DNA from: Candidatus Omnitrophota bacterium
Lineage (GTDB): Bacteria > Omnitrophota > Gorgyraeia > Aquiviventales > Aquiviventaceae
Reading direction: 5' to 3'
Length of the DNA: 64,000 bases
Assembly: GCA_016193195.1 (NCBI GenBank)
Contig: JACPSQ010000086.1
Span: forward strand, 17,299-81,298
Shown here: piece by piece, positions 1 to 64,000 of the stretch
Position numbering within the stretch: position 1 is the stretch's first letter
Layout of the letters: every line of letters starts with the position of its first letter
Translations under genes and position numbers: made by a program
The notes under the pieces: generated by a model
What the model saw: only the letters and a program-made list of their open reading frames with translations
Told to the model about the DNA's origin: nothing
The model's database searches: none

Positions 1-115
1 CGCTGCGATACGGTCTCGAGTGATGATCTCACCAGCTCTGTCCATGCCCGTTCACTCGCGCTCTCCCACGCTTCGTGGTCTCATACGCACCCCCAGATGA
101 CGACGAGCCTCGTCC

Positions 116-1882
116 TTGTCGATGACCCGGCAACGTCGTGAGTGGTTGAGCGCGCTGGCGCTCGGCCTGTGGCTCAGCGTTGCCTTGGTGTGGCCGGCGG
201 CGATGATGCCACTGGGAAGAACTCAGCTGCTCTGGCAGCCGCTCCTGGTGATCAGTTTGCTGGTGATGACCTTGAGGCGCGCGCGTCGGATCGGCTGGAA
301 AGCCACCGTCGGCCAATCCCTGCTGCTCTACGTGGTCATGACCCTCGCCGGATGGCTGCCATCGCTTCGGACCATTCTCTCCACGCCGGAATTCCATTAT
401 CCGTCGGCGTATCGATATTACCTCGCCCTCTACGAGACTGGGCTGGCCGCCCTGGTGGGGTTCCTAGCCGGTCGCGCAGCGCTTGGCCGCGACACGTCCT
501 GGTGGCCCGCGGGCCCGTGGAGCCGACCGCTCGTTGTCGCGCCGCTAGTGTTGATGGGGCGGGCGCTGTGGTTCGGCCACTGGCTCAGTCCCTTAATCGG
601 TCTCATGATCGGGCTGGCCGTGGCGGCGCGTCGGCCAGGGCGGCCTGTAAGCGCCGTCTCATCAGAGGCGGTCTGGAAGTCGGTGCCGGCGGGGCTGGTC
701 GTCTTCGCCCTCCTGGCCGTGTGGGCATCCGGAATGTGGTTCTACCTGCAGTTGGGGTTGGAGTTCCCGCAGAATAGCGATGATGGACCGGGTTACTATC
801 GCATCGCCAACGAGATTGCGACGGATCCCAGACGCATCTGGACTCCGCCTGCCATCGAGGACAATATGTTCACGGGCTACCTCGTCCTCATGGGCCTCTG
901 GTTTCGGCTGGTCGGTCCCCACATTCCCCTCTGGTTGATCTGGCAGGGCTTGGCGGCTGGGCTGTTGGCGGTGATGGTGTACCGCCTGGGTCAGGTGGTC
1001 GGCAGTCGGGCCGTCGGGGCCATCGCGGCCATCTTGGTGGTGCTGGATCATGTCATACTCCACCTGATGGCGACCCTGAATATGGAGGTCTTTTTTATCC
1101 CGACCCTCTATGCGGCCCTGTACCTGTGGGCGTCGGTGGACGCCCAGCACCCTGGCCACCTCAGGCGCTGCTTTCTCGCCGGCCTCGTGATGGGAGTGGC
1201 GATGCTCTTTCGCCCTACCACGCTGGTGTTGCCGTTTGCCCTCATCGCCCTGCTGTGCTGCGAACGGCCCAGGCCGTCTGTCCGTCAGATGCGGGCCCAG
1301 GGCCTGCGGCTGTTGACGGGATTCGCGCTGCCGCTGGCGGTGCTGCTGGTGCGCCATCGGCTGGCCTGGGGATGGTGGACGCTCGGGGGCGCGAAGACCA
1401 TTGCCACATCCTGGCGCTGGAATTACGCGTGGAAGATTCAGGGCCAGCATCCTGTGGACATCGGCTTGGGCCCGTGGCTGAAGCTGTTCACCGAGGATCC
1501 CTCGGTGCTCTGGCGCGAGATGATTCCGAACTGGTGGGCGTTCATCCTGCAGTTGTGGACCCATCAAGGGTTCGGCCAGATGGACTTCGTGCGGGGGCTC
1601 AATTATCCAGGGTTCTACCAGGCGGCGCTCAGTGTCATCTTGGCGCTCGGCGTGATCGTCGGGATCGGTGCTGCGGTCCGCAGGCGGGCCAGGCAAGATC
1701 TGGTGACGCTCTTGCTCCCGGCGTACTGTACGATGTTGGCCATCATGTTTTGGGTCGCGAACACCCGGTACCGCGCTCCCCTCATTCCCGCGCTGTATCT
1801 GCTCTGTTGCGCCGGTTTTTCCGCCATCGCTCGCGCCATCCGCTCTCGAGCCAAGGAACCCAGGGTCCTCGTATCCCCCTAG
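116..1882 (+). CDS. Multi-pass membrane GT-C-fold glycosyltransferase (PMT_2 / ArnT-like, GT39/GT83-type)
   Basis: 588 aa with many hydrophobic helices through about residue 400 and a C-terminal soluble part. The overall architecture resembles dolichyl/undecaprenyl-phosphate-sugar-dependent GT-C transferases. The first codon at 116 is TTG; the first ATG is at 122. Confidence 0.5.
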
Positions 1883-1890
1883 GGCGTGGG

Positions 1891-2898
1891 ATGAAAGTCC
1901 TCGTGACAGGAGGGGCGGGGTTTATCGGCTCGCATGTGTGCGATCGGCTCCTCGCGGAGGGCCATGCGGTGCTGTGCGCGGACAATCTGATCACGGGACG
2001 CGAGGTCAACATCGCGCACTTGCGTTCCCGTCCGGCCTTTGAATGGATTCGTCATGACATCAGCAAGCCGCTGGCACTTGGCGGTTCGGTGGATTACGTG
2101 CTGCACTTCGCCTCCCCGGCCAGCCCCGTCGATTATCTCAAGTACCCGATCCAAACGCTGAAGGTTGGCTCGCTGGGGACGCTGAACGCCTTGGGCATCG
2201 CGAAGGCCAAGGGCGCGAAGTTCCTGCTCGCCTCGACGTCAGAGGTCTATGGGGATCCGCAGGTCCATCCCCAGCCGGAAACCTACTGGGGCCATGTCAA
2301 TCCTGTCGGCGTTCGAGGCTGCTACGATGAGAGCAAGCGGTTCGCGGAGGCGCTGACGATGGCGTACTATCGAGAGCACGGCCTGTCGACCCGGATCGTT
2401 CGGATCTTCAACACGTATGGACCTCGGATGCGACTGGACGACGGCCGGGCGATCCCGACCTTCGTTCGCCAGGCTCTGCAGGGCGAGCCGTTGACCGTCT
2501 TTGGCAACGGGAGCCAGACACGGTCGTTCTGCTATGTGGACGATTTGATTGAGGGCATTCGTCGCCTGATGGACCAGCCCCACCATGAACCGCTGAACCT
2601 CGGCAACGACGACGAGCACACCGTGCTGGAATTAGCGCAGAAGGTCCTGGCCTGCGTCCACAGCCCGATGAGCCGCCTTGAGTTCCGCCCCCTGCCGCAG
2701 GATGACCCCAAGCAGCGCAGGCCTGATCTGACCACCGCAAAGACGCTGCTCGGGTGGTCTGCGCGGATCACTCTCGAGGAAGGGCTTGCGAAGACGATCG
2801 CGTGGTTCCGCGAAGAGGCGGCCCGACGACCCGGCTCCGCGCCGGCGAGGACTCAAGCCGCCGGTACACCTCGAGATACCTCCGAATCCCCTCCGTGA
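1891..2898 (+). CDS. UDP-glucuronate decarboxylase (UDP-xylose synthase / ArnA C-terminal-like), extended SDR
   Basis: N-terminal [15 protein letters not shown] Rossmann motif. Downstream [12 protein letters not shown] and YDESKRFAE (YxxxK) with [10 protein letters not shown] are diagnostic of the UXS/ArnA-decarboxylase family. The ATG at 1891 lies inside the longer ORF 1126-2898. Confidence 0.8.
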
Positions 2899-4012
2899 GA
2901 TCGAAGTGCCGTTCCGCGACGCGGCGGCACCGCAGACGGCAGGCGGGATCCGAGAGCAGCCGCCGCACGTCCTCCACGCTGGCCTCGCAGAGGGGCGGCG
3001 TCAACGCCGGCAGCACGACTCCCACCTGATGGTCGCGGACGATCCCTCCGGAGTCTCCGATACCCTCGTTGATGACGACCGGGACTCCGGTGGCCAACAG
3101 CTCCGCGAGCTTCGTGGGAGCGGAGCCGCGCTTCGAGAAACTTGCCTGAATGAAGAACACGCCGAGATCCATCAGCCGCAGGTACGTCGGCATGGCCGCA
3201 AAGTCGGCTTGGGTCACCACGAGCTGTGCATCCGGGATGCCGGCTGCCAGCGCTTCCGTCCGCAGGCGCGCCTGATCTTCCTGCGTGACGCACAGGATGG
3301 TGACCGCCTCAAGTCGTCTGGCCAGCAGAGCGAGGTAGCGCAGGGTCGGCTCGCGGAGGTACCAGTTGCTCAGGGTCCCGACGCGGGCAGGGTCCTTCGG
3401 TCCAGGGACAAAGCGAGCCAGGTCGGCGCAGGTGGGGATGACTTCGATGATGGTCGTTGGGGGGATGGCGTACCCCAGCGAGGCAAACGCCTCCACCCCG
3501 GCCTGGGTCAACGAGACGATGGCGTCCGCCCCTTTGAAGAAGCGCCGTTCCCATCGCTTGGCCAGCCGGTAGACCGCCGAGCCTGGCCGCCAGTGTCCTG
3601 CGTCCACCTTCTCGTCTGCCCAAAACCCCCGCATGTCGAAGACCAGCTTCGTCCTGAAGAGCCGCTTCAGGCAGAGACCGACCACCGAGGCGACATATCC
3701 ACGGGTGTGGATGACGCGGATGCGGCGCCTGGCGCAGACCGCGGCTCCGATGGCGATCCCGCACAGCACATCCCACCCGGTCGCCAGGAAGGACGGCCGC
3801 TTGTGATAGCGCAGCCGGATCCATCGAATGCCGCACGCCTGCAGCCGCGCGGCCATCTCGCGCAGCTTGTCAGGCTCACGGACGTCGCGCCGCTTTTCGT
3901 AGGAGACCAGCGTCAGCTGATGCGCGAGGGCCAAGCCCGTCACGTACGTGACGACTTGGGACTGGCCCAGCGGCTCCAGGAGGCCGTCATAGGACAGATA
4001 GAGCAGTTCCAT
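2768..4012 (-). CDS. Glycosyltransferase, GT4 (GT-B fold, Glycos_transf_1)
   Basis: 414 aa. The N-terminal GT4 domain and the C-terminal [10 protein letters not shown]...GIGDSGG region are typical of retaining GT4 enzymes. Its 3' end overlaps the 3' end of the convergent UXS gene by 131 bp. Confidence 0.7.
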
Positions 4013-4865
4013 CTGGGCGCTGAACGATCGGGGCCAACAACGGGAACGTCTGCACGCGCGTGCGCAGTTCTTGAAACGGTCGGCTGCGAACCAACTCCGC
4101 GCTAAAGTCTCTCCGGAAGTTCCTCCATGCCCGTCGCATGGCGCGGCCGTTCCAGTCCAGCGAGGAGAAGGTCCGACCTCCTGCGACGCGTTCTTGTGGG
4201 ATCCGCGGGGTCTCTCGTCCCGCTGCCAGGGCCTGGACCGCCCGCACGCACAGGTCGTGGGCGTGCGTCATCACCTTCCAATGCAGCTCGGCTAAGCTCT
4301 CCTGACCGGACAGGACCGTCTGCTCGGTTGCCAGGATCGGTCCGCTATCGATGCCTGCATCGAGCCACAGGACGGTGTTGCCGATCAGGTGAAAGGCGCC
4401 TTCGGCCAGGCACCAGTTGGTGCAGTCGGGCCCTCCTTTGACATAGGGGGACAGCCCTGTATGGAGATTGATGATCCCCCCACGGCTCGCAGCCCAGTCG
4501 CGGATCGCCTGGCCGACCAGGTTCGTCCCTGAGACCAGGACCAGCTCCGGGCTGAGGCGATCCAGCCATGCCACGGTCCTGGCATCATTGATATTCGGCA
4601 CCCGTAGCATCGGCACCTCGGGGAAACGTGGCGCCAGTTCGTCAAACCGGCGCTGGACGGCATGCCACGTCTGCGCGAAGGGCCGGCCCGCCAGGCGTCC
4701 TTCGATTCGGTTCAGGAGCCGCCGGGCGTGCCGTGCGGGAGGGTGCGCGGGGATGTTACGCGACAGGACAATTCCTGCGAGCTCGCAGACCGGTCCCACC
4801 TTCCGGCACAGCGCCGCCTGGTTCGGGGCCTCGACCGTCAAGATGGCGAGCCGCATGGCGCCCAC
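3987..4865 (-). CDS. Formyltransferase (Fmt/ArnA N-terminal-like sugar N-formyltransferase)
   Basis: NLHTGLSPYVKGG...GNTVLWLDAGIDSGPILATEQ matches the Formyl_trans_N catalytic core (N-x-H ... D). A C-terminal extension is present, as in Fmt/ArnA. It overlaps the GT4 start by 26 nt. Confidence 0.65.
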   Translation of the reverse strand: MGAMRLAILTVEAPNQAALCRKVGPVCELAGIVLSRNIPAHPPARHARRLLNRIEGRLAGRPFAQTWHAVQRRFDELAPRFPEVPMLRVPNINDARTVAWLDRLSPELVLVSGTNLVGQAIRDWAASRGGIINLHTGLSPYVKGGPDCTNWCLAEGAFHLIGNTVLWLDAGIDSGPILATEQTVLSGQESLAELHWKVMTHAHDLCVRAVQALAAGRETPRIPQERVAGGRTFSSLDWNGRAMRRAWRNFRRDFSAELVRSRPFQELRTRVQTFPLLAPIVQRPDGTALSVL

Positions 4866-5836
4866 CTGGCTCGGTACCCAAGCGCCCGGAATCGCGTCTC
4901 GATTCCGGATTCGCCGTGAATCGTCAGGCGTGGATACACTCCCTCACCCCATCGGGCGAGGCGTTCCTCGACCAGCAGGATGTGCTGCACGCCGGCCTTC
5001 CGCAAGAGGGCAAGCTGCTCCGGACGGTAGCTGCTGTTCGGAAACGCGTAGATGCTCATCGGCATCTGGAGCTGTTGCGCGAAAAAGGCGCGGCAGTTGG
5101 CGAGGTCCTCAAGGAAAAATTCGTTGGTCTCGAACGCCATAGAGTCATGGGAAAAGGCATGGACGCCGATCTCATGCTCCTCGGCCGCTTGGCGCACGTC
5201 CTCCAGGCTCATCATGCGCGTCGTGTGAGCCCCTCCGTCGACTTTCGCCATGACCGCCTTGAGGGCCTCCCAGAGCGGTTCACAGGCCTGGCGAGATCGT
5301 CCTTTGAGAAACCGGGTTAACGCCAGGCCGTAACGCAACTTGTGGTCAGGGTCCTCGCCTCGCAAGCGATCGGCAAACCCTTCCACGCGGATGTCATTGA
5401 TGAGGCGCCGGGGCGCTGTGTTCAGGAAATCCGAAAGCTGGACCGTCCACGGCGGCCGCCCGCTCTGGACGCAGGCGGGGATGATGTTCTGGTTCGCCGG
5501 CAGCCCGTGCTTCTTCAGGAGCGGCATGGCGTACTCGACAAAGTCATAGTAGCCGTCGTCGAAGGAGAGGATCGCGCGTGGACGCTGGCGGTCTGGCGGC
5601 GTCCGGTCTGAGAAGGTGCTGACATGGAAGTGGCGTTTCAGGAACACCACAAGCTCCTCAAACAGCACGGGAGACAACGGAGGCCAGAATGGGTTCGGAT
5701 GCGGTGAAATCCGGTGGAGGTTCAAGACGATCAGCGGGTTCTGCCGGCCGATCCGGTGCAGCAGCCGGCCCTCCATGCCCGCGGCTGCCAGCAGCGTGAA
5801 ATACAGATGCTTCGCCCACGCTCGAGGAATGACCAT
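4838..5836 (-). CDS. Polysaccharide deacetylase family protein (NodB-type; ArnD-like deformylase/deacetylase)
   Basis: AILSFDDGYYDF is the NodB TFDDG motif. His-rich motifs lie downstream. It is the first gene of the minus-strand trio. Confidence 0.7.
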   Translation of the reverse strand: MVIPRAWAKHLYFTLLAAAGMEGRLLHRIGRQNPLIVLNLHRISPHPNPFWPPLSPVLFEELVVFLKRHFHVSTFSDRTPPDRQRPRAILSFDDGYYDFVEYAMPLLKKHGLPANQNIIPACVQSGRPPWTVQLSDFLNTAPRRLINDIRVEGFADRLRGEDPDHKLRYGLALTRFLKGRSRQACEPLWEALKAVMAKVDGGAHTTRMMSLEDVRQAAEEHEIGVHAFSHDSMAFETNEFFLEDLANCRAFFAQQLQMPMSIYAFPNSSYRPEQLALLRKAGVQHILLVEERLARWGEGVYPRLTIHGESGIETRFRALGYRARWAPCGSPS

Positions 5837-5900
5837 CCGAGGTAGTGTAGGGGATGTTCGACAACGGTGTCAAGCGATCCTCCCCCGCTGACATTTTTTG

Positions 5901-5929
5901 TTGACAAACCACCGCAAGCCATCCAAGAT
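5901..5929 (+). promoter_or_regulatory. Candidate sigma70-type promoter for the regulator and the long plus-strand array
   Basis: TTGACA at 5901-5906, a 17-nt spacer, then CAAGAT at 5924-5929. It sits about 70 nt upstream of the ATG at 6001. Confidence 0.35.
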
Positions 5930-5949
5930 GTTCATGGTTTGAACACCTT

Positions 5950-5966
5950 TGTTCACTCGGTGAACA
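5950..5966. promoter_or_regulatory. Perfect palindrome TGTTCAC-TCG-GTGAACA (candidate operator)
   Basis: A 7-3-7 perfect inverted repeat read directly from the sequence. A related half-site, TTGAACA, lies at 5938-5944. It is located between the -10 element and the regulator start codon. Confidence 0.5.
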
Positions 5967-6000
5967 GTTTGCTTTCCTACCTGACTGCTGATTCGCGCTG

Positions 6001-6693
6001 ATGGAACTGAGCACCTACCGGGATATGCACCTCCTCGATGAGGTCACCCGGAATCCCACCGTGACCCAGCGAGAGCTCGCCAAGCGCATCGGGGTCGCCT
6101 TAGGCCTGGCCAACCTGATGCTGCGCCGCCTGACCAAGAAGGGCTACATCAAAATCAGCGGCACGAAGCGCAGCCGCATCCGCTACCTCATTACCCCGCA
6201 AGGCATCCTTGAGAAATCCCGCTTGACCTACGAGTTCGTCCAATATTCCCTCCAACTCTATCATCGCGTCCGCCATTTCTGGCGCGAGCAGCTGGCGACC
6301 ATCGCCCAAACCCCCCAGCGGCGGATCCTGCTCTTCGGCGCTGGCGAGCTGGCCGAGATCGCCTTCCTGACCATTCAGGAAATGGGCTTGGACTTCGTCG
6401 GCGTCGCCCAGGAGGCGGCCGATGAACGACGGTTTCTCGGCTATCCCGTTCAGGACATCCGCACGGTGGCACCGGACCGTTACGATTGGATGCTGGTCAC
6501 GGCCTTGCAGGACGACGGGTTGTCGACTCGCTTGCAGGAGCTGGGCGTGCCGCCGGAGCAGATGATCGTGTTGACCAGGCCAGGGCAGGCCAGGCCGGCC
6601 ATCGAGCGACGCAGCATCGAACAGATGGCCGTGGCCACCACGGCGCCCGTGCCGGTGCCGACGGCTCCCGTTGAAGCGGAGATCGCGGCATGA
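6001..6693 (+). CDS. Winged-helix transcriptional regulator with a C-terminal Rossmann-like domain
   Basis: The N-terminus TQRELAKRIGVALGLANLMLRRLTKKGYIK is an HTH. The C-terminal ILLFGAGELAEIAFL...DFVGV is a nucleotide-binding-like domain. It is the first gene of the plus-strand array. Confidence 0.55.
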   Translation: MELSTYRDMHLLDEVTRNPTVTQRELAKRIGVALGLANLMLRRLTKKGYIKISGTKRSRIRYLITPQGILEKSRLTYEFVQYSLQLYHRVRHFWREQLATIAQTPQRRILLFGAGELAEIAFLTIQEMGLDFVGVAQEAADERRFLGYPVQDIRTVAPDRYDWMLVTALQDDGLSTRLQELGVPPEQMIVLTRPGQARPAIERRSIEQMAVATTAPVPVPTAPVEAEIAA

Positions 6694-7256
6694 AACGCGC
6701 GGTGTTTCTGGATCGGGACGGCGTGCTCAATCAGGCGGTCGTGCGGGACGGCAAGCCATACGCGCCGGCCTCCCTGGAGGAGTTGGCGATCGTGCCCGAT
6801 GCCGCGGAGGCGATCACGACCTTGCGCCAGGCGGGGTTTCTCGCCATTGTCGTGACGAACCAACCCGATGTCGGCCGCGGCCTCCAACGCCGTGAGACGG
6901 TCGAAGCGATGCATCAGCGGCTCCGCGCGCAGCTGCCCATCGATGACATCCGGGTCTGTTATCACCGGGAGGAAGACGCCTGCGCGTGCCGGAAACCGAA
7001 ACCGGGGATGCTGCGCGACGCGGCCCGTGACTGGGATGTGGACCTGAGCCGCTCGATCATGGTGGGGGACCGGTGGCGGGACATCGAGGCGGGCAAAGCG
7101 GCCGGATGCCGCACGATTTTGGTGCGGAGCCCGTGGGCGGAGCAACAGGCCCAGGCTCCCGACGCGGTCGTGGCGTCCCTGCACGAAGCCAGCCGGCTGA
7201 TCCTGTCAGCGTGGATCAGCCGCCGACCCTACGGAGCAGCGCATGCCCAGGCTTGA
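6690..7256 (+). CDS. gmhB: D-glycero-D-manno-heptose 1,7-bisphosphate phosphatase-like HAD phosphatase (GmhB family)
   Basis: AVFLDRDGVLN (DxDGT motif I), VVTNQPDVGRG, and CYHREEDACACRKPKPGML (the GmhB zinc-binding cysteine loop plus KPxPGM). Confidence 0.8.
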   Translation: MKRAVFLDRDGVLNQAVVRDGKPYAPASLEELAIVPDAAEAITTLRQAGFLAIVVTNQPDVGRGLQRRETVEAMHQRLRAQLPIDDIRVCYHREEDACACRKPKPGMLRDAARDWDVDLSRSIMVGDRWRDIEAGKAAGCRTILVRSPWAEQQAQAPDAVVASLHEASRLILSAWISRRPYGAAHAQA

Positions 7257-8007
7257 GGAGTTACGGGTCAAGATCTTTGCGGACGGGGCGGACCTTGCGA
7301 CCATCGCGGAGCTCGCCAAGCATCCCTACATCAGGGGCTTCACAACCAACCCAACCCTGATGCGCAAGGCGGGTGTGCCGGACTACCGCCGGTTTGCTCG
7401 CGAGGTGCTGACGCTGGTGCCAGATCGCCCCGTGTCGTTTGAGGTCTTCTCGGATGATTTCCCCGAGATGGAACAGCAGGCGCTGGAGATCGCCTCGTGG
7501 GGCGACAATGTCTATGTCAAGATTCCGGTGACGAATACGCGCGGGGCGTTTTCCGGCCCGCTCATTAAGCGGCTCTCCGAAGCCGGCGTCAAGCTGAACG
7601 TGACCGCCCTGCTGACGAGCGAGCAGGTGGGCCGCGTCACCGACTGTTTCTCGCCGGGGAGGAGCAGCTTTATCTCGGTGTTCGCGGGACGGATCGCCGA
7701 CACCGGCCGCGACCCCGTGTCCCTCATGGCCGAGTCGCTGCGGCTGATGGCCAGCCGCCCACAGGCCGAGCTGATCTGGGCCAGCCCCCGCGAGCTGCTC
7801 AACGTGATCCAGGCTGACGCCATCGGCTGCCACATCATCACCGCCACCAGCGACATCTTGGCCAAGCTCTCCTTGATCGGGAAGGATCTGTCGGAACTCT
7901 CGTTGGACACGGTGCGGATGTTTCGGCAGGATGCGCTCCAGGCGGGTTTTACGATTGAGCTCAGCCAGGCCGAGGCGGTCGGCTCGGCGGCCGCCGCCCC
8001 GCGATGA
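7243..8007 (+). CDS. Transaldolase / fructose-6-phosphate aldolase family protein
   Basis: KIFADGADL...GFTTNPTL, VYVKIPVT, and the NVTALLT Schiff-base-lysine region are typical of TalC/FSA-type transaldolases. Confidence 0.75.
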   Translation: MPRLEELRVKIFADGADLATIAELAKHPYIRGFTTNPTLMRKAGVPDYRRFAREVLTLVPDRPVSFEVFSDDFPEMEQQALEIASWGDNVYVKIPVTNTRGAFSGPLIKRLSEAGVKLNVTALLTSEQVGRVTDCFSPGRSSFISVFAGRIADTGRDPVSLMAESLRLMASRPQAELIWASPRELLNVIQADAIGCHIITATSDILAKLSLIGKDLSELSLDTVRMFRQDALQAGFTIELSQAEAVGSAAAAPR

Positions 8008-9041
8008 AGCCGCCGTCTCCTCGACCGGTGCTGGTGACGGGCGGCGCCGGCTATGTCGGCTGCGTGCTCGTCCGAAAGCTGCTGGAGGCCGGCTACCCGG
8101 TGACCGTGTATGACCTGATGCTCTTCGGCGATGCGGGGTTGCCCACCCACGCCGCCCTGCGCGTCGTCAAGGGAGACATCCGCGATCTTCCGACGCTTGC
8201 CGCGGCGGTGCGGGGCGCGCACAGCGTGATTCATCTGGCCTGCATTTCCAACGACCCGAGTTTCGAATTGGATCCGGTGCTGGGCAAGTCGATCAACTAC
8301 GACAGCTTTGAGCCGTTGGTGCGGACCTGTAAAGCGGGTGGTGTGCGGCGATTTATCTATGCCTCCACCAGTTCGGTCTATGGGGTCAGCGACGCCCCGG
8401 ACGTCACCGAGGAACACCCCTTGGTGCCCTTGACGGATTACAATAAGTACAAGGGCTTGTGCGAGCCGATCCTCCTGCGCTACCAGTCGCCGGACTTTAC
8501 CACGGTGATCCTTCGGCCCGCCACGGTCTGCGGCCCTTCGCCGCGGATGCGCTTTGATCTGACCGTGAATATCCTCACCAACCATGCCGTGAATCGGCGT
8601 GTCATCACCGTCTTTGGCGGGACGCAGCGACGGCCGAACATCCATATCGAGGACATCGCCGAGCTCTACGTCAAGCTGCTGGAGTACCCGGACGGCTTGA
8701 TTGCCGGGGAGACCTTCAACGCTGGCTACCAGAATCACACCGTCGGCGAATTGGCTCACCTGGTCCGCCAGGTCGTCGAACAAGAGATGCCGCAGCCGGC
8801 ACCCATTCAGATCCAGACCAGCCCAACCGACGATCTCCGTTCCTACCATGTCTCATCCAGAAAAATCGCCGAGCGGCTTGGCTATGTTCCCGCGCGGACT
8901 ATTGAGGACGCCGTTCGCGATCTCTGTCGCGCCTTCACGGCAGGCAGGTTTCCCGACAGCCTGACCGATGAGCGGTACTTCAACGTGAAAGCGGTCAAGC
9001 GGATGACGCCCACCCTGCTCATGGAGCCGGTCGGCTCTTGA
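8004..9041 (+). CDS. NAD-dependent nucleotide-sugar epimerase/dehydratase (extended SDR)
   Basis: [15 protein letters not shown] Rossmann motif, with YASTSSVYG and YNKYKGLCE (YxxxK). Confidence 0.8.
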   Translation: MKPPSPRPVLVTGGAGYVGCVLVRKLLEAGYPVTVYDLMLFGDAGLPTHAALRVVKGDIRDLPTLAAAVRGAHSVIHLACISNDPSFELDPVLGKSINYDSFEPLVRTCKAGGVRRFIYASTSSVYGVSDAPDVTEEHPLVPLTDYNKYKGLCEPILLRYQSPDFTTVILRPATVCGPSPRMRFDLTVNILTNHAVNRRVITVFGGTQRRPNIHIEDIAELYVKLLEYPDGLIAGETFNAGYQNHTVGELAHLVRQVVEQEMPQPAPIQIQTSPTDDLRSYHVSSRKIAERLGYVPARTIEDAVRDLCRAFTAGRFPDSLTDERYFNVKAVKRMTPTLLMEPVGS

Positions 9042-10033
9042 TGCCGCAGCAGGTTGCAGTCGTGACTGGAGGGGCGGGGTTCATCGGCAGCCACATGGTG
9101 GACCTGCTGTTGGACCGCGGCTTCGACGTGCGAGCGATTGACAATCTTGCCTGCGGGCGTCGGGAAAACCTCGCGCACCAGAACGGCCACCCCCGCCCGG
9201 TGTTTGAGGCCCGGGATGTGCGGGACCTGCGTCCCGGCGACCCCTTGTTGGAGGGGGCCGACTATGTCTTCCATTTCGCGGGGATCGGAGACATCGTCCC
9301 GTCGATTGAGCGGCCGACCGAGTACCTGTCCTCCAATGTCATGGGCACGGTCTGCGCCCTCGAGGCGGCCCGGTGGGCGAAGGTGAAGAAGTTCATCTAT
9401 GCCGCCTCCTCCTCCTGCTACGGCCTGGCCACTGAGCTGCCGACCACGGAGCAGGCTCCCATCAGTCCTCAGTATCCCTACGCGCTGAGCAAGTACCTTG
9501 GCGAACAAGCCGTCATGCATTGGGGCAAGGTCTATCAGTTGCCGGTGATCTCCCTGCGCATCTTCAACGCCTATGGCCCGCGCTCGCGCACGACCGGCGC
9601 CTACGGCGCCGTCTTTGGAGTCTTCCTGGCGCAGAAGCTCGCCGGGAAGCCGTTCACGGTAGTAGGCGACGGAACGCAGCGTCGGGATTTCGTCTTTGTA
9701 ACCGATCTGGCAAAGGCGTTTCTACTCGCGGCTGAGTCCGATTGCACGCAAGACATCTTCAACGTCGGGGCTGGCCAGCCGCAGTCAGTGAATCGACTCG
9801 TGGAGCTGTTAGGCGGTGAAGTCGTCCATGTGCCCAAGCGCCCTGGAGAGCCGGATTGCACGTGGGCCGATACGACACGCATCCGGACAATGCTTGGATG
9901 GGTGCCGACGGTGTCGTTTGAAGCAGGCGTCAAGACCATGTTGGGCTCGATTGACGATTGGCGCGCCGCACCGGTGTGGGATGAGACGGCGATTGCAGAG
10001 GCAACGGCATCATGGTTCAAGTATCTGAAATAA
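9038..10033 (+). CDS. NAD-dependent nucleotide-sugar 4-epimerase-like (extended SDR)
   Basis: [23 protein letters not shown] and YALSKYLGE (YxxxK). The start overlaps the preceding stop (ATGA). Confidence 0.8.
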   Translation: MMPQQVAVVTGGAGFIGSHMVDLLLDRGFDVRAIDNLACGRRENLAHQNGHPRPVFEARDVRDLRPGDPLLEGADYVFHFAGIGDIVPSIERPTEYLSSNVMGTVCALEAARWAKVKKFIYAASSSCYGLATELPTTEQAPISPQYPYALSKYLGEQAVMHWGKVYQLPVISLRIFNAYGPRSRTTGAYGAVFGVFLAQKLAGKPFTVVGDGTQRRDFVFVTDLAKAFLLAAESDCTQDIFNVGAGQPQSVNRLVELLGGEVVHVPKRPGEPDCTWADTTRIRTMLGWVPTVSFEAGVKTMLGSIDDWRAAPVWDETAIAEATASWFKYLK

Positions 10034-11721
10034 CCGACGTCCGGTTGGAGAGTTCCCGCCCGGCTGTTGTCCTGGCGCTGCCGCTGAAGCGCGCGTTGGA
10101 GCGGTTGCTCCTGTGCAATCGGATCCGCGAGCTGGCGGACTACCGGATGACACCGGTGACGGTGAAGGATCTGCGCGGCATAGGAGGTCTCTTAGCATTC
10201 CTGGTTCGCGTGGTGGACCCATCCGGTATCCGGGCGCGTCGCTCCGGAGCGATTCAGCTTCTCATGGACGTCTGGATCATCATCACGCTCCGGCTGCTCC
10301 TGTTGTTCCGGAGGCATCGGATCGGGGAAGACCTGCGCTCGACCGTGGGTGTCCTCTGCCGAGCCGTGCTGTTCCGGCACCAGCGCTACGCGGCCCGTCC
10401 AACCACTGAGATGGTGCCGCACGTGCGGTGTTCCGAGAAGGAGGAGCTGTTGATCCGATCCTGCCTGTTGCTGCGCACCATGCAGCGGTACGGGCCATGC
10501 ATTGAATTCCTCATCCAGCGCCTCACCTCCGGGCTACCGGCTGCCGAGACGCGGCGATGGCTCGCCTTCTTCCTGCGTGAGATTGGGGATGACACCGCGG
10601 CTGACGCGTTGCTGACGATGGAGCCCGCGGCATCCGAAGCCACCGTCATCCACCACCTGGAAGTTCCAAAGCCTCCGGCGCAACATGCGCCGAGGCGACT
10701 CAAATACGGCCTGTACGTGATGACGGTGTTCGATTCGGACGTCTTCCGCAGCTCGCTGCTGAGCCTTATGAACAGTGATTACGACGGCCAGATCGTCGTG
10801 GCCGAAGACGGCTACCTTCCAAACAAGGTCTGCGAGGCATTTTGCCGGGAGGTCGGTGTTCCCTATATCAAGAACCCGGAGTGGACGTACACCCAGCCGT
10901 TGGCGAACCTGGCGATTCAGGCGTTTGATGAGGATACCGACATTCTGCTCCAGGCGCCGAACGACGTGCTCTGGCCCCCCCGCTGGTTTGGTCAACTTGA
11001 TGGGGCCTGGAAGCGGGTCTTTGACACTGGAAAGGTTGGTGGACTGACCATGAGTGCTGTGCAATTTGACGCCTCCGTGGAGCCTATGCTCAAAGAGGCG
11101 TTTGTGAGGGGGCGTTATGAAGGCCTGTTGTGGGTCTTAAAAATGCGGGCACAGGTTCACCCCTGGCTGGATTGGTATCGTGAAGCCCTGCCTCACGATG
11201 GGAGCCAGCTGTTTGGGTTGCCCAAGGATCTCTACACCGACGATGTGACCAGGCTCTTGTGGAAAGTTGCCTATGGAGGGGCGGTTTCGACCTTCTCCCG
11301 AACCCTCTGGACGGAAGTCAACAGGGTGCCATCACAGATGCGCGCCAATCTTGATCTGGAACTGGGCTACCAGTGTTGGACAAGCCGACGATGGTTCCTC
11401 GCCGTCAATAACACGCCTCTCATTCATATGATAGGACAGGATAGCCGTCGATTGACCGGCCGTGATAAGGTGCTTAAGGTGCGAGTGAAGGAAATGTTCA
11501 AGCAGGATGACGCGCTCTTCAGACAAAAGTACGGCGAGGACTGGTACCCACCCTATTGGTATTTTTCTGGCGAGAGCTGCATGATTTACCACGACGAGAT
11601 TCTGCGTGCGGTCAACGAGGGACGATTTGACGAGATCGACTTCGTGTTTGATGATTTCGAAGCCCGACGGAAGGGACGGTACTGGGCCTGTTCGCTCCCC
11701 TCGCTTTCACGCTCACAGTGA
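10012..11721 (+). CDS. Hypothetical protein (possible divergent GT-A-like domain)
   Basis: 569-aa ORF with no motif I can assign. The central YGLYVMTVFDSD...IVVAEDGY is faintly GT-A/DxD-like. The true start may be internal (ATG at 10147). Confidence 0.35.
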   Translation: MVQVSEITDVRLESSRPAVVLALPLKRALERLLLCNRIRELADYRMTPVTVKDLRGIGGLLAFLVRVVDPSGIRARRSGAIQLLMDVWIIITLRLLLLFRRHRIGEDLRSTVGVLCRAVLFRHQRYAARPTTEMVPHVRCSEKEELLIRSCLLLRTMQRYGPCIEFLIQRLTSGLPAAETRRWLAFFLREIGDDTAADALLTMEPAASEATVIHHLEVPKPPAQHAPRRLKYGLYVMTVFDSDVFRSSLLSLMNSDYDGQIVVAEDGYLPNKVCEAFCREVGVPYIKNPEWTYTQPLANLAIQAFDEDTDILLQAPNDVLWPPRWFGQLDGAWKRVFDTGKVGGLTMSAVQFDASVEPMLKEAFVRGRYEGLLWVLKMRAQVHPWLDWYREALPHDGSQLFGLPKDLYTDDVTRLLWKVAYGGAVSTFSRTLWTEVNRVPSQMRANLDLELGYQCWTSRRWFLAVNNTPLIHMIGQDSRRLTGRDKVLKVRVKEMFKQDDALFRQKYGEDWYPPYWYFSGESCMIYHDEILRAVNEGRFDEIDFVFDDFEARRKGRYWACSLPSLSRSQ

Positions 11722-11725
11722 ACCG

Positions 11726-13279
11726 ATGCCAGAGCTAACCACTGACGTGCGAACGAGCAGTCGTGAGCTCAAGTGTCTGGAGCTCGATCGATTGGCGGAG
11801 CATCTCGCACGCTTGCGAGGTGAGGGGAAGAAGATTGTCTTGTGTCACGGCGTATTCGACCTCCTCCACATCGGGCACGTTCGATATTTTCAACGCGCCA
11901 AGCAACTGGGTGACGTCCTGGTGGTGACGGTGACCCCCGATCGTTTTGTCAACAAAGGTCCCCAACGACCAGCCTTTTCTGAATCGCTGCGCATAGAAGC
12001 CCTTGCCGCACTGGAATGCGTCGACCATGTCGCCCTGAATCGGTGGCCGATGGCGGTGGAAACCATCCGCTTGCTGCAACCTCATGTCTATGTGAAGGGG
12101 CCGGATTACAAAGACCCTGACAACGATCACACAGGCGGGATTGTCCTTGAGGAGGCTGCTGTCAAATCCGTGAATGGACAGCTGGTGATTACCGATGACA
12201 TCACCTTCAGTGCTTCTCATCTGATCAATCGGCACCTGCCGTTGTTGTCCCAGGAAGCGACGCAGTTCCTTGAGCGTTTTTCATCCCGGTATACCTCAGC
12301 AGAGGTGCTTTGCTACCTGGAACAGGCACGTCCGCTGAAGGTCTTGGTTGTCGGAGAGGCCATCATCGACGAATATCAATACTGTGAATCTATTGGCAAA
12401 TCATCGAAGGAGCCAATGCTCGCCGTCAAGCGTCTTGCCATGGAACGGTTTGCCGGTGGGACCCTTGCGGTGGCCAACCACGTCGCGAACTTTTGCGATC
12501 AGCCGGGGCTCATCACCTTCCTTGGAGTGGATGATCCGAAGGAAACGTTCATTCGAGAGAAGCTGAATCCCAACGTCCAGCCGCGGTTTCTGTATCGGGC
12601 AGGCGCTCCCACGATTGTGAAACGCCGATTCATCGACCAGTATTTCTTTACGAAATTCCTGGAGGTGTATGAGATCAACGACGAGGCTTGGGACCCGCGT
12701 GATCATGACGTCTTGTGTGAGGAGTTGCGTACCCAAGTCCCGAACTACGATGTCGTGCTGGCCGTGGACTTTGGCCACGAGATGTTCAGTCGAGAGGCGA
12801 TTGATCTTGTCTGTGAGAAGGCAAAGTTCCTTGTCGTCAACACGCAGTGTAACGCTGGCAACCTCGGCTACCACTCCATCTCCAAGTATCCACGGGTGGA
12901 CTATGTCTGTCTGGCGGAGAGGGAGCTTCGGCTCGAGATGCGGGATCGTCGAGGGGATCTCAAGTCGTTGATTCAGCAGATTGCCCAGCGGCTTCGGTGT
13001 CCTGTGACGGCCACCCGCGGCGCCTATGGATGCCTCTCCTACAGTGAAAAGGATGGTTTTGTGGAGGTGCCGGCGTTCGCCAATCAGGTGGTGGACCGGA
13101 TGGGCGCCGGGGATACCTTTCTGTCGCTGGCGGCCCTGTGTGTCGCGGCGAAGGCGCCGCTTGAGATCGTCGGGTTCATCGGCAATGTCGCGGGAGCAGA
13201 AGCCGTCGCCACCGTGGGTCACCGCACGTCGATCGAGCGGGCGAGGTTCTTCAAGCACATTGAATCCTTACTCAAGTGA
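11726..13279 (+). CDS. Bifunctional heptose-1-P adenylyl(cytidylyl)transferase / PfkB sugar kinase with REVERSED HldE domain order
   Basis: N-terminal KKIVLCHGVFDLLHIGHVRYFQRAKQLGDVLVVTVTPD is the RfaE domain II (HxGH nucleotidyltransferase). The C-terminus carries the PfkB signature DRMGAGDTFLS. E. coli HldE has kinase first and transferase second. Confidence 0.75.
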   Translation: MPELTTDVRTSSRELKCLELDRLAEHLARLRGEGKKIVLCHGVFDLLHIGHVRYFQRAKQLGDVLVVTVTPDRFVNKGPQRPAFSESLRIEALAALECVDHVALNRWPMAVETIRLLQPHVYVKGPDYKDPDNDHTGGIVLEEAAVKSVNGQLVITDDITFSASHLINRHLPLLSQEATQFLERFSSRYTSAEVLCYLEQARPLKVLVVGEAIIDEYQYCESIGKSSKEPMLAVKRLAMERFAGGTLAVANHVANFCDQPGLITFLGVDDPKETFIREKLNPNVQPRFLYRAGAPTIVKRRFIDQYFFTKFLEVYEINDEAWDPRDHDVLCEELRTQVPNYDVVLAVDFGHEMFSREAIDLVCEKAKFLVVNTQCNAGNLGYHSISKYPRVDYVCLAERELRLEMRDRRGDLKSLIQQIAQRLRCPVTATRGAYGCLSYSEKDGFVEVPAFANQVVDRMGAGDTFLSLAALCVAAKAPLEIVGFIGNVAGAEAVATVGHRTSIERARFFKHIESLLK

Positions 13280-14265
13280 AGAGATACGGCATGACGCCGG
13301 AAGCCCAAAGGATGCGGTGGTTGTATTACAACCTGCTCAGGATTCGTATGGTGGAGGAGACTATTGCGCAACGTTATGCGCAGCAGGAGATGCGTTGCCC
13401 TATCCATCTGTGCATTGGTCAGGAAGCGATCGCGGTCGGAGTCTGCGCCCACCTGGCTCGCGAGGACTACGTGTTGAGCGGGCATCGTTCGCACGGGCAC
13501 TACCTGGCCAAGGGCGGCGATCTCAATGCCATGGTCGCAGAACTCTATGGCAAGGCAACGGGGTGCGCCGGAGGCCGCGGCGGTTCGATGCATTTGATAG
13601 ACCTCTCCGCTGGATTTTTGGGCGCAACCCCGATTGTGGCCGCCTCCATTCCGATCGCCGTGGGGGCGGCGTTAGGGTCGGTCATGCAAAAAGAGCCTCG
13701 AGTGACCGTGATCTTTTTCGGCGACGCAGCCCCGGAGGCCGGGGCGTGTCACGAGAGTCTGAATTTCGCGTTGCTCAAGCGCCTGCCAGTCGTCTTCGTG
13801 TGCGAAAATAACCTGTATTCCGTCTATTCGCCGATGTCGGTTCGTCAACCTGAAGGCAGACCGCTTGCCTCGCTCGCTGCTGGACATGGGATGGCCACGT
13901 ACCGGGGCGACGGCAATGATGTGTTCAGCGTCTCTGCCATCGCGCAGGAGGCCATCCGGCAGGTGAGGGATGGTGGGGGACCGATGTTTCTCGAGTTCAT
14001 GACCTACCGCTGGCGGGAGCACTGCGGCCCCTACTATGACAACGACCTCGGCTACCGAAGCGAGCAGGAATTTCAAGACTGGAAGCAGCGGTGCCCGGTT
14101 GCGCGGTGCCGAGAACGCCTCCTCCGTGAAGGCATCCTCACTAGCCAGGATCACGAAGAGATCGTTCGGACGTTGGAACGCGAGATTGACGCGGCGTTTC
14201 GTTTCGCCAAGGAAAGCCTTTTTCCTGAAGCTCAGGAACTCTTGGAGCACGTGTACGCGCCATGA
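13276..14265 (+). CDS. ThDP-dependent dehydrogenase E1 component, alpha subunit
   Basis: CPIHLCIGQEA...GHRSHGHYLAKG...GGRGGSMH are E1-alpha ThDP-binding motifs. Start is either GTG 13276 or ATG 13291. Confidence 0.8.
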   Translation: MKRYGMTPEAQRMRWLYYNLLRIRMVEETIAQRYAQQEMRCPIHLCIGQEAIAVGVCAHLAREDYVLSGHRSHGHYLAKGGDLNAMVAELYGKATGCAGGRGGSMHLIDLSAGFLGATPIVAASIPIAVGAALGSVMQKEPRVTVIFFGDAAPEAGACHESLNFALLKRLPVVFVCENNLYSVYSPMSVRQPEGRPLASLAAGHGMATYRGDGNDVFSVSAIAQEAIRQVRDGGGPMFLEFMTYRWREHCGPYYDNDLGYRSEQEFQDWKQRCPVARCRERLLREGILTSQDHEEIVRTLEREIDAAFRFAKESLFPEAQELLEHVYAP

Positions 14266-15323
14266 TGAGAGAACTGAAGTTCTACGAAGCGATTCGCGAG
14301 GCGCTCGACCTGTGTCTGGCCAAGGACCCGCGAGTCTACCTGATGGGGCTCGGCGTGCCGGATCCAAAGGGCATCTTTGGGAGCACCCTTGGGCTCCAGC
14401 AACGATACGGCTCATGGCGGGTGATGGATATGCCTACCTCAGAAAACGGGATGACGGGAATTGCCATCGGCTCAGCCCTCAACGGGATGAGGCCGGTGTT
14501 AAGCCACCAGCGTGTGGATTTCTCATTGTTGGCGATGGAGCAGATGGTCAACCAAGCCGCCAAGTGGCGGTACATGTTTGGCGGCAGGCACAGCGTCCCA
14601 GTGGTCATCCGCATGATCATCGGACGCGGATGGGGACAGGGACCACAACACTCCCAGAGCCTTCAGGCGTGGTTCGCCCACATTCCTGGTTTGAAGGTGG
14701 TCATGCCGACCACCCCCTATGACGTGAAAGGTCTCCTCATTTCGAGCATTGAAGATGATAACCCCGTCATCGTGTTGGAGCATCGGTGGCTCTACACCAT
14801 CGTGGGGGAGGTTCCTGAGGGGCTCTACCGTGTGCCGTTAGGGCAAGCCAAGGTGGTACGGGGGGGTCAGGATCTGACGATCGTCGCAACGTCCTACATG
14901 GTGCTCGAAGCGCTTCGGGCCGCGGAACTCTTGGCTGAGCAGGGGATTGCGGCAGAGGTCATCGACGTGCGAAGCCTCAGACCATTGGATGGTCGGGCTA
15001 TTCTCGAGTCGGTGTGCAAGACAGGGCACCTGATCGTTGCAGATGCGGCTTGGACAACCTGCGGGTTCGCGGCGGAGATCGTGGCCTTGGTCTGCGAGCA
15101 TGCGTTCGAGCATCTCAAGCGTCCTCCTCGTCGGGTGACGCTGCCGGACTGTCCTTGTCCGAGCAGCGCGGCATTAGCCAATGACTACTATCCACGGTCC
15201 GTTCATATCGTCGCGGAGGCAAACGCGTTATTAGGGGTGTCCGGCAAGCCGGGTCTGGCTTCGGAGGCGGTATCCTCGGTGCCGCTGGATGTGCCCGATT
15301 TGAACTTCACGGGACCGTTCTGA
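14262..15323 (+). CDS. ThDP-dependent dehydrogenase E1 component, beta subunit (transketolase-like)
   Basis: MGLGVPDPKGIFGSTLGLQQRYG...SENGMTGIAIGSAL is the pyrimidine-binding domain, followed by a C-terminal transketolase_C-like domain. The start is ATGA-coupled to the alpha subunit. Confidence 0.8.
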   Translation: MMRELKFYEAIREALDLCLAKDPRVYLMGLGVPDPKGIFGSTLGLQQRYGSWRVMDMPTSENGMTGIAIGSALNGMRPVLSHQRVDFSLLAMEQMVNQAAKWRYMFGGRHSVPVVIRMIIGRGWGQGPQHSQSLQAWFAHIPGLKVVMPTTPYDVKGLLISSIEDDNPVIVLEHRWLYTIVGEVPEGLYRVPLGQAKVVRGGQDLTIVATSYMVLEALRAAELLAEQGIAAEVIDVRSLRPLDGRAILESVCKTGHLIVADAAWTTCGFAAEIVALVCEHAFEHLKRPPRRVTLPDCPCPSSAALANDYYPRSVHIVAEANALLGVSGKPGLASEAVSSVPLDVPDLNFTGPF

Positions 15324-15324
15324 C

Positions 15325-16401
15325 ATGGCTGATACGCGACGGATCGTCGTCATTGGAAGCAATTCGTTCTCGGGCAGTGACTTCATCGACCTGCTGCTGG
15401 AGGACCCGCGCAACGAAGTGATTGGGATCAGCCGCTCGCCTGAGAAGAGCGCCACCTTCCTTCCCTACAAACGGCGGCAGGGGGCTGCCTTCACGTTCTC
15501 TCAAATAGATGTGAACCGCAACATGTCAGAGCTGGTTCGCCTCCTTGACGACCGGAAGCCCAGCGTTGTGGTCAATTTCGCGGCGCAGAGCGAGGTGGCG
15601 CCGAGTTGGGACTATCCAGAGCAGTGGTTCCAGACCAACGTGGCCTCCCTGGTGGCCCTGGCGAATTACTTGAAAGACCAGTCATGGTGTTGGCGCTATG
15701 TCCACATTTCTTCACCGGAAGTGTATGGGACCTGCGTCGGGCGCGTCCGAGAAGATGCGCCGTTGAATCCCAGTACGCCGTATGCCGCTTCAAAAGCGGC
15801 CGCAGACCTGTTCCTGTTCACTTTGGTCAAGCAGTTCCGGTTTCCTCTCATTATGATCCGCGCCACCAACGTCTACGGGGCTGGCCAGCAGCCATGGAAG
15901 ATCATTCCAAAATCGATGATTTCGCTCAAGCGAGGGCAGACCATCCCCCTGCATGGTGGCGGAGTGGCCGTGAAGTCCTATATCCATATCCGGGACGTGT
16001 CACGCGGCGAGCTGGCTGCGATGGAGATCGGGACTCCGGGCTCGATCTATCACTTGTCTCCGGACCGTGGGTATGCGGTGCGGGAGGTGGTGGAGCGAAT
16101 CTGCGTACTGCTGGGCCGCGACAGGACGGTTACGACTACTGTGGTTGGTGAGCGTCCCGGACAGGATGCCGCGTACGTGATTGATTCCACGCGGGCCCGA
16201 ACCATGCTTGGCTGGGAACCGAAGGTCTCGCTGGACGAAGGATTGGCGGATGTGAAGCAATGGGTCGAGCGGTATTGGGACGTCCTCAAGGACGTTCCGC
16301 TGGAATATCAGCATCAGTCTGAACGCTATGCATTGGTGCCGCTTGAGGAGCGGGAGACGTTGGCGGCATCTGGGTCAGGTGAGCGGGGCGGGCGGCGATG
16401 A
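15325..16401 (+). CDS. NDP-sugar 4,6-dehydratase-like extended SDR
   Basis: IVVIGSNSFSGSDF, HISSPEVYG and YAASKAAAD (YxxxK). It resembles CDP-/GDP-hexose 4,6-dehydratases. Confidence 0.7.
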   Translation: MADTRRIVVIGSNSFSGSDFIDLLLEDPRNEVIGISRSPEKSATFLPYKRRQGAAFTFSQIDVNRNMSELVRLLDDRKPSVVVNFAAQSEVAPSWDYPEQWFQTNVASLVALANYLKDQSWCWRYVHISSPEVYGTCVGRVREDAPLNPSTPYAASKAAADLFLFTLVKQFRFPLIMIRATNVYGAGQQPWKIIPKSMISLKRGQTIPLHGGGVAVKSYIHIRDVSRGELAAMEIGTPGSIYHLSPDRGYAVREVVERICVLLGRDRTVTTTVVGERPGQDAAYVIDSTRARTMLGWEPKVSLDEGLADVKQWVERYWDVLKDVPLEYQHQSERYALVPLEERETLAASGSGERGGRR

Positions 16402-17480
16402 CACAGCCAGTCATGGCGATGGAGGAGGCAGTCCGGCCGCGCATCGCGAAAGCGGCGATTTTGGTGGAACAGAATGCGCCACTCCTCATTGCGGACATCG
16501 AGATCCCGCCGGTGGACGTCGGACAGGTACTCGTGCGGGTCCAGTGCAGCGGGATCTGCGGCAGCCAGCTGAATGAAATCAGCGGCCGTCGAGGGCAGGA
16601 CCGCTTCCTCCCTCACTTGCTGGGCCATGAAGGCGCAGGCCGGGTCGTGGAGGTGGGTCCGGGAGTCCGGAAGATCAAGCCTGGCGACCAGGTGGTGCTG
16701 CATTGGATGGAAGGCTCCGGTATTGAGTCTGCCCCCCCGATATTCCGGCTCGACGGGACCGTGATCAACGCGGGACGGGTGACGACGTTCAGTGAGTACA
16801 CGGTGGTGTCGGAGAACCGCGTCACGCCAATTCCACACGACATCAACCCGGGCGTCGCCTGCCTGCTCGGATGCAGTGTGACCACCGGATTGGGCATTGT
16901 CATTCACGAAGCCAACGTGACACCAGGCCAGTCGCTGGTGGTCTTCGGGGTGGGTGGGATTGGATTGAACGTGGTACAGGGAGCCGACCTGGTGCATGCC
17001 GATCCGATTGTCGCGGTGGACGTAGATGATCGGAAGCTCGTGCAGGCGTGCGCGTTCGGCGCGACCCACACGGTCTCTGTGGCGCAGGCTGAGACAGGGC
17101 TGGAGGCACGGTTGAAGGATCTGACCGAAGGAGCAGGGTTTGATGTCGCAGTGGACACCACAGGGAAGCGGGAGGTGTTTCAGCTCGCCTACCGCGTGAC
17201 CGGTGACGCCGGCAAGACCGTCATGGCCGGTGTGCATGACGCGCAGCAGCCGATCACGATTGACGCCTATCCGCTTCATTTTGGCCGCCGAATTATCGGG
17301 TCGCACGGCGGGGCAACGCAACCGGATTCGGACATCCCTCGCTACCTCCAGCTCTACCGCCGGAAGCGACTGAAATTAGATGAGCAGATTACCCATCGGT
17401 ACAGCCTGGATAACGTCAATGAGGCATTGGAGGCCGTCCGTCGGGGTGAGGCGGTCCGGTGTGTGTTGAAGATGGCATGA
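16398..17480 (+). CDS. Zinc-dependent alcohol dehydrogenase (MDR family)
   Basis: CSGICGSQLNE...GHEGAGRVVEVGPGV is the zinc/ADH signature. GVGGIGLN is the Rossmann GxGxxG. Confidence 0.75.
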   Translation: MTQPVMAMEEAVRPRIAKAAILVEQNAPLLIADIEIPPVDVGQVLVRVQCSGICGSQLNEISGRRGQDRFLPHLLGHEGAGRVVEVGPGVRKIKPGDQVVLHWMEGSGIESAPPIFRLDGTVINAGRVTTFSEYTVVSENRVTPIPHDINPGVACLLGCSVTTGLGIVIHEANVTPGQSLVVFGVGGIGLNVVQGADLVHADPIVAVDVDDRKLVQACAFGATHTVSVAQAETGLEARLKDLTEGAGFDVAVDTTGKREVFQLAYRVTGDAGKTVMAGVHDAQQPITIDAYPLHFGRRIIGSHGGATQPDSDIPRYLQLYRRKRLKLDEQITHRYSLDNVNEALEAVRRGEAVRCVLKMA

Positions 17481-18310
17481 AGGATCTCGACCGTCACTTT
17501 GTTGGTCAGGTCGTGGCTGTGACAGGTGGTGCGCGGGGCATCGGGAGGCGGATTGCCCACGCGTTTGGACAGGAAGGGGCCGCGGTGGTCCTCTGCGACA
17601 TCGATCAGCGGACCGGCGAGGCGGCGAAGGCTGAACTCCGCGACCGGGGTGCGACGGCGGAGTTCCTCCCGACCGATTTAAGTCAGCGCGGTGTGCCTCA
17701 AACGATGGTTCGTCAGATCGTCCAACAATTCGGACGGCTGGATATCTTGATCAATAACGCCCGGTGGACCGTGAAAGCCGGCTTGTTTGAGGAGGATGAG
17801 GAGAGTTGGGAACGCGGGATGGCGGTTTCCCTGCGGGCTCCGTTCTTTGCCGCTCAAGAGGCGATCCGCATGATGGAGAAGACGGGCGGGGGGAGCATTG
17901 TGAATATCAGTTCGGTCTTGGCGTTTGTGACGACCCCATCGGCCTCGGTCTCCTATCATGTGGCCAAAGCCGGACTGGTGCAACTGACGCGGTATCTGGC
18001 GGCCTCTGCCGGAAGGGTGGGGGTTCGGGTCAACGCCATCCTGCCCGGATTCATCGTACAACAGGAGCATTGGGATCGGTATACACAAGACGAGAACCAT
18101 CGCTATCGAGACCTCGCTGAATTTTGCCACCCCCTGCGGCATGTCGGCGGCTCTGACGATGTGGCGCACGCCTGCCTGTTTCTGTGTTCGCCGGAGGCCT
18201 CATTTATCACCGGTCAGTGCCTCATTGTTGACGGAGGATTGACGACGCAGGAACCGTTTGACTTACTGTTCGCGTTCGACCAGCAACGGGGGGAGGCGCC
18301 CTCGTCATGA
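17477..18310 (+). CDS. Short-chain dehydrogenase/reductase (classical SDR)
   Basis: VAVTGGARGIGRRIA, NNA, and YHVAKAGLV (YxxxK). Confidence 0.8.
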   Translation: MKDLDRHFVGQVVAVTGGARGIGRRIAHAFGQEGAAVVLCDIDQRTGEAAKAELRDRGATAEFLPTDLSQRGVPQTMVRQIVQQFGRLDILINNARWTVKAGLFEEDEESWERGMAVSLRAPFFAAQEAIRMMEKTGGGSIVNISSVLAFVTTPSASVSYHVAKAGLVQLTRYLAASAGRVGVRVNAILPGFIVQQEHWDRYTQDENHRYRDLAEFCHPLRHVGGSDDVAHACLFLCSPEASFITGQCLIVDGGLTTQEPFDLLFAFDQQRGEAPSS

Positions 18311-20346
18311 GATCCGTGATCTATTTGGCCGATTTGACGCATACCGGCCCCGTCATCTCTTCGAACGTCCATCCGCTGGCGGCCGGCTTGGTGGGCGCGT
18401 ATGTGGTGGAGCGTTGTCCTAACAGGATCGAGGTCGAGCTGTTCAAGTATCCGCAGGATCTCTCGGCCGCGATGGCACGCCGACGCCCGCGGCTAGTTGG
18501 ATTTTCGAATTATTCCTGGACCTGCAACCTCTCGTACGAGTATGCGCGGCAGATCAAACACGCCTATCCTGAGATCGTGATTGTTTTCGGGGGACCGAAT
18601 TATGGCTTGAGAGAGCAAGAAATGCTGGCCTTTTGGCAGCGGTACCCCCTGATCGACTTCTATCTCGTGAAGGAAGGGGAGCTGCCGATGGTCGAACTGC
18701 TGCACGGCCTTGAGGACTGCGGGTATGACCCCGCGGCGTTGAAGCGCTCCGGCAGATCCCTCCCGAACTGCCACTATCAGTGGCAGGGGACACTGGTGAC
18801 CGGTGAGATCCTCCCCCGCCTCACTGAGCTCGAGCAACTCCCTTCGCCCTACCTCATGGGCCTGATGGACAAATTCTTTGACGGGGTCCTCTCCCCGATG
18901 ATTCACACCACGCGCGGCTGTCCGTTTACCTGCACCTTCTGCAGTGAGGGGGCGACGTATTACAACAAGGTCGCGCAACGTGTCGGCATCGCCGAGGAGC
19001 TCGACTACATTGCCCAGCGGGTGGGCAGCGTGCCTGACCTCTACCTGACGGACGCCAATTTCGGGATGTATCAGCAGGATCGTGAAAAAGCCAAGATCAT
19101 CAGCTCGATTCAGCAGCGATACGGTTGGCCGAAGCGGCTCGTCGTCTCAACAGGGAAGAACCAGAAGGAGCGCGTCATCGAGGTGGCCTCGATGCTCAAT
19201 GGGTCCCTGAACGTGGCCGCGTCCCTCCAATCCACCGACCCCACCGTCCTGCAGAATATTCAACGAGCCAACATCTCCTTGGACGCGCTCAACGTCATGG
19301 CGAAGCAGACCACCGAGACGGGCGCCGATACCTACACCGAACTCATCTTGGGTCTTCCGGGAGACTCCAAACAGGCCCACACCAAATCGTTGCGAGACGT
19401 GGTCGAAGCGGATTTGGGAATCGTGCGGATGTACCAACTGATTATGCTTCCGCAGACCGAGCTGAACACCCCTGAGACCCGCCAGCGGTATGCCATGAAG
19501 ACCAGGTTTCGGATCATGCCTCGATCCTTTGGACGCTACGACCTCCTGGGCAAGGCGATCCTTGCGGTGGAGTCCGAAGAAATCTGTGTGGAGAACAGCA
19601 CCCTGACGTTTGAGGACTACCTCGAGTGTCGGGAGCTGAACCTGACCGTCGAGATCCTCCATAACGGCAGAGTCTTCGTCGAGCTGCAGGGGTTGTGTAA
19701 GTGGCTGGGCTGCTCATGGTTTGATTTCCTCTTGCGCGTGCATCAGCAGCGACGATCCTCCCACGAGGCCCTGAGGCGGTTCTACGAGACCTTCCGTGAG
19801 GAAACCACCAAGCGGTTGTGGGCGACACGAGAGGAGCTGGAGGGGTACGTCAGTCAACACCTTGACGAGCTGCTGGGTCATGAGGAAAGCACCAATGAGA
19901 TGGCGACGTCGAAAGCGATCGCCTTTTTCCAATTGCAGGGGACGCTGCATGACGTTTTGTTTGAGGAGATGACCGCACTCCTCAACGAACGAGGGTGTCT
20001 TGATGAGGTGATGGGAGTGTACATCAGGGAATTGAGAGACTACAGTCAATGTCGAAAGGCCCGGCTGACCGAAGGGCGCGAATACCATGGGAGGTTCCAT
20101 TTTGACTTCCCTGGAATCGGGGAGCATCACTACGCGGTGGACCCTCGGGACTATTTCCTCGAGGGGAGGACTGTTGAGCTGCGGTTCTGTCACAGCGCCA
20201 GGCAGCGCGAGATGATCCAGGGATATCTCCGACAGTATGGCAACACCCTTGACGGGATGGGGAGAATCTTGATGCGTGTCTGGCCGACCACACGTCTCTT
20301 CCGAGAAGTCCTCTGCCAGGAAGAGCACGCGCTGGCAGCCGCGTGA
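18307..20346 (+). CDS. Cobalamin-binding radical SAM enzyme (class B; likely methyltransferase)
   Basis: An N-terminal B12-binding-like region (VGFSNYSW...IVIVFGGPN), then TTRGCPFTCTFCSEG, which is CxxxCxxC. Confidence 0.8.
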   Translation: MRSVIYLADLTHTGPVISSNVHPLAAGLVGAYVVERCPNRIEVELFKYPQDLSAAMARRRPRLVGFSNYSWTCNLSYEYARQIKHAYPEIVIVFGGPNYGLREQEMLAFWQRYPLIDFYLVKEGELPMVELLHGLEDCGYDPAALKRSGRSLPNCHYQWQGTLVTGEILPRLTELEQLPSPYLMGLMDKFFDGVLSPMIHTTRGCPFTCTFCSEGATYYNKVAQRVGIAEELDYIAQRVGSVPDLYLTDANFGMYQQDREKAKIISSIQQRYGWPKRLVVSTGKNQKERVIEVASMLNGSLNVAASLQSTDPTVLQNIQRANISLDALNVMAKQTTETGADTYTELILGLPGDSKQAHTKSLRDVVEADLGIVRMYQLIMLPQTELNTPETRQRYAMKTRFRIMPRSFGRYDLLGKAILAVESEEICVENSTLTFEDYLECRELNLTVEILHNGRVFVELQGLCKWLGCSWFDFLLRVHQQRRSSHEALRRFYETFREETTKRLWATREELEGYVSQHLDELLGHEESTNEMATSKAIAFFQLQGTLHDVLFEEMTALLNERGCLDEVMGVYIRELRDYSQCRKARLTEGREYHGRFHFDFPGIGEHHYAVDPRDYFLEGRTVELRFCHSARQREMIQGYLRQYGNTLDGMGRILMRVWPTTRLFREVLCQEEHALAAA

Positions 20347-21152
20347 GGCCGTGCGGGACGATGGAAGGACGCGTGGCCCTCGTCACCGGGAGCAGCAAAG
20401 GAATCGGCAGGGCCATTGCCCGATCGCTCGCCCGGGGAGGAGCGAAGGTCGTCGTGACGGCGCGGGGCCCTGAGGCACTGGAGCAGGCGGCTCAGGAAGC
20501 CAACGGCTACGGCGGGAACGTGCTGCCGATTGCCGCGGACGCGACAGACCCGAACGCGGTCCGAGCCGTCGTCGAGTCGGCGGTGCGGCACTTCGGTGGG
20601 CTGGACATCTTGGTCAATAACGTGGGAGGCGCCAACCGCATTGCCGAGTTCGCGGAGTTGACGAAGGAGGACTGGATCCACACCTTTGAGCTCAACGTCA
20701 TGACGGTGGTGTACTTTGTCCAAGCGGCCCTTCCCTGGCTCCGAAAATCAGCAGGCGGTCGCATCATCAACATGGCCTCCATTACGGGCGTCGAACCCAG
20801 CCAGCTCGCTCCACACTATGCGGCGAGCAAAGCCGCCATCATTAATCTGAGTAAACATCTCGCGAACCTGTGCGCTCCCAATGGCATCCTCGTCAATGTG
20901 GTCTGTCCCGGTCAGGTGAGCTCCGAGGCCAGGCAGGGGTTGGCCGACTATGTGGCACGGACGCACAACATCCCCCTGGCGGACGCGCGCGTCCGCATCG
21001 ACGCGGAGGGAGCGTCAAGGATTCCTCTTGGCCGACTCGGTGTATGCGAAGACGTGGCTGAACTCGTGTCGTTTCTTGCTTCAGAGAAGGCCGGCTGGAT
21101 CACCGGAGAGTGCTTTCATGTGGACGGAGGAAAACACCGCTCAGCATTCTGA
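20343..21152 (+). CDS. Short-chain dehydrogenase/reductase
   Basis: VALVTGSSKGIGRAIA, NNVG, and YAASKAAII (YxxxK). Confidence 0.8.
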   Translation: MRPCGTMEGRVALVTGSSKGIGRAIARSLARGGAKVVVTARGPEALEQAAQEANGYGGNVLPIAADATDPNAVRAVVESAVRHFGGLDILVNNVGGANRIAEFAELTKEDWIHTFELNVMTVVYFVQAALPWLRKSAGGRIINMASITGVEPSQLAPHYAASKAAIINLSKHLANLCAPNGILVNVVCPGQVSSEARQGLADYVARTHNIPLADARVRIDAEGASRIPLGRLGVCEDVAELVSFLASEKAGWITGECFHVDGGKHRSAF

Positions 21153-22389
21153 GCGGGAGGATCACGTGGAACAGGTGAGCATCGAATCTATCACCCAGCG
21201 GGCGCAGCGCTGCGGCGTCTGCGGGGAGAGACCTGAGGCGGTCCTCGATCTGCCAGGCCTTCCTCTCACAGGTCTCTACGCAAAGGCGTTCAACAACGAG
21301 TCTGTGGCAGGGATCGATCAGCACTTGGCCGTCTGCCCCTCCTGCGGTCACGGGCAACTGGTCTATCAGGTGCGTCCCTCGCTGCTCTACGGCGAGAGCT
21401 ACAGCTTTCGAACCTCGGTGAGCGACACCGCGAAGCAAGGCACCGGCTTTTTTCTCTCGAAACTACGCGAGCTCAGCGCTGACAGGAGCTTTCATCGTGT
21501 CCTGGACGTAGGGTGTAACGATCTCCATCTCCTCCGGCAGCTTGATGGATGGGTGGAGTCACGGGTGGGGATCGATCCGGTATGGAATGCCGATGAGAAG
21601 CGCCAGGCCCAGCCGGATGAACGAGACGCTCGCATCAACGTCATCGGGGCAACAGTGGAGGAGGTCGACCTGCCTCAGGCCTTGGAGGCCCCACCCGATC
21701 TGGTGCTGTGTCGGCACACGCTGGAGCATATCGGGGACCCGCGCGCTGCGCTCTCAAAGTTGTTCGAGGCCTCCACGGAGGATGCCCTTTTTCTCTTCGA
21801 GGTACCTGGCTTCGAGGCCCTCGTCCGCCGGTTGCGATTCGATCACGTGTTCCATCAGCACGTGCAGTATTTTTCACTAAGCTCGTTCCAGAGGCTGCTG
21901 GGGGAGGTCGGCTTCCACTACCGGGCCCATTGGGTGAACTATCACGAGTGGGGAGCCCTGGTGATGGCATTTGTGAAACAGCGTGGAGGGGGACTGCGCC
22001 AGGCCGACGAGGCACCACCCGCGGTGACTCCGGCGTCAGTCCAGGCGGCCTACGAACTCTTCAGACGGCAGATGGCTTCGACGAATGAGGTACTCAGCAC
22101 GTTTGAAGGCACCCGTGTCTACGGCTACGGCGCGGCGGCCATGTTGCCAATCTTAGCCTACCACCTTGGCAACGACCTCTCGCTGCTGACCGCGGTCCTG
22201 GACGATGATCCGACAAAGGATGGGCTGCACTATGGGAACCTGCCGTTGACGATCCGGTCGCCGTCTGGGGTAGCGGATCTCGAGGGCGCCTCGATCTTCC
22301 TGACGGCGCTAGACAACGTGAAGCCCATCCTCACCAAGTTGTTGGCGAGGCGTCCCAAGCACATCATCTATCCACTCCATCTGATCTGA
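21118..22389 (+). CDS. Sugar C-methyltransferase, TylCIII/NovU-like (Zn-ribbon + SAM MTase + C-terminal domain)
   Basis: An N-terminal Cys4 cluster (CGVCG...CPSCGHG), then VLDVGCNDL (SAM motif I) and a long C-terminal domain. This architecture matches NDP-hexose 3-C-methyltransferases. Alternative GTG start at 21166. Confidence 0.65.
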   Translation: MWTEENTAQHSEREDHVEQVSIESITQRAQRCGVCGERPEAVLDLPGLPLTGLYAKAFNNESVAGIDQHLAVCPSCGHGQLVYQVRPSLLYGESYSFRTSVSDTAKQGTGFFLSKLRELSADRSFHRVLDVGCNDLHLLRQLDGWVESRVGIDPVWNADEKRQAQPDERDARINVIGATVEEVDLPQALEAPPDLVLCRHTLEHIGDPRAALSKLFEASTEDALFLFEVPGFEALVRRLRFDHVFHQHVQYFSLSSFQRLLGEVGFHYRAHWVNYHEWGALVMAFVKQRGGGLRQADEAPPAVTPASVQAAYELFRRQMASTNEVLSTFEGTRVYGYGAAAMLPILAYHLGNDLSLLTAVLDDDPTKDGLHYGNLPLTIRSPSGVADLEGASIFLTALDNVKPILTKLLARRPKHIIYPLHLI

Positions 22390-22390
22390 T

Positions 22391-23173
22391 ATGGACCTTG
22401 GCATTCGTGGACGACGGGCATTAGTGACAGGCGCGGGACGCGGCATCGGCCGCTCAATCGCCCTGTGCCTCGCCCGGGAAGGGGTGCGGGTGGTGGTCGT
22501 CTCGCGCCGTGCGAGGGATCTGAACACGCTCGTCGAGGACATGGGGGGAGCCCAGGCAGGGCATCTGAGCGTGCCGTTGGATTTGATGTCGACCGGAGCG
22601 CCCACGAGGTTGATGAAACGGTTGAAGGCGTTGGACGTTAGTCCCATTGACATCGTGATTCATAATCTTGGCGGTACCTTAGAGATCAGCGATCCGTTCT
22701 GCCCCGTCTCGGACTGGCGGAAGGTGTGGCGTTTCAACCTTGAGGTGGCCATCGACTTGAATGTGCGATTGCTCCCCTCGATGCGGCGGCGGCGGTGGGG
22801 ACGGGTGGTGCATATCTCGTCGATTGCCTCCATGGAGAATCACGGGCCGGTGACGTACTGCGCCGTCAAGGCGGCCCTCACCGCCTACGCGAGAAGTTTA
22901 GGTCGTGTGCTGGCCTCTGAAGGGGTGGTCGTGACCGCGGTGCTCCCTGGAGCGATTTTCACCAAAGGCGGCTACTGGGATCTGGCGGCTCAAACGCGTC
23001 CTGATCACGTGAAGCAATACCTGCAAGAGCGCATGGCGAGTCACCGCTTTGGGCAGCCGGACGAAATCGGCAGCGCGGTGGCCTTTCTGTGCTCAGAGCA
23101 GGCGTCCTTCTTCATCGGCTCGATCGTCCCCATCGATGGCGGGCAGGGACGGGGGTATTTCGGGCAGTCATGA
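22391..23173 (+). CDS. Short-chain dehydrogenase/reductase
   Basis: ALVTGAGRGIGRSIA and YCAVKAALTAY. Confidence 0.75.
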   Translation: MDLGIRGRRALVTGAGRGIGRSIALCLAREGVRVVVVSRRARDLNTLVEDMGGAQAGHLSVPLDLMSTGAPTRLMKRLKALDVSPIDIVIHNLGGTLEISDPFCPVSDWRKVWRFNLEVAIDLNVRLLPSMRRRRWGRVVHISSIASMENHGPVTYCAVKAALTAYARSLGRVLASEGVVVTAVLPGAIFTKGGYWDLAAQTRPDHVKQYLQERMASHRFGQPDEIGSAVAFLCSEQASFFIGSIVPIDGGQGRGYFGQS

Positions 23174-23955
23174 TGACGATGATGAATAACGACTTGCGCC
23201 GGAAAATCATCGACGTGGTCTACCGAGGAAAGGATGGGCACATCCCGAGCGCCTTCTCCATCGTGGATATCGTGGCGCTGTTGTATCGCGAATACCTGAA
23301 GGTGGATCCTCGCCATCCTCAGGATCCGAATCGAGATTACTTCATCTTGAGCAAAGGCCACGGGTGCGTTGCGCTCTATGTTGTGCTGGCGGAGCGCGGC
23401 TTCCTCAGCCAGCGCGATCTCGACGCCTTCTGCACGTCAGGCGGTATCCTCGGAGAGCATCCCGACTGCACGAAGGTGCCGGGGGTTGAAGCCTCAACCG
23501 GTTCGCTCGGCCACGGTTTCCCATTTACCGTGGGTCTGGCATTGGGTCTTCGAATCCTCGGCATGACCAACCGGATCTTCGTCCTCGTCGGTGATGGGGA
23601 GTGCCACGAAGGGACGGTGTGGGAAGCGGCCAATGTGGCGAATAATCTTCAGCTTGGCAACCTGTGTGTGATCGTGGATTGGAATGGATCCGCCGCCCAG
23701 CTCATGCCGCGGGACGATCTGCCGGCCAAATGGAGGGCCTTTGGGTGGAAGACCCAGGTCGTTGACGGGCACTCCGCGCCGGAGTTAGGGGCAGCCTTCG
23801 ACCGTATCGTGTTCCAGCCCGCGGGCACGCCGACGGTGGTCATCGCCAGGACGGTGAAGGGCAAGGGGGTCCCCATGCTCGAAGGTCACGGCGTGTGGCA
23901 CCACCGCATTCCGACCGCGGAAGAACACCAACAGATGCGAGAGGTATTGGCCTGA
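23170..23955 (+). CDS. Transketolase, N-terminal (ThDP/PP-binding) subunit
   Basis: GHIPSAFSIVDIVALLY...ILSKGHG...GSLGHGFPFTVGLAL...VLVGDGECHEG are the transketolase ThDP-binding motifs. ATGA-coupled to the upstream gene. Confidence 0.8.
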   Translation: MMTMMNNDLRRKIIDVVYRGKDGHIPSAFSIVDIVALLYREYLKVDPRHPQDPNRDYFILSKGHGCVALYVVLAERGFLSQRDLDAFCTSGGILGEHPDCTKVPGVEASTGSLGHGFPFTVGLALGLRILGMTNRIFVLVGDGECHEGTVWEAANVANNLQLGNLCVIVDWNGSAAQLMPRDDLPAKWRAFGWKTQVVDGHSAPELGAAFDRIVFQPAGTPTVVIARTVKGKGVPMLEGHGVWHHRIPTAEEHQQMREVLA

Positions 23956-24917
23956 TGGGCGGCCCCAACGTGATGCGACAACAATTTGCCAACACCCTGC
24001 TGCAGGTGGGCCAGGAAGATCCCCGACTCGTCGTCCTCGTGGGTGACATCAGCCACTTCATCCTGCAGCCGTTCGCCCAGGCGTGCCCCGGGCGGTACTA
24101 CAACGTGGGCATCTGCGAACCGACCATCCTGAGTATGGCGGCGGGACTGGCAAAGACGGGGTTGTCTCCTGTCGTCCACACGATTGCGCCCTTCATTGTG
24201 GAGCGTTCATTTGAACAAATCAAACTCGACTTCTGCTATCAACAGCTCGGCGGCACGCTGATCACCATTGGGAGCGCCTTTGACTACTCCAATCTCGGGT
24301 GCACCCACCATTGCTACGATGATTTCGCCTTGCTGAAGAGCCTCCCGAACACGCAGATTGTGTACCCCGCCAGCCCCGAGGAGTTTGATGCGCTCTTTCG
24401 CCAGACGTACCGGAGCGGCAAGGTCACCCTGGTTCGCATGCCGTCGCACACGCATGGGCAGATGTTTCGCCATGACGACATCCGCTTCGGCACTGGTGTG
24501 AGACTGACAGACGGCAGCGATCTCACACTGATCGCGATCGGACCCCAACTGCGCCATGCCCTTGCGGCTCGTGATGCCCTGGGCGAGAGGGGGTGGCAGA
24601 CGGACATCCTCTATCTCCACACGATTCACCCGATTGACACGGAACTCATTCGGACCAGTGTCCGCAAGACGCGGCATGTCCTTGTCATCGAGGAGCATAC
24701 CTGGACCGGCGGCGTGGGATCAGAGGTGCTTCGGGCGACACGGGGCATCCCACGTGTGCAGCATGCCTTTCTTCATCTCCCGGAGGCGTTCATTCGGGAC
24801 TATGGATCCTACGAAGAGCACTGTGAACGATTGGGTTTCAGCCGCCACGGCATCATCAAGACCGTCGAGAGGGAATTCAGGGCGAGTCCCGCCCTTGTCG
24901 CAGGGAGCCGAACATGA
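23955..24917 (+). CDS. Transketolase, C-terminal (pyrimidine-binding + C-terminal) subunit
   Basis: A Transket_pyr-like domain plus a C-terminal domain. The start overlaps the stop of the N-terminal subunit (ATGA at 23954-23957). Confidence 0.8.
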   Translation: MGGPNVMRQQFANTLLQVGQEDPRLVVLVGDISHFILQPFAQACPGRYYNVGICEPTILSMAAGLAKTGLSPVVHTIAPFIVERSFEQIKLDFCYQQLGGTLITIGSAFDYSNLGCTHHCYDDFALLKSLPNTQIVYPASPEEFDALFRQTYRSGKVTLVRMPSHTHGQMFRHDDIRFGTGVRLTDGSDLTLIAIGPQLRHALAARDALGERGWQTDILYLHTIHPIDTELIRTSVRKTRHVLVIEEHTWTGGVGSEVLRATRGIPRVQHAFLHLPEAFIRDYGSYEEHCERLGFSRHGIIKTVEREFRASPALVAGSRT

Positions 24918-25615
24918 GTCCGCGAGTGGCGAAAGAGGCGCAGAACCAAGTGCAATTGGACACCTACGAGGGGCAGGGACCGGTCCGGCTCGGACCGTGG
25001 ACCAGCCATATCTGGCGCACCGATCCACGGCACCTCGGATTTCTCTTGGCCAGGTACAAGTTCACGGCCAAGATGCTGACCGGCAAGCGCGCCGTGCTGG
25101 AGATTGGCTGCGGGGATGGATTCGGGATGCCGGTCGTGCTCCAGACCGTTGAGACGATCCACGGCATTGATTTGGAGCCGGCCGTCGTGGAAGATGCGCA
25201 GGCGCGCTTTGCAGAAGAAGGCGAAACGCGATGCACCTTCGCGGTCCACGACATGACCGCCGAGCCGCTCGTGTCCCGATTTGATGCCGCGTATTCGTTG
25301 GATGTCATCGAGCATATCCCGCCGGCCTTGGAGGACCGCTTCCTAGCCAACGTCAGCCGCTCCCTCCGCGAGCACGGGATGTGCATCATGGGAACACCGA
25401 ACGTCGCAGCCAAGGAACATGCCAGCGAGGGGAGTCGAGCCGGTCATATCAACCTCCAGAGCGCCGAGACATTGAGGGACCTGCTGTTTCGCTACTTTCA
25501 CCATGCGTTGATCTTTTCGATGAACGACGAGATCGTGCACACCGGCTTCTCCCCCATGGCGCACTACCTCATCGGGATCGGTATCGAGGTCAACGAGGAG
25601 GCCCTTCGAGGATGA
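24914..25615 (+). CDS. Class I SAM-dependent methyltransferase
   Basis: VLEIGCGDGFG is motif I, and the length fits a small-molecule MTase. Confidence 0.7.
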   Translation: MSPRVAKEAQNQVQLDTYEGQGPVRLGPWTSHIWRTDPRHLGFLLARYKFTAKMLTGKRAVLEIGCGDGFGMPVVLQTVETIHGIDLEPAVVEDAQARFAEEGETRCTFAVHDMTAEPLVSRFDAAYSLDVIEHIPPALEDRFLANVSRSLREHGMCIMGTPNVAAKEHASEGSRAGHINLQSAETLRDLLFRYFHHALIFSMNDEIVHTGFSPMAHYLIGIGIEVNEEALRG

Positions 25616-27207
25616 TTGCCAAGGTGCTGATCGTCGTGCCGCCGCTGGTGAACAAGGACGAGGAGGGTGATGCCGCTCCGGATCGGCCGGATTTCGAGGC
25701 GTACCGGCTGGTGTCTCCGGTGGAGCCGACGAGTGTCGCCGCGGATTTGCTCCATCGGGGGTTTACGGTGAAGCTCTTCGACCTCGGCGCGTACACGACC
25801 GGCCGGTTCGAGCGGTATGAGGCGTACCTGCGAGACGTCCAGCCCGATGCGGTCGTCCTGGTGCAGTCGATCCTCACCTTCGCCACCGCGCAGGACTGGG
25901 ACGGCAAGCGGGTTTTCGAGCTGGCCCGCCACGCGGTGCCCCATGTCCTGACGGTGCTCACAGGCGGCCAGGCGACCAACTATCCCGGCCGCGCCGTGGA
26001 AGCCCGTATCTGCGACTATTCCATCAAGGGGGAAGTGGATTTCGCGGTCGCGGAACTGTTGACGACGCTGAACCAGGGGGGCGATCCCTCCGGTGTCCGC
26101 GGCGTGGCGTTCCGCACGACCTCCGGCGAGGTCTTCGTATCCGAGGGCTATCCGGTCGTCGATGTCTTACAGCTGCGGCTTCCCGCCTACCACGTGCTTG
26201 ATGCCGATCAGCACCTCCAGTATACCCAGACGTTGGAACGCGCCAAGATCCGCTTTCCGGAGAAAAGCCGGCGGTATCGGGACATCATGACCTCGCGCGG
26301 CTGTGTCTTGCGTTGCTCATTCTGCTGCGTCGCCCATCTGCGAGGCGAACGACAGAAATACCGCCGCAAACCGCTCGACCTCGTCATGGCGGAGATCGAG
26401 CAGGCGCTCGAGGGCGGGATCGAGGAGATTCATTTTTTTGACGACCTCTTCGTACAGAACGAGGCGCAGATCCTGGAGTTCACCGATGAGCTGCGCCGCC
26501 GCCGCCTCACCTTCCATTGGTTCGTCGCCCAGGGCCAGCCGTTGTGGCCGCTGACTCGCGATGCGCTGGCGGCGATGAAGGAAACCGGGATGTACCGGAT
26601 CATCTGCCCGCTGGAATCCGGCAGCAATCGGGTGCTGAAGGAAGTGGTGGGTAAGGTCTACTCGAGAGCGGAGCACCACCATAACGTGGTGCGATGGGCC
26701 CACGAGCTGGGCCTCGAGATCATCGGGATGTTCGTCGTCGGGATGCCGGGGGAGAAGCGACACGAGATCTTGGAGACCGTGCGCTTCGCCGAGGCGCACC
26801 CGGAGATCGACTACTCCGTGTTTTCGATCGCCACCCCCATGGTCGGGACGCGCCTCATGCGGCAGGTGATGCGGGAGGGCCGGCTCGATGATCAAGACAA
26901 GATCAACCGGGTCATCAAACGCACGGTGGCGTTGTATGAGACGGAGGAGTTTAAGGCGTATGAGATGGGCGTCATCCGGGCGTTCGACTGGGACCGGATC
27001 AACTTCCCCACCCTGGAGCGCCAGATGAAGTACACCCGCATGGTGGGGATCACGCTCGAGCAACTGGACATCGTGCGGGAATACTCCAAGAAGACGTTCT
27101 ACCGCTTCTTCCCGGATTACGACGGGCCGCTCTCCTTTAAGGAGCTGTACGAGCAGCCAGACCTGTTTAAGGAACTGGAGCCGCTCATCCCATCAACCTT
27201 GTACTGA
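25612..27207 (+). CDS. Cobalamin-binding radical SAM enzyme (class B) #2
   Basis: The N-terminal IAKVLIVVPPL... region is B12-binding-like. SRGCVLRCSFCCV is CxxxCxxC. The ATG at 25612 lies inside the longer ORF 25381-27207. Confidence 0.8.
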   Translation: MIAKVLIVVPPLVNKDEEGDAAPDRPDFEAYRLVSPVEPTSVAADLLHRGFTVKLFDLGAYTTGRFERYEAYLRDVQPDAVVLVQSILTFATAQDWDGKRVFELARHAVPHVLTVLTGGQATNYPGRAVEARICDYSIKGEVDFAVAELLTTLNQGGDPSGVRGVAFRTTSGEVFVSEGYPVVDVLQLRLPAYHVLDADQHLQYTQTLERAKIRFPEKSRRYRDIMTSRGCVLRCSFCCVAHLRGERQKYRRKPLDLVMAEIEQALEGGIEEIHFFDDLFVQNEAQILEFTDELRRRRLTFHWFVAQGQPLWPLTRDALAAMKETGMYRIICPLESGSNRVLKEVVGKVYSRAEHHHNVVRWAHELGLEIIGMFVVGMPGEKRHEILETVRFAEAHPEIDYSVFSIATPMVGTRLMRQVMREGRLDDQDKINRVIKRTVALYETEEFKAYEMGVIRAFDWDRINFPTLERQMKYTRMVGITLEQLDIVREYSKKTFYRFFPDYDGPLSFKELYEQPDLFKELEPLIPSTLY

Positions 27208-28143
27208 ATGCTGCTCATCGTGGGCTCTGGGGGGTTGTTGGGATCGCATGTGGCGGCCTATTTCCTGCAGGCAGGGATGCCGGTGGTCTGCGCCTCGCAC
27301 AAGCCTGGCGCGGACCTCAAACTGGATCTTGCGCAGCCGCTCGGCGACTTCGCCAAGCAGCTGCCGAAGGGGATTACGCACGTGTTTGTATGCAGCAGTA
27401 TCACAAGCCTCGATGCCTGTGCGCGCGACCCGGAGACGACCAGGCGATTCAACGTGACGCACACCATCGCGTTGCTGGAGCAGCTGCTGGCGAAGGGCAT
27501 CCGGCCGATCTTCTGCTCGTCTGACCTCGTCTTCAAGGGGGACCGCGGGAACTATCGCGAAGATGATCCCCGGGAGCCGACAACCGAGTACGGCCGCCAG
27601 AAGCATACGGTGGAGGAATTCCTCCTCGGCCAAGCCCAGAGGTCTCTCATCATCCGGATGAGCAAGCTCTACAGCCTGGCTCCCGACGATCCCTCGCCGA
27701 TCGGGCAGATGCTCACCGCCCTGAAGCGTGGGCAGTGCGTGCGCGGTGCAGACGATCAGACAATCTGTCCCACGTGCGTGGAGGATATCCCGAAGGCGCT
27801 GCATGCCTTGCTGAACCTCCGTGCCACCGGGGTCTACCATGTCGCTTCGTCGCAGCGGGACACGCGCTACACCCTGGCACGGCGCCTGGCGGCTGCCATT
27901 GGACGGGAGAGACTCGTGCAGCGGTGCTCCATCCGAGACTTCACCTTCGTGGAGCCACGGCCAACCGACAATTCGTTGGACGTCAGCAGGTTCCTGTCCG
28001 CGACACCATGTCGATTCACCACGCTCGATGAGCGTCTCCCTGAGATCTTGCGCAGGCGGGGTACCATTGACACGTCAGGAGGACTCGATGGGCAAGGAAA
28101 TCAATCTGCTCGACCGGTACCCGCGCTTCAAACGGCCCCTTGA
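27208..28143 (+). CDS. dTDP-4-dehydrorhamnose reductase-like (RmlD-type) NAD(P)-dependent reductase
   Basis: LLIVGSGGLLGSH, a short (311 aa) extended SDR lacking the 4,6-dehydratase insertions. Confidence 0.6.
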   Translation: MLLIVGSGGLLGSHVAAYFLQAGMPVVCASHKPGADLKLDLAQPLGDFAKQLPKGITHVFVCSSITSLDACARDPETTRRFNVTHTIALLEQLLAKGIRPIFCSSDLVFKGDRGNYREDDPREPTTEYGRQKHTVEEFLLGQAQRSLIIRMSKLYSLAPDDPSPIGQMLTALKRGQCVRGADDQTICPTCVEDIPKALHALLNLRATGVYHVASSQRDTRYTLARRLAAAIGRERLVQRCSIRDFTFVEPRPTDNSLDVSRFLSATPCRFTTLDERLPEILRRRGTIDTSGGLDGQGNQSARPVPALQTAP

Positions 28144-28750
28144 AGCGCGCGCCAGACTGGTGACCGCGGAGCATCGCGCCATTGCGGGGCGGTTTGGAAA
28201 GGAGTATTTCGACGGCGATCGCCTGAACGGCTATGGAGGGTATACGTATCATCCGCGCTTCTGGACGGAGACCGTGAAGCGCTTCCGCGACTACTACAAC
28301 CTCGCAGAGGACGCGGCGGTACTCGATGTCGGGTGCGCCAAGGGGTTTATGATGTACGACTTCAAACAGCTCATGCCGAAGATGGTGATTGCGGGGATTG
28401 ATATTTCGCAGTACGCCTACGATCACGCTATCGAGGATATGAAACCCTATATCCGTGTGGGGGATGCGACGAAGCTACCCTATCCAGATCGCTCATTTGA
28501 CCTCGTGATTTCGATTAATACCATCCATAATCTTCCACTTGAGGAATGCCGACAGGCCCTGCGAGAGATTCAACGGGTCTCCAGAGCCCATGCCTTCATT
28601 ACCGTGGACGCCTGGAGAACGACAGAGGAACGAGAGCGCCTCACCCAGTGGATCTTGACGGCGAAGACCTATATGGCGGTCGAGGATTGGCAACGGCTCT
28701 TTGCTGGAGTCGGCTATACCGGTGATTACTACTGGTTTATCGCCGAGTGA
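28088..28750 (+). CDS. SAM-dependent methyltransferase
   Basis: VLDVGCAKGF is motif I. The ATG at 28088 lies inside ORF 27821-28750. Confidence 0.6.
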   Translation: MGKEINLLDRYPRFKRPLEARARLVTAEHRAIAGRFGKEYFDGDRLNGYGGYTYHPRFWTETVKRFRDYYNLAEDAAVLDVGCAKGFMMYDFKQLMPKMVIAGIDISQYAYDHAIEDMKPYIRVGDATKLPYPDRSFDLVISINTIHNLPLEECRQALREIQRVSRAHAFITVDAWRTTEERERLTQWILTAKTYMAVEDWQRLFAGVGYTGDYYWFIAE

Positions 28751-28754
28751 CGCG

Positions 28755-30311
28755 ATGACCGTGCGTCCTGAAGAACGGGGTTATCAGAGGAAGATCAAGA
28801 GCCGGGAGGAGCTTCGCCAGATTATTGGTCCACGTCCACGTCCACGGAAGGTGATCATGTGTCATGGGACGTTTGATCTGGTCCATCCAGGCCACATCCG
28901 CCATCTCATGTACGCCAAAAGCAAGGCAGACATCTTGATCACCAGCTTGACCTGTGATGCCCATATCGCGAAGGCCAATTTTCGCCCCTTTGTCCCACAA
29001 GATTTACGGGCGATGAACCTCGCCGCGCTTGAAGTCGTCGATTACGTCATGGTGGATGAGAACCCCACCCCGATTGACACTATCGCCTTCTTGCAACCCG
29101 ATTTCTTCGCGAAAGGGTACGAGTACTCGAAAGATGGTCTCCATCCCAAGACTCGCGAAGAGCTCAAAGTGTTAGAGTCATACGGTGGAGAGCTCATTTT
29201 TACGCCCGGTGACATCGTCTATTCTTCCTCACTCCTTCTTGAGTCCGGACCACCGAAACTCTCTGCAGAAAAACTGGTGACCCTGATGGAGTCAGAGGGG
29301 ATTACGTTCGACGGTCTCCGTAAGGCGCTGGACGACTTTGACAGAATTCGAGTCCACGTGCTCGGCGACACCATTGTCGACTCGCATACGTACTGCAGTC
29401 TGATTGGCGCGACGGCAAAGACCCCGACCTTCAGTGTGAAATATGAACGAAAGGTTGATTTTGTCGGCGGAGCGGGTGTCGTCGCCAAGCATCTTCGGAA
29501 AACGGGGGCTGCGGTCACGCTGTCCACCGTGTTGGGCGAAGATCCCCTCAAAGATTTTGTCCTGAACGATCTCGCGACCAGCGGGGTCGAGTGTGGACCA
29601 TGTGTTGATCACACCAGACCGACCACACAAAAGAACGTATTTATCGCGGATGGGTACCGGATGCTAAAGGTGGATCGACTCGACAACCGTCCAATTTCTG
29701 ACAAGACACTTGAACAGCTCTGCGATTCGCTGACGTCCTCACACGTCGATGCGGTGCTCTTCAGTGATTTTCGCCACGGGATCTTTAGCTCTCAAACGAT
29801 TCCTCATCTAACCTCGGCGATCCCAGGAGGCATATTCCGAGCAGCGGATAGTCAAGTCGCGAGTCGCTGGGGCAATATCCTGGAGTTTCAAGGATTCGAT
29901 CTCATCACCCCCAATGAGCGGGAAGCGCGATTCGCCTTAGGAGATCAGGATTCTGTCATTCGCCCACTGGCCTACACCCTCTACATGAAAGCGAAGTGCA
30001 AGGTCCTCATGCTCAAACTGGGGGATCGGGGATTGGTGACGTACAGGGCGCCCAGCGAGGATGTTCGTTCCTTCTTCACGATTGATAGTTTTGCAGAGCG
30101 GGTGGTTGATCCAGTGGGAGCTGGCGATGCCCTCCTGGCGTATGCCACCCTGGCGCTGGTCGCCACGCAGTCCCCCGTGATTGCCTCAATCCTTGGGGCC
30201 ATGGCTGCCGCGGTGGCTTGTGAGCACGAAGGGAATCTTCCCGTTTCCCTTGAGCAGATTCTTGAGAAACTCCAAGCCGTCGAACGCCAGGTTCGCTACG
30301 AGTACGTCTAG
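28755..30311 (+). CDS. Second reversed-order HldE-like bifunctional nucleotidyltransferase / PfkB kinase
   Basis: N-terminal KVIMCHGTFDLVHPGHIRHL is the HxGH nucleotidyltransferase motif. The C-terminus carries DPVGAGDALLA (PfkB). It is a paralog of 11726-13279. Confidence 0.75.
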   Translation: MTVRPEERGYQRKIKSREELRQIIGPRPRPRKVIMCHGTFDLVHPGHIRHLMYAKSKADILITSLTCDAHIAKANFRPFVPQDLRAMNLAALEVVDYVMVDENPTPIDTIAFLQPDFFAKGYEYSKDGLHPKTREELKVLESYGGELIFTPGDIVYSSSLLLESGPPKLSAEKLVTLMESEGITFDGLRKALDDFDRIRVHVLGDTIVDSHTYCSLIGATAKTPTFSVKYERKVDFVGGAGVVAKHLRKTGAAVTLSTVLGEDPLKDFVLNDLATSGVECGPCVDHTRPTTQKNVFIADGYRMLKVDRLDNRPISDKTLEQLCDSLTSSHVDAVLFSDFRHGIFSSQTIPHLTSAIPGGIFRAADSQVASRWGNILEFQGFDLITPNEREARFALGDQDSVIRPLAYTLYMKAKCKVLMLKLGDRGLVTYRAPSEDVRSFFTIDSFAERVVDPVGAGDALLAYATLALVATQSPVIASILGAMAAAVACEHEGNLPVSLEQILEKLQAVERQVRYEYV

Positions 30312-30312
30312 C

Positions 30313-31245
30313 ATGGCGATGAGAATCGTGGTTATCGGACTTGGCGTCCAAGGGCGCAAGCGCATGGCCGTCGCGAAGGATGAGGTCGTGGCGACCGTTG
30401 ACCCTGTGGTTGAGGAGGCGACCTTCCACGCGATTGAAGAGGTGCCGCTGGACTCATTCGATGCGGCGCTGGTTTGCACACCTGATCACACCAAGGCGGG
30501 CCTCTTGCGGTATCTCCTGTCCCATCGCAAGCATGTCCTGGTCGAGAAGCCGTTGGTGTCCGCTGACGTCGAGACGTTGCGGGAGTTCGAGACACTGGCA
30601 CGCGAGAGCTACGTGGCCTGCTACACGGCCTACAACCATCGGTTTGAGCCGCATATCGTGCGGATGAAGGCGCTTCTCGATGCCGGGACGCTTGGGCCGC
30701 TCTATCTCGTGCGAGGCTTCTACGGCAACGGGACGGCGCGCGATGTCCGGAGCTCCCTCTGGCGAGACCAAGGGCGCGGGGTGTTGTCGGATCTCGGCTC
30801 GCATCTGTTGGACATTGGCTTGTTTCTGTTCGGTGAGATCGATGGCAAGTTTGAGTTATGGAGCGCGAATCGGTTTGAGAATGAGGCCTTTGATCACGTG
30901 CTGTTTGGGGTGACCGGCAGGCCGGTGATGGAGTGGGAGGGAACATTCGTTGCCTGGCGCAATACGTTTACGCTCGATGTGTTCGGCGAACGGGGCAGTG
31001 CGCATATCCATGGGCTCTGCAAGTGGGGCCCAAGCCGCTTCATCCTTCGGCATCGAGTCTTGCCCAGCGGGCGACCCTCAGAACACGTGGACACGTTGGA
31101 GCAAGCCGATCCCACCTGGGCCTTGGAATATGCCTATTTCAAGCAATTGTGCCGAAGCGGAGGGACCAACCTGGAGAACGATATCTGGATTGCGGCGGTG
31201 TTGCACGGACTGGATCGTGCGATCGGACACGAGGTGCCGGCATGA
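30313..31245 (+). CDS. Gfo/Idh/MocA family NAD(P)-dependent oxidoreductase
   Basis: MRIVVIGLGVQGRKR Rossmann motif, with a GFM_C-like C-terminal domain. Confidence 0.75.
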   Translation: MAMRIVVIGLGVQGRKRMAVAKDEVVATVDPVVEEATFHAIEEVPLDSFDAALVCTPDHTKAGLLRYLLSHRKHVLVEKPLVSADVETLREFETLARESYVACYTAYNHRFEPHIVRMKALLDAGTLGPLYLVRGFYGNGTARDVRSSLWRDQGRGVLSDLGSHLLDIGLFLFGEIDGKFELWSANRFENEAFDHVLFGVTGRPVMEWEGTFVAWRNTFTLDVFGERGSAHIHGLCKWGPSRFILRHRVLPSGRPSEHVDTLEQADPTWALEYAYFKQLCRSGGTNLENDIWIAAVLHGLDRAIGHEVPA

Positions 31246-32543
31246 TCGGATTTGCCGGGCTCTCGCACCTGGGGATTGTTTCCAGCATCGTCGCCGCCTC
31301 AAAAGGCCATGACGTCGTCGCCTTTGATCCTGACGTCACGCGATGTGAAGCGCTTCGGCGAGGGCAGTTGCCGGTGGTGGAGCCTGGTCTCCAGGAGTTG
31401 CTGGCATCCGCCCGACCACGGATTCGGTTTACCAGCGATCCTCAAGCCCTTGCCGCATGCGCCGTGGTGATCTGTGCGGAGGATGTGCCCACGAGCGTGG
31501 ACAACACAAGCGAGTTTGGGCCCATCAACCGGCTGTTAGATACCGTCGAACAACAAGCCGCTCCAGGAATGAGCGTGGTCGTGCTGAGCCAGGTGCCGCC
31601 TGGATTCACCAGACAGTTGGCACGGAGATGGGCTGATCGGCGTCTGGAGGTGTTCTATCAGGCCGAGACCTTGATTTTCGGTCAGGCTGTGGAGCGGGCG
31701 CTCTCTCCGGAGCGGATGATTGTCGGCTGCGCAAGACCGCAACAGGCGCTTCCGGAGGCGTATGCGAACCTGCTGGCCAGTTTCAGCTGCCCGATTCTGC
31801 CGATGCGCTATGAAAGCGCTGAACTGGCCAAGATTGCCATCAACATGTTTCTCGTCTCGTCGGTCTCGACTACGAACATACTGGCGGAGTTGTGCGAGGC
31901 GATTGGGGCGGATTGGTCGGAGATCATCCCCGCGCTGCGATTGGATGCGCGCATCGGGCCGCGGGCCTATGTCACTCCGGGGCTTGGTCTGTCGGGAGGC
32001 AATCTCGAACGGGACCTCTCGACTTTCAGTCGCTTGGCTCAGGCGGCCGGAACAGATGCCCGGATGGTCGAGGCCTGGTTGGTCAATAGCGCGCACCGAC
32101 AGGGCTGGGTGTTGACGACGCTCGCCCGCGAGGTCTTGTCCTGTCAGACGGATCCCATGATTGCGGTCTGGGGCCTGGCCTATAAACCGCATACCCACTC
32201 CACGAAAAACTCCCCGGCACTGGCGTTGTTGGAAACCTTATCCGGCTCCGGCATCCGGGTGCAGGCCTACGATCCGGCCATCCGGCTCACGCGTCCAGAC
32301 TGGCCTCGGTTCACCCAGGTGTCCACGCCGCTGGAGGCATGTGGGGAAGCGGACGCCTTGGCGATTCTGACGTCTTGGCCGGAGTTTGCATCGGTGGATC
32401 TGACACGCGTCGCTCGGATCATGAGAGGCCGTCTGGTCATTGATCCATTGGGGATGCTGGACCCGGCAGGCTGTCAGGAGACCGGCCTGCGGCAGCGGCG
32501 CCTGGGAGTGCCGACATTGACGGAGGACCCCGTCCTATGCTGA
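31242..32543 (+). CDS. Nucleotide-sugar 6-dehydrogenase (UDP-glucose/GDP-mannose dehydrogenase family)
   Basis: MIGFAGLSHLGIV at the N-terminus and the central and C-terminal UDPG_MGDP_dh domains. ATGA-coupled. Confidence 0.75.
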   Translation: MIGFAGLSHLGIVSSIVAASKGHDVVAFDPDVTRCEALRRGQLPVVEPGLQELLASARPRIRFTSDPQALAACAVVICAEDVPTSVDNTSEFGPINRLLDTVEQQAAPGMSVVVLSQVPPGFTRQLARRWADRRLEVFYQAETLIFGQAVERALSPERMIVGCARPQQALPEAYANLLASFSCPILPMRYESAELAKIAINMFLVSSVSTTNILAELCEAIGADWSEIIPALRLDARIGPRAYVTPGLGLSGGNLERDLSTFSRLAQAAGTDARMVEAWLVNSAHRQGWVLTTLAREVLSCQTDPMIAVWGLAYKPHTHSTKNSPALALLETLSGSGIRVQAYDPAIRLTRPDWPRFTQVSTPLEACGEADALAILTSWPEFASVDLTRVARIMRGRLVIDPLGMLDPAGCQETGLRQRRLGVPTLTEDPVLC

Positions 32544-33454
32544 CCCACGCGTCGGAGGCGCCAAGCAGGCCGCGTCGAGTCGTGGTGCTTGGGGCGTCAG
32601 GGTTCGTCGGGGCGGACCTGATCGAGCATTTGCGAGGGCATGAGGTGCCGACACTGCCGCTGTCTTCCGCTGACGTGGATCTTCGCCAGGCTGAATCGGT
32701 GGAGCGGTTGGTACAGCTCGTCGACGAGGGGGACAGCCTCGTCATCGTGTCAGCCCTGACGCCTGACAAAGGCAAGGATGTCAAGACCTTCATGGCCAAT
32801 CTGACCATGGGAGCCCATGTGAGCGCGTTCCTCAGTCGCGTCCGGCTGGCCCAGGTGGTCTATGTCAGCTCCGACAGCGTGTATGATGATCAGGCCTCGC
32901 TCATCGACGAGACCACGCGGTGTGCTCCACAGACCTTCCACGGCCTCATGCATCTGGCTCGAGAGCGCATGGTGACTTCGGCCCTCCAGCCGTTGAAGAC
33001 GCCGTTGCTGATTATCCGCCCATCCCTGTTGTATGGGGCCCGTGATTCCCACAACGGCTACGGGCCGAATCGATTTCTGCGCTCAGCCAGGGAAGAGGCG
33101 CGCATTGAGCTGTTTGGCCAGGGTGAGGAAACGCGCGACCACGTCTATATCAAGGACTTGAGCCGATTGATCGGCCTCGGGTTGCTGCATGGGAGCCAGG
33201 GCGTGCTCAATGTCGCGACTGGACAGTCTGTGTCCTTCCGGAAAGTGGCTGAGCTGGTGGCCTCCATGGCTGACCACCCGGTTTGGATCGAGTGCCGACC
33301 ACGGACAGGCCCGATCAGCCATCGGCATTTTGATATCAAGACCCTCCTCAGCCGATTTCCGACGTTCCGCCTGACCCCGTTGCAGGAAGGCCTGGCCGAC
33401 ACGCTGCGGCAGATGAAGGCTTCTGCTGAAAAAACCATGCCGATCGCGGTCTGA
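32537..33454 (+). CDS. NAD-dependent epimerase/dehydratase family protein
   Basis: VVVLGASGFVGADL and YVSSDSVYD. Confidence 0.7.
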   Translation: MLTHASEAPSRPRRVVVLGASGFVGADLIEHLRGHEVPTLPLSSADVDLRQAESVERLVQLVDEGDSLVIVSALTPDKGKDVKTFMANLTMGAHVSAFLSRVRLAQVVYVSSDSVYDDQASLIDETTRCAPQTFHGLMHLARERMVTSALQPLKTPLLIIRPSLLYGARDSHNGYGPNRFLRSAREEARIELFGQGEETRDHVYIKDLSRLIGLGLLHGSQGVLNVATGQSVSFRKVAELVASMADHPVWIECRPRTGPISHRHFDIKTLLSRFPTFRLTPLQEGLADTLRQMKASAEKTMPIAV

Positions 33455-33457
33455 ACG

Positions 33458-34312
33458 ATGAGCACGACGCCACCAGAAGTTATGGCCGTTCCCCAGGCCG
33501 CCAGACGATTCGATGTGGAGGACTCGAAGCACCGGTGTGTTCGGTTCCGGAAACGCATCCTTGAAATCTCCCAGACCGTGACGGCATTGCACATCGGCGG
33601 GTCGTTTTCCTGCTTGGAGATGCTCGACACGATCTATTTCGGCCTGATGCGTCGAGACGGCCCCTCGCCTGATACGTTCATCCTGTCCAAGGGGCATGGA
33701 TCGATGGCGCAGTATGTGGTGTTGGAAGAGCTCGGGATCCTCTCGCGAGCAGACCTGGCGTTGTACTCTAAACCCGGCGGACGGATCGCCACCCATCCTG
33801 ACTATGGGACCCCGGGGATCGAAGCCTCGACCGGCTCACTTGGCCATGGCCTCGGGATGGCGCTCGGGATGGCCTTGGCGGATAAGGTCGCCGGCATCGA
33901 CCGTCATGTGTACGTGGTGATGAGCGATGGGGAAATGCAAGAAGGGTCAGTCTGGGAAGCCATGATGCTGGCGCCATCGCTGAAGCTCACCAACCTCATC
34001 GCCTTTCTCGATCTCAATGATTTTCAGTCTCTCGGCCAGACGAGCAAGATCCTTCCCAACTTTTATCCCGTGCGCGACAAGGTGACCGCCTTTGGGTGGG
34101 AGGCGGCTGAGGTGAATGGGCATGATGCCCAGGCGGTCTATCAGGCTGTCCAAGCTCGGAAAGGGTCGGTGCCCTTTCTGCTGATTGGACGAACCGTCAA
34201 GGGCAAGGGCGTCAGTTACATGGAACACGTTCCCATGTGGCACTACCGCTCTCCCTCGCCTGAGGAATATCAGCGGGCCCTGCAGGAATTGGATGGTGGT
34301 GAACTACGATGA
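33458..34312 (+). CDS. Transketolase, N-terminal subunit (second pair)
   Basis: GGSFSCLEMLDTIYF...ILSKGHG...GSLGHGLGMALGMAL...VVMSDGEMQEG. Confidence 0.8.
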   Translation: MSTTPPEVMAVPQAARRFDVEDSKHRCVRFRKRILEISQTVTALHIGGSFSCLEMLDTIYFGLMRRDGPSPDTFILSKGHGSMAQYVVLEELGILSRADLALYSKPGGRIATHPDYGTPGIEASTGSLGHGLGMALGMALADKVAGIDRHVYVVMSDGEMQEGSVWEAMMLAPSLKLTNLIAFLDLNDFQSLGQTSKILPNFYPVRDKVTAFGWEAAEVNGHDAQAVYQAVQARKGSVPFLLIGRTVKGKGVSYMEHVPMWHYRSPSPEEYQRALQELDGGELR

Positions 34313-35223
34313 GGGACGCGTTTGCGCGGGCGCTCTATCAGTTCGCCAAGCAGGATCCGAGGATCTTCATCATCGTCGCGGACATCTCTCCGGCCGGGAG
34401 CATGGCCCAGTTTCGGACGGAATTTCCAGAGCGCTTCGTCAACGTGGGCGTGGCGGAACAAAGCATGATCGGGATGTGCGCCGGACTGGCCATGCGGGGA
34501 TGCCGCCCGTTTGCCTACACGATCGCGACGTTTTCCATCTATCGGCCGTTCGAGTATGTGAGGGATGACCTCTGCTACCAGAACCTTCCGGTGACGGTGG
34601 TGGGCATCGGCGGCGGGGTGGCCTATTCGACGCTTGGGGGGACTCACCATGCGCAGGAAGACATTGCCATGATGTCGGCGTTGCCCAATATGTCGATCGT
34701 GGCCCCGTGCGATCCTCGAGAGACCGAAGCCGCTGTCGGGGCATGTGTTCGCCACGGTGGGCCGGTCTACCTGCGGTTGGGCAAGGCCGGTGAGCCCGAC
34801 CTGACGGCCAACGCCCTGGAGCCATTTCAATTCGGGAAACTTCGTCTCCTGAAGGAAGGGTCGGACGTCTGCCTCCTATCCTATGGGCCCATGACGGCTC
34901 TGGCGTTTGAGGTGGCTGCTCGCCTTGAAGCTGAGGGGTGTTCGGTTGCGGTGATGACCTGCCCCACACTCAAGCCGTTAGATACGGAGGGCCTCGTGCG
35001 GGTGCTGCGCCGATTCCACACTGTCGTCGTGGTCGAAGAGCATTCTGAACGCGGCGGCCTGGCTGTCCAAGTGAAGGCGCTGGCATGGGAGTCTGGGGCG
35101 AGCTGTCGCCTGGAGACCTTCAGCTTGAAGGATGCCTTCATCCATTTCTTCGGGACTCAACGCCAGATGTGGGGGGAGCATGGCCTCACCGCGGATGCCA
35201 TTTACACAAGGATTCGGGCATGA
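34309..35223 (+). CDS. Transketolase, C-terminal subunit (second pair)
   Basis: A pyrimidine-binding and C-terminal domain, ATGA-coupled to 33458-34312. Confidence 0.8.
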   Translation: MRDAFARALYQFAKQDPRIFIIVADISPAGSMAQFRTEFPERFVNVGVAEQSMIGMCAGLAMRGCRPFAYTIATFSIYRPFEYVRDDLCYQNLPVTVVGIGGGVAYSTLGGTHHAQEDIAMMSALPNMSIVAPCDPRETEAAVGACVRHGGPVYLRLGKAGEPDLTANALEPFQFGKLRLLKEGSDVCLLSYGPMTALAFEVAARLEAEGCSVAVMTCPTLKPLDTEGLVRVLRRFHTVVVVEEHSERGGLAVQVKALAWESGASCRLETFSLKDAFIHFFGTQRQMWGEHGLTADAIYTRIRA

Positions 35224-36188
35224 GGATGCCAGCGGAGCCAGTCATGCTGACACCTGAGCGCACTGGTCACGTCAACCGTCAGTTGCCGCAGGTCGCGGGT
35301 AACACCGCGGACTCGTCGATGGCGGCTCAGAACCTGATCCTCGTGGGCAAGCGCAGCTATATTGGGGGATATTTGGCGCGGTTCGCTGAAGCGAGGGGGG
35401 CGCGAGTGACCGCCCTGTCGTCTGACGATTGCAACTTTCTGCAGTGGCACGAGGTCGAACGGTTCTTCCGTTCCTTGGCAGAGGACCCCTACACGATCGT
35501 CTTTTTAGCGGTGGTGAACAAGCCCATCGCGACATCATACCAGTCCTTTCTCGAGAACACGCGGATCGTCAAACATCTCATCGATGGCCACACGCTCGCG
35601 CCTGTGAACGCCATCGTGTATTTCAGCTCCATGGACGTGTATGGGAGGCATCCTCGGCTTCCGATCACCGAGGAATCGCCTCTGGAGCCTGATACATGGT
35701 ATGCGCTGGCGAGACAGGTCTCGGAGTGGATGCTGCACTCTTCTGGGGAAGTCCGCTGCCCGGTCACGATCATCCGTGTCACCGCCGCCTATGGTCCTGC
35801 CCCCAATGACCCCAGCGTCATTGGCCGGATGGTGAGAGGCATCCAGGAGCAGGGGCAGGTGGTCATTCACGGATCCGGGACAACACGACGGGATTACGTC
35901 TATGTTGGGGATCTCTGTCGGCTGGTCGAGGCGGCCATCCCGTTGCGGTACAACGGCGTCTTGAATACCGCCACAGGCACATGTCGGAGCATCAACGAAA
36001 TTGCCCAGATGGTCGGACGGGTCTTGGAACGGCCGTTTGAGATCGTGCATGAGGCGGTCAATCCGGCCCGGGAATTTGACGCGGTCTTTGATATCACGAA
36101 ATTGCGAACGCTCTTACCGTCGTTCCAATTCAGCGAGATGGAGGTCGGAGTGCGCAGTTATCTCACAGAAGGTGGACGTATACGATGA
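35220..36188 (+). CDS. NAD-dependent epimerase/dehydratase family protein
   Basis: ILVGKRSYIGGYL Rossmann-like motif and YALARQ (YxxxR/K-like). ATGA-coupled. Confidence 0.65.
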   Translation: MRMPAEPVMLTPERTGHVNRQLPQVAGNTADSSMAAQNLILVGKRSYIGGYLARFAEARGARVTALSSDDCNFLQWHEVERFFRSLAEDPYTIVFLAVVNKPIATSYQSFLENTRIVKHLIDGHTLAPVNAIVYFSSMDVYGRHPRLPITEESPLEPDTWYALARQVSEWMLHSSGEVRCPVTIIRVTAAYGPAPNDPSVIGRMVRGIQEQGQVVIHGSGTTRRDYVYVGDLCRLVEAAIPLRYNGVLNTATGTCRSINEIAQMVGRVLERPFEIVHEAVNPAREFDAVFDITKLRTLLPSFQFSEMEVGVRSYLTEGGRIR

Positions 36189-37309
36189 CGACCGTTCTCG
36201 TCATCGGCGGGGGATTCGCCGGCTGCTGCGCGGCACACCTGTTGTCGAAGAAGGGATGGAAGGTCACGTTGGCCGAGACGGCTCCGTTTCTTGGCGGCGG
36301 CTGCAAGACCTTTTTCTACGGCGGCCACCCCTACACCTATGGCCCGCGTCACTTCTTGACACAGGATGAGCGGCTCTTCGATTTCCTCAACCAGTACGTG
36401 CCGATGCGCCGCATTCCGGGTCATGAGTTTTTGACCTACGTCGAGCGGGACCCTGGATTTTATCACTTCCCGATTCATCGAGATGACGTCGCGCTCATGC
36501 CGGACGCTCAACAGGTCGAGCAAGAGCTGGGCCAGCTCAACGGGGTAGAGGGCGCCCACAACCTGGAGGAATACTGGATTCGCTCGGTCGGCCCCACCCT
36601 CTACAGCAAGTTTATCGACGGCTATTCCCGCAAGATGTGGCAGATCTCGTCGAACACCGAGATCGACGACTTTGCCTTTTCGCCCAAGGGGGTGGCGTTG
36701 AAGACCGGGCCGACCAAGGCAGCCTGGACCGAAGCCGTCTCCGCCTATCCGCTGAAGATCAACGGCTATGACGACTATTTCGACATCGCCACCCGCGATA
36801 CCACGGTGTACTTGCGCACCAAAATCGAGGCCTACGACATTGCGCATTCGCGCGTGAAGATCAACGGGGAATGGCACACCTACGATGTCATTGTGAGCAC
36901 GACATCGCCTGAAGTCCTCTTGAACGGCGTCTTCGGGCCGTTGCGCTGGATCGGCCGCGACTTTTTGAAGATCGTGCTGCCGATCGAGCATGCCTTTCCG
37001 GAGCACGTGTACTTTCTGTACTACGCGAATCAGGAGCCGTTTACGAGAATCGTCGAATACAAAAAATTCTACCAGTACCAGGCGCCGACCACGTTGTTGG
37101 GGCTTGAAATCCCGTCCTTCAGCAATAAGCTCTATCCCTACCCAGTCAAGAAAGACCAAGCGATCGCGCAGCGATACTTGGACGCGTTGCCGGAGAACGT
37201 CTTCTCGATTGGACGGGCCGGATCGTACCGCTACATCGATGTCGATGACATCATCGCCCAATGCTTCGAGATGGCAGCCAAGCTGGATATCCCCGTTCCG
37301 CAGGTGTGA
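36185..37309 (+). CDS. glf: UDP-galactopyranose mutase-like FAD enzyme
   Basis: VLVIGGGFAGCCAAHLL FAD-binding motif. The size (374 aa) and conserved blocks fit Glf. Confidence 0.7.
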   Translation: MTTVLVIGGGFAGCCAAHLLSKKGWKVTLAETAPFLGGGCKTFFYGGHPYTYGPRHFLTQDERLFDFLNQYVPMRRIPGHEFLTYVERDPGFYHFPIHRDDVALMPDAQQVEQELGQLNGVEGAHNLEEYWIRSVGPTLYSKFIDGYSRKMWQISSNTEIDDFAFSPKGVALKTGPTKAAWTEAVSAYPLKINGYDDYFDIATRDTTVYLRTKIEAYDIAHSRVKINGEWHTYDVIVSTTSPEVLLNGVFGPLRWIGRDFLKIVLPIEHAFPEHVYFLYYANQEPFTRIVEYKKFYQYQAPTTLLGLEIPSFSNKLYPYPVKKDQAIAQRYLDALPENVFSIGRAGSYRYIDVDDIIAQCFEMAAKLDIPVPQV

Positions 37310-37319
37310 AAGGAGACCC

Positions 37320-38165
37320 ATGAAGTCGAGTGCGACAGAACCTCTCGTCATTGAGACATTCCTGACGCCTGAGGATCAGGCGTTGGACGAAGAGTTCCTA
37401 CGGCAAGGGTATGTGGTGCGAGACGTCGATCAACCGGACGTCCTCGATGGCATCCGCCACGGCGTCGTGGAGATCGCGTGCGAGCTGCTCGGCATCGACC
37501 TGCCCAAGGATGACGGCGAATTCCTTAACTCCATCCACACCCGCGTCACGGTTCAAAAGCTGAATGAATTCCGGGTGGCCATCTACAACGAGCTCAACAG
37601 CCGCTCCTGGTTCCGGCCAAGCTATTTCGCGCTCGGCAAAAGCACGCTCGAAAGCCTGGTGGGCAACGAGCTGGCGATGCAGAACCGCATTAATCTCTCC
37701 ATCCAGACGCCTCATGACGAAAGCTCGGTGCTTGAAATCCACAGCGATACGTTTGATTCGGAGACGCCGTTCCAGGTCGTCCAGTGGCTGCCGCTGGTGG
37801 ACGTCTATGAGACCAAATCGATGTTTCTCCTCCCACCTGAAGACAACCAGAAGGCGTTTCGGACGCTGAGGCGGCGGTTGGAAGAAGGGGGACCGGTACG
37901 GTTGTTCCAGGAGGTTCAGGATCGACTGGTCTGGCTCCGCGTGCCCTATGGCAAGGTTCTCGTCTTCACTCCCAATCTACTCCACGGCAATACCGTCAAC
38001 CGCGTGCCGGAGACCCGGTGGTCCTTCAATGGGCGGTTCAAAGGATTGTTCACACCGTACGGCGGCCCTGCGAAACACCTGGGCAGCTACTATCTGCCGA
38101 TCACGACGCGCACGGTCAGCCGCGTCGGCATGGCCTACCGGCCGCCGGAGGGCTTCAATGGATGA
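37320..38165 (+). CDS. Putative Fe(II)/2-oxoglutarate-dependent oxygenase (PhyH-like; 'sporadic carbohydrate cluster' type)
   Basis: A candidate HxD (EIHSDTFD) and a distal His (LLHGNTVN) spaced as in PhyH-type dioxygenases. The assignment is tentative. Confidence 0.4.
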   Translation: MKSSATEPLVIETFLTPEDQALDEEFLRQGYVVRDVDQPDVLDGIRHGVVEIACELLGIDLPKDDGEFLNSIHTRVTVQKLNEFRVAIYNELNSRSWFRPSYFALGKSTLESLVGNELAMQNRINLSIQTPHDESSVLEIHSDTFDSETPFQVVQWLPLVDVYETKSMFLLPPEDNQKAFRTLRRRLEEGGPVRLFQEVQDRLVWLRVPYGKVLVFTPNLLHGNTVNRVPETRWSFNGRFKGLFTPYGGPAKHLGSYYLPITTRTVSRVGMAYRPPEGFNG

Positions 38166-38601
38166 GGTCGCGGACGTCTCCCCACGGCGTGGCTATCGCG
38201 GCTACTGCACCAACGCGGAGTTTGGTGGCCACCGGATCCCGGTGCCGGTTCAGAATCTCATGCTTCGGGACTATGCACGGCGCAGGAATCTGTTCTTCAA
38301 ACTTTCCATCAACGAGCTACAGTTTCCCAACTGCTATCTGCAGTTAATGGGTTTGCTGACCCAGCTGCCGACATTGGAAGGTGTCATGATGTGCAGCCTA
38401 TTGATGCTCCCCAAGGATCCTGCCATGCGGCAGACCATTTACCGGGACTTTCTCGCGCACGGCGCCTCGCTGCATTTCGTGATGGAGAACCTGGTGATTC
38501 GCGCCGCCGAAGATATCGAGCAAGTGGAAGAAATCCTGGCGATCCGGAACGCGCTGCCGGCGTGCCCGAGTGCTATTCCGGAGGCCGTGGTGCGCGCATG
38601 A
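38158..38601 (+). CDS. Hypothetical protein (possibly LIC12192-like sporadic carbohydrate-cluster protein)
   Basis: A 147-aa product translationally overlapping the preceding gene (ATGGATGA). No recognisable catalytic motif. Confidence 0.3.
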   Translation: MDEVADVSPRRGYRGYCTNAEFGGHRIPVPVQNLMLRDYARRRNLFFKLSINELQFPNCYLQLMGLLTQLPTLEGVMMCSLLMLPKDPAMRQTIYRDFLAHGASLHFVMENLVIRAAEDIEQVEEILAIRNALPACPSAIPEAVVRA

Positions 38602-38686
38602 CGTGGTTCGGACTGCATCTGCTGTACGAGAATATTTTTCTCAATGGGAGGAGGGCTTTCTCACTTGCCGTGAGGAGTGACGATTC

Positions 38687-39793
38687 ATGCAGCGGACAAT
38701 GAATCGAAGGGCCAAGAGCATGAAGAGTGTTGCTTCGGAGAGGATCAAGACCGTGTCGTCCCGGAGCCCCGCAACGACCATCGTATTCGACGCGGGAGTC
38801 CGTTATGGCATGCATCCGCGCTGGCGAGAGTTTCGTGGGGAAATGATGTACTACGGCTTCGACCCGGACGTCAATGAAGTCACTCGCTTGAAGCGAGTCA
38901 ATGCCTTGCCCAACATCAGCTTTATCCCGATGGCGTTAGCGGCTCAGTCGGGCGCCAAAACGCTGCGTCTGTACAAGCACAGAGGCTACTCGTCATTCTT
39001 TGAGTTGGATCCTCAGTACGGGAGGGTGGCGCATTACCGCCCTGGCGAGGGCGCGTTGGAGCAGACCGTCGAGGTTGAAGCGACCACCGTGGACGAGTTT
39101 GCAAAGCGGGAACGCGTTGAGGTTGACTTCATGAAAGTCGACGTGGAGGGTGCTGAATTGGACGTGCTGCGCGGCGCCATTGAGCAATTAGGCCGCTCAG
39201 TCAAGGGCGTGCGCATTTCGGTCTGGTTTACTGAAGGGTTCAAAGGTGGAGCCTTGTTTCCCGACGTGCACCGCTTCCTTCTGGAGCACGGATTTTTTCT
39301 GGTCAACCTTGACTATGCAGGACGGGGATATCCGGTTCATCCATGCGTGGGCAACCCGGATCGTCTACAACCGGACCACGACCGATATGGAGTCCTCTCA
39401 GCCTGTGAAGCCGTGTACCTCAAGCAGGGGAACATGTTGGACCAGACATGTCGTACATCGACGGACGCCCGCGGGCTGGCTCATTTGAAGTACGCGTATT
39501 TTTGCTTCCTCAACGATGCGCCGGATGTCGCGTTAAATAGTCTGTTGGATTTCGCTCGTCGGCCGAGCGAGTACTCAGACTCGGTGAAAGCGACGAAGCT
39601 CTATCAGCAGGTGCGGCTGACGACCCTGCGGTATCTCGGTCGATGGCGCACGAATCCGACGGATCATAACTGGAAGCTTGCACAGGATACCGCGCAAGAG
39701 TTGTTCGGGCTCCAGCTTGAGGCGGGACATAAATATTGGGAGTTGGCGCAGGAGCTGGAATGCGCAACGCGGGATGGGTCACCATGCTCTTAA
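38687..39793 (+). CDS. FkbM-family methyltransferase
   Basis: TIVFDAGVRYG plus VDFMKVDVEGAELDVLRGA, the FkbM hallmark pair. Confidence 0.65.
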   Translation: MQRTMNRRAKSMKSVASERIKTVSSRSPATTIVFDAGVRYGMHPRWREFRGEMMYYGFDPDVNEVTRLKRVNALPNISFIPMALAAQSGAKTLRLYKHRGYSSFFELDPQYGRVAHYRPGEGALEQTVEVEATTVDEFAKRERVEVDFMKVDVEGAELDVLRGAIEQLGRSVKGVRISVWFTEGFKGGALFPDVHRFLLEHGFFLVNLDYAGRGYPVHPCVGNPDRLQPDHDRYGVLSACEAVYLKQGNMLDQTCRTSTDARGLAHLKYAYFCFLNDAPDVALNSLLDFARRPSEYSDSVKATKLYQQVRLTTLRYLGRWRTNPTDHNWKLAQDTAQELFGLQLEAGHKYWELAQELECATRDGSPCS

Positions 39794-41019
39794 GTGAAGA
39801 AGAGGGGTTCGAGCGGTTGTATGGGTCGCTCTATCGCCAGGCGTTGCAGGAGGCGCAGCAGTATGTGGCGCATCCTGATCGACTGAGAGCCGACATCGAG
39901 CGCGACCGCCAGCAGCGCGGTCCCGTCCGGACGTTGTCGACGCCGGCCGCGGACCCCTACGCCTATCGCCTGACCCTGTACCGCGGATTTGTCCGGTTCC
40001 CTGAACGGTTGTGGAACTATTGCATTGCGCAGCATGAGCCAAAGGCGGTGACCCGATCCTTTCTTCCCACCCTCATGGACATCGAGCCCAACAGCCGATG
40101 CAATTTCCGATGCGTGATGTGCCAGGTGTCCGAGTGGCCCAACGGCACACGGACTGACGACATGACCGTTGAAGAGTTGAAGGCATTCATTGAAACCCAG
40201 CCTGGGCTGACGGAGGTCAAGCTCCACGGCATGGGGGAGCCGTTGTTGCACCCCCACTACATTGAGATGGTCAGATACTTGGTTGAGCGGGATCTGTGGG
40301 TGCGGACGAATACGAACGGATCCGTGTTGCATGCCCGGGACAACTACCGGAGGCTCATTGAGGCGGGGATCGGCGAAATCCAGACGTCGGTTGATGGGGC
40401 GACCAAGGAGGTCTTTGAGGCGATCCGTCGGCAGTCCAATTTCGAGCAAGTGGTGCACAACTTGACGTTGCTCAACGAGTACGCGAACCGCCAGGATCGA
40501 CCCTACACGCGCATGTGGGTCGTCGTACAGGAGTACAACCGCCATCAGATCTTCGAGTTCGTGGAGCTGGCGAAACGCATCGGATGTCGGCGGCTGACGT
40601 TTTCCTTGACGCTGAACGATTGGGGGCAGGAGGTATGGCACGACAAGAATGCCAAGATCCAGTCGCTGGACTTCTCCGAAGAGGAACAAGGCCGGCTCCT
40701 TGACATCGTTGCCAGGGATGGCATCGAGATTACCGTCTGGCGGCAGGCCACGAAATACTCCACCGCCAGCCCAGAGACCTTATGCCCGTGGGTGTTCAGC
40801 CGGCCGTACATCAGCTGCGATGAGCGGGTGGTGCCGTGCTCCATGATCGCCAATCCAGACGTCTTTGAGCTGGGGGACGCGAGGGACTTTGTCAACGTGT
40901 GGAACGGCCCGGCCTACCAAGCGTTCCGTCGGCTGCATCTGGAAGGCCGCATTCCTCGGCATTGCCGGCTCTGTTACAAAGAGTCATTGGTGTCAACAGA
41001 CGCACGTGTGGCTGCTTAG
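39784..41019 (+). CDS. Radical SAM enzyme with C-terminal SPASM/twitch-like Cys cluster
   Basis: NSRCNFRCVMCQV is CxxxCxxC. C-terminal cysteines CPWV...SCDERVVPC...HCRLC are present. Confidence 0.75.
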   Translation: MLLSEEEGFERLYGSLYRQALQEAQQYVAHPDRLRADIERDRQQRGPVRTLSTPAADPYAYRLTLYRGFVRFPERLWNYCIAQHEPKAVTRSFLPTLMDIEPNSRCNFRCVMCQVSEWPNGTRTDDMTVEELKAFIETQPGLTEVKLHGMGEPLLHPHYIEMVRYLVERDLWVRTNTNGSVLHARDNYRRLIEAGIGEIQTSVDGATKEVFEAIRRQSNFEQVVHNLTLLNEYANRQDRPYTRMWVVVQEYNRHQIFEFVELAKRIGCRRLTFSLTLNDWGQEVWHDKNAKIQSLDFSEEEQGRLLDIVARDGIEITVWRQATKYSTASPETLCPWVFSRPYISCDERVVPCSMIANPDVFELGDARDFVNVWNGPAYQAFRRLHLEGRIPRHCRLCYKESLVSTDARVAA

Positions 41020-41022
41020 ACC

Positions 41023-41529
41023 ATGGAAATGCGGGTGAGTGTCCGGGAAATAGGACGAGAGGACCGTGTCGCTCTCTGGGAATGGCGGCAGGATCCTATT
41101 ACTCGCGCACTGTTTCCATGCGACCCGGCGATCACGTACGAACGCCATCGGCGCTGGTTTGATTGCGCCATGACTGCGGGGGATGTGGTGTGGTGCGTAG
41201 GGCTTGTGGAGACACTGCGCATTGGCTGCGTGCGGTTTGATCAGATGAACCCAACCGAGTACCACGTCAGCCTGTTTCTGAAACCGCCGTATTGCGGCAA
41301 AGGGTATGGACGAGTCTTCCTGCAAGCAGCCATCGAATTCTTGAAGGCGCGACGTCCGATCCGGAAGCTCGTGGCGCAGGTGAAGAACGCGAATCCGGCA
41401 TCGGGAACGCTCTTTCAGGAAGCGGGTTTTTCTATCGCGAACGAAGGGCACCATCTCCGTTGTGAGTTGATGTGCGACGTGCCATCGTCGGCCATGCACG
41501 GAGTGACAGTGGCATCAGGAGAGGCGTGA
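41023..41529 (+). CDS. GNAT-family N-acetyltransferase (PseH-like)
   Basis: 168 aa. WEWRQDPITRALF resembles the PseH WRNDxxVR motif, and a GNAT core follows. Confidence 0.55.
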   Translation: MEMRVSVREIGREDRVALWEWRQDPITRALFPCDPAITYERHRRWFDCAMTAGDVVWCVGLVETLRIGCVRFDQMNPTEYHVSLFLKPPYCGKGYGRVFLQAAIEFLKARRPIRKLVAQVKNANPASGTLFQEAGFSIANEGHHLRCELMCDVPSSAMHGVTVASGEA

Positions 41530-41535
41530 CACCTC

Positions 41536-42204
41536 ATGACGATTCTCATCCTCGGTCCTCGCCAGCGCAACCAACCCCTGATCGAGTTTCTCACGCAGCG
41601 GCGGCATCAGGTCCAGGTCACCACCGAACCCGTGACGTTGGAATGGTTGAGAGAGCAACGGATCGACTTTATGATCAGCTTCGGATACGCCCCGATCCTC
41701 AAGCCCCCGATTACCACGGCATACCGACGGCGGATCATCAACGTCCATCCAGCGTATCTGCCGGAGGGGAGGGGCATCTACACGAATTTCTGGAGTTTTC
41801 TAGAAGGCCGGCCGAAAGGCGTCTCTCTTCATTTCATTGACGATGAGGGGATTGACAGTGGCGACATCATTGTCCGACGACTCCTTCCGCTGGGGAAGGA
41901 CGAGACCGTGAGGACGAGCCATGCGCTATTGGATCGTGCCGTCATCGAGCTCTTCTGTGAGGTGTGGGAGCAGATCGAACGGGGAACCTGCCAGGCGGTC
42001 AGCCAAGAGGAGTGCGACGGCATTCCTCGATACCGTAACCGCTGTCAGTCTGAACGGTTGATGGAGCTATTCCCGCAACGATGGGACACGCCGGTTTCAA
42101 CCGTGGAAGCGGTTGGCGCAGAGTTGTTTCTTGCCGACGCCTTTTGGCAGCGATACGACCGTGAACTCCAGACCGTCACGAGCAAGGCCGCGAGTTCAGT
42201 GTAG
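41536..42204 (+). CDS. Formyltransferase (PurN/Fmt N-domain-like sugar N-formyltransferase)
   Basis: INVHPAYLPEGRG...GVSLHFIDDEGIDSGDII matches the Formyl_trans_N N-x-H ... D core. Confidence 0.7.
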   Translation: MTILILGPRQRNQPLIEFLTQRRHQVQVTTEPVTLEWLREQRIDFMISFGYAPILKPPITTAYRRRIINVHPAYLPEGRGIYTNFWSFLEGRPKGVSLHFIDDEGIDSGDIIVRRLLPLGKDETVRTSHALLDRAVIELFCEVWEQIERGTCQAVSQEECDGIPRYRNRCQSERLMELFPQRWDTPVSTVEAVGAELFLADAFWQRYDRELQTVTSKAASSV

Positions 42205-42217
42205 GGGGGTGGACGTC

Positions 42218-43438
42218 ATGGCAACGCTCACGACCACGTCTCAGTTAGCCATTCATGGCGGGAAGCCGGTCCGTAAGAAGCCGATGCCGTGGCGCCAGGC
42301 GTTCGGTCCTGACGAGATCGCCTCGGTCATGTCAGCGATCGACTACTACCAGGCGAGGCGGGAAGACCCCCTCCATCAAGGGCATTTTGAACAGATGTTT
42401 TGTCAGGCCTTTGCCGAGTTCATGGGAGGCGGCTATACCGACGCTGTGGCAACGGGGACCGGCGCGATCTACGTCGCGTTGGCGGCGCTGGATCTGCCCA
42501 AAGGCAGCGAAGTCATCATTTCGCCGGTCACGGCGAGTAGCCCGTTGAGCTGTCTCATCCTGCAAGGATTCATCCCGGTTGTCGCCGACAGCCGGCCGGA
42601 CAGTTTCAATATGGGCGTCGAGCAATTCCTCGATCGGGTGACCACAAGGACGTCGGCGGTGCTGGCCGTCCACTTGGGGGGCGAGCCGCTCGAGATCGAC
42701 CGCCTGGCGGCTGAGGCATTCCGCCGCGGCATCAAAGTCCTGGAAGACTGCAGCCAAGCCCCCGGGGCGGTCTGGAAGGGCCGACGGGTCGGATCGTTTG
42801 GCGAGATTGCGGCCCTGTCAACGATGTATCGGAAGAACCTGATCTCGGGCAGCAGCGGCGGGCTTGTCTTCACGCGGGATCGCGAGCGCTACCAGCGGGC
42901 CCTGGCGCACGCGGATCACGGCAAGCCCGCCTGGCGCGAGGATCTCAACCTGAAGGATCCCAGGCATGCGCTCTTTCCCGCGCTGAATTTCAACACCGAT
43001 GAGCTCTCTTGCGCGATCGCCCTAGCGTCGCTTCGGCGCCTCCAGGAGACGATTGACAAGCGGCTGGCGTTTCTCGAGCGTTTCATCAGCGAGCTGCAGG
43101 CGATGTCGCGCGCCTGCCGGCCCTCTGTTTTTCACCGCGGGTTCTCTCCGTTTTTCTTTCCTGTCTTCGTTGAGGCGGACAAGCTCACCTGTTCCAAAGT
43201 CGAGTTCGCGCAAGCCGTTCAAGCGGAAGGCATCGGTCTCGATCCTGAGTATGGCTGCGTGGTCCGGTCTTGGACGTGGGCCCTGCCGTATCTCTCGGAC
43301 AACTTTGAAACCGTCAACGCCCTGTCCATGCGTGATCGGTCGTTCAATGTGTTTTTGAACGAGCAGTATGGGGACGAGGAGGTTCGAGATATCGTTGCTG
43401 CCATTGTGAAGGTGGAACGGCACTACGCCAAGGACTGA
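42218..43438 (+). CDS. DegT/DnrJ/EryC1/StrS-family PLP-dependent sugar aminotransferase
   Basis: The fold-type I sugar aminotransferase pattern, with the PLP-lysine region around SFGEIAALSTMYRKNL. Confidence 0.8.
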   Translation: MATLTTTSQLAIHGGKPVRKKPMPWRQAFGPDEIASVMSAIDYYQARREDPLHQGHFEQMFCQAFAEFMGGGYTDAVATGTGAIYVALAALDLPKGSEVIISPVTASSPLSCLILQGFIPVVADSRPDSFNMGVEQFLDRVTTRTSAVLAVHLGGEPLEIDRLAAEAFRRGIKVLEDCSQAPGAVWKGRRVGSFGEIAALSTMYRKNLISGSSGGLVFTRDRERYQRALAHADHGKPAWREDLNLKDPRHALFPALNFNTDELSCAIALASLRRLQETIDKRLAFLERFISELQAMSRACRPSVFHRGFSPFFFPVFVEADKLTCSKVEFAQAVQAEGIGLDPEYGCVVRSWTWALPYLSDNFETVNALSMRDRSFNVFLNEQYGDEEVRDIVAAIVKVERHYAKD

Positions 43439-43454
43439 GACGCAACCACCGGAC

Positions 43455-44846
43455 ATGATGATGAGAGCGAGGAGACGGTCGATCTATCGTGACGTGACGG
43501 TGAAAGTGCCATCGGATCCCACGGCCGCACGGCTCCCCCGCTGGCGGCGGGGTCTTCTGGCCCTCCGGGACGGCAGGCCGCGTGATCGGATGGTGCTGTT
43601 GATTGTGTATGTCATGAGACTCCTCACAGACGCGATCGTGAGTCTCGTGAAAACGCTCGTCTTCAACAAGGCGTTTCTGCGGGGCTGGATCTGGGTGTTG
43701 AAGGGGCGGGTGGAATTCTTCGGGTACAGCAGCTCGATCGGCGACATGGCGCTGTCGGTAGAGTACTATCTCCTCCGCAAGCGCGAGCTGAAGAGCCGCC
43801 TCATCAGCGTGTATTTAGTCAACAAACCATCCCTCGCCAATTACTACTTCGCGACATTGCAAGCCGACGCGTTTGGGTCGCGCCGCGTCCTCTTTGTCCT
43901 CAACCGATTCCTCTGCCGGGTGCTCGAGCCGCTCGAACACCCGTTGTTCTTTGCGCCGCAAACCCACATCGACTCCCGCTATCCGTCCGGGTACAGCGCG
44001 CTCATCTCCCGGTACAATGTTCATCTCGAGCGGCGGGTGCCGGCGTCAGACCGGTGCTTGGCGCGCGAATGGATGGAGACGCTAGGCCTCCCGCGAGACG
44101 CCAACTTTGTGACGGTCCATGTGCGGGAGGCAGGGTTTAAGGCGCACTTCCACACCGATGGGCACAACACGTTTCGAGACGCAGACATCGCCACGTACCT
44201 CCCCGCCATCCGGTACTTGATTCAGCAGGGGTTCTGGGTGATCCGGATGGGAGAATCAACCGTCAAACCGCTTCCCGCAATGGATCGCGCGATCGATTAT
44301 GCGAGGTCCCCCTTGAAGTCTGATTTCTTAGATGTCGTCTTGCTGGCAGAGTGTGAGTTGCTCATTGGGTCTGCCTCCGGGCTCGCCATGGTGGCGGATG
44401 TGTTCAATAAGCCGCAGCTCTTTGCCAACGGCATTGTGATCTATGGCTTGCCCTATCGGCCGTCGGCGTTGTGGATCCCCAAGCTCATCTGGAGCCATCC
44501 CGAACACCGATATCTCACGTTGGCTGAAATCATTGAACGGGGGATCGGAGAGTTTCACCGTACCCAGGATTATACGGCCGCAGGTCTTGAGGTCCACGAT
44601 AACTCGGCTGAGGAGATTCTTGAAGCCACGCAGGAACTGGACCAGCGCACTCGCGGTCAGTTCTCCTCTTCACCGGAGATTCGAGCGATCCAGCAAGCGG
44701 CGCAGCGGCTGCTTCCTCTGCATTATTTGTCTCACGGCACACAGGCTGTCCTGTGCGCAAGTTTCATCAGGCGGCATCCGGAGCTCTGCCCAGCTCCGCA
44801 GTCCTCCGCACCGCTGGCGATGCCGCTTGCGGTGGATTCCCGATGA
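43455..44846 (+). CDS. Hypothetical protein, possible GT-B-like glycosyltransferase
   Basis: 463 aa. The C-terminal GFWVIRMGE...LIGSASGLAMVADVFNKPQLFAN resembles GT-B C-terminal nucleotide-binding halves. No firm family assignment. Confidence 0.3.
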   Translation: MMMRARRRSIYRDVTVKVPSDPTAARLPRWRRGLLALRDGRPRDRMVLLIVYVMRLLTDAIVSLVKTLVFNKAFLRGWIWVLKGRVEFFGYSSSIGDMALSVEYYLLRKRELKSRLISVYLVNKPSLANYYFATLQADAFGSRRVLFVLNRFLCRVLEPLEHPLFFAPQTHIDSRYPSGYSALISRYNVHLERRVPASDRCLAREWMETLGLPRDANFVTVHVREAGFKAHFHTDGHNTFRDADIATYLPAIRYLIQQGFWVIRMGESTVKPLPAMDRAIDYARSPLKSDFLDVVLLAECELLIGSASGLAMVADVFNKPQLFANGIVIYGLPYRPSALWIPKLIWSHPEHRYLTLAEIIERGIGEFHRTQDYTAAGLEVHDNSAEEILEATQELDQRTRGQFSSSPEIRAIQQAAQRLLPLHYLSHGTQAVLCASFIRRHPELCPAPQSSAPLAMPLAVDSR

Positions 44847-46627
44847 AGATCTTCCGTGTACTCGTTGAAGTACTCTTTGACATGCTGGATGGAAGGCTGC
44901 GCTGGCTATTGGTTCGCGATACGCTGCTCGTGATCGTCGAGGGTGTCCTCGTCGCCGTCGCCCTGATGACGGTGGCCCCCGTCATCGATATGTTCGTGTC
45001 GGCGTCCCAGCAGAGTAGCCCACTCAGCACCCGCCTGACCGCATTCATGCAGATGCTGAGGTTGCCCGTGTCTCTGGAAGGGCTGCTGGTGGTGTTCCTC
45101 GCGATGCAAATCATCAAGAGCGGCTTCTCGGTCATGACACGGTATTGCATGCTGCAGACGCGCTATGCGACCCAAGAGTCTCTCATGATGGGGACCTTCA
45201 AGGATTTCGTCAGAGCGCAGTGGGCCTTCTTCAGCGAGCAACAGCAGGGCGTGCTCCGGAATACGCTGTCTCATGAAGTGCAGGCCGTGGCGACGGCTGT
45301 CTGGGTCACGATGCTCATGTGCGCGAACTTCACGCAGATCGTGTTGTATGTCTTGCTATCGATGTATGTCTCGTGGCAGGTGACGCTCATCAGCGTGGTG
45401 GCAGCCGCGGCATGCGCCGTGCCCTTTCTCTTATTCGGCAAACTCAGCTATCGTCTTGGACACATCAGCCTTGACGCACTCAATCGGGTGAGCTCCGTGA
45501 TCCATGAGAGTTTCGGAATGGCGAAACTCATTTTAGGGTTTTCGAGTCAGCGAAAGAGTGTTGAGAGGCTCGGGCGGTCGGTAGAAACTTACTGTCGATC
45601 GGCTCATCGCTCTCAAGCCCTTCAGTCGGCCACGCCGTATGTGTATGAGCCGTTGGGGGTCGTGGTGTTGGTGATTACAGCGCTTGTCGGTCGATCCTTC
45701 GAGGTTCCTCTTGCAGAGCTGGCGATTGTCTTCTGGGCACTGCGCAATTGCCTTCCACTGCTGAGTGGGACGATCGTCTTACGAAACGCGTTGCTCAACG
45801 CGATTCCCAGTTACGAGCAGGTCCGGCAGCTTCGACAACGGGCACAGGTGCTCCGCCAGCCTTCGGGGGCCCTTCCGTTCAAGGGCTTGGTGCGCGGCAT
45901 AACCTTTGAGCGAGTCTCCTTTGCCTACCCGGGGCATCCTCCAGTATTGAAGGAGATCACGATCACCATTCCGAAAGGCGGCATGGTGGCGTTGGCGGGG
46001 GAGTCCGGCGTCGGCAAGTCGACCCTGATTGATCTGTTGATGGGGTTCTATCGCCCGACAGCCGGCCAGATCACCATCGATGGCATCCCGCTCGAACAGC
46101 TGGATATTGCCTCGTATCGGGGACGAATCGGGTATGTCCCACAGGACAGCGCGTTGTTCAACGCCACCATCCTGGAGAACCTGCGCTGGGCCAAGGAGGA
46201 TGCGACGGACGAGGAGATTCGAGAAGCCTGTCGACAGGCCAACGCGGACGAGTTTATTGAGCGCTTCCCCAATGGCTACCACACCGAGGTGGGAGAGCGC
46301 GGCGTACGCCTCTCCGGAGGCCAGTGTCAACGCGTAGCCCTGGCCAGGGCGATCCTGCGCAAGCCGGAGCTCCTGATTTTGGACGAAGCGACCAGCTCAC
46401 TGGACACGCAGTCGGAGCGTCTGATTCAGCAGGCCATTGAGGCTGTGGCCAAGGAGACCACGGTGGTCGTGATCGCCCACCGGCTCTCCACCATCGTGAA
46501 CGCCGATATGATTTACGTCTTGCAGGACGGGTGGATCGTCGAGGAAGGGACCTATCAAACGTTGATGCAGCGGCACGGGCCTTTCAGCCGGATGACGCAA
46601 TTGCAGGTGCTCGAACCGGTGGCGTAA
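44843..46627 (+). CDS. ABC exporter, fused permease-ATPase (MsbA/PglK-type)
   Basis: Six N-terminal TM helices, Walker A GESGVGKST, signature LSGGQCQRVALARA, and Walker B LILDEATSSLD. Confidence 0.85.
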   Translation: MKIFRVLVEVLFDMLDGRLRWLLVRDTLLVIVEGVLVAVALMTVAPVIDMFVSASQQSSPLSTRLTAFMQMLRLPVSLEGLLVVFLAMQIIKSGFSVMTRYCMLQTRYATQESLMMGTFKDFVRAQWAFFSEQQQGVLRNTLSHEVQAVATAVWVTMLMCANFTQIVLYVLLSMYVSWQVTLISVVAAAACAVPFLLFGKLSYRLGHISLDALNRVSSVIHESFGMAKLILGFSSQRKSVERLGRSVETYCRSAHRSQALQSATPYVYEPLGVVVLVITALVGRSFEVPLAELAIVFWALRNCLPLLSGTIVLRNALLNAIPSYEQVRQLRQRAQVLRQPSGALPFKGLVRGITFERVSFAYPGHPPVLKEITITIPKGGMVALAGESGVGKSTLIDLLMGFYRPTAGQITIDGIPLEQLDIASYRGRIGYVPQDSALFNATILENLRWAKEDATDEEIREACRQANADEFIERFPNGYHTEVGERGVRLSGGQCQRVALARAILRKPELLILDEATSSLDTQSERLIQQAIEAVAKETTVVVIAHRLSTIVNADMIYVLQDGWIVEEGTYQTLMQRHGPFSRMTQLQVLEPVA

Positions 46628-47218
46628 ATGGACGAGCAGCGGTGGCTGGCGAGCTATTTCGAGCAGTACCGTCCCATGCTCTTTCAGGAGGCGATCCTTG
46701 AGCAGCTTGTGGAACTCAAGAGGCTCTTGATCGCCGCCCGGGAGGCGGGCAAGAAGGCGGTCTTCGCCGGCAACGGCGGCAGCGCCGCGATCGCCAGCCA
46801 CTGCGCGGTGGATTTCACGAAGAATGCCGGGATCCGTTGCGTCAATTTCAACGAGGCGGACCTGATCACCTGTTTCGCGAACGACTACGGCTACGAGCGC
46901 TGGTTGGAGAAAGCGCTGGGGTTCTATGCCGATCCCGGCGATGTCGTCATCCTCATCAGCTCAAGCGGGCAATCCAAGAACATGGTCAATGCCGCCCTCT
47001 ACGCGGCGGCGAGAAGACTTGCCGTCGTGACCTTCACTGGGTTTTCCTCGGATAACCCGCTGCGTGCATTGGGACGACTGAACTACTGGGTGGACAGCCG
47101 CGCCTACAACGTGGTTGAGATGACGCATCAGATTTGGTTGTTGGCGGTGTGCGATCTCATCATCGGGGCGGCGGAATATCCGGCCTCACGCGCCGAGTCC
47201 GGCGCGGTGGCGGTGTGA
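46628..47218 (+). CDS. SIS-domain sugar-phosphate isomerase (GmhA / PtmF-like)
   Basis: VFAGNGGSAAIASHCAVDF and ILISSSGQSKN are GmhA-family motifs. Confidence 0.75.
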   Translation: MDEQRWLASYFEQYRPMLFQEAILEQLVELKRLLIAAREAGKKAVFAGNGGSAAIASHCAVDFTKNAGIRCVNFNEADLITCFANDYGYERWLEKALGFYADPGDVVILISSSGQSKNMVNAALYAAARRLAVVTFTGFSSDNPLRALGRLNYWVDSRAYNVVEMTHQIWLLAVCDLIIGAAEYPASRAESGAVAV

Positions 47219-47228
47219 GCGGCGGACG

Positions 47229-47993
47229 ATGCTGAAGCTGGCGGTGGCGAAGGACGAGCTGGTGAGCTACGTGAGCCGGCAGCTCAATCACCTCTTCCCG
47301 GACGGCCGCGCGGCGCGCCGGGCGGCGCTGGCGCCGTCCGTCGAGGAAGCGCTGGCGCGCGTGGAGCGCGGGTTTTCCTCGATCCGGATGAAGTACTACA
47401 GCGATGGCGCGGGGGGAGCCCTGTTCGATCCTCTGCACACGGATCAGTACGCGGCGTTCTTGTATCTCCTGAGCCATGCGATCTACCGGGCGGGGGGTGA
47501 CCTGAGGGTGGCCGCCAAGGTGTACGCGCTCAACAAAGCGCTCCACGCGCTGGACGTCTACTACGAGGTCGAGCTGCCGGAGATTTTCGTCTTTCATCAT
47601 CCGGTGGGAACCGTCCTGGGCCGCGGGCGGTACGCCAACTACCTCTTCGTCCATCAGGGGTGCACGGTGGGCTCGGATATCAACGACCGCTACCCGGCCC
47701 TCGGGGAAGGGATCATCATGTATACGGGCAGCGCGGTCTTCGGGAACTGTGCCGTGGGGAGCAACTGCTGGCTCTCCGCCGGGACGCAGGTGCTGGAGAC
47801 CGATGTGCCCTCCGGCACGGTGGTCTTCGGACGATCGCCGGATCTGGTCATCAAGCCGACCCGGCGCGACGTGATCAAGGACGTGTTCGGCGCGCTTCCC
47901 GCAAGGCCGGACCGGCTGGAGAGCCGCGCGCGGCGCGGATCGGACGCCGGCGCACAACGGCGGGGCCTTCTCCTTCAAAGGACCCGGGCATGA
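47229..47993 (+). CDS. Hexapeptide-repeat (left-handed beta-helix) acyltransferase
   Basis: C-terminal hexapeptide repeats (GCTVGSD...GNCAVGSNCWL) with a CysE-like N-terminal helical domain. Confidence 0.6.
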   Translation: MLKLAVAKDELVSYVSRQLNHLFPDGRAARRAALAPSVEEALARVERGFSSIRMKYYSDGAGGALFDPLHTDQYAAFLYLLSHAIYRAGGDLRVAAKVYALNKALHALDVYYEVELPEIFVFHHPVGTVLGRGRYANYLFVHQGCTVGSDINDRYPALGEGIIMYTGSAVFGNCAVGSNCWLSAGTQVLETDVPSGTVVFGRSPDLVIKPTRRDVIKDVFGALPARPDRLESRARRGSDAGAQRRGLLLQRTRA

Positions 47994-49045
47994 CGTCCAC
48001 GGTGAGCCGGGCCGCGAAGCGACCCGAGCGGGTGACGGAGGGGATTGAGGCGTCGCGGAACGAGACCGCGCTCGTGGCGGTCATCGGAACCGGCAGCGCT
48101 GGCATGCATCATGTGGAGGCCCTGAGGGCGCTGGGGACGGTGACGCCTGTGGCGGTTCCGATACGTCCCGAGCGGGTTGAGGCGTTGGGGCGCGCCGGGT
48201 ACTCGACGGCGGCTCACGTCGCAGAGGCTTATCGAATGGGCGCGCGCCGGTGCGTCATCGCCACGGACTCCGGCCGGCATGCGGACGATGCGATGGCGGC
48301 CATGGACCACGGCTTGGACGTGCTGATCGAGAAGCCGTTGGCCCTCGACGCGCGTCAGGCGCGCGGTGTGCTTGAACGAGCGGCCGGCACGGACCGCCGG
48401 GCTTTCGTCGGGTGCGTCCTGCGCTTCTCGGAATCGTTGCAGCGCTTTCGCCAGTGGCTCCCGGACATCGGCGGCGTGCATGCGGTCCGGGTCGCCTGCC
48501 AGTCGTATCTGCCGGAGTGGCGGCCGGCCCGGCCGTACCGCGAATCCTACTCCGCCAGAGCCGACGAAGGCGGCGTCCTGCGGGACCTGATCCATGAGAT
48601 CGACCTCGCCGGGTGGATGTTCGGGTGGCCTCGGAGGGTGTCGGCGACCGTCCGCAACCTGGGGCGGTTGGGGATCGCGAGCGAGGAGCTCGCGCAGCTC
48701 ACGTGGGAGGCTCCCGGCGGGGCGCTGGTGTCGGTGACGCTGGATTACCTAAGCCGGCCATCTTCTCGAAGCATCACGGCGTACGGCCAGCAGGGCACCC
48801 TCGAATGGGACGGTCTGGCGCAGCGGGTGACCCTCATGCGGGGTGGGGCGCCGGCGCGCCAATCCACCTCTTCCCAGGCGCGCGAGGAGCTGTTCCTCTC
48901 GCAGGCCCAGGCGTTCATGGACGCGTGTGATGGGCGGACGGATGCCCGGCTGGCCACCGGCGAGGAGGGCCTGAACGCGCTGGCGGTTTGTGACGCGGCC
49001 CGACGGGCCGAGCACTCCCGGCGGGAAGAGCCCGTGGAGGCCTGA
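47990..49045 (+). CDS. Gfo/Idh/MocA family oxidoreductase
   Basis: ALVAVIGTGSAGMHH Rossmann motif. ATGA-coupled. Confidence 0.75.
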   Translation: MTSTVSRAAKRPERVTEGIEASRNETALVAVIGTGSAGMHHVEALRALGTVTPVAVPIRPERVEALGRAGYSTAAHVAEAYRMGARRCVIATDSGRHADDAMAAMDHGLDVLIEKPLALDARQARGVLERAAGTDRRAFVGCVLRFSESLQRFRQWLPDIGGVHAVRVACQSYLPEWRPARPYRESYSARADEGGVLRDLIHEIDLAGWMFGWPRRVSATVRNLGRLGIASEELAQLTWEAPGGALVSVTLDYLSRPSSRSITAYGQQGTLEWDGLAQRVTLMRGGAPARQSTSSQAREELFLSQAQAFMDACDGRTDARLATGEEGLNALAVCDAARRAEHSRREEPVEA

Positions 49046-49809
49046 TGGGCGGCGCGGAACGCGTCCTTGCGGTGATCCCGGCGCGCGGCGGCTCCAAGGG
49101 GCTGCCGGGAAAAAACGTGCGGCTGTTTGCGGGGCTGCCGCTGATCGCCCATTCGATCCGGTGCGCCAAGATGTGCTCCCAGATCGACCGGTGCGTCGTC
49201 TCGACTGACTCGGCTGACATCGCCGCCGTGGCGCGCCAGCATGGCGGCGAGGCGCCGTTCCTGCGTCCGCCGGAGCTTGCGCGCGATGAGAGCCCGATCT
49301 GGCCGGTGCTCCAGCACGCCCTGGGAGCGGTTGAGGAGTCCGAGCGAGCAGCCTACGCGTTCGTCGTGCTGCTCGATCCGACGTCGCCGTCGCGGGAGCC
49401 CTCAGATGTGGCGGAGGCCCTGCGCCGCCTGCGCGCGACCCCAGCAGCCGACGGCATCATCGGCGTCTCGCGACCCGAGTTCAATCCGATCTGGCACTGC
49501 GTGGTCGAGCGCACGGGGTGGATGGCGGACCTGATCGAGGCCGGCGCCCGCTATGAGCGCCGGCAAGACGTCCCGACGGTCTATCGCATCAACGGCTCGC
49601 TCTATCTGTGGCGGGCGGAGTTTGTGCGCCGATGCGAGCAGCCTTGGCGCCGCAGCGGCCGGCATCTCCTGTACGAAATCCCCGAGGCCCGCGCCATGTC
49701 CATCGATACCGTTGAGGAATTTGGGCGCGCGGAGACCCTGGTGAACGCCGGGCTGATCCGGCTGCCGTGGCTCGATGGGAGTTTGGTCAGGCCGGCGGGG
49801 GTGGCATGA
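49045..49809 (+). CDS. CMP-nonulosonic acid synthetase (acylneuraminate cytidylyltransferase family; NeuA/LegF/PtmB-like)
   Basis: VIPARGGSKGLPGKNV, the CTP_transf_3 signature. Confidence 0.8.
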   Translation: MGGAERVLAVIPARGGSKGLPGKNVRLFAGLPLIAHSIRCAKMCSQIDRCVVSTDSADIAAVARQHGGEAPFLRPPELARDESPIWPVLQHALGAVEESERAAYAFVVLLDPTSPSREPSDVAEALRRLRATPAADGIIGVSRPEFNPIWHCVVERTGWMADLIEAGARYERRQDVPTVYRINGSLYLWRAEFVRRCEQPWRRSGRHLLYEIPEARAMSIDTVEEFGRAETLVNAGLIRLPWLDGSLVRPAGVA

Positions 49810-50651
49810 CCCGGCTCCGGGAGCGCGCCACGAGGGCCCCGGCGGCCAAGGGATCGCTCGGCCGGCTCATGGATCTCTCCAGCCGGCGGGCGCTGGTCAC
49901 CGGCGGGGCGGGGCATATCGGCTTCGTCGTGGCCGAGTCGCTGGTCGAGCTGGGCGCCAAGGTGGCCCTGTTGGATGTCGAGGCCGACGCCTGCCGGCAG
50001 CGCCTCGCGCAGCTCTCGCGGCGGCGGGCGGACAGCGCCGTGGCGGTGCCGTGCGATCTCCTTGATGAGGCCTCCACGCGCCGCGCGGTCCAGGCCGCCG
50101 CGGCCCAGTGGGGAGGCTTGGAGATCCTGGTCCACTGCGCCGGGTATGTCGGCACGACGAAGGTGGACGGCTGGGCGGTCCCGTTCGGCGCGCAGACCGT
50201 CAAGGCGTGGGACGCGGCCATGCGGGTGAATGTCACCTCGGCGTTCGTCATGGTCCAGGAGGCCAAGGAGGCCCTTGCACAATCCGGGCATGGCTCGGTG
50301 ATCTTCCTCTCCTCGATCTACGGGGTGGTGGGCCCTGACCCGCGCCTCTATGCGGAATCCGAATTGGCCAACCCTGCAGGTTATGGGACCTCCAAAGGCG
50401 GGCTGTTGCAGCTCATGCGGTATCTGGCGACGACGCTGGCCCCGCGGGTTCGCGTGAACGCGGTCTCGCCTGGCGGCGTCTGGCGCCACCAGCCGGAGGC
50501 GTTCGTCCAGCGGTATCTGGCGCGCACCCCGTTGGGCCGGATGGCCACTGAGGAAGATGTGAAGGGCGCGGTGGCCTATCTGGCCAGCGACCTCTCTGCG
50601 TACGTGACAGGGCACAACCTGGTCGTCGACGGGGGGTGGACGGCATGGTGA
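49806..50651 (+). CDS. Short-chain dehydrogenase/reductase (PtmA-like context)
   Basis: ALVTGGAGHIGF and YGTSKGGLL (YxxxK). Confidence 0.75.
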   Translation: MTRLRERATRAPAAKGSLGRLMDLSSRRALVTGGAGHIGFVVAESLVELGAKVALLDVEADACRQRLAQLSRRRADSAVAVPCDLLDEASTRRAVQAAAAQWGGLEILVHCAGYVGTTKVDGWAVPFGAQTVKAWDAAMRVNVTSAFVMVQEAKEALAQSGHGSVIFLSSIYGVVGPDPRLYAESELANPAGYGTSKGGLLQLMRYLATTLAPRVRVNAVSPGGVWRHQPEAFVQRYLARTPLGRMATEEDVKGAVAYLASDLSAYVTGHNLVVDGGWTAW

Positions 50652-51697
50652 GGGCCGTGATGATCGCCGGTCACCGGCTGGGAGCCGAATCCCCCTGCTT
50701 CATCGTGGCGGAGGCCGGCGTCAACCACAACGGCGATCTTAGGACGGCCCGGCGACTGGTGGACGTCGCGGTTGAGGCGCGGGCCGATGCCGTGAAGTTT
50801 CAGACGTTCAAGGCTGAGCGGCTCGCGACGGCGGCGGCGCCGAAGGCCCGCTACCAGCGCCGGACGCCGAAGGATGCCGAATCTCAGCTTGAGATGCTCA
50901 GGCGGCTTGAGCTCTCGCCCCAGGCGCACCGGGCGCTGGCGGACTACTGCCGCAGGCGCACGATCCTGTTTCTCTCGAGCCCGTTCGATGAGGAGAGCGT
51001 GGAGGCGCTTGCCCGTCTCGAGGTACCCGCCTTCAAGATCGCCTCAGGGGAGCTGACGAATCTCCCCCTGCTCGAGCGGATCGCGCGCACCGGCCGGCCA
51101 GTCATCCTGTCGACGGGGATGTCGACGCTGGAGGAGGTCCACGCGGCCGTGCGGGCCTTGCGCGGCGCCGGCACCACGCAGGTGGTGCTGCTGCACTGCG
51201 TCAGCAGCTACCCTGCCAGGGCCGCGGATGCGAATCTGCGGGCCATGGCCACGCTGGCGAGGGCCTTCCGGGTGCCGGTGGGCTACTCGGACCATACGCC
51301 GGGCGTGGAAGTGGCGCTCGCAGCGGTGGCGCTGGGGGCGTGCCTCATCGAGAAGCACGTTACGCTTGATCGCGCCCTCCCCGGACCAGATCACCGGGCG
51401 TCGCTTGAGCCGCAGGAATTCGCGGCGCTGGTTCGCGGCATCCGGACGGTCGAGCTGGCGATGGGCGACGGGCGCAAGCACCCCGCCCCCGGCGAGATCC
51501 AGATGGCGGCTGTGGCGCGCAGGAGCTTGGTGGCGGCTCAGGATGTCCGGGCCGGCACGCGGTTCACCGAGGCGCTCATCGCGATCAAGCGTCCGGGGAC
51601 GGGACTCACGCCCGCCCTGAGGCCGCGCCTGGTCGGGCGCGTCGCCAAGGCGGATATTGCGGTAGGGACACCCCTGACGTGGGAGATGGTCGCATGA
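50636..51697 (+). CDS. neuB: Nonulosonic acid synthase (NeuB/LegI/PseI family)
   Basis: FIVAEAGVNHNGD...AVKFQTF, the NeuB TIM-barrel signature, with a C-terminal SAF/antifreeze-like domain. Confidence 0.85.
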   Translation: MDGMVRAVMIAGHRLGAESPCFIVAEAGVNHNGDLRTARRLVDVAVEARADAVKFQTFKAERLATAAAPKARYQRRTPKDAESQLEMLRRLELSPQAHRALADYCRRRTILFLSSPFDEESVEALARLEVPAFKIASGELTNLPLLERIARTGRPVILSTGMSTLEEVHAAVRALRGAGTTQVVLLHCVSSYPARAADANLRAMATLARAFRVPVGYSDHTPGVEVALAAVALGACLIEKHVTLDRALPGPDHRASLEPQEFAALVRGIRTVELAMGDGRKHPAPGEIQMAAVARRSLVAAQDVRAGTRFTEALIAIKRPGTGLTPALRPRLVGRVAKADIAVGTPLTWEMVA

Positions 51698-51713
51698 AAG
51701 GAGGCAGGCGCGG

Positions 51714-51917
51714 ATGCCCAAGTTTCTGAAAGGGAACTACCGGTTGCCGAAAGGCAAGGCCACACTAGCAAGGAAACAGGCGCGCAAGGATCTGACCCAG
51801 CAATTCGAGGAACGCGCGCTGGCGAAGCTGGGAGGAAGCCTCTGCTTCGTCATGAAGAAAGGGACGTTCGTCTGGACCGACGAGGCTGATGAAGGCGCTC
51901 GCCAAGCATCTGGTTGA
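51714..51917 (+). CDS. Small basic hypothetical protein (67 aa)
   Basis: A strong Shine-Dalgarno (AAAGGAGG, 51697-51704) lies 9 nt upstream of the ATG. The N-terminus is Lys/Arg-rich. No known domain. Confidence 0.3.
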   Translation: MPKFLKGNYRLPKGKATLARKQARKDLTQQFEERALAKLGGSLCFVMKKGTFVWTDEADEGARQASG

Positions 51918-52914
51918 CCGCATGGACCGGCTGACCGCCGCACGGTCAGTCGAGGCGGCGGTCAAGAACGTCCAGGCCAATCAGCCCTACATCCGTCTGA
52001 CGATTGCGGATCTGGCCGCGCAGGCGCGCCGGTCTCCTCCGGACTCGGCGGTCGTCATCGGGGCCGGCCCGAGCCTGCACCGCCGCAACCCCGTCGCCCA
52101 GCTCCTCGAGAGCGGCTATGAGGGCGCGGTGGTCGCCGCCGACGGCGCGCTGGGCTATTGCTTGCGCAACGGCTTGGTGCCGGAGTACGTCGTCACCTTG
52201 GACCCGCACCCGGCGCGGGTCTGCCGGTGGTTCGGAGATCCGGAGCTCGAGTCCCGGCGGGACGGGGACGACTACTTCCGGCGGCAGGACTTGGATCCCT
52301 ATTTGGGAGTGGAGGAGTTCAAGCGGAATCGAGCGTTGATCGAGCTGGTCAACCGTCACGGTCCCTCCATCAAGGCGATCATCTGCACCAGCGTGGCCTC
52401 CAACGTGACCAAGCGGTGCGTGGAGTCGGGGATGGAGCTCTACTGGTGGAACCCGCTGGTGGATGACGTCGAGCAGCCCAAGAGCCTGACCCGCCGGCTC
52501 CACCGCCTGAACGGCGCCCCGTGCATGGTCAGCGGCGGGAATGTGGGGGCCTCGGCGTGGGTGGCCGCCAGCCAGGTGCTGGGCGCTCGGGAGATCGCCG
52601 TCACGGGGATGGACTTCAGCTACCCGCCGGGGACGCCGATGGAGAAGACGCAGTACTTTAAAGAGCTGGTGGAGCTCTTTGGCAAGCGCGCCCACGACGC
52701 CTTGATTGTGGTTAGGAATCCGCATCTCAACGAAACGTGGTTGACGGATCCGGCGTACTACTGGTACCGCGAGACGTTCCTCCGGCTGGCCGCCCAGGCC
52801 GAGGCGGTCACGTACAACTGCACCGAAGGCGGGATCCTGTTCGGCAAGGCGGTCCGGTGGACGTCCTTGCGGGCCTTCCTGGCGGCCCGGCGCGCGGCCG
52901 AAGCGGTCCATTGA
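51889..52914 (+). CDS. DUF115 / MptE-like (Maf-type) domain protein, candidate nonulosonic-acid transferase
   Basis: VVIGAGPSL and the conserved acidic blocks are typical of the MAF_flag10/DUF115 domain. Confidence 0.45.
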   Translation: MKALAKHLVDRMDRLTAARSVEAAVKNVQANQPYIRLTIADLAAQARRSPPDSAVVIGAGPSLHRRNPVAQLLESGYEGAVVAADGALGYCLRNGLVPEYVVTLDPHPARVCRWFGDPELESRRDGDDYFRRQDLDPYLGVEEFKRNRALIELVNRHGPSIKAIICTSVASNVTKRCVESGMELYWWNPLVDDVEQPKSLTRRLHRLNGAPCMVSGGNVGASAWVAASQVLGAREIAVTGMDFSYPPGTPMEKTQYFKELVELFGKRAHDALIVVRNPHLNETWLTDPAYYWYRETFLRLAAQAEAVTYNCTEGGILFGKAVRWTSLRAFLAARRAAEAVH

Positions 52915-52917
52915 GCC

Positions 52918-54522
52918 ATGGCGAAAATCCTCTTCATCAATCCGGTGATTCGCGAAGAAGACGATCCCAAGCACGTGCCCTACGGGATCGCGCTCTTGGC
53001 GGCCCTTGCCATCCAGAAGGGCCACAAAGTTCAGGTCTACGACGCCAATGGCTGGCGGCTGGGCGATGAAGCCTTGCGCGAGGCGATCGAGGCGGATGAG
53101 TGGGACGTGATCGCCTCCGGGTGCATCACCACCGGCTACGGGTCGCTGAAAAAGATCGTCCAGTGTGCCAAGCAGTATGCGCCGCGCGCGGTGGTGGTGG
53201 TCGGCGGCGGGGTGCTGACCAGCATGCCCTTTGAGATCATGACGTTCCTTCCCCAGGTCGACGTCGGGATCGTGGGCGAGGCCTTCGTGACGTTGCTCGA
53301 GCTGCTGGAGCGGATCGATCGCCGCGAGCGGGATTGGTCGGCGGTCAAGGGCGTGATCTATCGGGCGGCATCCGGCGAGCTGCAGCTGACGGAGATCCGT
53401 CCCCTCATCGGCCGCGAGGCGCTCGATCAGCTGCCGTATCCCGCCTGGGAGCTGTTCCCGCTGGAGCTCTACTGGAAACACAGCCAGCTGCTCTACAGCG
53501 AGGAAGCATTCACGTCGAAGCGCCGCCTGGACATCAACGCCAGCTACGGGTGCTCTTTGATCTGCCGGTTCTGTTTTCATCTGGGGATCACGGGGGACCT
53601 GAACTATACCAACGCCCCCGGCGGCAAGCGGGATGTGGAATTCACCTACAAGCGGGAGATTCGATGGCACAGCGCCGAGTATGTGGTGCGCATGGTCCGA
53701 TACATGCGGGATCGATTCGGCGTGGACTTCGTGCTCTTCCTCGATGAGAACCTCATGACGATGAACTCCTACAGCCACTGGACGTGGCTGCCTGAAGTGG
53801 CCAAGGCCTGGATCGACGCGGGCTTGCAGCCAAGCTGCCGGCGGGAGAAGAGACCCCATGATACGAAGTGTCGTGGAGTACACTGGGGCGGGACAAGCCA
53901 CGCGACCCTCGTGCGCAAGGATTTGTTGAAGATCCTCTTCGACTCCGGGTGCAGCCAGCTCCTGTATGGGTATGAGTCATTTTCCGACCGCATCCTCCGA
54001 AACGTCGGCAAGGGCACCACCGCAGCGCTCAATGAGCGCTCGCTCAAGTGGACGATCGAGGCCGGCATCCGGCCGATCCCCAATCAGATCATCGGCTTTC
54101 CCGATGAGTTTTTCGACAGCATCCGGGACAGCGTCCGCGCCTGGGAGCGCATGGGGATTGTGGTGAAGCCGTTCTTCGCCACTCCCTACCCGGGCTCCGA
54201 GTGGTATTACACCTACAAGGATCGGATCTTGGAGCAATACAACGGAGACCTGGAAGCGTTCCTGCTGGATCTAGGCGATGCCACGAAGATTACCGCGGTC
54301 ATCAGCGAAAATTTCAACGCCGTGGAGCTGCTCGGCCTGCGCGAGCTCATGGTCAACCGTGACCTCAAGCACATCGATGAGTACGAGCGTCTGTGGCGAA
54401 GCCGGCACGGCGAGCCGTTCATTCCCGATTTTCGACGGTTTCCACGCGTCCAAGCCAAAGACCTCAGGGTCTTACAAACGCAGACGCCATCGCAACCGGT
54501 GGTCGAGGAAGTCACAGCATGA
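52918..54522 (+). CDS. Cobalamin-binding radical SAM enzyme (class B) #3
   Basis: An N-terminal B12-binding-like domain (AKILFINP...VVVVGGGV). SYGCSLICRFCFH is CxxxCxxC. Confidence 0.8.
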   Translation: MAKILFINPVIREEDDPKHVPYGIALLAALAIQKGHKVQVYDANGWRLGDEALREAIEADEWDVIASGCITTGYGSLKKIVQCAKQYAPRAVVVVGGGVLTSMPFEIMTFLPQVDVGIVGEAFVTLLELLERIDRRERDWSAVKGVIYRAASGELQLTEIRPLIGREALDQLPYPAWELFPLELYWKHSQLLYSEEAFTSKRRLDINASYGCSLICRFCFHLGITGDLNYTNAPGGKRDVEFTYKREIRWHSAEYVVRMVRYMRDRFGVDFVLFLDENLMTMNSYSHWTWLPEVAKAWIDAGLQPSCRREKRPHDTKCRGVHWGGTSHATLVRKDLLKILFDSGCSQLLYGYESFSDRILRNVGKGTTAALNERSLKWTIEAGIRPIPNQIIGFPDEFFDSIRDSVRAWERMGIVVKPFFATPYPGSEWYYTYKDRILEQYNGDLEAFLLDLGDATKITAVISENFNAVELLGLRELMVNRDLKHIDEYERLWRSRHGEPFIPDFRRFPRVQAKDLRVLQTQTPSQPVVEEVTA

Positions 54523-55718
54523 GAACGATTGGTGTCGTGACGGTCAACCGGTCGGATTACGGCATCTCCCTGCCGATCCTCCGGCGAATCCAGCAAGAAC
54601 CTGAACTGGCCCTCCACCTGATTGTCGCTGGGGCGCATCTGTCACCGGAGTTCGGGCTGACCGTCACGGCCATCGAGGCCGACGGGTTTCACATAGGCGA
54701 CCGGGTGGAGATGTTGGTGTCGTCAGACACGCCGGAGGGGATTGTGAAATCGATGGGCCTGGGCCTGATCGGGTTTGCGCAGAGCTTCACTCGCCGGCGG
54801 CCCGATATGGTGGTCGTCGTGGCGGATCGCTTTGAGATGCATGCCGCAGCCTTGGCCGCGCTGCCGCTGAAGATCCCCCTCGCGCATGTCCACGGGGGAG
54901 AGCTGAGCCAAGGCGCCATGGATGATGCGCTGCGGCATTCGATCACGAAACTCAGTCACCTCCATTTTGTCTCGACGAAAGAAGCGGCTCATCGCGTCCG
55001 GCAGATGGGGGAGGAGGCCTGGCGTGTGGTTGTGTCTGGCGCGCCCAGCCTTGATCATGTGCGCACGATCCCTCGCCTGTCAATCCAGGAATTGGAAGCC
55101 CGCGTTGGGATGCGTTTGGGGCAGGCGCCGCTGCTGGTGACCTATCATCCCGTGACGCTGGAGTATGAGCAAACCGAATGGCAGATCGGCGAACTGCTGG
55201 CGGCGCTGCAGGCGATCACGCGCCCCATGGTGTTCACGCTTCCCAACCCCGATACCAGCAGCCGAGTGATCCGTCGTATGATCGAGGCCTTTCTCGAGCG
55301 ACAGCCACACGCCAGGCTCGTGGAGAATTTTGGCACTCAGGGCTACTTGAGCATCATGGGCTATGCGGCCGCGATGGTCGGCAACTCCTCCAGCGGAATC
55401 ATCGAGGCACCATCCTTTGAGCTGCCGGTGGTCAACATCGGCACGAGGCAGGAGGGGCGGGTCAGGGCCGACAACGTGATTGATGTGAACTGCGCTCGGG
55501 CCGACATCGCTCAGGGCATCGTTCGAGCGCTTGCTCCGACATTCCGTGCGCGTCTGCGAGGGCTCCACAATCCTTACGGGCAGGGCGATGCGGCTGAGAT
55601 CATCGTTGGGCGGCTCAAGGACATTCCGTTGGATGCGCGGCTTATCCGAAAACGATTCATCGATCAGCCAGGCCAGGCGGATGCGGCCGACCCACAGGCA
55701 AGCCTCTATGCCCGTTGA
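54519..55718 (+). CDS. UDP-/GDP-N-acetylhexosamine 2-epimerase (hydrolysing), NeuC/LegG-like
   Basis: GDRFEMHAAALAALPLKIPLAHVHGGE, the Epimerase_2 core. ATGA-coupled. Confidence 0.8.
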   Translation: MRTIGVVTVNRSDYGISLPILRRIQQEPELALHLIVAGAHLSPEFGLTVTAIEADGFHIGDRVEMLVSSDTPEGIVKSMGLGLIGFAQSFTRRRPDMVVVVADRFEMHAAALAALPLKIPLAHVHGGELSQGAMDDALRHSITKLSHLHFVSTKEAAHRVRQMGEEAWRVVVSGAPSLDHVRTIPRLSIQELEARVGMRLGQAPLLVTYHPVTLEYEQTEWQIGELLAALQAITRPMVFTLPNPDTSSRVIRRMIEAFLERQPHARLVENFGTQGYLSIMGYAAAMVGNSSSGIIEAPSFELPVVNIGTRQEGRVRADNVIDVNCARADIAQGIVRALAPTFRARLRGLHNPYGQGDAAEIIVGRLKDIPLDARLIRKRFIDQPGQADAADPQASLYAR

Positions 55719-56403
55719 CGTGCCGACGTGCGTGATCCTTGGCGGGGGCGGCCATGCGCGCGTGCTCATCGATTGCTTGCGCGCGAGCGAGGTCGCGCTT
55801 CCTTATGCGGTGCTGGATGCGGATCGATCGTTGTGGGGACGTGAGGTGCTCGGCGTGCCGGTTCGGGGTGGAGATGGCTTGCTTCCCGACTTGCTGCGAG
55901 AGGGCATTCGGCATTTTGTCGTTGGGGTGGGCGGGATCGGCGACAACGAACCACGCCGCCGGTTATTTGAGCGGGCCCGGCGACAAGGGCTGACGCCGCT
56001 GCGCGTGTGCCATCCGTCAGCGATGTGTTCGCCGTCGGCGGTCATTGGGCAGGGCACCGTCGTCTTCCCGCACGCGGTGGTCAATACCGGCGCGCGCCTC
56101 GGAGTCAATGTCATCGTGAACACCTCGGCGGTCATCGAGCACGACTGCGTCGTCGGCGACCATGTTCATGTGGCGACCGGAGCTGTGCTCTGCAGCACGG
56201 TGCATGTGGGCGTGCTGGCTCACATCGGTGCAGGGGCTGTCGTGCGGCAATGTCTGACGATTGGTGAAGGAGCCGTGGTAGGCGCTGGCGCTGCGGTTGT
56301 CAGGGACGTTCCTGCTGGCGTCACGGTGTTTGGAGTTCCGGCTGAGCCCGCCGATTCGATCCTCGGTGGAGTGGAAGACCTGCGGCGGGAGAATCTGGGA
56401 TGA
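55708..56403 (+). CDS. NeuD/PglD-family sugar N/O-acetyltransferase (hexapeptide)
   Basis: An N-terminal ILGGGGHARVLID Rossmann-like motif plus C-terminal hexapeptide repeats. Confidence 0.7.
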   Translation: MPVDVPTCVILGGGGHARVLIDCLRASEVALPYAVLDADRSLWGREVLGVPVRGGDGLLPDLLREGIRHFVVGVGGIGDNEPRRRLFERARRQGLTPLRVCHPSAMCSPSAVIGQGTVVFPHAVVNTGARLGVNVIVNTSAVIEHDCVVGDHVHVATGAVLCSTVHVGVLAHIGAGAVVRQCLTIGEGAVVGAGAAVVRDVPAGVTVFGVPAEPADSILGGVEDLRRENLG

Positions 56404-57269
56404 GCATTCGCATCATTCCGCGGCTGGATATCAAGGGTCCAAACCTGGTCAAGGGCATCCACTTGGAGGGGCTGCGCGTCCTGGGAAAACCCGAGCGGTT
56501 CGCCAGGTCCTACTACGAGCAGGGGGCTGATGAGCTCCTCTACATGGATGTGGTGGCGAGTCTCTATGGGCGCAACAGCCTGCTGGAGATCGTGCGGCGA
56601 ACGGCGCAGGAGATCTTTATCCCGCTGACCGTGGGAGGCGGCTTGAGGAGCCTTGAGGACATCATGGCCGTCTTGCGGGCCGGCGCTGACAAGGTCTCGC
56701 TCAACACCGCCGCGGTTGGCAACCCTGAGTTCATCCGGACGGCCTCGCGGCGGTTCGGGTCTTCCACCATCGTGGTCTCGATCGAGGCGATCCGGCAACC
56801 CGACGGGCGCTACCAGGCCTACACGGACAACGGGCGCCAGACGACCGGGCTGGATGCGGTGCAGTGGGCCATCCAAGCCGCCGAGCTGGGGGCCGGAGAG
56901 CTCCTGGTGACGTCGATTGACCGCGAAGGCACCGGCAAGGGGTTCGATCTTGAGCTGACGCGGCGAATCGCCGAGTCGGTGCCGATTCCTGTCATCGCCT
57001 GCGGAGGGGCGGGAACCGTGGAACACGTGGTGGAGGTCATCCGCGAGGGCCGGGCGGATGCCGTGTGCCTGGCTTCGATGTTGCACTACGCCTTCATCCG
57101 TGACGACCCCGGCACGGACGATTTTTCTACGGAGGGCAACACGGAATACCTGAAGACGCGCGGCAAGCTCTCGAGGATCCACGAGGCGAAGTTGCCCCAG
57201 ATCAAGGCGGCGCTGCCGGCGCGGGGCGTCCCGTGCCGCCCGGCCGCGGAAGCCGCTGTCCATGTCTGA
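56400..57269 (+). CDS. Imidazole-glycerol-phosphate synthase cyclase-like subunit (HisF paralog, WbuZ/PseA-system)
   Basis: RIIPRLDIKGPNLVKG...VGGGL... is the HisF fold. Confidence 0.8.
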   Translation: MSIRIIPRLDIKGPNLVKGIHLEGLRVLGKPERFARSYYEQGADELLYMDVVASLYGRNSLLEIVRRTAQEIFIPLTVGGGLRSLEDIMAVLRAGADKVSLNTAAVGNPEFIRTASRRFGSSTIVVSIEAIRQPDGRYQAYTDNGRQTTGLDAVQWAIQAAELGAGELLVTSIDREGTGKGFDLELTRRIAESVPIPVIACGGAGTVEHVVEVIREGRADAVCLASMLHYAFIRDDPGTDDFSTEGNTEYLKTRGKLSRIHEAKLPQIKAALPARGVPCRPAAEAAVHV

Positions 57270-57951
57270 GACCAAGCCGACGCGTGTGGCGATCGTGGAC
57301 TACGGAATGGGGAATCTATTCAGCGTCCAGCAGGCGTGCGCGCAGGCGGGGCTGGCCGCCGCGGTCACGGCGGAGCCGCAGACGGTGCTGGAGACGGATG
57401 CCGTGATCCTGCCCGGCGTGGGTGCATTCGGCGACGCCATGGCCGAGCTGACCCGTCGGGATCTCGTCGTCCCGCTGCGGGACGCCGTCGCCTCCGGCAA
57501 GCCGCTCCTAGGTATCTGCCTCGGGATGCAACTGCTGATGAGCGAGAGTCACGAGTTCGGACGACACCGAGGCCTGAACATCATCGAAGGTGAGGTGGTG
57601 CGCCTCCCGGTCAGCGCGGAGGAGCCGCCGCGGAGGGTCAAGGTACCTGAAGTGGGCTGGAATCCGGTGTGGCCTGTTCGGGAGGACGCGTGGGTGGGGA
57701 GCTTGCTGGAGGGTATCCCGGCGGGTGCGTGCATGTATTTTGTCCACTCCTACTACGTTCGTCCTGTGGATGCTACGCTAATCCTCTCCACGACGACCTA
57801 TGGACCGATCACCTATTGCTCGAGTCTGCAGTTTGGAAACGTCTTCGGCTGTCAGTTTCACCCTGAGCGGAGCGGCCCGGCGGGGTTGAAGATCTACCGG
57901 AATCTGGCCACCAGGCTGGGACGGCTGTATGCGGAGGTTGAGCGGTCATGA
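57262..57951 (+). CDS. Glutamine amidotransferase subunit (HisH paralog, WbuY-like)
   Basis: VAIVDYGMGNLFS...LPGVGAFG...GICLGMQLL is a class I GATase. Confidence 0.8.
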   Translation: MSETKPTRVAIVDYGMGNLFSVQQACAQAGLAAAVTAEPQTVLETDAVILPGVGAFGDAMAELTRRDLVVPLRDAVASGKPLLGICLGMQLLMSESHEFGRHRGLNIIEGEVVRLPVSAEEPPRRVKVPEVGWNPVWPVREDAWVGSLLEGIPAGACMYFVHSYYVRPVDATLILSTTTYGPITYCSSLQFGNVFGCQFHPERSGPAGLKIYRNLATRLGRLYAEVERS

Positions 57952-59180
57952 GCCTTGCGACGGCAGCGGGGAGGGAGGAGGCGCTCGAGTCGAAGTACGG
58001 GCTGCCACGCCAGGTCGTGTTCTGCAGGCGATGTGTCATGTCGAATCAGCGTCCCTGTTCTTCAATCGAATTCCTCCACACGAACACCCACAAGCATCGG
58101 CACCTCCACATTGATGAAGCAGGCGTCTGCGATGCCTGCCGGATGGCTGGGCAAAAAGAGCAGATTGACTGGAACCAGCGCGAGCAGGAGCTGCGGCAAC
58201 TCCTCGACCAGCACCGCCGGAGCGATGGAGAGTACGACTGCCTCGTGCCGGGCAGCGGTGGGAAGGACAGCTGCTATGCGGCGCACATCTTGAAGTACCG
58301 CTACGGCATGCACCCACTGACCGTGACGTGGCCCCCAGGCCTCTACACCGACATCGGCTTGAAGAACTTCCATAGCTGGATCACCGTGGGGGCGTTCGAC
58401 AACGTGACCTTCAGGCCCAATGGCCGCGTTCATGCGCTGTTAACCCGCCTCTCGATTGAGAACCTTCTCAACCCGTTCCAGACGTTCGTCCTCGGCCAGA
58501 AGAACCTTGCGCCGAAGGTGACGATGCGCTACGGGATCAAGCTGATCTTCTACGGCGAGAACGAGGCGGAGTACGGCAACCCGATCGCAGACAACACCAG
58601 CTCCCTGCGTGATCGGGCCTACTACGCGTTCAACGATCTCTCGCGGGTCCACCTCGGGGGCGTGTCGGTGCCGGAGTTGCGGGAGCGCTACGGCCTGACG
58701 CTCAACGATCTGCTGCCCTATCTGCCGGCGGACCCTCTCGAGCTTGAGCGCTCAGGGATTGAGGTGCGGTACCTCGGCTACTACCTGAAGTGGACGCCGC
58801 AGGAAGCCTACTACTACGCCGTCGAGCACTGTGGCTTTGAGGCGAATCCCTTTCGGACGGAAGGCACGTACAGCAAGTACAACAGCCTTGACGACAAGGC
58901 GGACGGGCTCCACTACTACACGGCCTACATCAAGTTCGGGCTTGGACGGGCCAGCTCCGACGCCTCGCAGGAGATCCGCAACAAGCACCTCACGCGCGAG
59001 GAGGGGGTCGCCCTTGTGCGCCGGTTCGACGGGGAATTTCCGGAGCGCTATTTCCGCGAAGTAATGGAGTCTATTGGGATGGCGCCGGAGCAGTTCCTCG
59101 AGTTGTGCGACGAATTTCGCTCACCCCATCTGTGGCGGAAGGAGGGTAACACATGGCAGCTTCGCCACCAGGTCTCCTAG
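57948..59180 (+). CDS. N-acetyl sugar amidotransferase (WbuX/WbpG/PseA-like, PP-loop)
   Basis: An N-terminal Cys-rich region (CRRCVMSN...GVCDACR) and the PP-loop LVPGSGGKDSCYAAH. Confidence 0.8.
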   Translation: MSLATAAGREEALESKYGLPRQVVFCRRCVMSNQRPCSSIEFLHTNTHKHRHLHIDEAGVCDACRMAGQKEQIDWNQREQELRQLLDQHRRSDGEYDCLVPGSGGKDSCYAAHILKYRYGMHPLTVTWPPGLYTDIGLKNFHSWITVGAFDNVTFRPNGRVHALLTRLSIENLLNPFQTFVLGQKNLAPKVTMRYGIKLIFYGENEAEYGNPIADNTSSLRDRAYYAFNDLSRVHLGGVSVPELRERYGLTLNDLLPYLPADPLELERSGIEVRYLGYYLKWTPQEAYYYAVEHCGFEANPFRTEGTYSKYNSLDDKADGLHYYTAYIKFGLGRASSDASQEIRNKHLTREEGVALVRRFDGEFPERYFREVMESIGMAPEQFLELCDEFRSPHLWRKEGNTWQLRHQVS

Positions 59181-59204
59181 CAGGCTGCGGAAATACTCGG
59201 CTCA

Positions 59205-59313
59205 CACCACAGATGACACAGAATGTCCACAGAAGCACAGAGCATTGCTCGTCGAGAACCCCTCTGTGGCTCTGTGGCGTTTCTGTGGTTTTGTGGTGTC
59301 ATCTGGGGTTTTT
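59205..59313 (+). terminator. Long imperfect hairpin followed by a T-run (candidate intrinsic terminator / structured RNA)
   Basis: CACCACAGATGACACAG (59205-59221) pairs with TGTGGTGTCATCTGGGG (59293-59308). An inner stem CCACAGAAGCACAGAG pairs with CTCTGTGGCTCTGTGG. TTTTT follows at 59309-59313. Confidence 0.45.
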
Positions 59314-59341
59314 CAGCACCCTGCTAGACTAACACCGTGCG

Positions 59342-60430
59342 ATGCACACGGACCTGACGACGTTCTGCGTCAAGGCCACGGACCCGCTCCGGGCGGTCGT
59401 GGCCCAGATGGATCGCAATCGCCTGGGCATCGCCCTGGTCATCGATGAAGCGCGGCGGCTGGTTGGCGCGGTCACCGATGGGGACGTCCGCCGTGCGATC
59501 CTGAGCCGGTTGGAGTTCGAGCGGCCTGTTGAAACCCTGCTGGCCCGGAAGGCGGGAACCGCCCATGCGAAGCCGATCACAGCGCGCCAAGGTGCCGATC
59601 GGCAGACGCTGCTCAACGTGCTGCAACAGCATCGGATTCTGCACCTGCCCCTCGTGGATGAACAGCAGCACGTCGTAGGACTGGTGACGCTGGATGAGTT
59701 TGTGCCGGAGAAGGCGTTGCCGATTCAAGCGGTGGTGATGGCGGGGGGGAAGGGGAGCCGCCTGCATCCCCTGACCAACGAGTTGCCCAAGCCGATGTTG
59801 CGGGTGGGCGACCGGCCGGTGTTGGAGATCATCATCGGGCAGTTGCGCGAAGCCGGCATCCGCCAGGTCAAGGTGACGACGCACCATAAGACGGAGAAAA
59901 TCGCCGGGCATTTCGGTGACGGGAATCGTTTTGGGGTGGAGCTCTCCTATGTGGAAGAAGATCATCCCCTGGGCACGGTCGGCGGGCTGGGCCTCTTGGA
60001 GGTTCCAAAAGAGACGACCCTGGTGATCAACGGCGACATCCTGACACGAGTGGATTTCCGGGCGATGCTCCTCTACCACCGAGAGCACCAGGCCGATCTG
60101 ACCGTCGCCGTCCGTCAATACGATGTGAGGGTCCCCTACGGGGTCGTCGAATGTGAGGGGCCAAACGTGCGCAAGATCAGCGAGAAACCCGCCCTCATCT
60201 TGTTTATCAACGCGGGGGTCTATCTGCTTGAACCGGCTGTCTACCAGTATATCCCGAACGGCCAGCGCCTTGACATGACTGACCTGATCCAGCGGCTCCT
60301 CAGCGAGGGGCGAAGCGTCGTGAGCTTTCCGATCCGGGAGTATTGGCTTGATATCGGGCAACGTGAAGACTACGAGCAGGCGCAGGCCGACGTCAAGGAG
60401 TGGGCCGTGGCCAAGCAGGTGACAGGATGA
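59342..60430 (+). CDS. CBS-pair + sugar-1-phosphate nucleotidyltransferase (PtmE-like)
   Basis: N-terminal tandem CBS motifs. AVVMAGGKGSRLHPLTNELPKPML is the NTP_transferase G-loop. Confidence 0.75.
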   Translation: MHTDLTTFCVKATDPLRAVVAQMDRNRLGIALVIDEARRLVGAVTDGDVRRAILSRLEFERPVETLLARKAGTAHAKPITARQGADRQTLLNVLQQHRILHLPLVDEQQHVVGLVTLDEFVPEKALPIQAVVMAGGKGSRLHPLTNELPKPMLRVGDRPVLEIIIGQLREAGIRQVKVTTHHKTEKIAGHFGDGNRFGVELSYVEEDHPLGTVGGLGLLEVPKETTLVINGDILTRVDFRAMLLYHREHQADLTVAVRQYDVRVPYGVVECEGPNVRKISEKPALILFINAGVYLLEPAVYQYIPNGQRLDMTDLIQRLLSEGRSVVSFPIREYWLDIGQREDYEQAQADVKEWAVAKQVTG

Positions 60431-61413
60431 GTCTGTGGACAGGCAAGGCGGTGCTGGTTACGGGAGCGGGTGGATTCATCGGCAGCCACCTGGCCGAGCG
60501 GCTGGTCGAGCTAGGCGCCTACGTCAAGGCCCTGGTCCGCTATCGCTCCAACGGTTCATGGGGTTGGCTGGATCAGATACCGGCGAGAGAGGCAGTTGAG
60601 GTTATTGCAGGCGACCTCTGCGATCGAGAGAGCGTCAGGCAAGCCCTGAAAGGCGCGCAGGTAGTCTTCCACCTCGCCGCGTTCATCGCCATCCCGTATT
60701 CGTACCAGGTCCCCGAGACCTTCGTCCTGGTTAACATCGGGGGGACGCTGAACCTCCTGCAGGCCGCGCGCGACTACGGGGTGGAGCGATTCATCCACAC
60801 CTCCACCAGCGAGGTGTACGGGACCGCCCGCAACGTGCCGATTGACGAATCCCACCCGCTCCAGGCCCAATCACCCTATGCGGCGTCCAAGATCGCCACG
60901 GACAAACTGGTCGAATCCTTCCATCTGTCCTTCGATCTGCCCACCGTGACGGTGCGGCCGTTTAATACGTTTGGCCCCCGACAGTCGGCTCGTGCGATTG
61001 TGCCGACGATCATCACGCAGTGCTTGACCGACACGACCGTGCGCGTCGGCAACCTGACGCCGACCCGTGATATGAATTACGTGAGCGACATCGTCCAGGG
61101 GTTTGTGCGAGCGGCCGAATGTCCCGAAGCGATTGGCCGGACCTTCAACCTCGGCTCAGGGCGCGAAACCAGCATGGCTGATCTCGTGGGCTTGATCGCC
61201 GCCCTGATGGGCAAGTCGCCGGCGATGGCGGTGGAAGACAGCCGGATCCGTCCGGCCCACAGTGAAGTGGAGCGGCTGGTCGCCGACAGCACCGCCGCTC
61301 GAGCGGTCCTGGGATGGGAACCGATCGTGTCGCTTGAAGAAGGGATCCGACTCACGTTCGAGTGGATTCAGGAGCATCTGGATGCCTACCGTCCGGGCAT
61401 GTACGTCCTCTGA
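60427..61413 (+). CDS. NAD-dependent nucleotide-sugar epimerase/dehydratase (LegB/PseB-like candidate)
   Basis: VLVTGAGGFIGSH, HTSTSEVYG and YAASKIATD (YxxxK). ATGA-coupled. Confidence 0.8.
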   Translation: MSLWTGKAVLVTGAGGFIGSHLAERLVELGAYVKALVRYRSNGSWGWLDQIPAREAVEVIAGDLCDRESVRQALKGAQVVFHLAAFIAIPYSYQVPETFVLVNIGGTLNLLQAARDYGVERFIHTSTSEVYGTARNVPIDESHPLQAQSPYAASKIATDKLVESFHLSFDLPTVTVRPFNTFGPRQSARAIVPTIITQCLTDTTVRVGNLTPTRDMNYVSDIVQGFVRAAECPEAIGRTFNLGSGRETSMADLVGLIAALMGKSPAMAVEDSRIRPAHSEVERLVADSTAARAVLGWEPIVSLEEGIRLTFEWIQEHLDAYRPGMYVL

Positions 61414-62632
61414 GCCTCGGGAGGGTACGAAGGGGCGGTGGATTCCGCTGAGCGAGCCGCATCTCGCCGGCAACGAGTGGAGGTATCTCAAGGAGTGCCT
61501 GGACAGCGGCTGGATCTCATCGGCCGGGCCGTTTGTGGAGCGGTTTGAGCAAGCGTTTACCACATACATCAGGGACGGCCGACCGGGAACCCCTGCCGTC
61601 GGAGTCGTCAACGGCACCGCAGGTTTGCATGTAGCACTGCGCGCCGCGCTGGTACAGCCTGATGATGAAGTGCTGGTGCCAACGCTGACCTTTATTGCGC
61701 CGGTCAACGCGATCCGTTATTGCCAGGCGCATCCGGTCTTCATCGATGCGGATCCGCTGACGTGGCAGATTGACGTGAAGCAGGTGGAAGCATTTCTCGA
61801 ACGCGAGTGCGAGGTGAGGCCGGATGTTCCGGGCCCGGGCGTATCGACCAAGACATGTTGGAACAAGCGGACAAAGCGGTGCGTGCGGGCGATCATCCCG
61901 GTACACCTGCTGGGTTTGGCTTGCGATATGGAGCCGCTGATGGCGCTGGCCAGGCGATACCATTTGCGCGTTGTTGAGGACGCCTGCGAAGCGATCGGAG
62001 TGCGTTATGGTCCTTTTCATGTTGGCACACGGGGCCACCTGGGGGTCTTTAGCTTTAACGGGAATAAGACGCTGACGTGCGGCGGCGGGGGGATGGTGGT
62101 GGCGCGCAAGCCATACGCCGACTATGTGCGATACCTGACGACCCAGGCGCGGGATGGTTCGCGGGAATATTATCATCAGGAAATTGGCTACAACTATCGG
62201 CTGACGAACCTGCACGCGGCGATTGGCTTGGCGCAACTGGAGCAGGCGGAGCGGTTGCTGGCGCGCAAACGAGCCATCGCCGCGGCGTACGAACAGGCCC
62301 TGCGCGACGTCGACGGGATCACGCTGATGCCGGCGCCTCCGCACACCGAGCCTGGCTATTGGCTGTACACCATCCTCCTGAGGGAAGGCACGACGGTGGC
62401 TCAGCGCAACGCCGTGCTGGATCGGTTGGCCGCGGAAGATATCGAGGCGCGGCCGTTGTGGCAACCAATCCACACGCAGCCGCCCTACCAGGGCTGCCAA
62501 CGCGCCGGCTCGATGACGGTGGCCAACGACGTGTACGAGCGGGCCGTGAGCCTCCCAAGCAGCGTCGGATTGAACATGGTGGAGCTTGAGCGGTGCGTTG
62601 AGGTCGTTCGCCGGCTTCTTGCAGGAGCATGA
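61382..62632 (+). CDS. DegT/DnrJ/EryC1-family sugar aminotransferase
   Basis: WIPLSEPHLAGNEWRYLKECLDSGWISS is the canonical DegT N-terminus. The only in-frame start upstream is ATG 61382, which overlaps the previous gene by 32 nt. Confidence 0.8.
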   Translation: MPTVRACTSSEPREGTKGRWIPLSEPHLAGNEWRYLKECLDSGWISSAGPFVERFEQAFTTYIRDGRPGTPAVGVVNGTAGLHVALRAALVQPDDEVLVPTLTFIAPVNAIRYCQAHPVFIDADPLTWQIDVKQVEAFLERECEVRPDVPGPGVSTKTCWNKRTKRCVRAIIPVHLLGLACDMEPLMALARRYHLRVVEDACEAIGVRYGPFHVGTRGHLGVFSFNGNKTLTCGGGGMVVARKPYADYVRYLTTQARDGSREYYHQEIGYNYRLTNLHAAIGLAQLEQAERLLARKRAIAAAYEQALRDVDGITLMPAPPHTEPGYWLYTILLREGTTVAQRNAVLDRLAAEDIEARPLWQPIHTQPPYQGCQRAGSMTVANDVYERAVSLPSSVGLNMVELERCVEVVRRLLAGA

Positions 62633-62732
62633 CAGCCTTCATTGAGCGTTTGACCCTGCTTTTTCTCTGGTGAGGCAACGCAACGCCGCGAATTTTTGAT
62701 CAGCACGCGTGCCATATTCTTGGTGTAACCGC

Positions 62733-63710
62733 ATGAAGGTATTCATCAATCCCGAAAGGTCAAAACGGGTGATTACAACAATAGCGATCGGCGACGATTA
62801 CTACAACCCATGGAAAAAATACGCATTCCCGACATGGAAGAAATATTGTGAGCGGTACGGTCTGGGGTTGATTGTGTTCGATGCTGACTTGATTCCAAAG
62901 GACAGCAAAATATGGAAAAAGCCAACCTGGCAGAAGTTGCTTATTGGCAATGCGTTGAAGCGTACGTTGCCGGCCGTGACCGAGGTTTGCTACCTCGATA
63001 GCGACACCTTGATTAACTACACGGCTCCGAATGTGTTTGATGTCTATATCCCTGGAACCATCGGGTTGGTATCTTCACTGAAAAACTTGCCCTATTCCCT
63101 GGAAGAGGTATTACGGCGCATCGCATTTTTCAGACACAATTGTTATGATCAACGTTACCCCCTAGATTCCGCGTTATTCATTTCCGTGGAGCGTTATTAT
63201 CAGTTTCATGGGCTGGCGCCTCAAGCCGACATTGCATGTATGGGGATGTTTCTATTCAATGTGAGCGATCACGCGGAGTTGATGGGAGACTGGTTTTCTA
63301 AATACGACCGGCAGGTACAATCAATGTCGGGGGGCGGTGAAGGAGCCCATCTGAACTACGAGATGCAAAGTTGGGGAAACATTTGTTGGCTTGATTACAA
63401 ATTTCAGGCGATATGGACTTATGAAATGGCTTGGAAGTATCCATTTTTATATGATTTCGGTCGAAGAAAGAAGGCGTTGATCAGAGAATGTATCGAGGCG
63501 TCGCTTTTTACAAATTATTTCTTACATTTTGCCGGTTCTTGGTATGAGAACGATATGTGGCAGGTGGGTGGGGTGCTTGTGGATCTACGCCAAAGAAAGA
63601 AATTCGAGGATTTCAGTGAATATGTAAGACGTCCTGTATCTGGCGAACCAGTGGGAATAATAAAGCCAAAGAAAACTGACCGTCTCCTGAGGCGGCGCCG
63701 GCCCAATTAA
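62733..63710 (+). CDS. Low-GC putative GT-A-fold glycosyltransferase (DxD; GT8 / Nucleotid_trans-like)
   Basis: VCYLDSDTL (DxD) and LHFAGSWYEN. GC content is visibly lower (about 45%) than the rest of the window. Alternative upstream ATG at 62709. Confidence 0.5.
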   Translation: MKVFINPERSKRVITTIAIGDDYYNPWKKYAFPTWKKYCERYGLGLIVFDADLIPKDSKIWKKPTWQKLLIGNALKRTLPAVTEVCYLDSDTLINYTAPNVFDVYIPGTIGLVSSLKNLPYSLEEVLRRIAFFRHNCYDQRYPLDSALFISVERYYQFHGLAPQADIACMGMFLFNVSDHAELMGDWFSKYDRQVQSMSGGGEGAHLNYEMQSWGNICWLDYKFQAIWTYEMAWKYPFLYDFGRRKKALIRECIEASLFTNYFLHFAGSWYENDMWQVGGVLVDLRQRKKFEDFSEYVRRPVSGEPVGIIKPKKTDRLLRRRRPN

Positions 63711-63737
63711 GGTAGAAAGTACAATAGGCTTATGCAC

Positions 63738-63766
63738 TTGACGCCGGTACCCCCCACCGGTAGTAT
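63738..63766 (+). promoter_or_regulatory. Candidate sigma70 promoter for the transposase
   Basis: TTGACG, then a 17-nt palindromic spacer CCGGTACCCCCCACCGG, then TAGTAT. It ends 9 nt before the ATG at 63775. Confidence 0.4.
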
Positions 63767-63774
63767 CGGCGGGG

Positions 63775-63999
63775 ATGGACGACTACCCGAGGACGTTGAT
63801 GGAATTCGAGCGGCGCTTCTCCACCGAGGACGCCTGTCGGGCGTACCTGGTCCAGCTGCGCTGGCCTGATGGGATCTAGTGTCCCCGCTGCCATCAGCGG
63901 AAGGCATGGGCCATCACGCGTGGCCGGTACGAATGCGCACGGTGTGGCTTCCACATCTTCGTGTTGGCCGGCACGATCTTTCAAGATACGAAGCAGCCG
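63775..63999 (+). pseudogene. IS1595-family (ISXO2-like) transposase N-terminal Zn-ribbon domain with an in-frame TAG; truncated by window end
   Basis: MDDYPRTLMEFERRFSTEDACRAYLVQLRWPDGI, then TAG at 63877-63879, then CPRCHQRKAWAITRGRYECARCGFHIFVLAGTIFQDTKQP continuing in the same frame. This is the conserved IS1595 N-terminus. Confidence 0.6.
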
Positions 64000-64000
64000 C

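Follow-up and report, generated by a model that had tools for sequence, protein, structure and literature searches.

A 64 kb stretch of an Omnitrophota genome (the window) encodes three two-subunit ThDP enzymes, an E1 alpha/beta pair and two split transketolases (TK1 and TK2), which are probably stand-alone carboligases that act on nucleotide-activated sugars outside central metabolism. To judge from sequence and gene context, the most likely reading is that they use ThDP to transfer C2 units to NDP-keto or aldehydo sugars of the heptose type. The features observed directly are domain identity, intact catalytic residues, the lack of E2/E3 genes in the loci searched, a conserved NDP-sugar context, a changed acceptor pocket in the transketolases, and the exchange of E1 and transketolase genes in one slot. 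As the first-pass annotation had proposed, Pfam and solved-structure matches identify two-subunit ThDP systems at 13276-15323, 23170-24917, and 33458-35223 (all + strand), and all three are embedded among sugar-modifying genes, in an approximately 58 kb co-directional run of sugar-nucleotide genes. The Pfam scan, which covered 60 of the 61 ORFs taken as genes in the window, returned nearly all sugar-nucleotide or glycan genes, arranged in a chain almost without gaps. The locus is of the cell-surface-glycan type rather than an antibiotic cluster.

The E1 alpha-like ThDP subunit (13276..14265, + strand; 329 aa; Pfam E1_dh, E = 6.8e-65), for which an alternative start at M6 (13291) is possible, is followed by an E1 beta-like subunit (14262..15323, + strand; 353 aa; Transket_pyr, 2e-32, and Transketolase_C, 7.8e-36). 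Their closest solved structures are PDH/BCKDH E1 alpha (4e-46) and PDH E1 beta (1e-72), respectively. The metal/ThDP motif (GDA...ENN) and His249 of E1 alpha are kept across the family, and Glu61 and His130 of E1 beta align with the catalytic Glu59 and His128 of the Geobacillus enzyme. Because the catalytic His residues for lipoyl transfer are retained, the sequence of the pair alone would be compatible with a lipoyl acceptor. The E1 beta family has its own C-terminal tail (D-V-P-D-x-x-F-x-G-P-F), conserved in 77 homologues, and a conserved Lys at the position of Geobacillus E1 beta Glu285, which we take to be an E2-binding contact. Both subunits score below curated PDH E1 cut-offs (E1 alpha, 299.7 bits vs. 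393.85 for NCBIfam PDH_E1_alph_y; E1 beta, 318.6 bits vs. 321). E1 alpha begins within the last 4 nt of the HldE-like gene before it, E1 beta shares 4 nt with E1 alpha in the same way, and an SDR gene begins 2 nt past E1 beta; these four genes look translationally coupled.

The absence of lipoyl-E2 and E3 genes, also claimed earlier, holds for everything searched. No lipoyl/biotinyl-domain, 2-oxoacid_dh, or pyridine-nucleotide-disulfide E3 protein was found by Pfam among 60 of the 61 window ORFs, and PROSITE-type patterns (lipoyl site, E3 redox disulfide, and E2 DHRxxDG) gave no match when the window and 84 related loci (1.41 Mb) were read in six frames. E2/E3 genes are absent within 10 kb in all 75 E1 loci examined, and from the Pfam-annotated contexts L001-L004. 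The orphan status applies to the locus and the family, its genomic scope being the 64 kb window alone.

The E1 family is tightly conserved (55-76% identity); species-representative genomes from many phyla yield at least 572 matches, and its cassette is widespread across many bacterial phyla, a distribution that the first-pass annotation missed. When genes within 10 kb of E1 were counted in 75 loci, E1 beta was found to adjoin E1 alpha in 72, and NDP-sugar-type neighbours (including flanking NDP-sugar SDRs) occurred in 72; this context and the sub-threshold scores bear out the claim that the pair is not a canonical PDH E1. A heptose-pathway-like gene is present in 54 of the 75 loci and an HldE-like gene in 51; in 28 loci the latter has an SIS gene as its neighbour. 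Immediately 5' of E1 alpha, the gene found most often is of the SDR_8004 type (within 10 kb in 54 of 75), and a dehydratase-like SDR_15325-type gene (44 of 75) lies mostly directly downstream of E1 beta; a DegT aminotransferase is also often directly 3' of E1 beta. Besides E1 alpha/beta, the usual cassette contains an HldE-like kinase/nucleotidyltransferase and a GmhA-like isomerase, together with SDRs, one of them 4,6-dehydratase-like.

Each transketolase is encoded by an N-terminal and a C-terminal subunit gene on the + strand. The TK1 N-terminal (ThDP-binding) subunit (23170..23955; Transketolase_N, 4.2e-39; 6yak, 1.3e-62) lies in an ORF that is open from 23089, with an ATG at 23170 overlapping the preceding gene's stop codon; the C-terminal (pyrimidine-binding + C) subunit follows (23955..24917; Transket_pyr and Transketolase_C; 6yaj, 9e-40). 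TK2 likewise consists of an N-terminal (33458..34312; Transketolase_N, 1.1e-30; 6yak, 8e-51) and a C-terminal subunit (34309..35223; Transket_pyr and Transketolase_C; 6yaj, 2e-59), the latter 100% identical to the database protein "MAG: transketolase [Candidatus Omnitrophica bacterium]." For both, the closest solved relative is the Carboxydothermus split transketolase 6yak/6yaj. In human numbering, TK1 N keeps His37, His77, His110, His258, GDGE, and Asn185, with a 5-residue deletion just past Asn185, and TK1 C keeps Arg318 and Glu366; the catalytic His motifs of TK2 N can be read straight from its sequence. TK1 C carries Ser345->Phe, His416->Gly, Asp424->Leu, and Arg474->Ser, a pattern shared by nine homologues, and TK2 C has Ala345, Gly416, Leu424, and Lys474, invariant in 118-120 of 120 homologues. 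Both families have lost Ser345, His416, and Arg474, which bind phosphate, and the acceptor-hydroxyl ligand Asp424; the genuine split transketolase 6yaj retains all four. Because these substrate-pocket replacements are invariant across both families, TK1 and TK2 do not appear to be standard pentose-phosphate transketolases; they are non-canonical transketolases with an altered acceptor pocket, which agrees with the earlier suggestion of an activity beyond the standard one. The transketolase genes come after NDP-sugar dehydrogenase/SDR genes and before methyltransferase/ketoreductase genes. An SDR_22391-type gene is directly 5' of TK1 in the window and in loci L025, L044, L065, and L082.

Two recurrent modules are combined in the window, a point that the first-pass annotation passed over: an E1+TK1 module (~10012-28750) is nested inside a TK2, or "type B," module (6690-10033 and 28701-36188). 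The type B module starts with genes for a GmhB-like HAD phosphatase (6690-7256, + strand) and a transaldolase (7243-8007, + strand; above the TIGR02134 cut-off), a pair (6690..8007) syntenic with L016, L039, L048, L062, L076, L085, and L086; two extended GalE/LegB/HldD-like SDRs follow (8004-9041 and 9038-10033, + strand; Pfam, NCBIfam). Its second half (28701..33454, + strand) encodes HldE-like fusion no. 2, a GFO oxidoreductase, an NDP-sugar 6-dehydrogenase, and an RmlD-like SDR, a gene order that recurs in eight E1 loci and in the TK2 loci L085 and L086. In those eight sister loci, the E1 pair comes after the HldE2, GFO, NDP-sugar dehydrogenase, and SDR (and in some cases MT) genes, which is the exact slot of TK2 here, in L085, and in L086.

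Within the nested module, HldE-like fusion no. 1 (11606..13279, + strand; Pfam) joins an N-terminal nucleotidyltransferase to a C-terminal PfkB kinase, the reverse of the domain order in HldE, and matches NCBIfam rfaE_dom_II and rfaE_dom_I, both under cut-off. Downstream of E1 beta, an extended dTDP-glucose 4,6-dehydratase-like SDR (15325..16401, + strand; GDP_Man_Dehyd, 2.4e-41; TIGR01181, 3.6e-56, under cut-off) is a candidate source of the keto-sugar acceptor. The tailoring genes that follow (16398..23173, + strand), homologues of which recur beside E1 in other phyla, encode a Zn-ADH, an SDR, a B12-radical SAM methyltransferase, an SDR, a TylCIII-like sugar C-methyltransferase, and an SDR; because the TylCIII-like enzyme needs an NDP-keto-sugar, its place in this module counts in favour of sugar acceptors. 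A GmhA-like SIS isomerase is encoded at 46628..47218 (+ strand; profile match under cut-off). The acceptor pathway, not considered in the first-pass annotation, looks like an NDP-heptose or higher-sugar pathway, with the starting sugar uncertain because the heptose-pathway genes score under equivalog cut-offs.

We propose that the HldE-like kinase/nucleotidyltransferase, GmhA-like isomerase, GmhB-like phosphatase, and dedicated transaldolase generate an NDP-heptose or related higher sugar, which extended SDRs would oxidize or dehydrate to a keto (or aldehydo) intermediate. The E1 alpha2beta2-type enzyme would decarboxylate pyruvate to form hydroxyethylidene-ThDP and pass the acetyl equivalent to the sugar carbonyl, in a step that would lack lipoyl-E2, the acceptor in dehydrogenase complexes. 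For the split transketolases, a ketol (ketose phosphate or hydroxypyruvate) would be the donor that yields dihydroxyethyl-ThDP, from which a hydroxyacetyl unit would likewise pass to the carbonyl of a sugar. Attack could give a branch or a chain extension, and towards the final sugar the new side chain would be tailored by ketoreductases (SDRs, Zn-ADH), aminotransferases, and C-/O-methyltransferases. C2 branching or extension was the original proposal for this locus, and all refuting tests that were run came out for it.

It is unlikely that the split transketolases merely join the transaldolase as extra pentose-phosphate enzymes that raise sedoheptulose-7-phosphate for the NDP-heptose pathway, leaving nucleotide sugars untouched. 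This compound is made by exactly transketolase plus transaldolase, the transaldolase shares a module with GmhA-like and GmhB-like enzymes, and the catalytic machinery of TK1 and TK2 is intact; however, the ligands for phosphate and for the acceptor C2-OH (Asp424) are invariantly replaced, the transketolase genes lie among late tailoring genes and not beside the transaldolase, and their slot is held in the eight sister loci by an E1 pair, which is incapable of making sedoheptulose-7-phosphate and is itself left unexplained. Precursor supply probably does explain the transaldolase. We also regard as rather improbable a route in which the sugar is donor and not acceptor, its heptose C6-C7 being turned by the NDP-sugar dehydrogenase and oxidoreductase into an alpha-keto acid that E1 decarboxylates, with protonation of the sugar-bound acyl-anion (chain shortening to an aldehyde) or its joining to another carbonyl. 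The type B E1 pair is directly 3' of the GFO oxidoreductase, NDP-sugar 6-dehydrogenase, and SDR genes, E1 enzymes act natively on 2-oxo acids, and functionalised long-chain 2-oxo acids are known donors for YerE-type enzymes (PMC9306805). Against this, an NDP-sugar dehydrogenase is missing from the neighbourhood of E1 in 67 of the 75 loci, the E1-like sugar enzymes known so far are reportedly restricted to pyruvate, and the E1 slot can be filled by a transketolase, which decarboxylates such acids only if they are beta-hydroxylated.

That the pair instead belongs to a pyruvate or acetoin dehydrogenase complex, with E2/E3 encoded elsewhere and its position among sugar genes incidental, is very improbable. 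Full-length similarity to PDH E1 alpha/beta, retention of all cofactor and catalytic residues (including the two lipoyl-acetylation histidines), the label acetoin:DCPIP oxidoreductase on some database entries for family members, and an E2/E3 search that covered 64 kb of this genome are weighed against the low PDH E1 scores, the uniform family context (at least 572 matches; 75 of 75 loci without E2/E3 within 10 kb; 72 of 75 with NDP-sugar genes), the coupling to HldE-like and SDR genes, and the family-specific tail and Lys. NapB/NapD and QncN/QncL are C2-to-carrier systems of nonribosomal peptide pathways, and by analogy the ThDP enzymes could pass an acetyl or glycolyl unit to a lipoyl/ACP carrier for sugar acylation. 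An E1 alpha homologue (50.5% identity) on the Streptomyces griseofuscus plasmid pSGRIFU1 does occur in a PKS/NRPS context, beside a condensation-domain protein, ACP, PPTase, and ketosynthases, and because this is a non-sugar context, E1 family membership does not fix the acceptor. Carrier loading is nevertheless extremely improbable here: the lipoyl motif is absent from the window and 84 loci, the near-gapless gene chain leaves no space close to the three systems in which a carrier gene could have escaped annotation, and none of the systems has a paired acyltransferase.

With direct transfer to sugars as the preferred reading, the E1 pair would belong, as a new variant, with the AviB1/AviB2-type enzymes of actinomycete antibiotic clusters. 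This precedent, cited in the first-pass annotation, is sound: the E1-like alpha/beta pairs AviB1/B2, Pau11/12, the aldgamycin enzymes, and KbDH add acetyl C2 branches to keto-sugars, as supported by genetics and feeding for transfer from pyruvate to a deoxy-keto sugar in aldgamycin, and in vitro for KbDH with keto-sugar analogues as acceptors (PMC12247030, PMC4753412). Shared features are the two-gene E1 without E2/E3, the surrounding NDP-sugar dehydratase, ketoreductase, aminotransferase, and methyltransferase genes, and the expected chemistry, in which a sugar carbonyl takes up pyruvate-derived acetyl and the product is reduced or transaminated; the DegT aminotransferases 3' of E1 beta have a parallel in kibdelomycin, whose acetyl branch is transaminated (PMC12247030). 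The likeness drawn here is one of gene context and expected chemistry, and the window pair differs in its surface-glycan-type locus, its occurrence in Omnitrophota and many non-actinomycete phyla, its coupling to an HldE/GmhA/GmhB-like heptose-type rather than a 6-deoxyhexose pathway, and its own C-terminal tail. The other precedent, YerE, matches in the logic of the step but not in protein family: encoded in lipopolysaccharide loci, YerE/ErwE (yersiniose/erwiniose) likewise use ThDP to add an acyl unit to an NDP-4-keto sugar, and a YerF-like reduction comes next, but they are single-chain, acetolactate-synthase-like enzymes of another ThDP family, with no member in the window. Dehydrogenase-complex E1 enzymes (pyruvate, acetoin, and branched-chain 2-oxo acid) share the alpha2beta2-type fold and catalytic residues, and probably also the opening half-reaction, in which a 2-oxo acid is decarboxylated on ThDP; unlike them, the window pair lacks E2/E3, scores under equivalog cut-offs, and has an NDP-sugar context, and its acceptor would be a sugar carbonyl in place of lipoamide.

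For TK1 and TK2, the nearest parallels are the split-gene transketolases of miharamycin/amipurimycin, for which hydroxyacetyl transfer is proposed (13 sequences, all from Streptomyces, none characterised in vitro; PMC12247030). These are likewise two-gene transketolases beside an oxidoreductase in a sugar-tailoring context, with proposed C2 ketol transfer to a sugar carbonyl, whereas TK1 and TK2 are two separate families, both widespread outside Streptomyces, with defined invariant replacements of phosphate- and hydroxyl-binding residues, and an E1 pair can stand in for one of them in the same module. With canonical transketolases they share the fold, ThDP/Mg motif, four catalytic histidines, and cofactor-activating glutamate, and with the Carboxydothermus hydrogenoformans enzyme also the split architecture, but they differ in the four replaced pocket residues and in their glycan locus without pentose-phosphate gene neighbours. 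The E1 cassette itself is also annotated on plasmids of cultured carriers, Azospirillum oryzae and Solidesulfovibrio magneticus.

From ~6.0 kb to 63.7 kb, the window (G+C ~0.6) is a single, near gap-free array of co-directional genes on the + strand. We took 61 ORFs as genes, of which 60 were scanned against Pfam and 30 against NCBIfam (including the one ORF without a Pfam scan); long minus-strand ORFs (e.g., 51946–53901) were discarded, as they overlap + strand genes with strong family matches in DNA of ~60% G+C. The content of the ORFs is almost wholly sugar-nucleotide and glycan genes. All three ThDP systems listed in the first-pass annotation are identified by Pfam domains, and their embedding among sugar genes is borne out by both scans. 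These are the E1 pair, comprising E1 alpha (13276–14265, + strand; E1_dh, 6.8e-65) and E1 beta (14262–15323, + strand; Transket_pyr 2e-32, Transketolase_C 7.8e-36), and two split transketolases, TK1 (23170–23955 and 23955–24917, + strand) and TK2 (33458–34312 and 34309–35223, + strand). The nearest solved relatives of the E1 pair are PDH/BCKDH E1 subunits, and that of TK1 and TK2 is the Carboxydothermus split transketolase (6yak/6yaj).

Comparative and residue-level evidence supports the earlier proposal that these enzymes would place C2 units onto sugars, giving branched or C2-extended products, and we infer from sequence that the three systems probably perform stand-alone carboligation on NDP-sugars. 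By this route, extended SDRs would generate a keto or aldehydo sugar of the NDP-heptose type; the E1 pair would decarboxylate pyruvate and add an acetyl equivalent to this sugar; TK1 and TK2 would transfer hydroxyacetyl, taken from a ketol donor; and SDR or Zn-ADH ketoreductases, DegT aminotransferases, and methyltransferases would tailor the product. The new C–C bond would form a branch if a ring ketone is attacked, or a chain extension if the attack is on a terminal aldehyde, the latter presumably derived from an NDP-sugar dehydrogenase step.

Relatives of E1 alpha number in the thousands, and the best 120 are 65–99% identical and come from very different phyla. Family-specific peptide patterns (one genome per species) gave at least 572 confirmed matches to the E1 family, with hosts in Dehalococcoidia (closest, 71%), Omnitrophota, Planctomycetota, Cyanobacteria (Microcoleus, Lusitaniella), Verrucomicrobiota, Chlamydiota, Elusimicrobiota, Acidobacteriota, Nitrospirota, and others. 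Neighbours were classed by BLASTP against the window's own proteins, using ORFs within 10 kb of 75 E1 alpha genes. E1 beta adjoins E1 alpha at 72 of the 75 loci, and at least one NDP-sugar-type neighbour is likewise present at 72/75. A heptose-pathway-like gene (HldE-like fusion, GmhA-like SIS, or GmhB-like HAD) occurs at 54/75, as does a GalE/HldD-like SDR of the type that starts at 8004 in the window, which is the commonest gene immediately upstream; the commonest gene immediately downstream encodes a dTDP-glucose-4,6-dehydratase-like SDR of the 15325 type (44/75 loci), and DegT aminotransferases often directly follow E1 beta. The 4,6-dehydratase-like SDR immediately downstream and the GalE/HldD-like SDR upstream of the E1 pair are candidate producers of the acceptor, and Zn-ADH, SDRs, or DegT encoded after the pair are candidates for tailoring of the branch. 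The SDR at 15325 has the catalytic motif S-P-E rather than T-D-E, which is compatible with either the presence or the absence of dehydratase activity.

For the GmhA/HldE/GmhB pathway, all four activities have domain-level matches, all of which are below the equivalog cut-off; the pathway sugar, as far as can be read from these genes, could be either a heptose or a different higher sugar. Both HldE-like fusions of the window (11606–13279 and 28701–30311) score far below the rfaE domain cut-offs, and in each of them the nucleotidyltransferase domain precedes the PfkB kinase domain, the reverse of the domain order in Escherichia coli HldE. This reversed fusion recurs in most of the related loci.

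Two gene layouts recur around the E1 pair. Type A has the order (SDR)-HldE-like-SIS-SDR-E1 alpha-E1 beta-SDR, often followed by a TylCIII-like sugar C-methyltransferase, a classical SDR, a TK1-type split transketolase, a methyltransferase, and a Zn-ADH. Type B (eight loci) has the order HAD-transaldolase-SDR-SDR-HldE-like-GFO oxidoreductase-NDP-sugar 6-dehydrogenase-RmlD-like SDR-methyltransferase-(SDR)-E1 alpha-E1 beta. A type A cassette is also present on a plasmid of the cultured Azospirillum oryzae KACC 14407 (E1 alpha 55% identical), with the order SDR-SDR-PfkB kinase-SIS-SDR-E1 alpha-E1 beta-DegT-DegT, and, further along, radical SAM-NUDIX-glycosyltransferases; a more distant version of the cassette is found on pDMC1 of Solidesulfovibrio magneticus RS-1. 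The A. oryzae E1 pair is HUE56_RS00825/00820 on plasmid NZ_CP054615.1, and the complete Simkaniaceae genome CP073763.1 is a further carrier of the cassette.

The locus in the window is a composite, in which a complete type A is nested inside a split type B. The first half of type B (6690–10033) is followed by the type A module with the E1 pair and TK1 (~10012–28750), and then by the second half of type B (28701–33454). The nested type A comprises a 569-aa protein of unknown function, the first HldE-like fusion, the E1 pair, tailoring genes, TK1, and methyltransferases, and it sits between an SDR (9038–10033) and the second HldE-like fusion (28701), the counterparts of which are direct neighbours in the type B loci of eight other genomes. 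Both split transketolases are flanked by SDRs: one precedes TK1 (start 22391), and two enclose TK2 (starts 32537 and 35085).

In this locus, what comes after the second half of type B is TK2, with no E1 pair in that slot. The TK2 family is widespread (67–83% identical) and occupies the same slot in other genomes, in the order HAD-transaldolase-(SIS)-SDR-SDR-HldE-like-GFO-dehydrogenase-SDR-NUDIX-TK_N-TK_C-methyltransferase/ketoreductase. Thus, a split transketolase and an E1 pair share one position, downstream of the same enzymes, in sister loci. Because an E1 cannot make sedoheptulose-7-phosphate, the simplest common denominator of the shared slot would be a ThDP-dependent C2 transfer whose acceptor, a late, nucleotide-activated intermediate, is of one kind in both cases.

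TK1 and TK2 have all of the Transketolase_N, pyrimidine-binding, and C domains. The N subunits retain (in human numbering) His37, His77, His110, His258, the GDGE motif, and Asn185, those of TK2 having been assigned by direct reading of the sequence. Among them are the histidines by which a ketol donor is held at its C1-hydroxyl, and their retention leads us to expect transketolase-type donor chemistry (dihydroxyethyl-ThDP). The TK1 N subunit (23170–23955) has a five-residue deletion, relative to the Carboxydothermus and human transketolases, in the loop after the equivalent of the metal-binding Asn185; TK2 has no such deletion. In the C subunits, Arg318 survives together with the cofactor-activating Glu366; the other substrate ligands are lost. 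In the TK1 family (the window and nine homologues from other phyla), the canonical Ser345 is replaced by Phe or Gly, His416 by Gly, Asp424 by Leu, and Arg474 by Ser, Ala, Glu, or Gly; in the TK2 family (120 homologues), the respective replacements are Ala, Gly, Leu, and Lys, and are kept in 118–120 of the 120. Position 424 is Leu without exception, in both TK1 and TK2 and across the 129 homologues examined. From what is known of transketolase structures, Ser345, His416, and Arg474 are ligands of the substrate phosphate, and Asp424 (yeast Asp477) is a ligand of the acceptor C2-hydroxyl; of the phosphate ligands Arg318, Ser345, His416, and Arg474, only Arg318 remains. The replacement of both kinds of ligand argues that TK1 and TK2 are not ordinary pentose-phosphate transketolases: they resemble canonical transketolase (EC 2.2.1.1) in domains and catalytic residues, but differ in the substrate-ligand residues, every one of which is kept in the bona fide Carboxydothermus split transketolase. 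The TK2 C subunit is 100% identical to a database protein from a Candidatus Omnitrophica MAG that is named "transketolase."

The E1 pair retains the G-D-A...E-N-N metal/ThDP motif of E1 alpha (acidic D/E in 23/23 sequences), the active-site His249 of the alpha subunit, and the cofactor-activating Glu61 and active-site His130 of the beta subunit; with these residues intact, it is predicted to be catalytically competent, although the acceptor of its hydroxyethyl group is not readable from sequence. The E1 beta family is distinguished by a conserved C-terminal extension, D-[VI]-P-D-x-x-F-x-G-P-F-COOH (~residues 340–353 in the window), which is present in the window's E1 beta (14262–15323) and in its homologues at related loci L005–L084 and L091, and is absent from Geobacillus and other solved PDH E1 beta chains. 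The A. oryzae E1 beta has the GPF tail, and the homologue on a Streptomyces griseofuscus plasmid ends in F-A-G-P-Y. In the alignment, the position of Geobacillus Glu285, which we take to be a contact for the E2 binding (peripheral subunit-binding) domain, is a family-conserved Lys, to which we give little weight.

The shared domains, ThDP/Mg motif, Glu, and active-site His would also suit the E1 of a conventional 2-oxoacid dehydrogenase complex, but this identity is very unlikely: E1 alpha (299.7 bits) and E1 beta (318.6 bits) fall below the NCBI curated PDH E1 cut-offs (393.85 and 321, respectively), and neither the window nor the related loci yielded E2/E3 partners. The first-pass annotation had noted the lack of lipoyl-E2 and E3, and this holds for the window: lipoyl/biotinyl, 2-oxoacid_dh, and E3-type domains are absent from its 60/61 Pfam-scanned ORFs, and no E2/E3 genes are present in four related loci annotated with Pfam (L001–L004). 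A six-frame search of the window and 84 loci (1.41 Mb) for lipoyl-site, E3 redox disulfide, and E2 DHRxxDG patterns gave 0 matches, a coarse negative from PROSITE-type patterns used without a positive control, but consistent with the Pfam annotations. Distant E2/E3 genes elsewhere in the host genome, of which this 64-kb window is the part covered, are unlikely given the family-level evidence from the E1 loci. Action of the E1 pair on a sugar-derived 2-oxo acid would be compatible with the type B layout, but is a poor fit to the majority of loci, and we regard it as unlikely. The E1 alpha/beta pair at 11995–14041 of the S. griseofuscus locus (pSGRIFU1, NZ_CP051007.1; alpha 50.5% identical to that of the window) lies among gamma-butyrolactone regulators, a condensation-domain protein, an ACP, a PPTase, and ketosynthases; this PKS/NRPS context indicates that the E1 family can serve non-sugar acceptors. 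A carrier-protein route is extremely improbable.

For the split transketolases, a role in supplying sedoheptulose-7-phosphate as a precursor is contradicted by the loss of the phosphate ligands and by their late position in the operon, and seems rather unlikely; such a precursor-supply role is plausible for the transaldolase. Catabolism of sulfoquinovose by transketolase/transaldolase, in which split transketolases act on non-phosphorylated sugars, was considered and rejected: genes for a sulfoquinovosidase, an isomerase, or sulfonate handling are missing from the window, and the context is biosynthetic. Phosphonate biosynthesis was also rejected, since phosphonopyruvate decarboxylase is a member of another ThDP family and a PEP mutase is lacking.

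Carboligation onto NDP-sugars has precedents that match the first-pass proposal (PMC12247030, PMC4753412). Three classes of ThDP enzyme that branch sugars were recognized in a 2025 review (PMC12247030). YerE-like single-chain enzymes occur in lipopolysaccharide loci (PMC12247030; PMC9306805); their acetolactate-synthase-like TPP_enzyme_N/M/C architecture was not found among the Pfam-scanned ORFs (60/61) of the window. E1-like alpha/beta enzymes ("alpha-KADH2") transfer acetyl from pyruvate onto deoxy-keto sugars in the aldgamycin, avilamycin, paulomycin, kosinostatin, and kibdelomycin pathways; ~120 such clusters are known, so far only as actinomycete antibiotic clusters, and for one enzyme, KbDH, there is an in vitro test on keto-sugar analogues, with genetic and feeding evidence for others (PMC12247030). 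The assignments of AviB1/AviB2 and Pau11/Pau12 are given in PMC4753412. For miharamycin and amipurimycin, hydroxyacetyl addition has been attributed to split-gene transketolases, known as 13 sequences, all from Streptomyces, as a proposal that has never been demonstrated (PMC12247030). The window's E1 pair resembles the AviB1/AviB2 type as a stand-alone alpha/beta pair in an NDP-sugar tailoring cluster, with a candidate for making the keto sugar and with ketoreductase or aminotransferase neighbours, but is associated with a HldE/GmhA/GmhB-like pathway in a glycan locus rather than a 6-deoxyhexose pathway. TK1 and TK2 resemble the miharamycin type as split genes beside an oxidoreductase in a sugar-tailoring cluster.

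We found no description of this cassette in literature on heptose/E1 or O-antigen/transketolase systems. New features are the host range of many non-actinomycete, mostly uncultivated phyla; the glycan-locus setting and the link to HldE/GmhA/GmhB-like rather than 6-deoxyhexose genes; and the definable sequence signatures, the E1/TK slot exchange, and the occurrence of three such enzymes in one locus. Both enzyme types form distinct, highly conserved families that are common in surface-glycan clusters across these phyla and tied to a heptose-type nucleotide-sugar pathway, from which we predict that environmental bacteria hold a large class of C2-branched or C2-extended sugars that is as yet unexplored. 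Gly416/Leu424 in the transketolases and the GPF tail in E1 beta separate the families from central-metabolism paralogues, and can correct the systematic mis-annotation by which they are currently labelled "transketolase" and "pyruvate dehydrogenase E1." The cultured A. oryzae KACC 14407 and S. magneticus RS-1 make the chemistry testable by knock-outs and glycan structure, and the enzymes are attractive as biocatalysts by which tertiary alcohols and acyloins could be formed on sugars.

More tentatively, the cassette could be a hitherto undescribed, widely distributed, stepwise ThDP route to sugars with more carbons or with several branches. The starting sugar, either an NDP-heptose or an octose that the dedicated transaldolase seeds, would receive acetyl from the E1-like enzyme and hydroxyacetyl from the two remodelled split transketolases, with E1 and TK serving as interchangeable "C2 modules"; the products would be C9–C11 sugars of surface glycans in Omnitrophota, Planctomycetota, Chlamydiota, Cyanobacteria, Azospirillum, and others. 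If so, it would join the PEP-aldol (NeuB/KdsA) and transaldolase routes as a third general means of making higher sugars.

Several other genes of the window can be noted. The 569-aa ORF (10012–11721), immediately upstream of the first HldE-like fusion, has no Pfam or NCBIfam match, and no counterpart adjoining E1 was seen in the other loci. A UDP-galactopyranose-mutase-like flavoenzyme (36185–37309) immediately follows the TK2 module, and hints at use of one product in furanose form. The sugar locus also encodes three B12-binding radical SAM enzymes (18307–20346, 25381–27207, and 52918–54522), the first of which is KedN5-like (C-methyltransferase family), and a radical SAM/SPASM enzyme (39736–41019); with this set, sugar carbons that are not activated may be methylated, or some other radical chemistry may take place. 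Three functionally uncharacterized NCBIfam families, including "sporadic carbohydrate cluster" families, are matched above cut-off at 36990–38601 and 43455–44846: TIGR04324 (2OG-Fe(II) oxygenase), TIGR04323 (LIC12192 family, after a Leptospira gene name), and TIGR04372 (glycosyltransferase family). A nonulosonic-acid module (49045–62632) includes a CMP-sugar synthetase, NeuB, a hydrolysing 2-epimerase, a PglD-like acetyltransferase, a CBS-nucleotidyltransferase, a 4,6-dehydratase, and DegT, together with a WbuX/HisH/HisF-type amidotransferase set (acetamidino formation). An MptE/Maf-like protein is encoded at 51889–52914; MptE/Maf-type proteins function in flagellin glycosylation in other bacteria. 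At the opposite end of the window (116–5836, partly minus strand), a PMT_2 glycosyltransferase, an SDR, a GT4, a formyltransferase, and a polysaccharide deacetylase have the appearance of an Arn-like set of the lipid A aminoarabinose type.

Follow-up and report, generated by a model that had tools for sequence, protein, structure and literature searches.

A 64,000-nucleotide stretch of DNA from an Omnitrophota MAG (the window) probably encodes a nucleotide-sugar 'factory' for a surface glycan, in which about 57 kb of co-directional genes comprise three modules, each with a different class-B radical SAM (rSAM) enzyme. The locus would be assembled from interchangeable gene modules, and in each of the three its own rSAM, consisting of a Rossmann domain and a CxxxCxxC motif, would tailor an activated sugar. 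Genes, domains, folds, family conservation and neighbourhoods are reported here as observed, and we infer every substrate and every reaction from homology and gene context.

A first-pass annotation had listed seven genes in this region, three rSAMs, a C-methyltransferase, two class I methyltransferases and an FkbM methyltransferase, and all seven were found as intact plus-strand ORFs with the expected domains. The genes are translationally coupled, with start/stop overlaps of 4 nt, and the protein lengths of 679, 423, 233, 531 and 220 aa were reproduced when genes were called independently on four Logan contigs with the same DNA. That the co-location is incidental, or that the genes are decayed or inactive, is very improbable given these intact, overlapping ORFs, the identical proteins on four independent assemblies, and orthologs that are 50-84% identical across phyla with conserved neighbours.

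The first-pass annotation had also recognized a cell-surface glycan locus, and this was borne out by the gene content, which includes a NeuB/CMP-synthetase/NeuC module for nonulosonic acid and genes for heptose-type activation, as well as GT4 and PMT_2 genes and an ABC exporter. Recognizable glycosyltransferases are few across the 57 kb, and B12-rSAM sugar methylases, TylC3-type C-methyltransferases and E1-type branching enzymes are known so far from antibiotic pathways, as would be expected if the region directed the synthesis of a secreted glycosylated small molecule resembling an aminoglycoside or nucleoside antibiotic. Such a product is nevertheless improbable: the nonulosonic-acid module includes a CMP-synthetase, the exporter is MsbA/PglK-like, Wzz, Polysacc_synt flippase, GT2 and GT4 genes are present in ortholog loci, hundreds of unrelated genomes from the environment carry the cassettes, and no aglycone (PKS/NRPS) genes were seen. 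No cob or btu gene and no riboswitch was found within the window.

The three rSAMs (pairwise identity below 23%) represent separate, well-conserved families, each recurring in glycan loci of many phyla, and related sugar loci often carry two or three B12-rSAM genes. Such recurrence in unrelated phyla shows that their clustering in a sugar locus is not due to chance. The CxxxCxxC motif starts at residue 205 in rSAM1 (CPFTCTFC), 231 in rSAM2 (CVLRCSFC) and 212 in rSAM3 (CSLICRFC). AlphaFold models of rSAM2 and rSAM3 (pLDDT 83 and 78, respectively) match the solved class-B structures of TsrM, OxsB, MgmA, AprD4, TokK and CysS at TM 0.53-0.63. All three enzymes had been labelled cobalamin-binding; with a curated Pfam B12-binding cut-off of 32.1 bits, the label holds for rSAM1 (40.4) and rSAM3 (58.0) and is borderline for rSAM2 (28.7). 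All three had also been proposed to methylate unactivated carbons. Judged by homology, methylation is well supported only for rSAM1; the nearest families of rSAM2 are mixed, and rSAM3 resembles no characterized enzyme beyond the fold. Subfamily assignment by profile search placed rSAM1 in the TokK/CysS/KedN5 clade, and none of the three reached a curated NCBIfam cut-off. The recurrence of three unrelated, uncharacterized families in sugar loci of many phyla suggests new radical alkylation chemistry, namely an undescribed radical alkylation of bacterial cell-surface sugars; no paper was found in the literature that ties such B12 rSAM enzymes to surface glycans.

rSAM1 (18307-20346, plus strand; 679 aa; Pfam Radical_SAM 31.1 bits) is a probable cobalamin-dependent C-methylase, possibly an iterative one. 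Its sequence matches TokK at 1.8e-42 and CysS at 4.6e-27 in the PDB, and the family profile matches them at 1.3e-58 and 2.4e-45. In addition, W71 aligns with TokK W76, the Trp under the cobalt, and is invariant across the rSAM1 family. The best NCBIfam model is KedN5 (149.6 bits, compared with a cut-off of 700), an rSAM of the kind that extends methoxy groups and is paired with an O-methyltransferase. Since alignment with TokK is lost in the C-terminal third of rSAM1, beyond about residue 456, and the TokK active-site residue W215 is replaced by Glu, the substrate class differs from that of TokK. Full-length relatives at least 51% identical are present in genomes named or titled Chlamydiota, Binatia, Fibrobacterota, Nitrospirota, Nitrospina, Leptospira, Verrucomicrobiota, Planctomycetota, Flavobacteriales and Vicinamibacteria; in cultured bacteria, relatives were found in Sneathiella (50-53% identity) and Catenovulum (47%).

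rSAM1 belongs to a four-gene module, ZnADH - SDR-a - rSAM1 - SDR-b (16398-21152, plus strand). In the closest related locus (L099), whose flanking genes are 66-92% identical to those of the window, the 4,6-dehydratase gene directly abuts the C-methyltransferase gene; relative to this locus, the module is an insertion. Among 20 loci with an rSAM1 ortholog, 15-16 have two SDR genes after it and 7 have a Zn-ADH. The usual companions of the module are thiamine-dependent sugar-branching enzymes (ALS-like in 11 of the 20 loci, E1 alpha/beta in 7-8) and O-methyltransferases, and a swapped HldE (6-7 loci), the class I methyltransferase MT-I-b described below (6-8) and FkbM (6-8) are also found. Acyl-branched sugars made by a thiamine enzyme and a reductase are established for YerE/YerF (PMC9306805, PMC4753412), and joint action of an O-methyltransferase and a methoxy-extending rSAM has precedent for rSAMs of the CysS (PMC12846815) and KedN5 types. 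Given the partners of rSAM1 (a pair of SDRs, a Zn-ADH, O-methyltransferases and enzymes for thiamine-dependent acyl branching), its likeliest target is a sugar side chain. The sugar would be a heptose or 6-deoxysugar in nucleotide-activated form, and the side chain either an O-methyl group or a branch of the acetyl or hydroxyethyl kind. If rSAM1 is a methylcobalamin-dependent C-methylase like TokK, CysS and KedN5, a first SAM would methylate Co(I), and a second would yield the 5'-deoxyadenosyl radical that takes H from an unactivated sp3 carbon; the carbon radical would then receive the methyl group from MeCbl, possibly repeatedly, giving an ethyl or isopropyl-type substituent.

The genes on both sides of this insertion would form a 6-deoxysugar cassette composed of a 4,6-dehydratase, a TylC3-like C-methyltransferase, an SDR, rSAM2 and an RmlD-like 4-ketoreductase. 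At its head (13276-16401, plus strand) lie an E1 alpha/beta thiamine-dependent pair and an NDP-hexose 4,6-dehydratase-like gene (Pfam E1_dh, Transket_pyr/Transketolase_C and GDP_Man_Dehyd; TIGR01181, 190 bits), which are colinear in L099, L091 and L103. The zinc-ribbon sugar C-methyltransferase of the TylC3/TcaB9 type (21118-22389, plus strand) scores 35.0 with Methyltransf_13 (cut-off 31.3), 73 with Methyltransf_23 and 20.9 with Methyltransf_14 (below 23.5), and matches the TylC3-type D-mycarose 3-C-methyltransferase 4rv9 (2.8e-19) and TcaB9 (7e-16) over its full length. It is followed by SDR-c and a transketolase split into N and C halves (22391-24917, plus strand; Pfam), whose counterparts in L099 are colinear and 85-92% identical and which occur also in L123 and L101. 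The class I SAM methyltransferase MT-I-a (24914-25615, plus strand; Pfam Methyltransf_25/11/12/31), the stop of which overlaps the rSAM2 start, occupies an unchanged position in L099 with 91% identity. Downstream of rSAM2 are the RmlD-like NDP-4-keto-sugar reductase (27208-28143, plus strand; RmlD_sub_bind 122.7) and a second class I SAM methyltransferase, MT-I-b (28088-28750, plus strand; Methyltransf_11/25). MT-I-b recurs beside rSAM2 orthologs (65-76% identity in L091, L103, L105, L107 and L117) and beside rSAM1 orthologs, a 57% identical gene adjoining that of Nitrospina. The window also holds three thiamine-dependent enzyme pairs that were absent from the first-pass list.

rSAM2 (25612-27207, plus strand; 531 aa; Radical_SAM 62.2 bits) has the class-B fold and defines an uncharacterized conserved family, with orthologs 50-81% identical across phyla, about half of which lack a precomputed PF02310 match. 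Genes for the C-methyltransferase, SDR-c, E1 alpha/beta and the 4,6-dehydratase accompany members of the family. Its chemistry may be C-methylation or a radical rearrangement or dehydration. Some of the nearest named families are non-methylases (HpnJ, ring contraction; AprD4, diol dehydratase), whereas others are methylases or putative methylases (SD1168, MgmA, TsrM). NCBIfam scores were 125.8 bits for HpnJ, 106.4 for SD1168 and 59.1 for AprD4, and PDB matches were to AprD4, MgmA, TsrM and OxsB; because all scores are far under the family cut-offs, no match is diagnostic. AprD4 is not known to use cobalamin and pairs with AprD3. rSAM2 could likewise be a non-methylase, either combining AprD4/AprD3-like 1,2-diol dehydration with ketone reduction by the RmlD-like enzyme, or acting in an HpnJ/OxsB-like sugar ring rearrangement or contraction. 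This is possible, though the less likely reading. AprD4 is the best PDB sequence match (1.3e-11; 1.1e-15 by profile), the B12 domain falls under the Pfam cut-off, and the reductase gene directly follows the rSAM2 ortholog in 20 of the 29 loci with room for it, mirroring the AprD4/AprD3 pairing. However, the AprD4 match is confined to residues 204-428 (the radical SAM core), the N-terminal domain aligns with the TsrM cobalamin domain, SD1168 and MgmA-type methylase models also score, and class I methyltransferase genes flank rSAM2 in most loci. HpnJ, the best NCBIfam match, is a non-methylase that acts on a glucosamine ring, and shares with SD1168 a similarity-network region that includes Fom3 and MoeK5 (PMC9204698). 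Most likely, rSAM2 would methylate a non-enolizable carbon of an NDP-4-keto sugar prior to the final reduction; nearly as plausible would be a radical reaction, either dehydration or rearrangement, with reduction as the next step.

rSAM3 (52918-54522, plus strand; 534 aa; Radical_SAM 50.7 bits) is an uncharacterized class-B enzyme, similar to characterized ones at the fold level only, with orthologs 62-84% identical across phyla. The family is confined to nonulosonic-acid loci (6 of 6 loci contain NeuB). In the window it lies within a legionaminic-acid-type module (49045-62632, plus strand; Pfam) encoding a CMP-sugar synthetase, an SDR, NeuB, a NeuC-type epimerase, a PglD-like acetyltransferase, a HisF/HisH/WbuX amidotransferase set (WbuX TIGR03573, 338.5 bits, cut-off 203), a CBS-nucleotidyltransferase, a 4,6-dehydratase and an aminotransferase. 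Two genes precede rSAM3. The first (51714-51917, plus strand), also absent from the first-pass list, encodes a conserved 67-aa protein (FLKGNY...ALAKLGGSxCFV) whose family comprises, at E<=1e-3, 58 cluster representatives, most of them 60-110 aa long; homologous small ORFs lie ahead of the module in L094, L095, L097 and L098, and in 5 of 6 loci overall. The second (51889-52914, plus strand) encodes a short 341-aa MptE-like/DUF115 protein (52.1 bits, cut-off 34.6), which reaches 24 bits with the PseD model (cut-off 670) and matched no Maf structure; this gene adjoins rSAM3 in 5 of 6 loci, including L094-L097. We propose that rSAM3 works with the nucleotide-binding MptE-like protein and the 67-aa protein, and modifies a nonulosonic acid or its CMP-activated form. 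The best NCBIfam matches are the RiPP rSAMs ApyD (85 bits) and rSAM_ocin_1 (69 bits), which together with the upstream small ORF make a peptide substrate possible: the 67-aa protein would be modified by rSAM3, in a reaction of the RiPP or carrier-protein kind, before serving as substrate for the MptE-like protein, which might for instance attach nonulosonic acid to it. The small ORF belongs to a real family, and in L098 it directly adjoins the rSAM3 ortholog with the MptE-like gene absent. Still, modification of the protein instead of a sugar is rather unlikely, as the ApyD and rSAM_ocin_1 scores are far under their respective cut-offs of 750 and 282, genes for nonulosonic-acid biosynthesis surround the module in all six loci, and no RRE domain, protease or RiPP-typical exporter was found next to it in the loci examined.

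Finally, the FkbM methyltransferase gene (38687-39793; Methyltransf_21 59.8; TIGR01444 64.7, cut-off 37.7) is paired with a fourth radical SAM gene (39736-41019; Radical_SAM 74.1, SPASM 29.9) that was not in the first-pass list and is of the SPASM, not the B12, type. The pair (38687-41019, plus strand) is repeated in L007/L014 and L096.

The window has a G+C content of about 0.6, and from about 6.0 to 63.7 kb its genes form a co-directional array on the + strand. All the radical SAM and methyltransferase genes that the first-pass annotation had claimed there are intact ORFs with the boundaries it gave them; identical DNA was found on four independent Logan assemblies, and the gene calls (679, 423, 233, 531 and 220 aa) agree. 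Neighbouring stops and starts overlap or abut (18307/18310, 25612/25615 and 27207/27208). The region had also been taken for a cell-surface glycan locus, and this is the reading that best fits its gene content (sugar activation, a nonulosonic-acid module and an ABC exporter of the MsbA/PglK-like type), the array having the composition of a nucleotide-sugar factory. Tailoring functions include many SDR/epimerases, a UDP-galactopyranose-mutase-like protein, aminotransferases and acyl- and formyl-transferases. Recognisable glycosyltransferases are scarce, being limited to one GT4 and one PMT_2 upstream of the array. These lie in the 116-5836 region. The PMT_2 gene, for an ArnT-like membrane glycosyltransferase, is on the + strand; the - strand carries the GT4 together with genes for a formyltransferase-like protein and a polysaccharide deacetylase. 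The set resembles Ara4N-type lipid A modification.

Precursor supply is represented by three groups of genes, all on the + strand. First, a GmhB-like phosphatase occurs together with a transaldolase (TIGR02134, 340 bits) and a GmhA-like isomerase (6690-8007 and 46628-47218); their logic resembles that of pathways supplying heptose or octose phosphates, the lincosamide octose route being one. Second, two HldE-like kinase/nucleotidyltransferases (11606-13279 and 28701-30311) have their domains reversed, the nucleotidyltransferase preceding the PfkB kinase, and both score under the HldE cut-offs. The swapped architecture was also seen beside rSAM1, rSAM2 and rSAM3 orthologs of other phyla; one related locus (L094) holds isomerase, transaldolase and swapped HldE, and two others (L122 and L129) hold phosphatase and transaldolase. 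Third, three two-subunit thiamine systems are encoded (13276-15323, 23170-24917 and 33458-35223), one an E1 alpha/beta pair and the others split transketolases; in a single sugar locus they suggest several C2/acyl branch- or chain-extension steps. The E1 alpha/beta genes, split transketolases and SDR reductases beside rSAM1 and rSAM2 recall the acyl-branching systems YerE/YerF and AviB1/AviB2, and ALS-like thiamine enzymes at ortholog loci also match the branch-then-reduce scheme of YerE/YerF. The window departs from these systems: its thiamine systems number three, and a YerE-type single-chain enzyme is missing; at ortholog loci a YerE-like single-chain ALS-type enzyme often stands in instead. 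To our knowledge, no B12-type radical SAM enzyme belongs to a known acyl-branched-sugar pathway.

Each of the three B12-type radical SAM proteins encoded in the array, rSAM1 (18307-20346), rSAM2 (25612-27207) and rSAM3 (52918-54522), had been credited with a B12-binding-like N-domain and a CxxxCxxC motif. This holds in full for rSAM1 and rSAM3; rSAM2 has the motif and a B12 domain that is borderline by Pfam. The motif starts at aa 205, 231 and 212 in rSAM1, rSAM2 and rSAM3, respectively, and the Pfam Radical_SAM scores are 31.1, 62.2 and 50.7 (cut-off 29.5). The B12-binding domain PF02310 scored 40.4 in rSAM1 and 58.0 in rSAM3 (cut-off 32.1) and 28.7, just under the cut-off, in rSAM2. On these scores rSAM1 and rSAM3 are assigned to class B (cobalamin-type), with rSAM2 a borderline candidate. 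When modelled with AlphaFold, rSAM2 and rSAM3 superpose on TsrM, OxsB, TokK and CysS, N-terminal domain included, and a Foldseek search of the PDB returned all solved class-B enzymes at near-equal TM (0.53-0.63), which confirms the class-B fold of the predicted models and does not tell their chemistry. A class-B fold alone is no guarantee of cobalamin binding, AprD4 being an example. In the window, an Rfam scan found no cobalamin riboswitch, and there were no cob or btu genes. Identity between rSAM2 and rSAM3 is 22.5%, and rSAM1 has no significant similarity to either, so the three proteins are not recent duplicates; they are three separate, strongly conserved families. No NCBIfam subfamily model reached its cut-off with any of them, and PDB sequence and profile searches were informative for rSAM1 only. 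The proposal that all three methylate unactivated carbons is partly supported: as shown below, methylation is likely for rSAM1 and a possible reading for rSAM2 and rSAM3.

The relatives of rSAM1 among solved structures are TokK and CysS. With phmmer, rSAM1 matched TokK at 1.8e-42 (residues 23-455) and CysS at 4.6e-27; with the family profile the values were 1.3e-58 and 2.4e-45, and there was no other PDB match. Homology to the TokK/ThnK/CysS/KedN5 clade extends across the Cbl and rSAM domains. The best NCBIfam model is KedN5 (NF033712), with 149.6 bits against a cut-off of 700 over model positions 16-396 of 624; membership of the curated KedN5 family was rejected on this score, and rSAM1 is rather a relative of the clade. 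These are iterative Cbl-dependent C-methylases, TokK and ThnK alkylating C6 of carbapenems and CysS and KedN5 converting methoxy to isopropoxy or tert-butoxy groups; KedN5 reportedly acts as partner of an O-methyltransferase to make extended alkoxy groups. In TokK, Trp76 lies under the cobalt, a feature common, among characterised enzymes, to CysS only and not general in B12-rSAM methylases (TokK paper). rSAM1 shares it, W71 being aligned to TokK W76 and invariant in 14 diverse orthologs, and its length (679 aa) is close to that of the two enzymes (681 and 645 aa). It differs from TokK in that W215 is replaced by Glu, and in that the C-terminal third, the substrate-binding domain that holds the pantetheine arm in TokK (TokK paper), could not be aligned. 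Since this third is conserved inside the rSAM1 family, it points to a different substrate class, and rSAM1 stands amid nucleotide-sugar genes, unlike TokK and CysS, whose substrates are a pantetheinylated carbapenam and an aromatic acid.

Database searches gave more than 1,600 matches to rSAM1, the best 120 of which are full-length with at least 51% identity. A scan of one genome per species yielded 467 relatives, and 20 loci with a relative of at least 46% identity were examined, 17 from the scan and three from exact-protein look-ups. Two SDR genes directly follow the rSAM1 ortholog in 15-16 of the 20 loci. At least one thiamine enzyme is present in about 15 of them (ALS-like in 11, E1 alpha/beta in 7-8); Zn-ADH was found in 7/20, swapped HldE in 6-7/20, and both FkbM and the class I methyltransferase MT-I-b in 6-8/20. 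The order E1a-E1b-ALS-SDR-FkbM ... ZnADH-HldE-rSAM-SDR-SDR-GT2 is common to Leptospira, Vicinamibacteria and Catenovulum, and was found in parts only, partly on the opposite strand, in Sneathiella and a Flavobacteriales MAG. In L099, the locus closest to the window, with flanks 66-92% identical to it, the genes for the 4,6-dehydratase and the C-methyltransferase are direct neighbours; because the genes that flank it in the window are joined directly there, the ZnADH-SDR-rSAM1-SDR block (16398-21152) is an inserted four-gene module.

In the literature, acyl-branched sugars are made by a thiamine enzyme followed by a reductase, as in YerE/YerF and relatives (PMC9306805, PMC4753412), and an O-methyltransferase with a CysS-type rSAM is a known route to extended alkoxy groups (PMC12846815). 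From homology and context, the best reading of rSAM1 is that of a putative methylase of a sugar side chain: it would methylate, perhaps repeatedly, an unactivated side-chain carbon on an activated sugar, the side chain being either an O-methyl group or a branch (acetyl or hydroxyethyl). Methylation as such is likely on the sequence evidence. Leptospira, Nitrospina and many uncultured phyla have relatives of rSAM1. Three strains available in culture carry the cassette, namely Sneathiella glossodoripedis JCM 23214, Sneathiella sp. HT1-7 and Catenovulum sediminis D2, which makes the question of rSAM1 function directly testable. Distant relatives (31-38% identity) were also observed near NeuB and CMP-synthetase genes at seven loci (L028-L030, L035, L040, L043 and L046), of which L043 is from a Pelagibacteraceae (SAR11-type) genome; TokK-like enzymes are in this way tied to nonulosonic-acid loci too.

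The gene at 21118-22389, annotated as a zinc-ribbon C-methyltransferase, bears out this description in Pfam (Methyltransf_13 35.0, cut-off 31.3; Methyltransf_23 73.0) and in full-length alignments to the TylC3-type mycarose 3-C-methyltransferase 4rv9 and to TcaB9. A C-terminal Methyltransf_14 match (20.9) is under its cut-off of 23.5. The product has the TylC3/TcaB9 architecture, a Zn ribbon and a class I SAM fold followed by a C-terminal C-methyltransferase domain. It resembles these enzymes modestly (E about 1e-15 to 1e-19) and lies in a surface-glycan context, as for virenose in Coxiella, as opposed to a macrolide pathway. Pfam likewise supported the class-I methyltransferases at 24914-25615 and 28088-28750 (MT-I-b), and the gene at 38687-39793 is indeed an FkbM methyltransferase (TIGR01444 64.7 bits, cut-off 37.7; PF05050 59.8, cut-off 22.7).

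Matches to rSAM2 numbered 154, with 50-81% identity, in Chloroflexota, Nitrospirota, Rhodospirillales and marine metagenomes, and full-length orthologs were present at 37 loci recovered by a metagenome scan. An RmlD-like reductase gene, the position of which is 27208-28143 in the window, directly follows the rSAM2 ortholog in 20 of the 29 loci that had space for it. Among the 37 loci, E1 alpha was found in 13, MT-I-b in 12, the SDR that lies within the rSAM2 cassette (in the window it shares 22391-24917 with a split transketolase) in 11, the Zn-ribbon C-methyltransferase in 8 and the 4,6-dehydratase in 7. The cassette of 4,6-dehydratase, C-methyltransferase, SDR, (split transketolase), rSAM2 and RmlD-like protein looks like a 6-deoxysugar pathway, in which the radical step of rSAM2 would replace or supplement the usual epimerase ahead of the final 4-keto reduction.

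The neighbours of rSAM2 in NCBIfam are mixed and all far under their cut-offs: HpnJ (125.8 bits), the SD1168 P-methyltransferase family (106.4), ladderane rSAM (80.9), the MgmA type (76.9) and AprD4 (59.1). HpnJ, Fom3, MoeK5 and SD1168 belong to one similarity-network neighbourhood, and HpnJ, BchE and OxsB are non-methylases (PMC9204698). The PDB matches were AprD4 (core only), MgmA, TsrM and OxsB, and every solved class-B enzyme superposes about as well as the next on the rSAM2 model (pLDDT 83). With HpnJ as the best NCBIfam match and AprD4 as the best PDB sequence match, rSAM2 might catalyse an AprD4/AprD3-like dehydration-reduction or an HpnJ-like rearrangement. HpnJ (ring contraction of the hopanoid cyclitol ether) and AprD4/AprD3 (radical diol dehydratase with its reductase) both act on aminosugar rings, and the RmlD-like gene after rSAM2 resembles the AprD4/AprD3 pairing; rSAM2 scores 59.1 bits on the AprD4 model NF033070 against a cut-off of 500, which places it outside that family, yet is paired with a reductase in 20 of 29 loci. 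However, the N-terminal domain of rSAM2 aligns better to a true Cbl domain, residues 41-137 matching that of TsrM, the score on the HpnJ model (TIGR03471) is 125.8 bits against a cut-off of 577.6, no hpn genes were present in the window or in the 37 ortholog loci, and no hopanoid or aminoglycoside genes lie near rSAM2. We regard these dehydration or rearrangement chemistries as a serious rival reading, though a less probable one than methylation. The TsrM alignment was uninformative as to the residue under the cobalt, TsrM Arg69 lying in an insertion relative to the profile.

We prefer for rSAM2 a C-methylation like that of GenK or MoeK5, which would take place on a non-enolisable carbon. GenK, GenD1 and MoeK5 are of the same class, act on unactivated sugar carbons and offer a precedent for rSAM2 and possibly for rSAM1 (PMC9204698, PMC5819394); they are likened to rSAM2 by function, not by sequence, and their substrates are antibiotic intermediates as against surface-glycan precursors. 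A Fom3-like phosphonate methylase had been considered because JGI names one rSAM2 ortholog 'phosphonoacetaldehyde methylase'; this candidate was rejected, as no PEP mutase domain was found in the scanned ORFs of the window.

The region from 49 to 62.6 kb encodes a CMP-synthetase, NeuB, a NeuC-type epimerase, a PglD-like acetyltransferase, a 4,6-dehydratase and an aminotransferase, together with a HisF/HisH/WbuX amidotransferase set and a CBS-nucleotidyltransferase. Pfam scores were 338 bits for NeuB, 70 for CTP_transf_3, 281 for Epimerase_2, 242 for GDP_Man_Dehyd and 323 for DegT, and PglD_N/Hexapep and CBS-NTP_transferase were also matched. Judged by these predicted functions, it is a nonulosonic-acid (legionaminic/pseudaminic type) biosynthesis locus. 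G+C is 0.69-0.71 at 48001-52000, where the module starts, against 0.55-0.65 in the rest of the array, which suggests a mosaic origin of the modules.

rSAM3 lies within this region. Its database matches numbered 1,457, with 62-84% identity, in Omnitrophota, Rokubacteria, Dehalococcoidia, Chloroflexota and Elusimicrobia. The B12 domain is strong, and likeness to solved structures is at the fold level only. In an insertion in the core (residues 301-325), C307, H314, C318 and H322 are invariant in 14 diverse orthologs; the insertion may be an additional metal site, and in the model it lacks regular secondary structure. Two further genes accompany rSAM3. A short MptE-like gene (333-350 aa) ends at the rSAM3 start in five of the six loci examined; in the window it is at 51889-52914 and encodes 341 aa. 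Between it and NeuB lies an unannotated, conserved ORF of 67 aa (51714-51917, + strand) with a strong ribosome-binding site, encoding MPKFLKGNY...ALAKLGGSLCFV (pattern FLKGNY...ALAKLGGSxCFV). Homologs of this ORF are present upstream of rSAM3 orthologs in four other loci (L094, L095, L097 and L098). They form a genuine family, for which 58 cluster representatives were counted.

The top NCBIfam matches of rSAM3 are RiPP-type rSAMs, at about a tenth of their cut-offs, and a NeuB locus was found in all six rSAM3 loci examined, the window among them; that the substrate is a peptide seems to us quite improbable. We infer instead that the 67-aa protein, the MptE-like protein and rSAM3 act as a module whose target would be the nonulosonic acid, free or as its CMP derivative. 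The MptE-like protein shares the MptE-like/DUF115 domain of the Maf core and, like Maf/PseD, stands in a nonulosonic-acid locus. Its identification as a Maf/PseD flagellin glycosyltransferase, and with it a flagellin-glycosylation island, was rejected: it is about half the length of Maf (341 against about 600 aa), scored 24.3 bits on the PseD model NF050051 against a cut-off of 670, and matched no Maf structure in a PDB search, and no flagellin gene was present among the window ORFs scanned.

Several B12-type rSAM genes often share a locus: three lie within 10 kb in Nitrospina and three in Binatia, an rSAM1-like gene overlaps an rSAM2 gene in Nitrospirales, and L096 has three plus a SPASM rSAM. 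More than 10 bacterial phyla have the three families in their surface-glycan loci, and we know of no characterised member of any of them. Known class-B enzymes with sugar substrates come from antibiotic pathways, namely GenK, GenD1, MoeK5 and Fom3 (gentamicin, moenomycin and fosfomycin; PMC9204698). A literature search for B12-type or other radical SAM enzymes linked to O-antigen, heptose, nonulosonic acid or flagellin glycan found nothing relevant. With precedents from antibiotics only and no literature link to surface glycans, the window presents known enzyme classes in an undescribed setting, in mobile cassettes common to many phyla. We tentatively propose, at rather less than even confidence, that the three families form a widespread unrecognised layer of radical chemistry on surface sugars, comprising iterative side-chain C-alkylation (ethyl/isopropyl-type) and nonulosonic-acid modification by the three-protein module. 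If so, many environmental bacteria would carry sugars of an undescribed kind. If the enzymes alkylate, C-alkylated or radically modified surface sugars, nonulosonic acids included, would be a class that present glycan inventories lack, as do the mass-spectrometry search spaces of environmental glycomics; glycan structure, hence recognition by phages, predators and immune systems, would also be coupled to cobalamin availability. The value of the finding lies in conserved, testable cassettes and in cultured carriers, Sneathiella and Catenovulum.

A fourth radical SAM gene (39736-41019, + strand), of the SPASM/twitch and not the B12 type, adjoins the FkbM gene, and the pair (38687-41019) occurs again in a Nitrospina locus (L007, 446-2463) and in L096 (17432-19331); in L093 a SPASM rSAM gene (8732-9856) lies directly upstream of the rSAM2 ortholog. 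Six Pfam-negative ORFs of the window were rescanned at E<=5 and gave no usable match. Two adjacent ORFs without a Pfam match (36990-38601, + strand), whose N-terminal parts look like over-extended starts, are kept as a pair (31-46% identity) beside swapped HldE and MT-I-b in L093, L113 and L116, and an HxD...H pattern in the first of them recalls Fe/2OG dioxygenases.

Follow-up and report, generated by a model that had tools for sequence, protein, structure and literature searches.

Gene organization of the locus

We analyzed a 64,000-nucleotide stretch of DNA (hereafter, the window) from a Candidatus Omnitrophota MAG. The segment 41023-62632 of the window contains 23 tightly packed genes, all on the plus strand, and is enclosed in a glycan island of about 58 kb with the genes on one strand. 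Many of the gene junctions in this block are 4-base start/stop overlaps, and the scan of the 44-64 kb region for terminator-like sites detected none above chance. All genes listed in the first-pass annotation are present on the plus strand as intact ORFs, with starts no more than about 30 bases away from the annotated ones, and gene calls made independently in metagenomes, on identical contigs, concur. The entries of that list stand but the list was incomplete: six further genes lie inside its range, those for a TIGR04372 glycosyltransferase, an ABC exporter, a hexapeptide acyltransferase, a Gfo/Idh/MocA oxidoreductase, a 67-aa protein and a DUF115/MptE-like protein. Judging by the encoded protein families, this is a gene set for a legionaminic acid (Leg)-type, that is, bacterial sialic acid-like, surface sugar; the presence of so many nonulosonate genes in a single cluster is far beyond chance. 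The earlier interpretation as a whole is partly supported.

The Leg-type core

The NeuB/LegI nonulosonate synthase (50660..51697) scores 460 bits with the TIGR03569 (NeuB_NnaB) model (cut-off 400) versus 308 bits with PseI, and its closest solved relative in a PDB search is B. subtilis SpsE (1VLI, 221 bits), encoded by one of the sps genes that are cited as makers of CMP-Leg. The block further encodes a NeuC/LegG hydrolyzing NDP-sugar 2-epimerase (54519..55718; TIGR03568, 440 bits, cut-off 236) and a LegH-like N-acetyltransferase of the NeuD/PglD family (55681..56403, a 240-aa gene call; TIGR03570, 211 bits, cut-off 161). At 59342..60430, domain matches identify a PtmE-like protein that combines a CBS pair with a sugar-1-phosphate nucleotidyltransferase; the top match of the NTP-transferase region is a mannose-1-P guanylyltransferase model (164 bits), and the CBS region resembles the CBS parts of KpsF and IMPDH. 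This gene, which the first-pass annotation had correctly recognized, adjoins those for a LegB-type NAD-dependent 4,6-dehydratase (60427..61413; TIGR04180, 427 bits, below the cut-off of 475, with the runner-up family at 175 bits and PseB at 50) and a LegC-family aminotransferase (61382..62632; TIGR04181, 428 bits, cut-off 420, versus 230 bits for PseC).

Within the block, NeuB, NeuC, NeuD, LegC, HisH and WbuX exceed the curated cut-offs of the respective models; LegB, WbuZ/HisF and the CMP-synthetase fall below them. Neither PseG nor PseB was found within the window, where the epimerase is of the NeuC type instead of PseG, and no equivalents of PgmL and GlmU were identified in the region. In the comparison of curated equivalog models, Leg is ahead of Pse at every scorable step, in agreement with the original assignment of the module to the Leg type rather than to the Pse or Neu5Ac type.

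An Ela-like trio around the CMP-synthetase

The CMP-nonulosonate synthetase (LegF/ElaB-like; 49045..49809; TIGR03584, 137 bits, below the cut-off of 206) is encoded between a Gfo/Idh/MocA oxidoreductase in the ElaA-like position (47990..49045), which contains Pfam GFO_IDH_MocA and C-terminal domains and yields only weak PDB matches (E 1e-10), and a classical SDR (PtmA/ElaC-like; 49806..50651; 165-169 bits with SDR models). The description of the latter as a PtmA-like SDR holds with respect to the SDR family but has to be amended in that the gene belongs to a Gfo/Idh/MocA - CMP-synthetase - SDR trio matching elaA-elaB-elaC. In Acinetobacter baumannii KL49, ElaA-ElaB-ElaC are involved in C8 epimerization that yields 8-epi-legionaminic acid, and the window trio has the same families in the same order. 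The top PDB matches of the CMP-synthetase (6IFD, 118 bits) and the SDR (6UH2, E 4.5e-36) are the search models with which the ElaB and ElaC structures were solved. The comparison was made through families, gene order and 6IFD/6UH2, and suggests that the trio may catalyze C8 epimerization.

Acetamidino, formyl and other accessory genes

The block starts with a weakly PseH-like GNAT N-acetyltransferase (41023..41529; Pfam Acetyltransf_3, 55.7 bits; 43 bits with the PseH model TIGR03585, under the cut-off), followed by a PseJ-like sugar N-formyltransferase (41536..42204). The best solved relative of the latter is PseJ (6CI2, E 6.6e-32), a nonulosonate-pathway N-formyltransferase with which it aligns over residues 3-189, near full length, and the matches to the PurN and Fmt families are weak; the N-formyl option suggested previously is thus supported. 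Unlike PseJ, which belongs to pseudaminic acid biosynthesis, its relative in the window is found in a Leg-type context, where it adjoins the GNAT and a putative second DegT-family aminotransferase (42218..43438; 122 bits with PseC and 83 with LegC, both far below the cut-offs), at a distance given as 13 kb from LegB/LegC (42204 versus 60427).

The next two genes encode a putative glycosyltransferase of the TIGR04372 family (43455..44846; 203 bits, cut-off 45; no match in a Pfam search) and an MsbA/HepA/PglK-like ABC exporter with fused permease and ATPase (44843..46627), the ATG of which at 44843 overlaps the preceding stop codon as ATGA; the scores of the exporter with the HepA-family, MsbA and PglK models (396, 330 and 238 bits, respectively) are all under the equivalog cut-offs. 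These are followed by a GmhA-like SIS-domain sugar-phosphate isomerase (46628..47218), a candidate PtmF analogue that scores 54-64 bits with GmhA-type models, under their cut-offs, and matches Pfam SIS_2 on an identical gene call, and by a CysE-like hexapeptide-repeat acyltransferase (47229..47993; TIGR01172, 47 bits; EpsC, 44 bits; no match in a Pfam search).

The predicted WbuX/HisH/HisF amidotransferase trio is also present, as recognized by family models. It consists of a HisF/WbuZ-like cyclase subunit (56400..57269), which at 276 bits with HisF and 271 bits with WbuZ is just below both cut-offs, a HisH-like glutaminase subunit in the WbuY role (57262..57951; TIGR01855, 199 bits, cut-off 105), and a PtmG/PseA-like N-acetyl sugar amidotransferase of the WbuX family (57948..59180; TIGR03573, 338 bits, cut-off 203). 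The trio resembles the acetamidino-forming amidotransferases WbuX/WbuY/WbuZ and PseA/PtmG, with the HisH- and HisF-like subunits encoded next to WbuX.

A conserved three-gene cassette

The B12-binding-domain radical SAM enzyme (rSAM; 52918..54522; Pfam B12-binding, 58 bits, and Radical_SAM, 51 bits), which the first-pass annotation placed in the middle of the module, does not stand alone but is the third gene of a conserved three-gene cassette that this annotation missed. The first gene of the cassette (51714..51917, with AAGGAGG 9 nt upstream of the ATG) encodes a 67-aa protein that has no match in a Pfam search and belongs to a family of stand-alone proteins, with no fusions. Homologues with the LKGN[YF] and LGGSI[AC]FV motifs are found in 70 of 79 loci; the N-terminal LKGN[YF] is strictly conserved and the linker is variable and charged. 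This small ORF overlaps the start of the second gene, suggesting that its product is a co-translated subunit.

The second gene (51889..52914) encodes a 341-aa DUF115/MptE-like protein (Pfam PF01973, 52 bits) that we denote mini-Maf. The AF2 model of this protein (pLDDT 92) has as its best Foldseek match the Maf glycosyltransferase of M. magneticum AMB-1 (5MU5; E 5e-8, TMq 0.50, 299 aligned columns); the match to the archaeal M. jannaschii MptE kinase (8SD5) has E 4e-5 and TMq 0.38 in Foldseek and E 0.016 in phmmer. Mini-Maf shares the DUF115/MptE-like core fold with Maf flagellin nonulosonate glycosyltransferases, but the identity is 16%, and the difference in size from the 632-aa Maf implies that mini-Maf lacks the flanking regions of the latter. 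Unlike Maf, mini-Maf is paired with the B12-rSAM and a 60-70-aa protein, and it occurs in lineages for which one would not expect glycosylated flagellin.

In the rSAM, the CX3CX2C cysteines C212, C216 and C219 are invariant across homologues, and so are C307, H314, C318, H322 and C345. The scores with curated NCBIfam models are all under the cut-offs, the best being those for ApyD (85 bits versus 750) and TIGR03975 (69 bits). The fold matches are TsrM, AprD4, OxsB, MgmA, TokK and CysS (E 1e-13 to 3e-20), that is, mostly B12 radical SAM methylases (TsrM, MgmA, TokK, CysS), and the rSAM shares with these class B methyltransferases the order of an N-terminal B12-binding domain and the CX3CX2C radical SAM core. 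However, the identity to them is at most 18%, and AprD4, a cobalamin-independent radical diol dehydratase that does not methylate, matches equally well, with the highest TM-score among the PDB matches (TMq 0.61, E 2e-19). In its presumed function, the rSAM can be likened to GenK, which C-methylates a sugar carbon, and to Fom3, which methylates a CMP-linked substrate.

Distribution of the cassette and ten-carbon sugars

In 70 of 82 loci, the mini-Maf gene immediately precedes that of the rSAM in the same orientation, and in 10 of the remaining 12 it is located no more than 3 kb upstream; the pairing thus holds in 80 of the 82 loci, which represent about ten phyla, with an rSAM identity of 57-80% across them. 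All 54 cassette loci for which each flank spans 3 kb or more contain NeuB, NeuC or CMP-synthetase genes; the CMP-synthetase gene is an immediate neighbor of the cassette in 21 of these loci and is no farther than 3 kb away in 37. Other gene partners were counted over 39 full loci, where Gfo accompanies the cassette in 13 and SDR in 10, so that neither is an obligatory partner.

In Magnetospirillum gryphiswaldense, the cassette (rSAM 56% identical) is located directly downstream of the CMP-synthetase gene, at the end of a Leg-type operon; this locus additionally contains a SPASM radical SAM gene and genes without an assigned role. CMP-activated ulosonic acids whose backbone is extended to C10 have been reported in this organism, with no biosynthetic genes proposed (bioRxiv 10.64898/2026.04.20.719630; PMC8157484). 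The combination of the cassette in a Leg-type operon with these sugars makes C-methylation plausible, although unproven: the C-methylated nonulosonic acid suggested in the first-pass annotation is a reasonable guess that is strengthened here by correlation only. This widely conserved, uncharacterized cassette may explain the unusual ten-carbon versions of these sugars in some bacteria. The link between the cassette and C10 sugars comes from a single organism, M. gryphiswaldense.

The proposed pathway

We consider it probable that the 41023-62632 block encodes a Leg-type CMP-nonulosonate pathway together with several tailoring modules, including the cassette. The enzymes of the core route were assigned at the family level, and the chemistry is extrapolated from the Campylobacter and Acinetobacter pathways. 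The PtmE-like nucleotidyltransferase would produce NDP-GlcN(Ac), probably the GDP form, which would undergo C4/C6 dehydration by LegB, C4 amination by LegC, and either N-acetylation by the NeuD/LegH-type transferase or N-formylation by the PseJ-like enzyme. NeuC/LegG would then remove the nucleotide and epimerize C2, NeuB/LegI would catalyze the condensation with PEP, and the CMP-synthetase would activate the product. Among the predicted tailoring reactions, WbuX, together with HisH/HisF, could convert an acetamido to an acetamidino group, and the Gfo/Idh/MocA protein and SDR that flank the CMP-synthetase might perform ElaA/ElaC-like oxidation and reduction at C8. The cassette would work on the CMP-sugar, with mini-Maf most likely acting as the CMP-nonulosonate binder, and our best guess is that the rSAM methylates an unactivated side-chain carbon (C9 or C8), giving rise to a ten-carbon ulosonic acid. 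The product could then be used and exported by the TIGR04372 glycosyltransferase and the ABC exporter. This model does not account for the role of the 67-aa protein.

A close parallel is the CMP-Leg pathway of Campylobacter jejuni/coli (LegB/C/H/G/I/F, PtmE/PtmF/PtmA and PtmG; enzyme roles as given in PMC13317340), with which the window shares, besides the Leg core, the CBS-nucleotidyltransferase, the SIS protein, the SDR and the WbuX-family amidotransferase. In contrast to Campylobacter, the window, which comes from an Omnitrophota MAG, lacks a PtmH-type N-methyltransferase, a full-length Maf and flagellin genes, and adds the Gfo/Idh/MocA enzyme, the PseJ-like formyltransferase, HisH/HisF in cis and the three-gene cassette.

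Alternative interpretations

We consider it unlikely that the cassette is a RiPP-like peptide-modifying unit in which the 67-aa protein serves as the substrate that the rSAM methylates and to which mini-Maf attaches the nonulosonate, and the sugar genes supply the donor. Such a unit would be compatible with the arrangement, found in many RiPP loci, of a small conserved ORF just ahead of a B12-rSAM, with the RiPP enzymes being the top, though weak, NCBIfam matches of the rSAM, with the strict N-terminal motif and variable charged linker of the small protein, with the similarity of mini-Maf to a protein-glycosylating transferase, and with ABC exporters near the cassette in some loci. However, the small protein is conserved at both ends, which is not a leader/variable-core pattern, and its overlap with mini-Maf is suggestive of a subunit; the inspected loci revealed no protease, and just 10 of 39 full loci contain an ABC exporter. 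Furthermore, the C10 sugars of M. gryphiswaldense were observed as CMP-activated free metabolites (bioRxiv 10.64898/2026.04.20.719630). It also appears doubtful that the rSAM is not a methylase but an AprD4- or OxsB-like enzyme that dehydrates, deoxygenates or rearranges the nonulosonate side chain by radical chemistry, with neighboring reductases completing the reaction. The radical SAM 1,2-diol dehydratase AprD4 does top the TM-scores, OxsB is also high, and Gfo and SDR, dehydrogenases/reductases, adjoin the cassette in the window; yet, the B12-binding domain is well over the Pfam threshold, the remaining fold neighbors are mostly B12 methylases, Leg-type sugars are already 9-deoxy, most cassette loci lack Gfo and SDR, and dehydration does not explain a C10 backbone.

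Returning to the core route, a Leg-type product has to be weighed against the possibility that NeuB, NeuC and the CMP-synthetase make Neu5Ac, or that the set is Pse-type, with the other genes coming from unrelated sugar pathways. TIGR03569 and TIGR03568 carry Neu5Ac enzyme names, PseF is the only NCBIfam match of the CMP-synthetase above E 1e-20, and the GNAT, the second DegT protein and the formyltransferase have a weak Pse-like affinity. Nevertheless, this reading is very improbable given the LegB and LegC scores compared with those of PseB and PseC (427 and 428 versus 50 and 230 bits), a window devoid of PseG and PseB, the PtmE-like gene next to LegB/LegC, the affinity of NeuB with SpsE, and the many 4-base overlaps across a block free of above-chance terminator-like sites in 44-64 kb. 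MptE and a B12-rSAM methylase both function in methanopterin biosynthesis, and the similarity of the DUF115 protein to 8SD5 raises the prospect of a true MptE-type pyrophosphokinase that, together with a methylase, acts on a substrate other than a sugar, for instance a pterin-like one. We regard this as extremely unlikely: the inspected loci show no pterin genes, Maf fits the fold better than MptE both by E value and by TMq, and all adequately flanked cassette loci are nonulosonate loci.

A conserved three-gene cassette linked to nonulosonic acid biosynthesis

Nonulosonic acids are found on flagella, capsules, lipopolysaccharides and S-layers, and they influence immune and phage recognition; the diversity described so far stems from stereochemistry and from the N- and O-substituents on a nine-carbon skeleton. 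Unlike the core and tailoring genes of the legionaminic acid (Leg)-type module of the Omnitrophota contig (41023-62632, 23 genes on the forward strand), which are of known kinds, one cassette within this module is tied to an open chemical question. The cassette is a strictly conserved trio that encodes a 60-70-aa protein (51714-51917, 67 aa in the window), a truncated Maf-like protein of the DUF115/MptE type (51889-52914, 341 aa; hereafter mini-Maf) and a B12-type radical SAM enzyme (52918-54522; hereafter rSAM). The first-pass annotation had listed the rSAM gene in the middle of the module without its two partners; it is not a lone insertion but the third gene of the cassette, and its upstream pair recurs across loci. 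In three unrelated contigs that carry an rSAM homologue, the same pair, a 65-70-aa ORF and a gene for a ~340-aa MptE-like protein, is found upstream, among genes for NeuB, NeuC and CMP-synthetase.

The conservation of this arrangement was scored, using tblastn and HMMs, in 80 loci; these came from contigs that represent one genome per species and were drawn from 213 confirmed matches. The mini-Maf gene lies directly upstream of the rSAM gene, on the same strand, in 70 of the 82 loci with enough upstream DNA; of the other 12 loci, 10 have it at most 3 kb upstream. In loci of the Rokubacteria/Methylomirabilota type (L020, L026, L028, L045, L048 and L056), the two genes are about 1.9 kb apart; in L026, the one gapped locus inspected, the gap gene (7989-9992) encodes a 667-aa protein whose C-terminal domain is a NodB polysaccharide deacetylase. 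A homologue of the small protein was found in 70 of 79 loci. A homologue of NeuB, NeuC or CMP-synthetase is present in every locus with at least 3 kb on both flanks (54/54), and the CMP-synthetase gene is the immediate neighbour in 21 of these and lies within 3 kb in 37. No gene fusions were detected among the listed homologues of the rSAM (444-547 aa) and the mini-Maf (295-359 aa) or among the small-protein representatives.

More than 1000 protein clusters from many phyla place the cassette beside nonulosonate genes. The loci are assigned to Omnitrophota, Planctomycetota, Rokubacteria/Methylomirabilota, Nitrospirota, Chloroflexota, Acidobacteriota, Elusimicrobia, a CPR bacterium, Myxococcales and several proteobacterial classes. 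One contig (L067) is binned as the archaeon Nitrosotalea, but its layout and small-protein sequence are nearly identical to those of L023, a contig of the same data series assigned to Limnocylindria, so that it may be mis-binned and the occurrence of the cassette in archaea is doubtful. The cassette has no match in curated family libraries, and no relevant paper came up in literature searches for legionaminic, nonulosonic or pseudaminic acid together with radical SAM, B12, cobalamin or DUF115. Thus, the cassette is widespread, strictly organised and always linked to nonulosonate genes, and is absent from the curated family libraries and the literature searched.

Sequence features and predicted structures of the cassette proteins

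The small protein is conserved at both ends, with an LKGN[YF] motif at the N-terminus and the segment FE.xAL..LGGSI[AC]FV.KK at the C-terminus, joined by a variable charged linker; it forms a stand-alone family with no significant match in Pfam or NCBIfam. In the window, an AAGGAGG box lies 9 nt ahead of the 67-aa ORF, the 3' end of which overlaps with the start of the next gene. The product of that gene contains a DUF115/MptE-like core (PF01973, 52 bits), and its structure was modelled with high confidence (pLDDT 92, pTM 0.92). A Foldseek search with this model identified the Maf glycosyltransferase of M. magneticum (5MU5) as the best structural match (E 5e-8, 299 aligned columns). The core fold is common to both proteins, but the window protein lacks the full-length (~600 aa) architecture: at 341 aa against the 632 aa of 5MU5 (target-normalised TM-score 0.28), it is about half the size of Maf, which implies the absence of the Maf flanking regions and prompted the name mini-Maf. 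The same compact size, 295-359 aa, is characteristic of all 120 homologues listed.

The rSAM combines an N-terminal B12-binding domain (PF02310, 58 bits) with a radical SAM core (PF04055, 51 bits) that carries the CX3CX2C signature. The protein is 57-80% identical across taxa with an invariant CSxxCRxC motif, and the three cysteines of the core (C212, C216 and C219) are invariant in 22 rSAM sequences. Also invariant in 22 homologues are C307, H314, C318, H322, H328 and C345, which lie in a confidently modelled insertion (residues 305-345); these cysteines and histidines may form an extra metal site. Such a site would be unusual among class B radical SAM methylases. Matches of the rSAM to PDB sequences in profile searches are weak and no NCBIfam model comes near its cut-off; the structural model (pLDDT 83.5) has fold matches, with E 3e-20 for TsrM and 2e-19 for AprD4, the latter with the top query-normalised TM-score (0.61), followed by OxsB, MgmA, TokK and CysS. 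PtmH (Cj1325) was considered as a counterpart and rejected: it is described as a conventional N-methyltransferase that acts on CMP-Leg5Am7Ac, not as a radical SAM enzyme (PMC13317340).

The legionaminic acid-type core

Every gene on the list of the first-pass annotation was found as an intact ORF at the position assigned to it. Family membership was scored with NCBIfam models against their curated cut-offs, which are exceeded by NeuB (TIGR03569, 460 bits, cut-off 400), NeuC (TIGR03568, 440 bits, cut-off 236), the NeuD/PglD protein in the LegH role (TIGR03570, 211 bits, cut-off 161) and LegC (TIGR04181, 428 bits, cut-off 420). LegB (TIGR04180) scores 427 bits against a cut-off of 475, with the next family at 175 bits and PseB at 50. 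Comparison of the rival models favours Leg over Pse at every step that could be scored: LegC outscores PseC (428 versus 230 bits), and NeuB_NnaB outscores PseI (460 versus 308 bits), the latter falling below its own cut-off of 340. No NCBIfam match to PseG was found in the region, where the hydrolysing epimerase is of the NeuC type instead. The Leg-type assignment of the module made in the first-pass annotation is therefore supported by the relative scores of the LegB, LegC and NeuB models and by the type of the epimerase.

Among solved structures, the nearest relative of the synthase NeuB is SpsE of B. subtilis (221 bits), ahead of NeuB of N. meningitidis (185) and of pseudaminic acid synthase (176); the sps genes have been cited as makers of CMP-legionaminic acid (PMC13317340). 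The CMP-synthetase belongs to the CTP_transf_3 family and scores 137 bits with the PseF model (cut-off 206) and 118 bits with PDB 6IFD, with no Leg-specific model among the matches returned. The protein encoded at 59342 has the CBS plus NTP-transferase architecture of PtmE, and its nucleotidyltransferase part best matches a mannose-1-phosphate guanylyltransferase model (164 bits). The genes for LegB, LegC and this PtmE-like protein are contiguous (59.3-62.6 kb), and this contiguity, together with the Leg-favouring scores, argues against the scenario which the first-pass annotation had named as fatal to its reading, namely a Neu5Ac-clade synthase, epimerase and CMP-synthetase amid unrelated genes; by the curated models, this scenario does not hold. 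A core of the Neu5Ac or the pseudaminic acid type is poorly supported. The Leg-type core is ordinary, and like the acetamidino trio, the formyltransferase and the Ela-like trio described below, it is of a known kind. A literature search for nonulosonic acids in Omnitrophota found nothing. These modules represent a new occurrence in an Omnitrophota MAG, albeit an unsurprising one.

Tailoring genes of the module

Six genes inside the block had been passed over in the first-pass annotation: those for a putative glycosyltransferase (TIGR04372; 43455-44846), an ABC exporter similar to MsbA, HepA and PglK (44843-46627), a hexapeptide acyltransferase (47229-47993) with no significant family in Pfam or NCBIfam, and a Gfo/Idh/MocA oxidoreductase (47990-49045), as well as the first two genes of the cassette, the 67-aa ORF and the DUF115/MptE-like gene. 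For the predicted acetamidino group, the WbuX-family PP-loop amidotransferase (TIGR03573, 338 bits, cut-off 203) and the HisH-like glutaminase (TIGR01855, 199 bits, cut-off 105) exceed their cut-offs, and the HisF/WbuZ-like protein, with 276 bits for the HisF and 271 for the WbuZ model, falls slightly under the cut-offs of 295 and 300; the three genes are adjacent and overlap. The nearest solved relative of the 222-aa formyltransferase is PseJ (E 6.6e-32, almost full length), well above PurN, Fmt and dTDP-sugar formyltransferases, which supports the N-formyl option at the family level. In Ca. Kuenenia, formylation of CMP-sugars at the nucleotide-sugar level has been reported, as has a Leg-like cluster that includes a formyltransferase (SugarBase preprint). 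The GNAT protein is weakly PseH-like and the second DegT protein has no clear match to any one family. Directly 3' of LegC lies a 333-aa ORF (62709-63710) with no significant Pfam or NCBIfam family, a homologue of which is absent from all cassette loci scored.

The genes for the Gfo/Idh/MocA oxidoreductase (47990-49045), the CMP-synthetase (49045-49809) and a short-chain dehydrogenase/reductase (SDR; 49806-50651) follow the order, and belong to the families, of elaA-elaB-elaC. In the A. baumannii KL49 system, the 8-epimer of CMP-Leg5,7Ac2 arises through oxidation at C8 by the Gfo enzyme and reduction by the SDR; the structures of ElaB and ElaC were solved with the search models 6IFD and 6UH2 (PMC13656337), which are also the best PDB matches of the CMP-synthetase and the SDR of the window, respectively. 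The likeness consists of families, gene order and shared PDB models. An SDR is present where the first-pass annotation had placed a PtmA-like one, but the label may be wrong: by analogy with the Ela trio, the enzyme may be an ElaC-like reductase.

Possible role of the cassette in the synthesis of C10 ulosonic acids

An earlier survey reported possible 10-carbon ulosonic acids in Magnetospirillum gryphiswaldense (PMC8157484), and a 2026 preprint describes several CMP-linked α-keto acids in this bacterium, the DMB derivatives of which yield the C10 marker fragment of m/z 311.10, not 297.09, from parent ions of m/z 679.198, 693.214 and 707.230 (bioRxiv 10.64898/2026.04.20.719630). Biosynthetic genes for the C10 acids were neither named in the latter work nor proposed in the former. 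Using a homologue from a magnetotactic member of the Rhodospirillaceae as the query, we recovered the rSAM of M. gryphiswaldense, which is 56% identical to that of the window. The order of genes in this locus (L089) is LegC-family aminotransferase, NeuC, NeuB, NeuD, CMP-synthetase, a 57-aa ORF (8771-8944), mini-Maf (8952-9983) and rSAM (10001-11560). The occurrence of the cassette in an organism with reported C10 acids is what would be expected if the rSAM extends a Leg-type sugar by one carbon, either on CMP activation or later. Precedents for methylation by class B radical SAM enzymes include Fom3, which acts on a CMP-linked substrate, and GenK, which acts on a sugar carbon. The link between the cassette and the C10 acids amounts to a correlation, seen in a single organism, and falls short of proof; the same locus contains alternative candidates for this chemistry. 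Directly 3' of the cassette (11577-14416) are encoded a 577-aa protein that matches no Pfam or NCBIfam family significantly and a SPASM radical SAM protein, followed by a second, Pse-like set that consists of PseC-like and PseG-like proteins, a second NeuB/PseI and a second CMP-transferase.

At the family level, the pathway would start from an NDP-hexosamine made by the PtmE-like enzyme, which LegB would dehydrate and LegC would aminate; N-acetylation by NeuD/LegH or N-formylation by the PseJ-like enzyme would follow. NeuC/LegG would then hydrolyse off the nucleotide and epimerise C2, NeuB/LegI would condense the product with PEP, and the CMP-synthetase would activate it. The pathway is predicted to be GDP-dependent, with putative conversion of an acetamido to an acetamidino group by WbuX/HisH/HisF and action of the Gfo enzyme and the SDR at C8. 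The mini-Maf would bind the CMP-sugar and, together with the small protein, present it to the rSAM, which may bind cobalamin, transfer a methyl group and so C-methylate the side chain.

We tentatively propose that the cassette is an enzyme system for C10 ulosonic acids which C-methylates the side chain of a CMP-activated Leg-type sugar, a possible reading but one that we hold to be short of probable. The gene triad and the weak matches of the rSAM to RiPP enzymes would also fit a RiPP-like system, in which the rSAM and the mini-Maf would both act on the small protein as their substrate; because it accommodates less well both the conservation pattern of the small protein and the existence of C10 metabolites at the CMP level, this appears unlikely to us. 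The fold neighbours of the rSAM include the methylases TsrM, TokK, CysS and MgmA along with the non-methylases AprD4 and OxsB; the latter two would be consistent with a non-methylating radical reaction, which we consider rather improbable. As for the mini-Maf, its match to the archaeal pyrophosphokinase MptE (E 4e-5) ranks behind that to Maf, with a weak sialyltransferase match lower still, and a role as an MptE-type pterin kinase is poorly supported. If the proposed C-methylation is correct, ten-carbon relatives of sialic acids would be made by members of about 10 phyla, including this Omnitrophota bacterium, beyond M. gryphiswaldense; even without methylation, the cassette would extend the biosynthesis of sialic acid-like sugars by a new type of tailoring step. 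It is a concrete, genetically testable candidate for C10 ulosonic acid chemistry.

Genomic setting and the upstream island

The G+C content of the window ranges from 54 to 71%, and an unbroken series of forward-strand genes extends from about 6.0 kb to its end, with 4-base overlaps at many gene junctions across the block. A scan of 44-64 kb for terminators and promoters yielded nothing beyond the shuffled expectation. The rSAM protein of the window is identical to an NCBI protein from a 'Candidatus Omnitrophica bacterium' MAG; five sequencing runs from a single study also yielded short contigs that encode it, and the gene calls there match the ORFs used here. Genes for flagellin, Wzx/Wzy and S-layer proteins were not found in the window.

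The remainder of the forward-strand run (6001-41019) is an island rich in unusual sugar-building enzymes: two HldE-like kinase/nucleotidyltransferases (11606 and 28701), a transaldolase (7243), a HAD phosphatase, split transketolase pairs (23089/23895 and 33458/34309), an E1 alpha/beta pair (13276/14262), a UDP-galactopyranose-mutase-like protein (36185) and many SDRs, epimerases and methyltransferases. This gene content suggests the synthesis of further chain-extended or branched sugars. An ORF at 10012 shows no significant Pfam or NCBIfam family. Apart from a MarR-like regulator and generic epimerases, the genes of the island (6-41 kb) show essentially no co-occurrence with the cassette in the cassette loci, so that the island does not behave as one conserved unit. 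Of 84 cassette loci, 25 contain homologues (at most 44% identity) of the MarR-like winged-helix protein, which is encoded by the first gene of the run (6001-6693) and may be a dedicated regulator; the M. gryphiswaldense locus contains a gene for an HTH_24 protein.

Two further B12-binding radical SAM genes, and a SPASM radical SAM gene that adjoins an FkbM methyltransferase gene, are located in the island (18307-20346, 25381-27207 and 38687-41019). The possibility that the three B12-type enzymes of the window are paralogues was rejected: the rSAM at 52918 is only 22% identical to that at 25381 and shows no similarity to that at 18307. The other two lie outside the cassette and do not co-occur with its rSAM elsewhere. 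The M. gryphiswaldense locus (L089) and another cassette locus, L008, likewise have a SPASM radical SAM gene close to the cassette. Two 'sporadic carbohydrate cluster' proteins (36990-38601), a 2OG-Fe(II) oxygenase (TIGR04324, 295 bits) and a LIC12192-family protein (TIGR04323, 138 bits), both score above the respective cut-offs. On the reverse strand, a divergent trio (2768-5836) encodes a GT4 glycosyltransferase, a protein with a formyltransferase domain and a polysaccharide deacetylase; in Ca. Kuenenia, the pairing of a deacetylase with a formyltransferase has been linked to nonulosonates that carry a free amine or an N-formyl group (SugarBase preprint).
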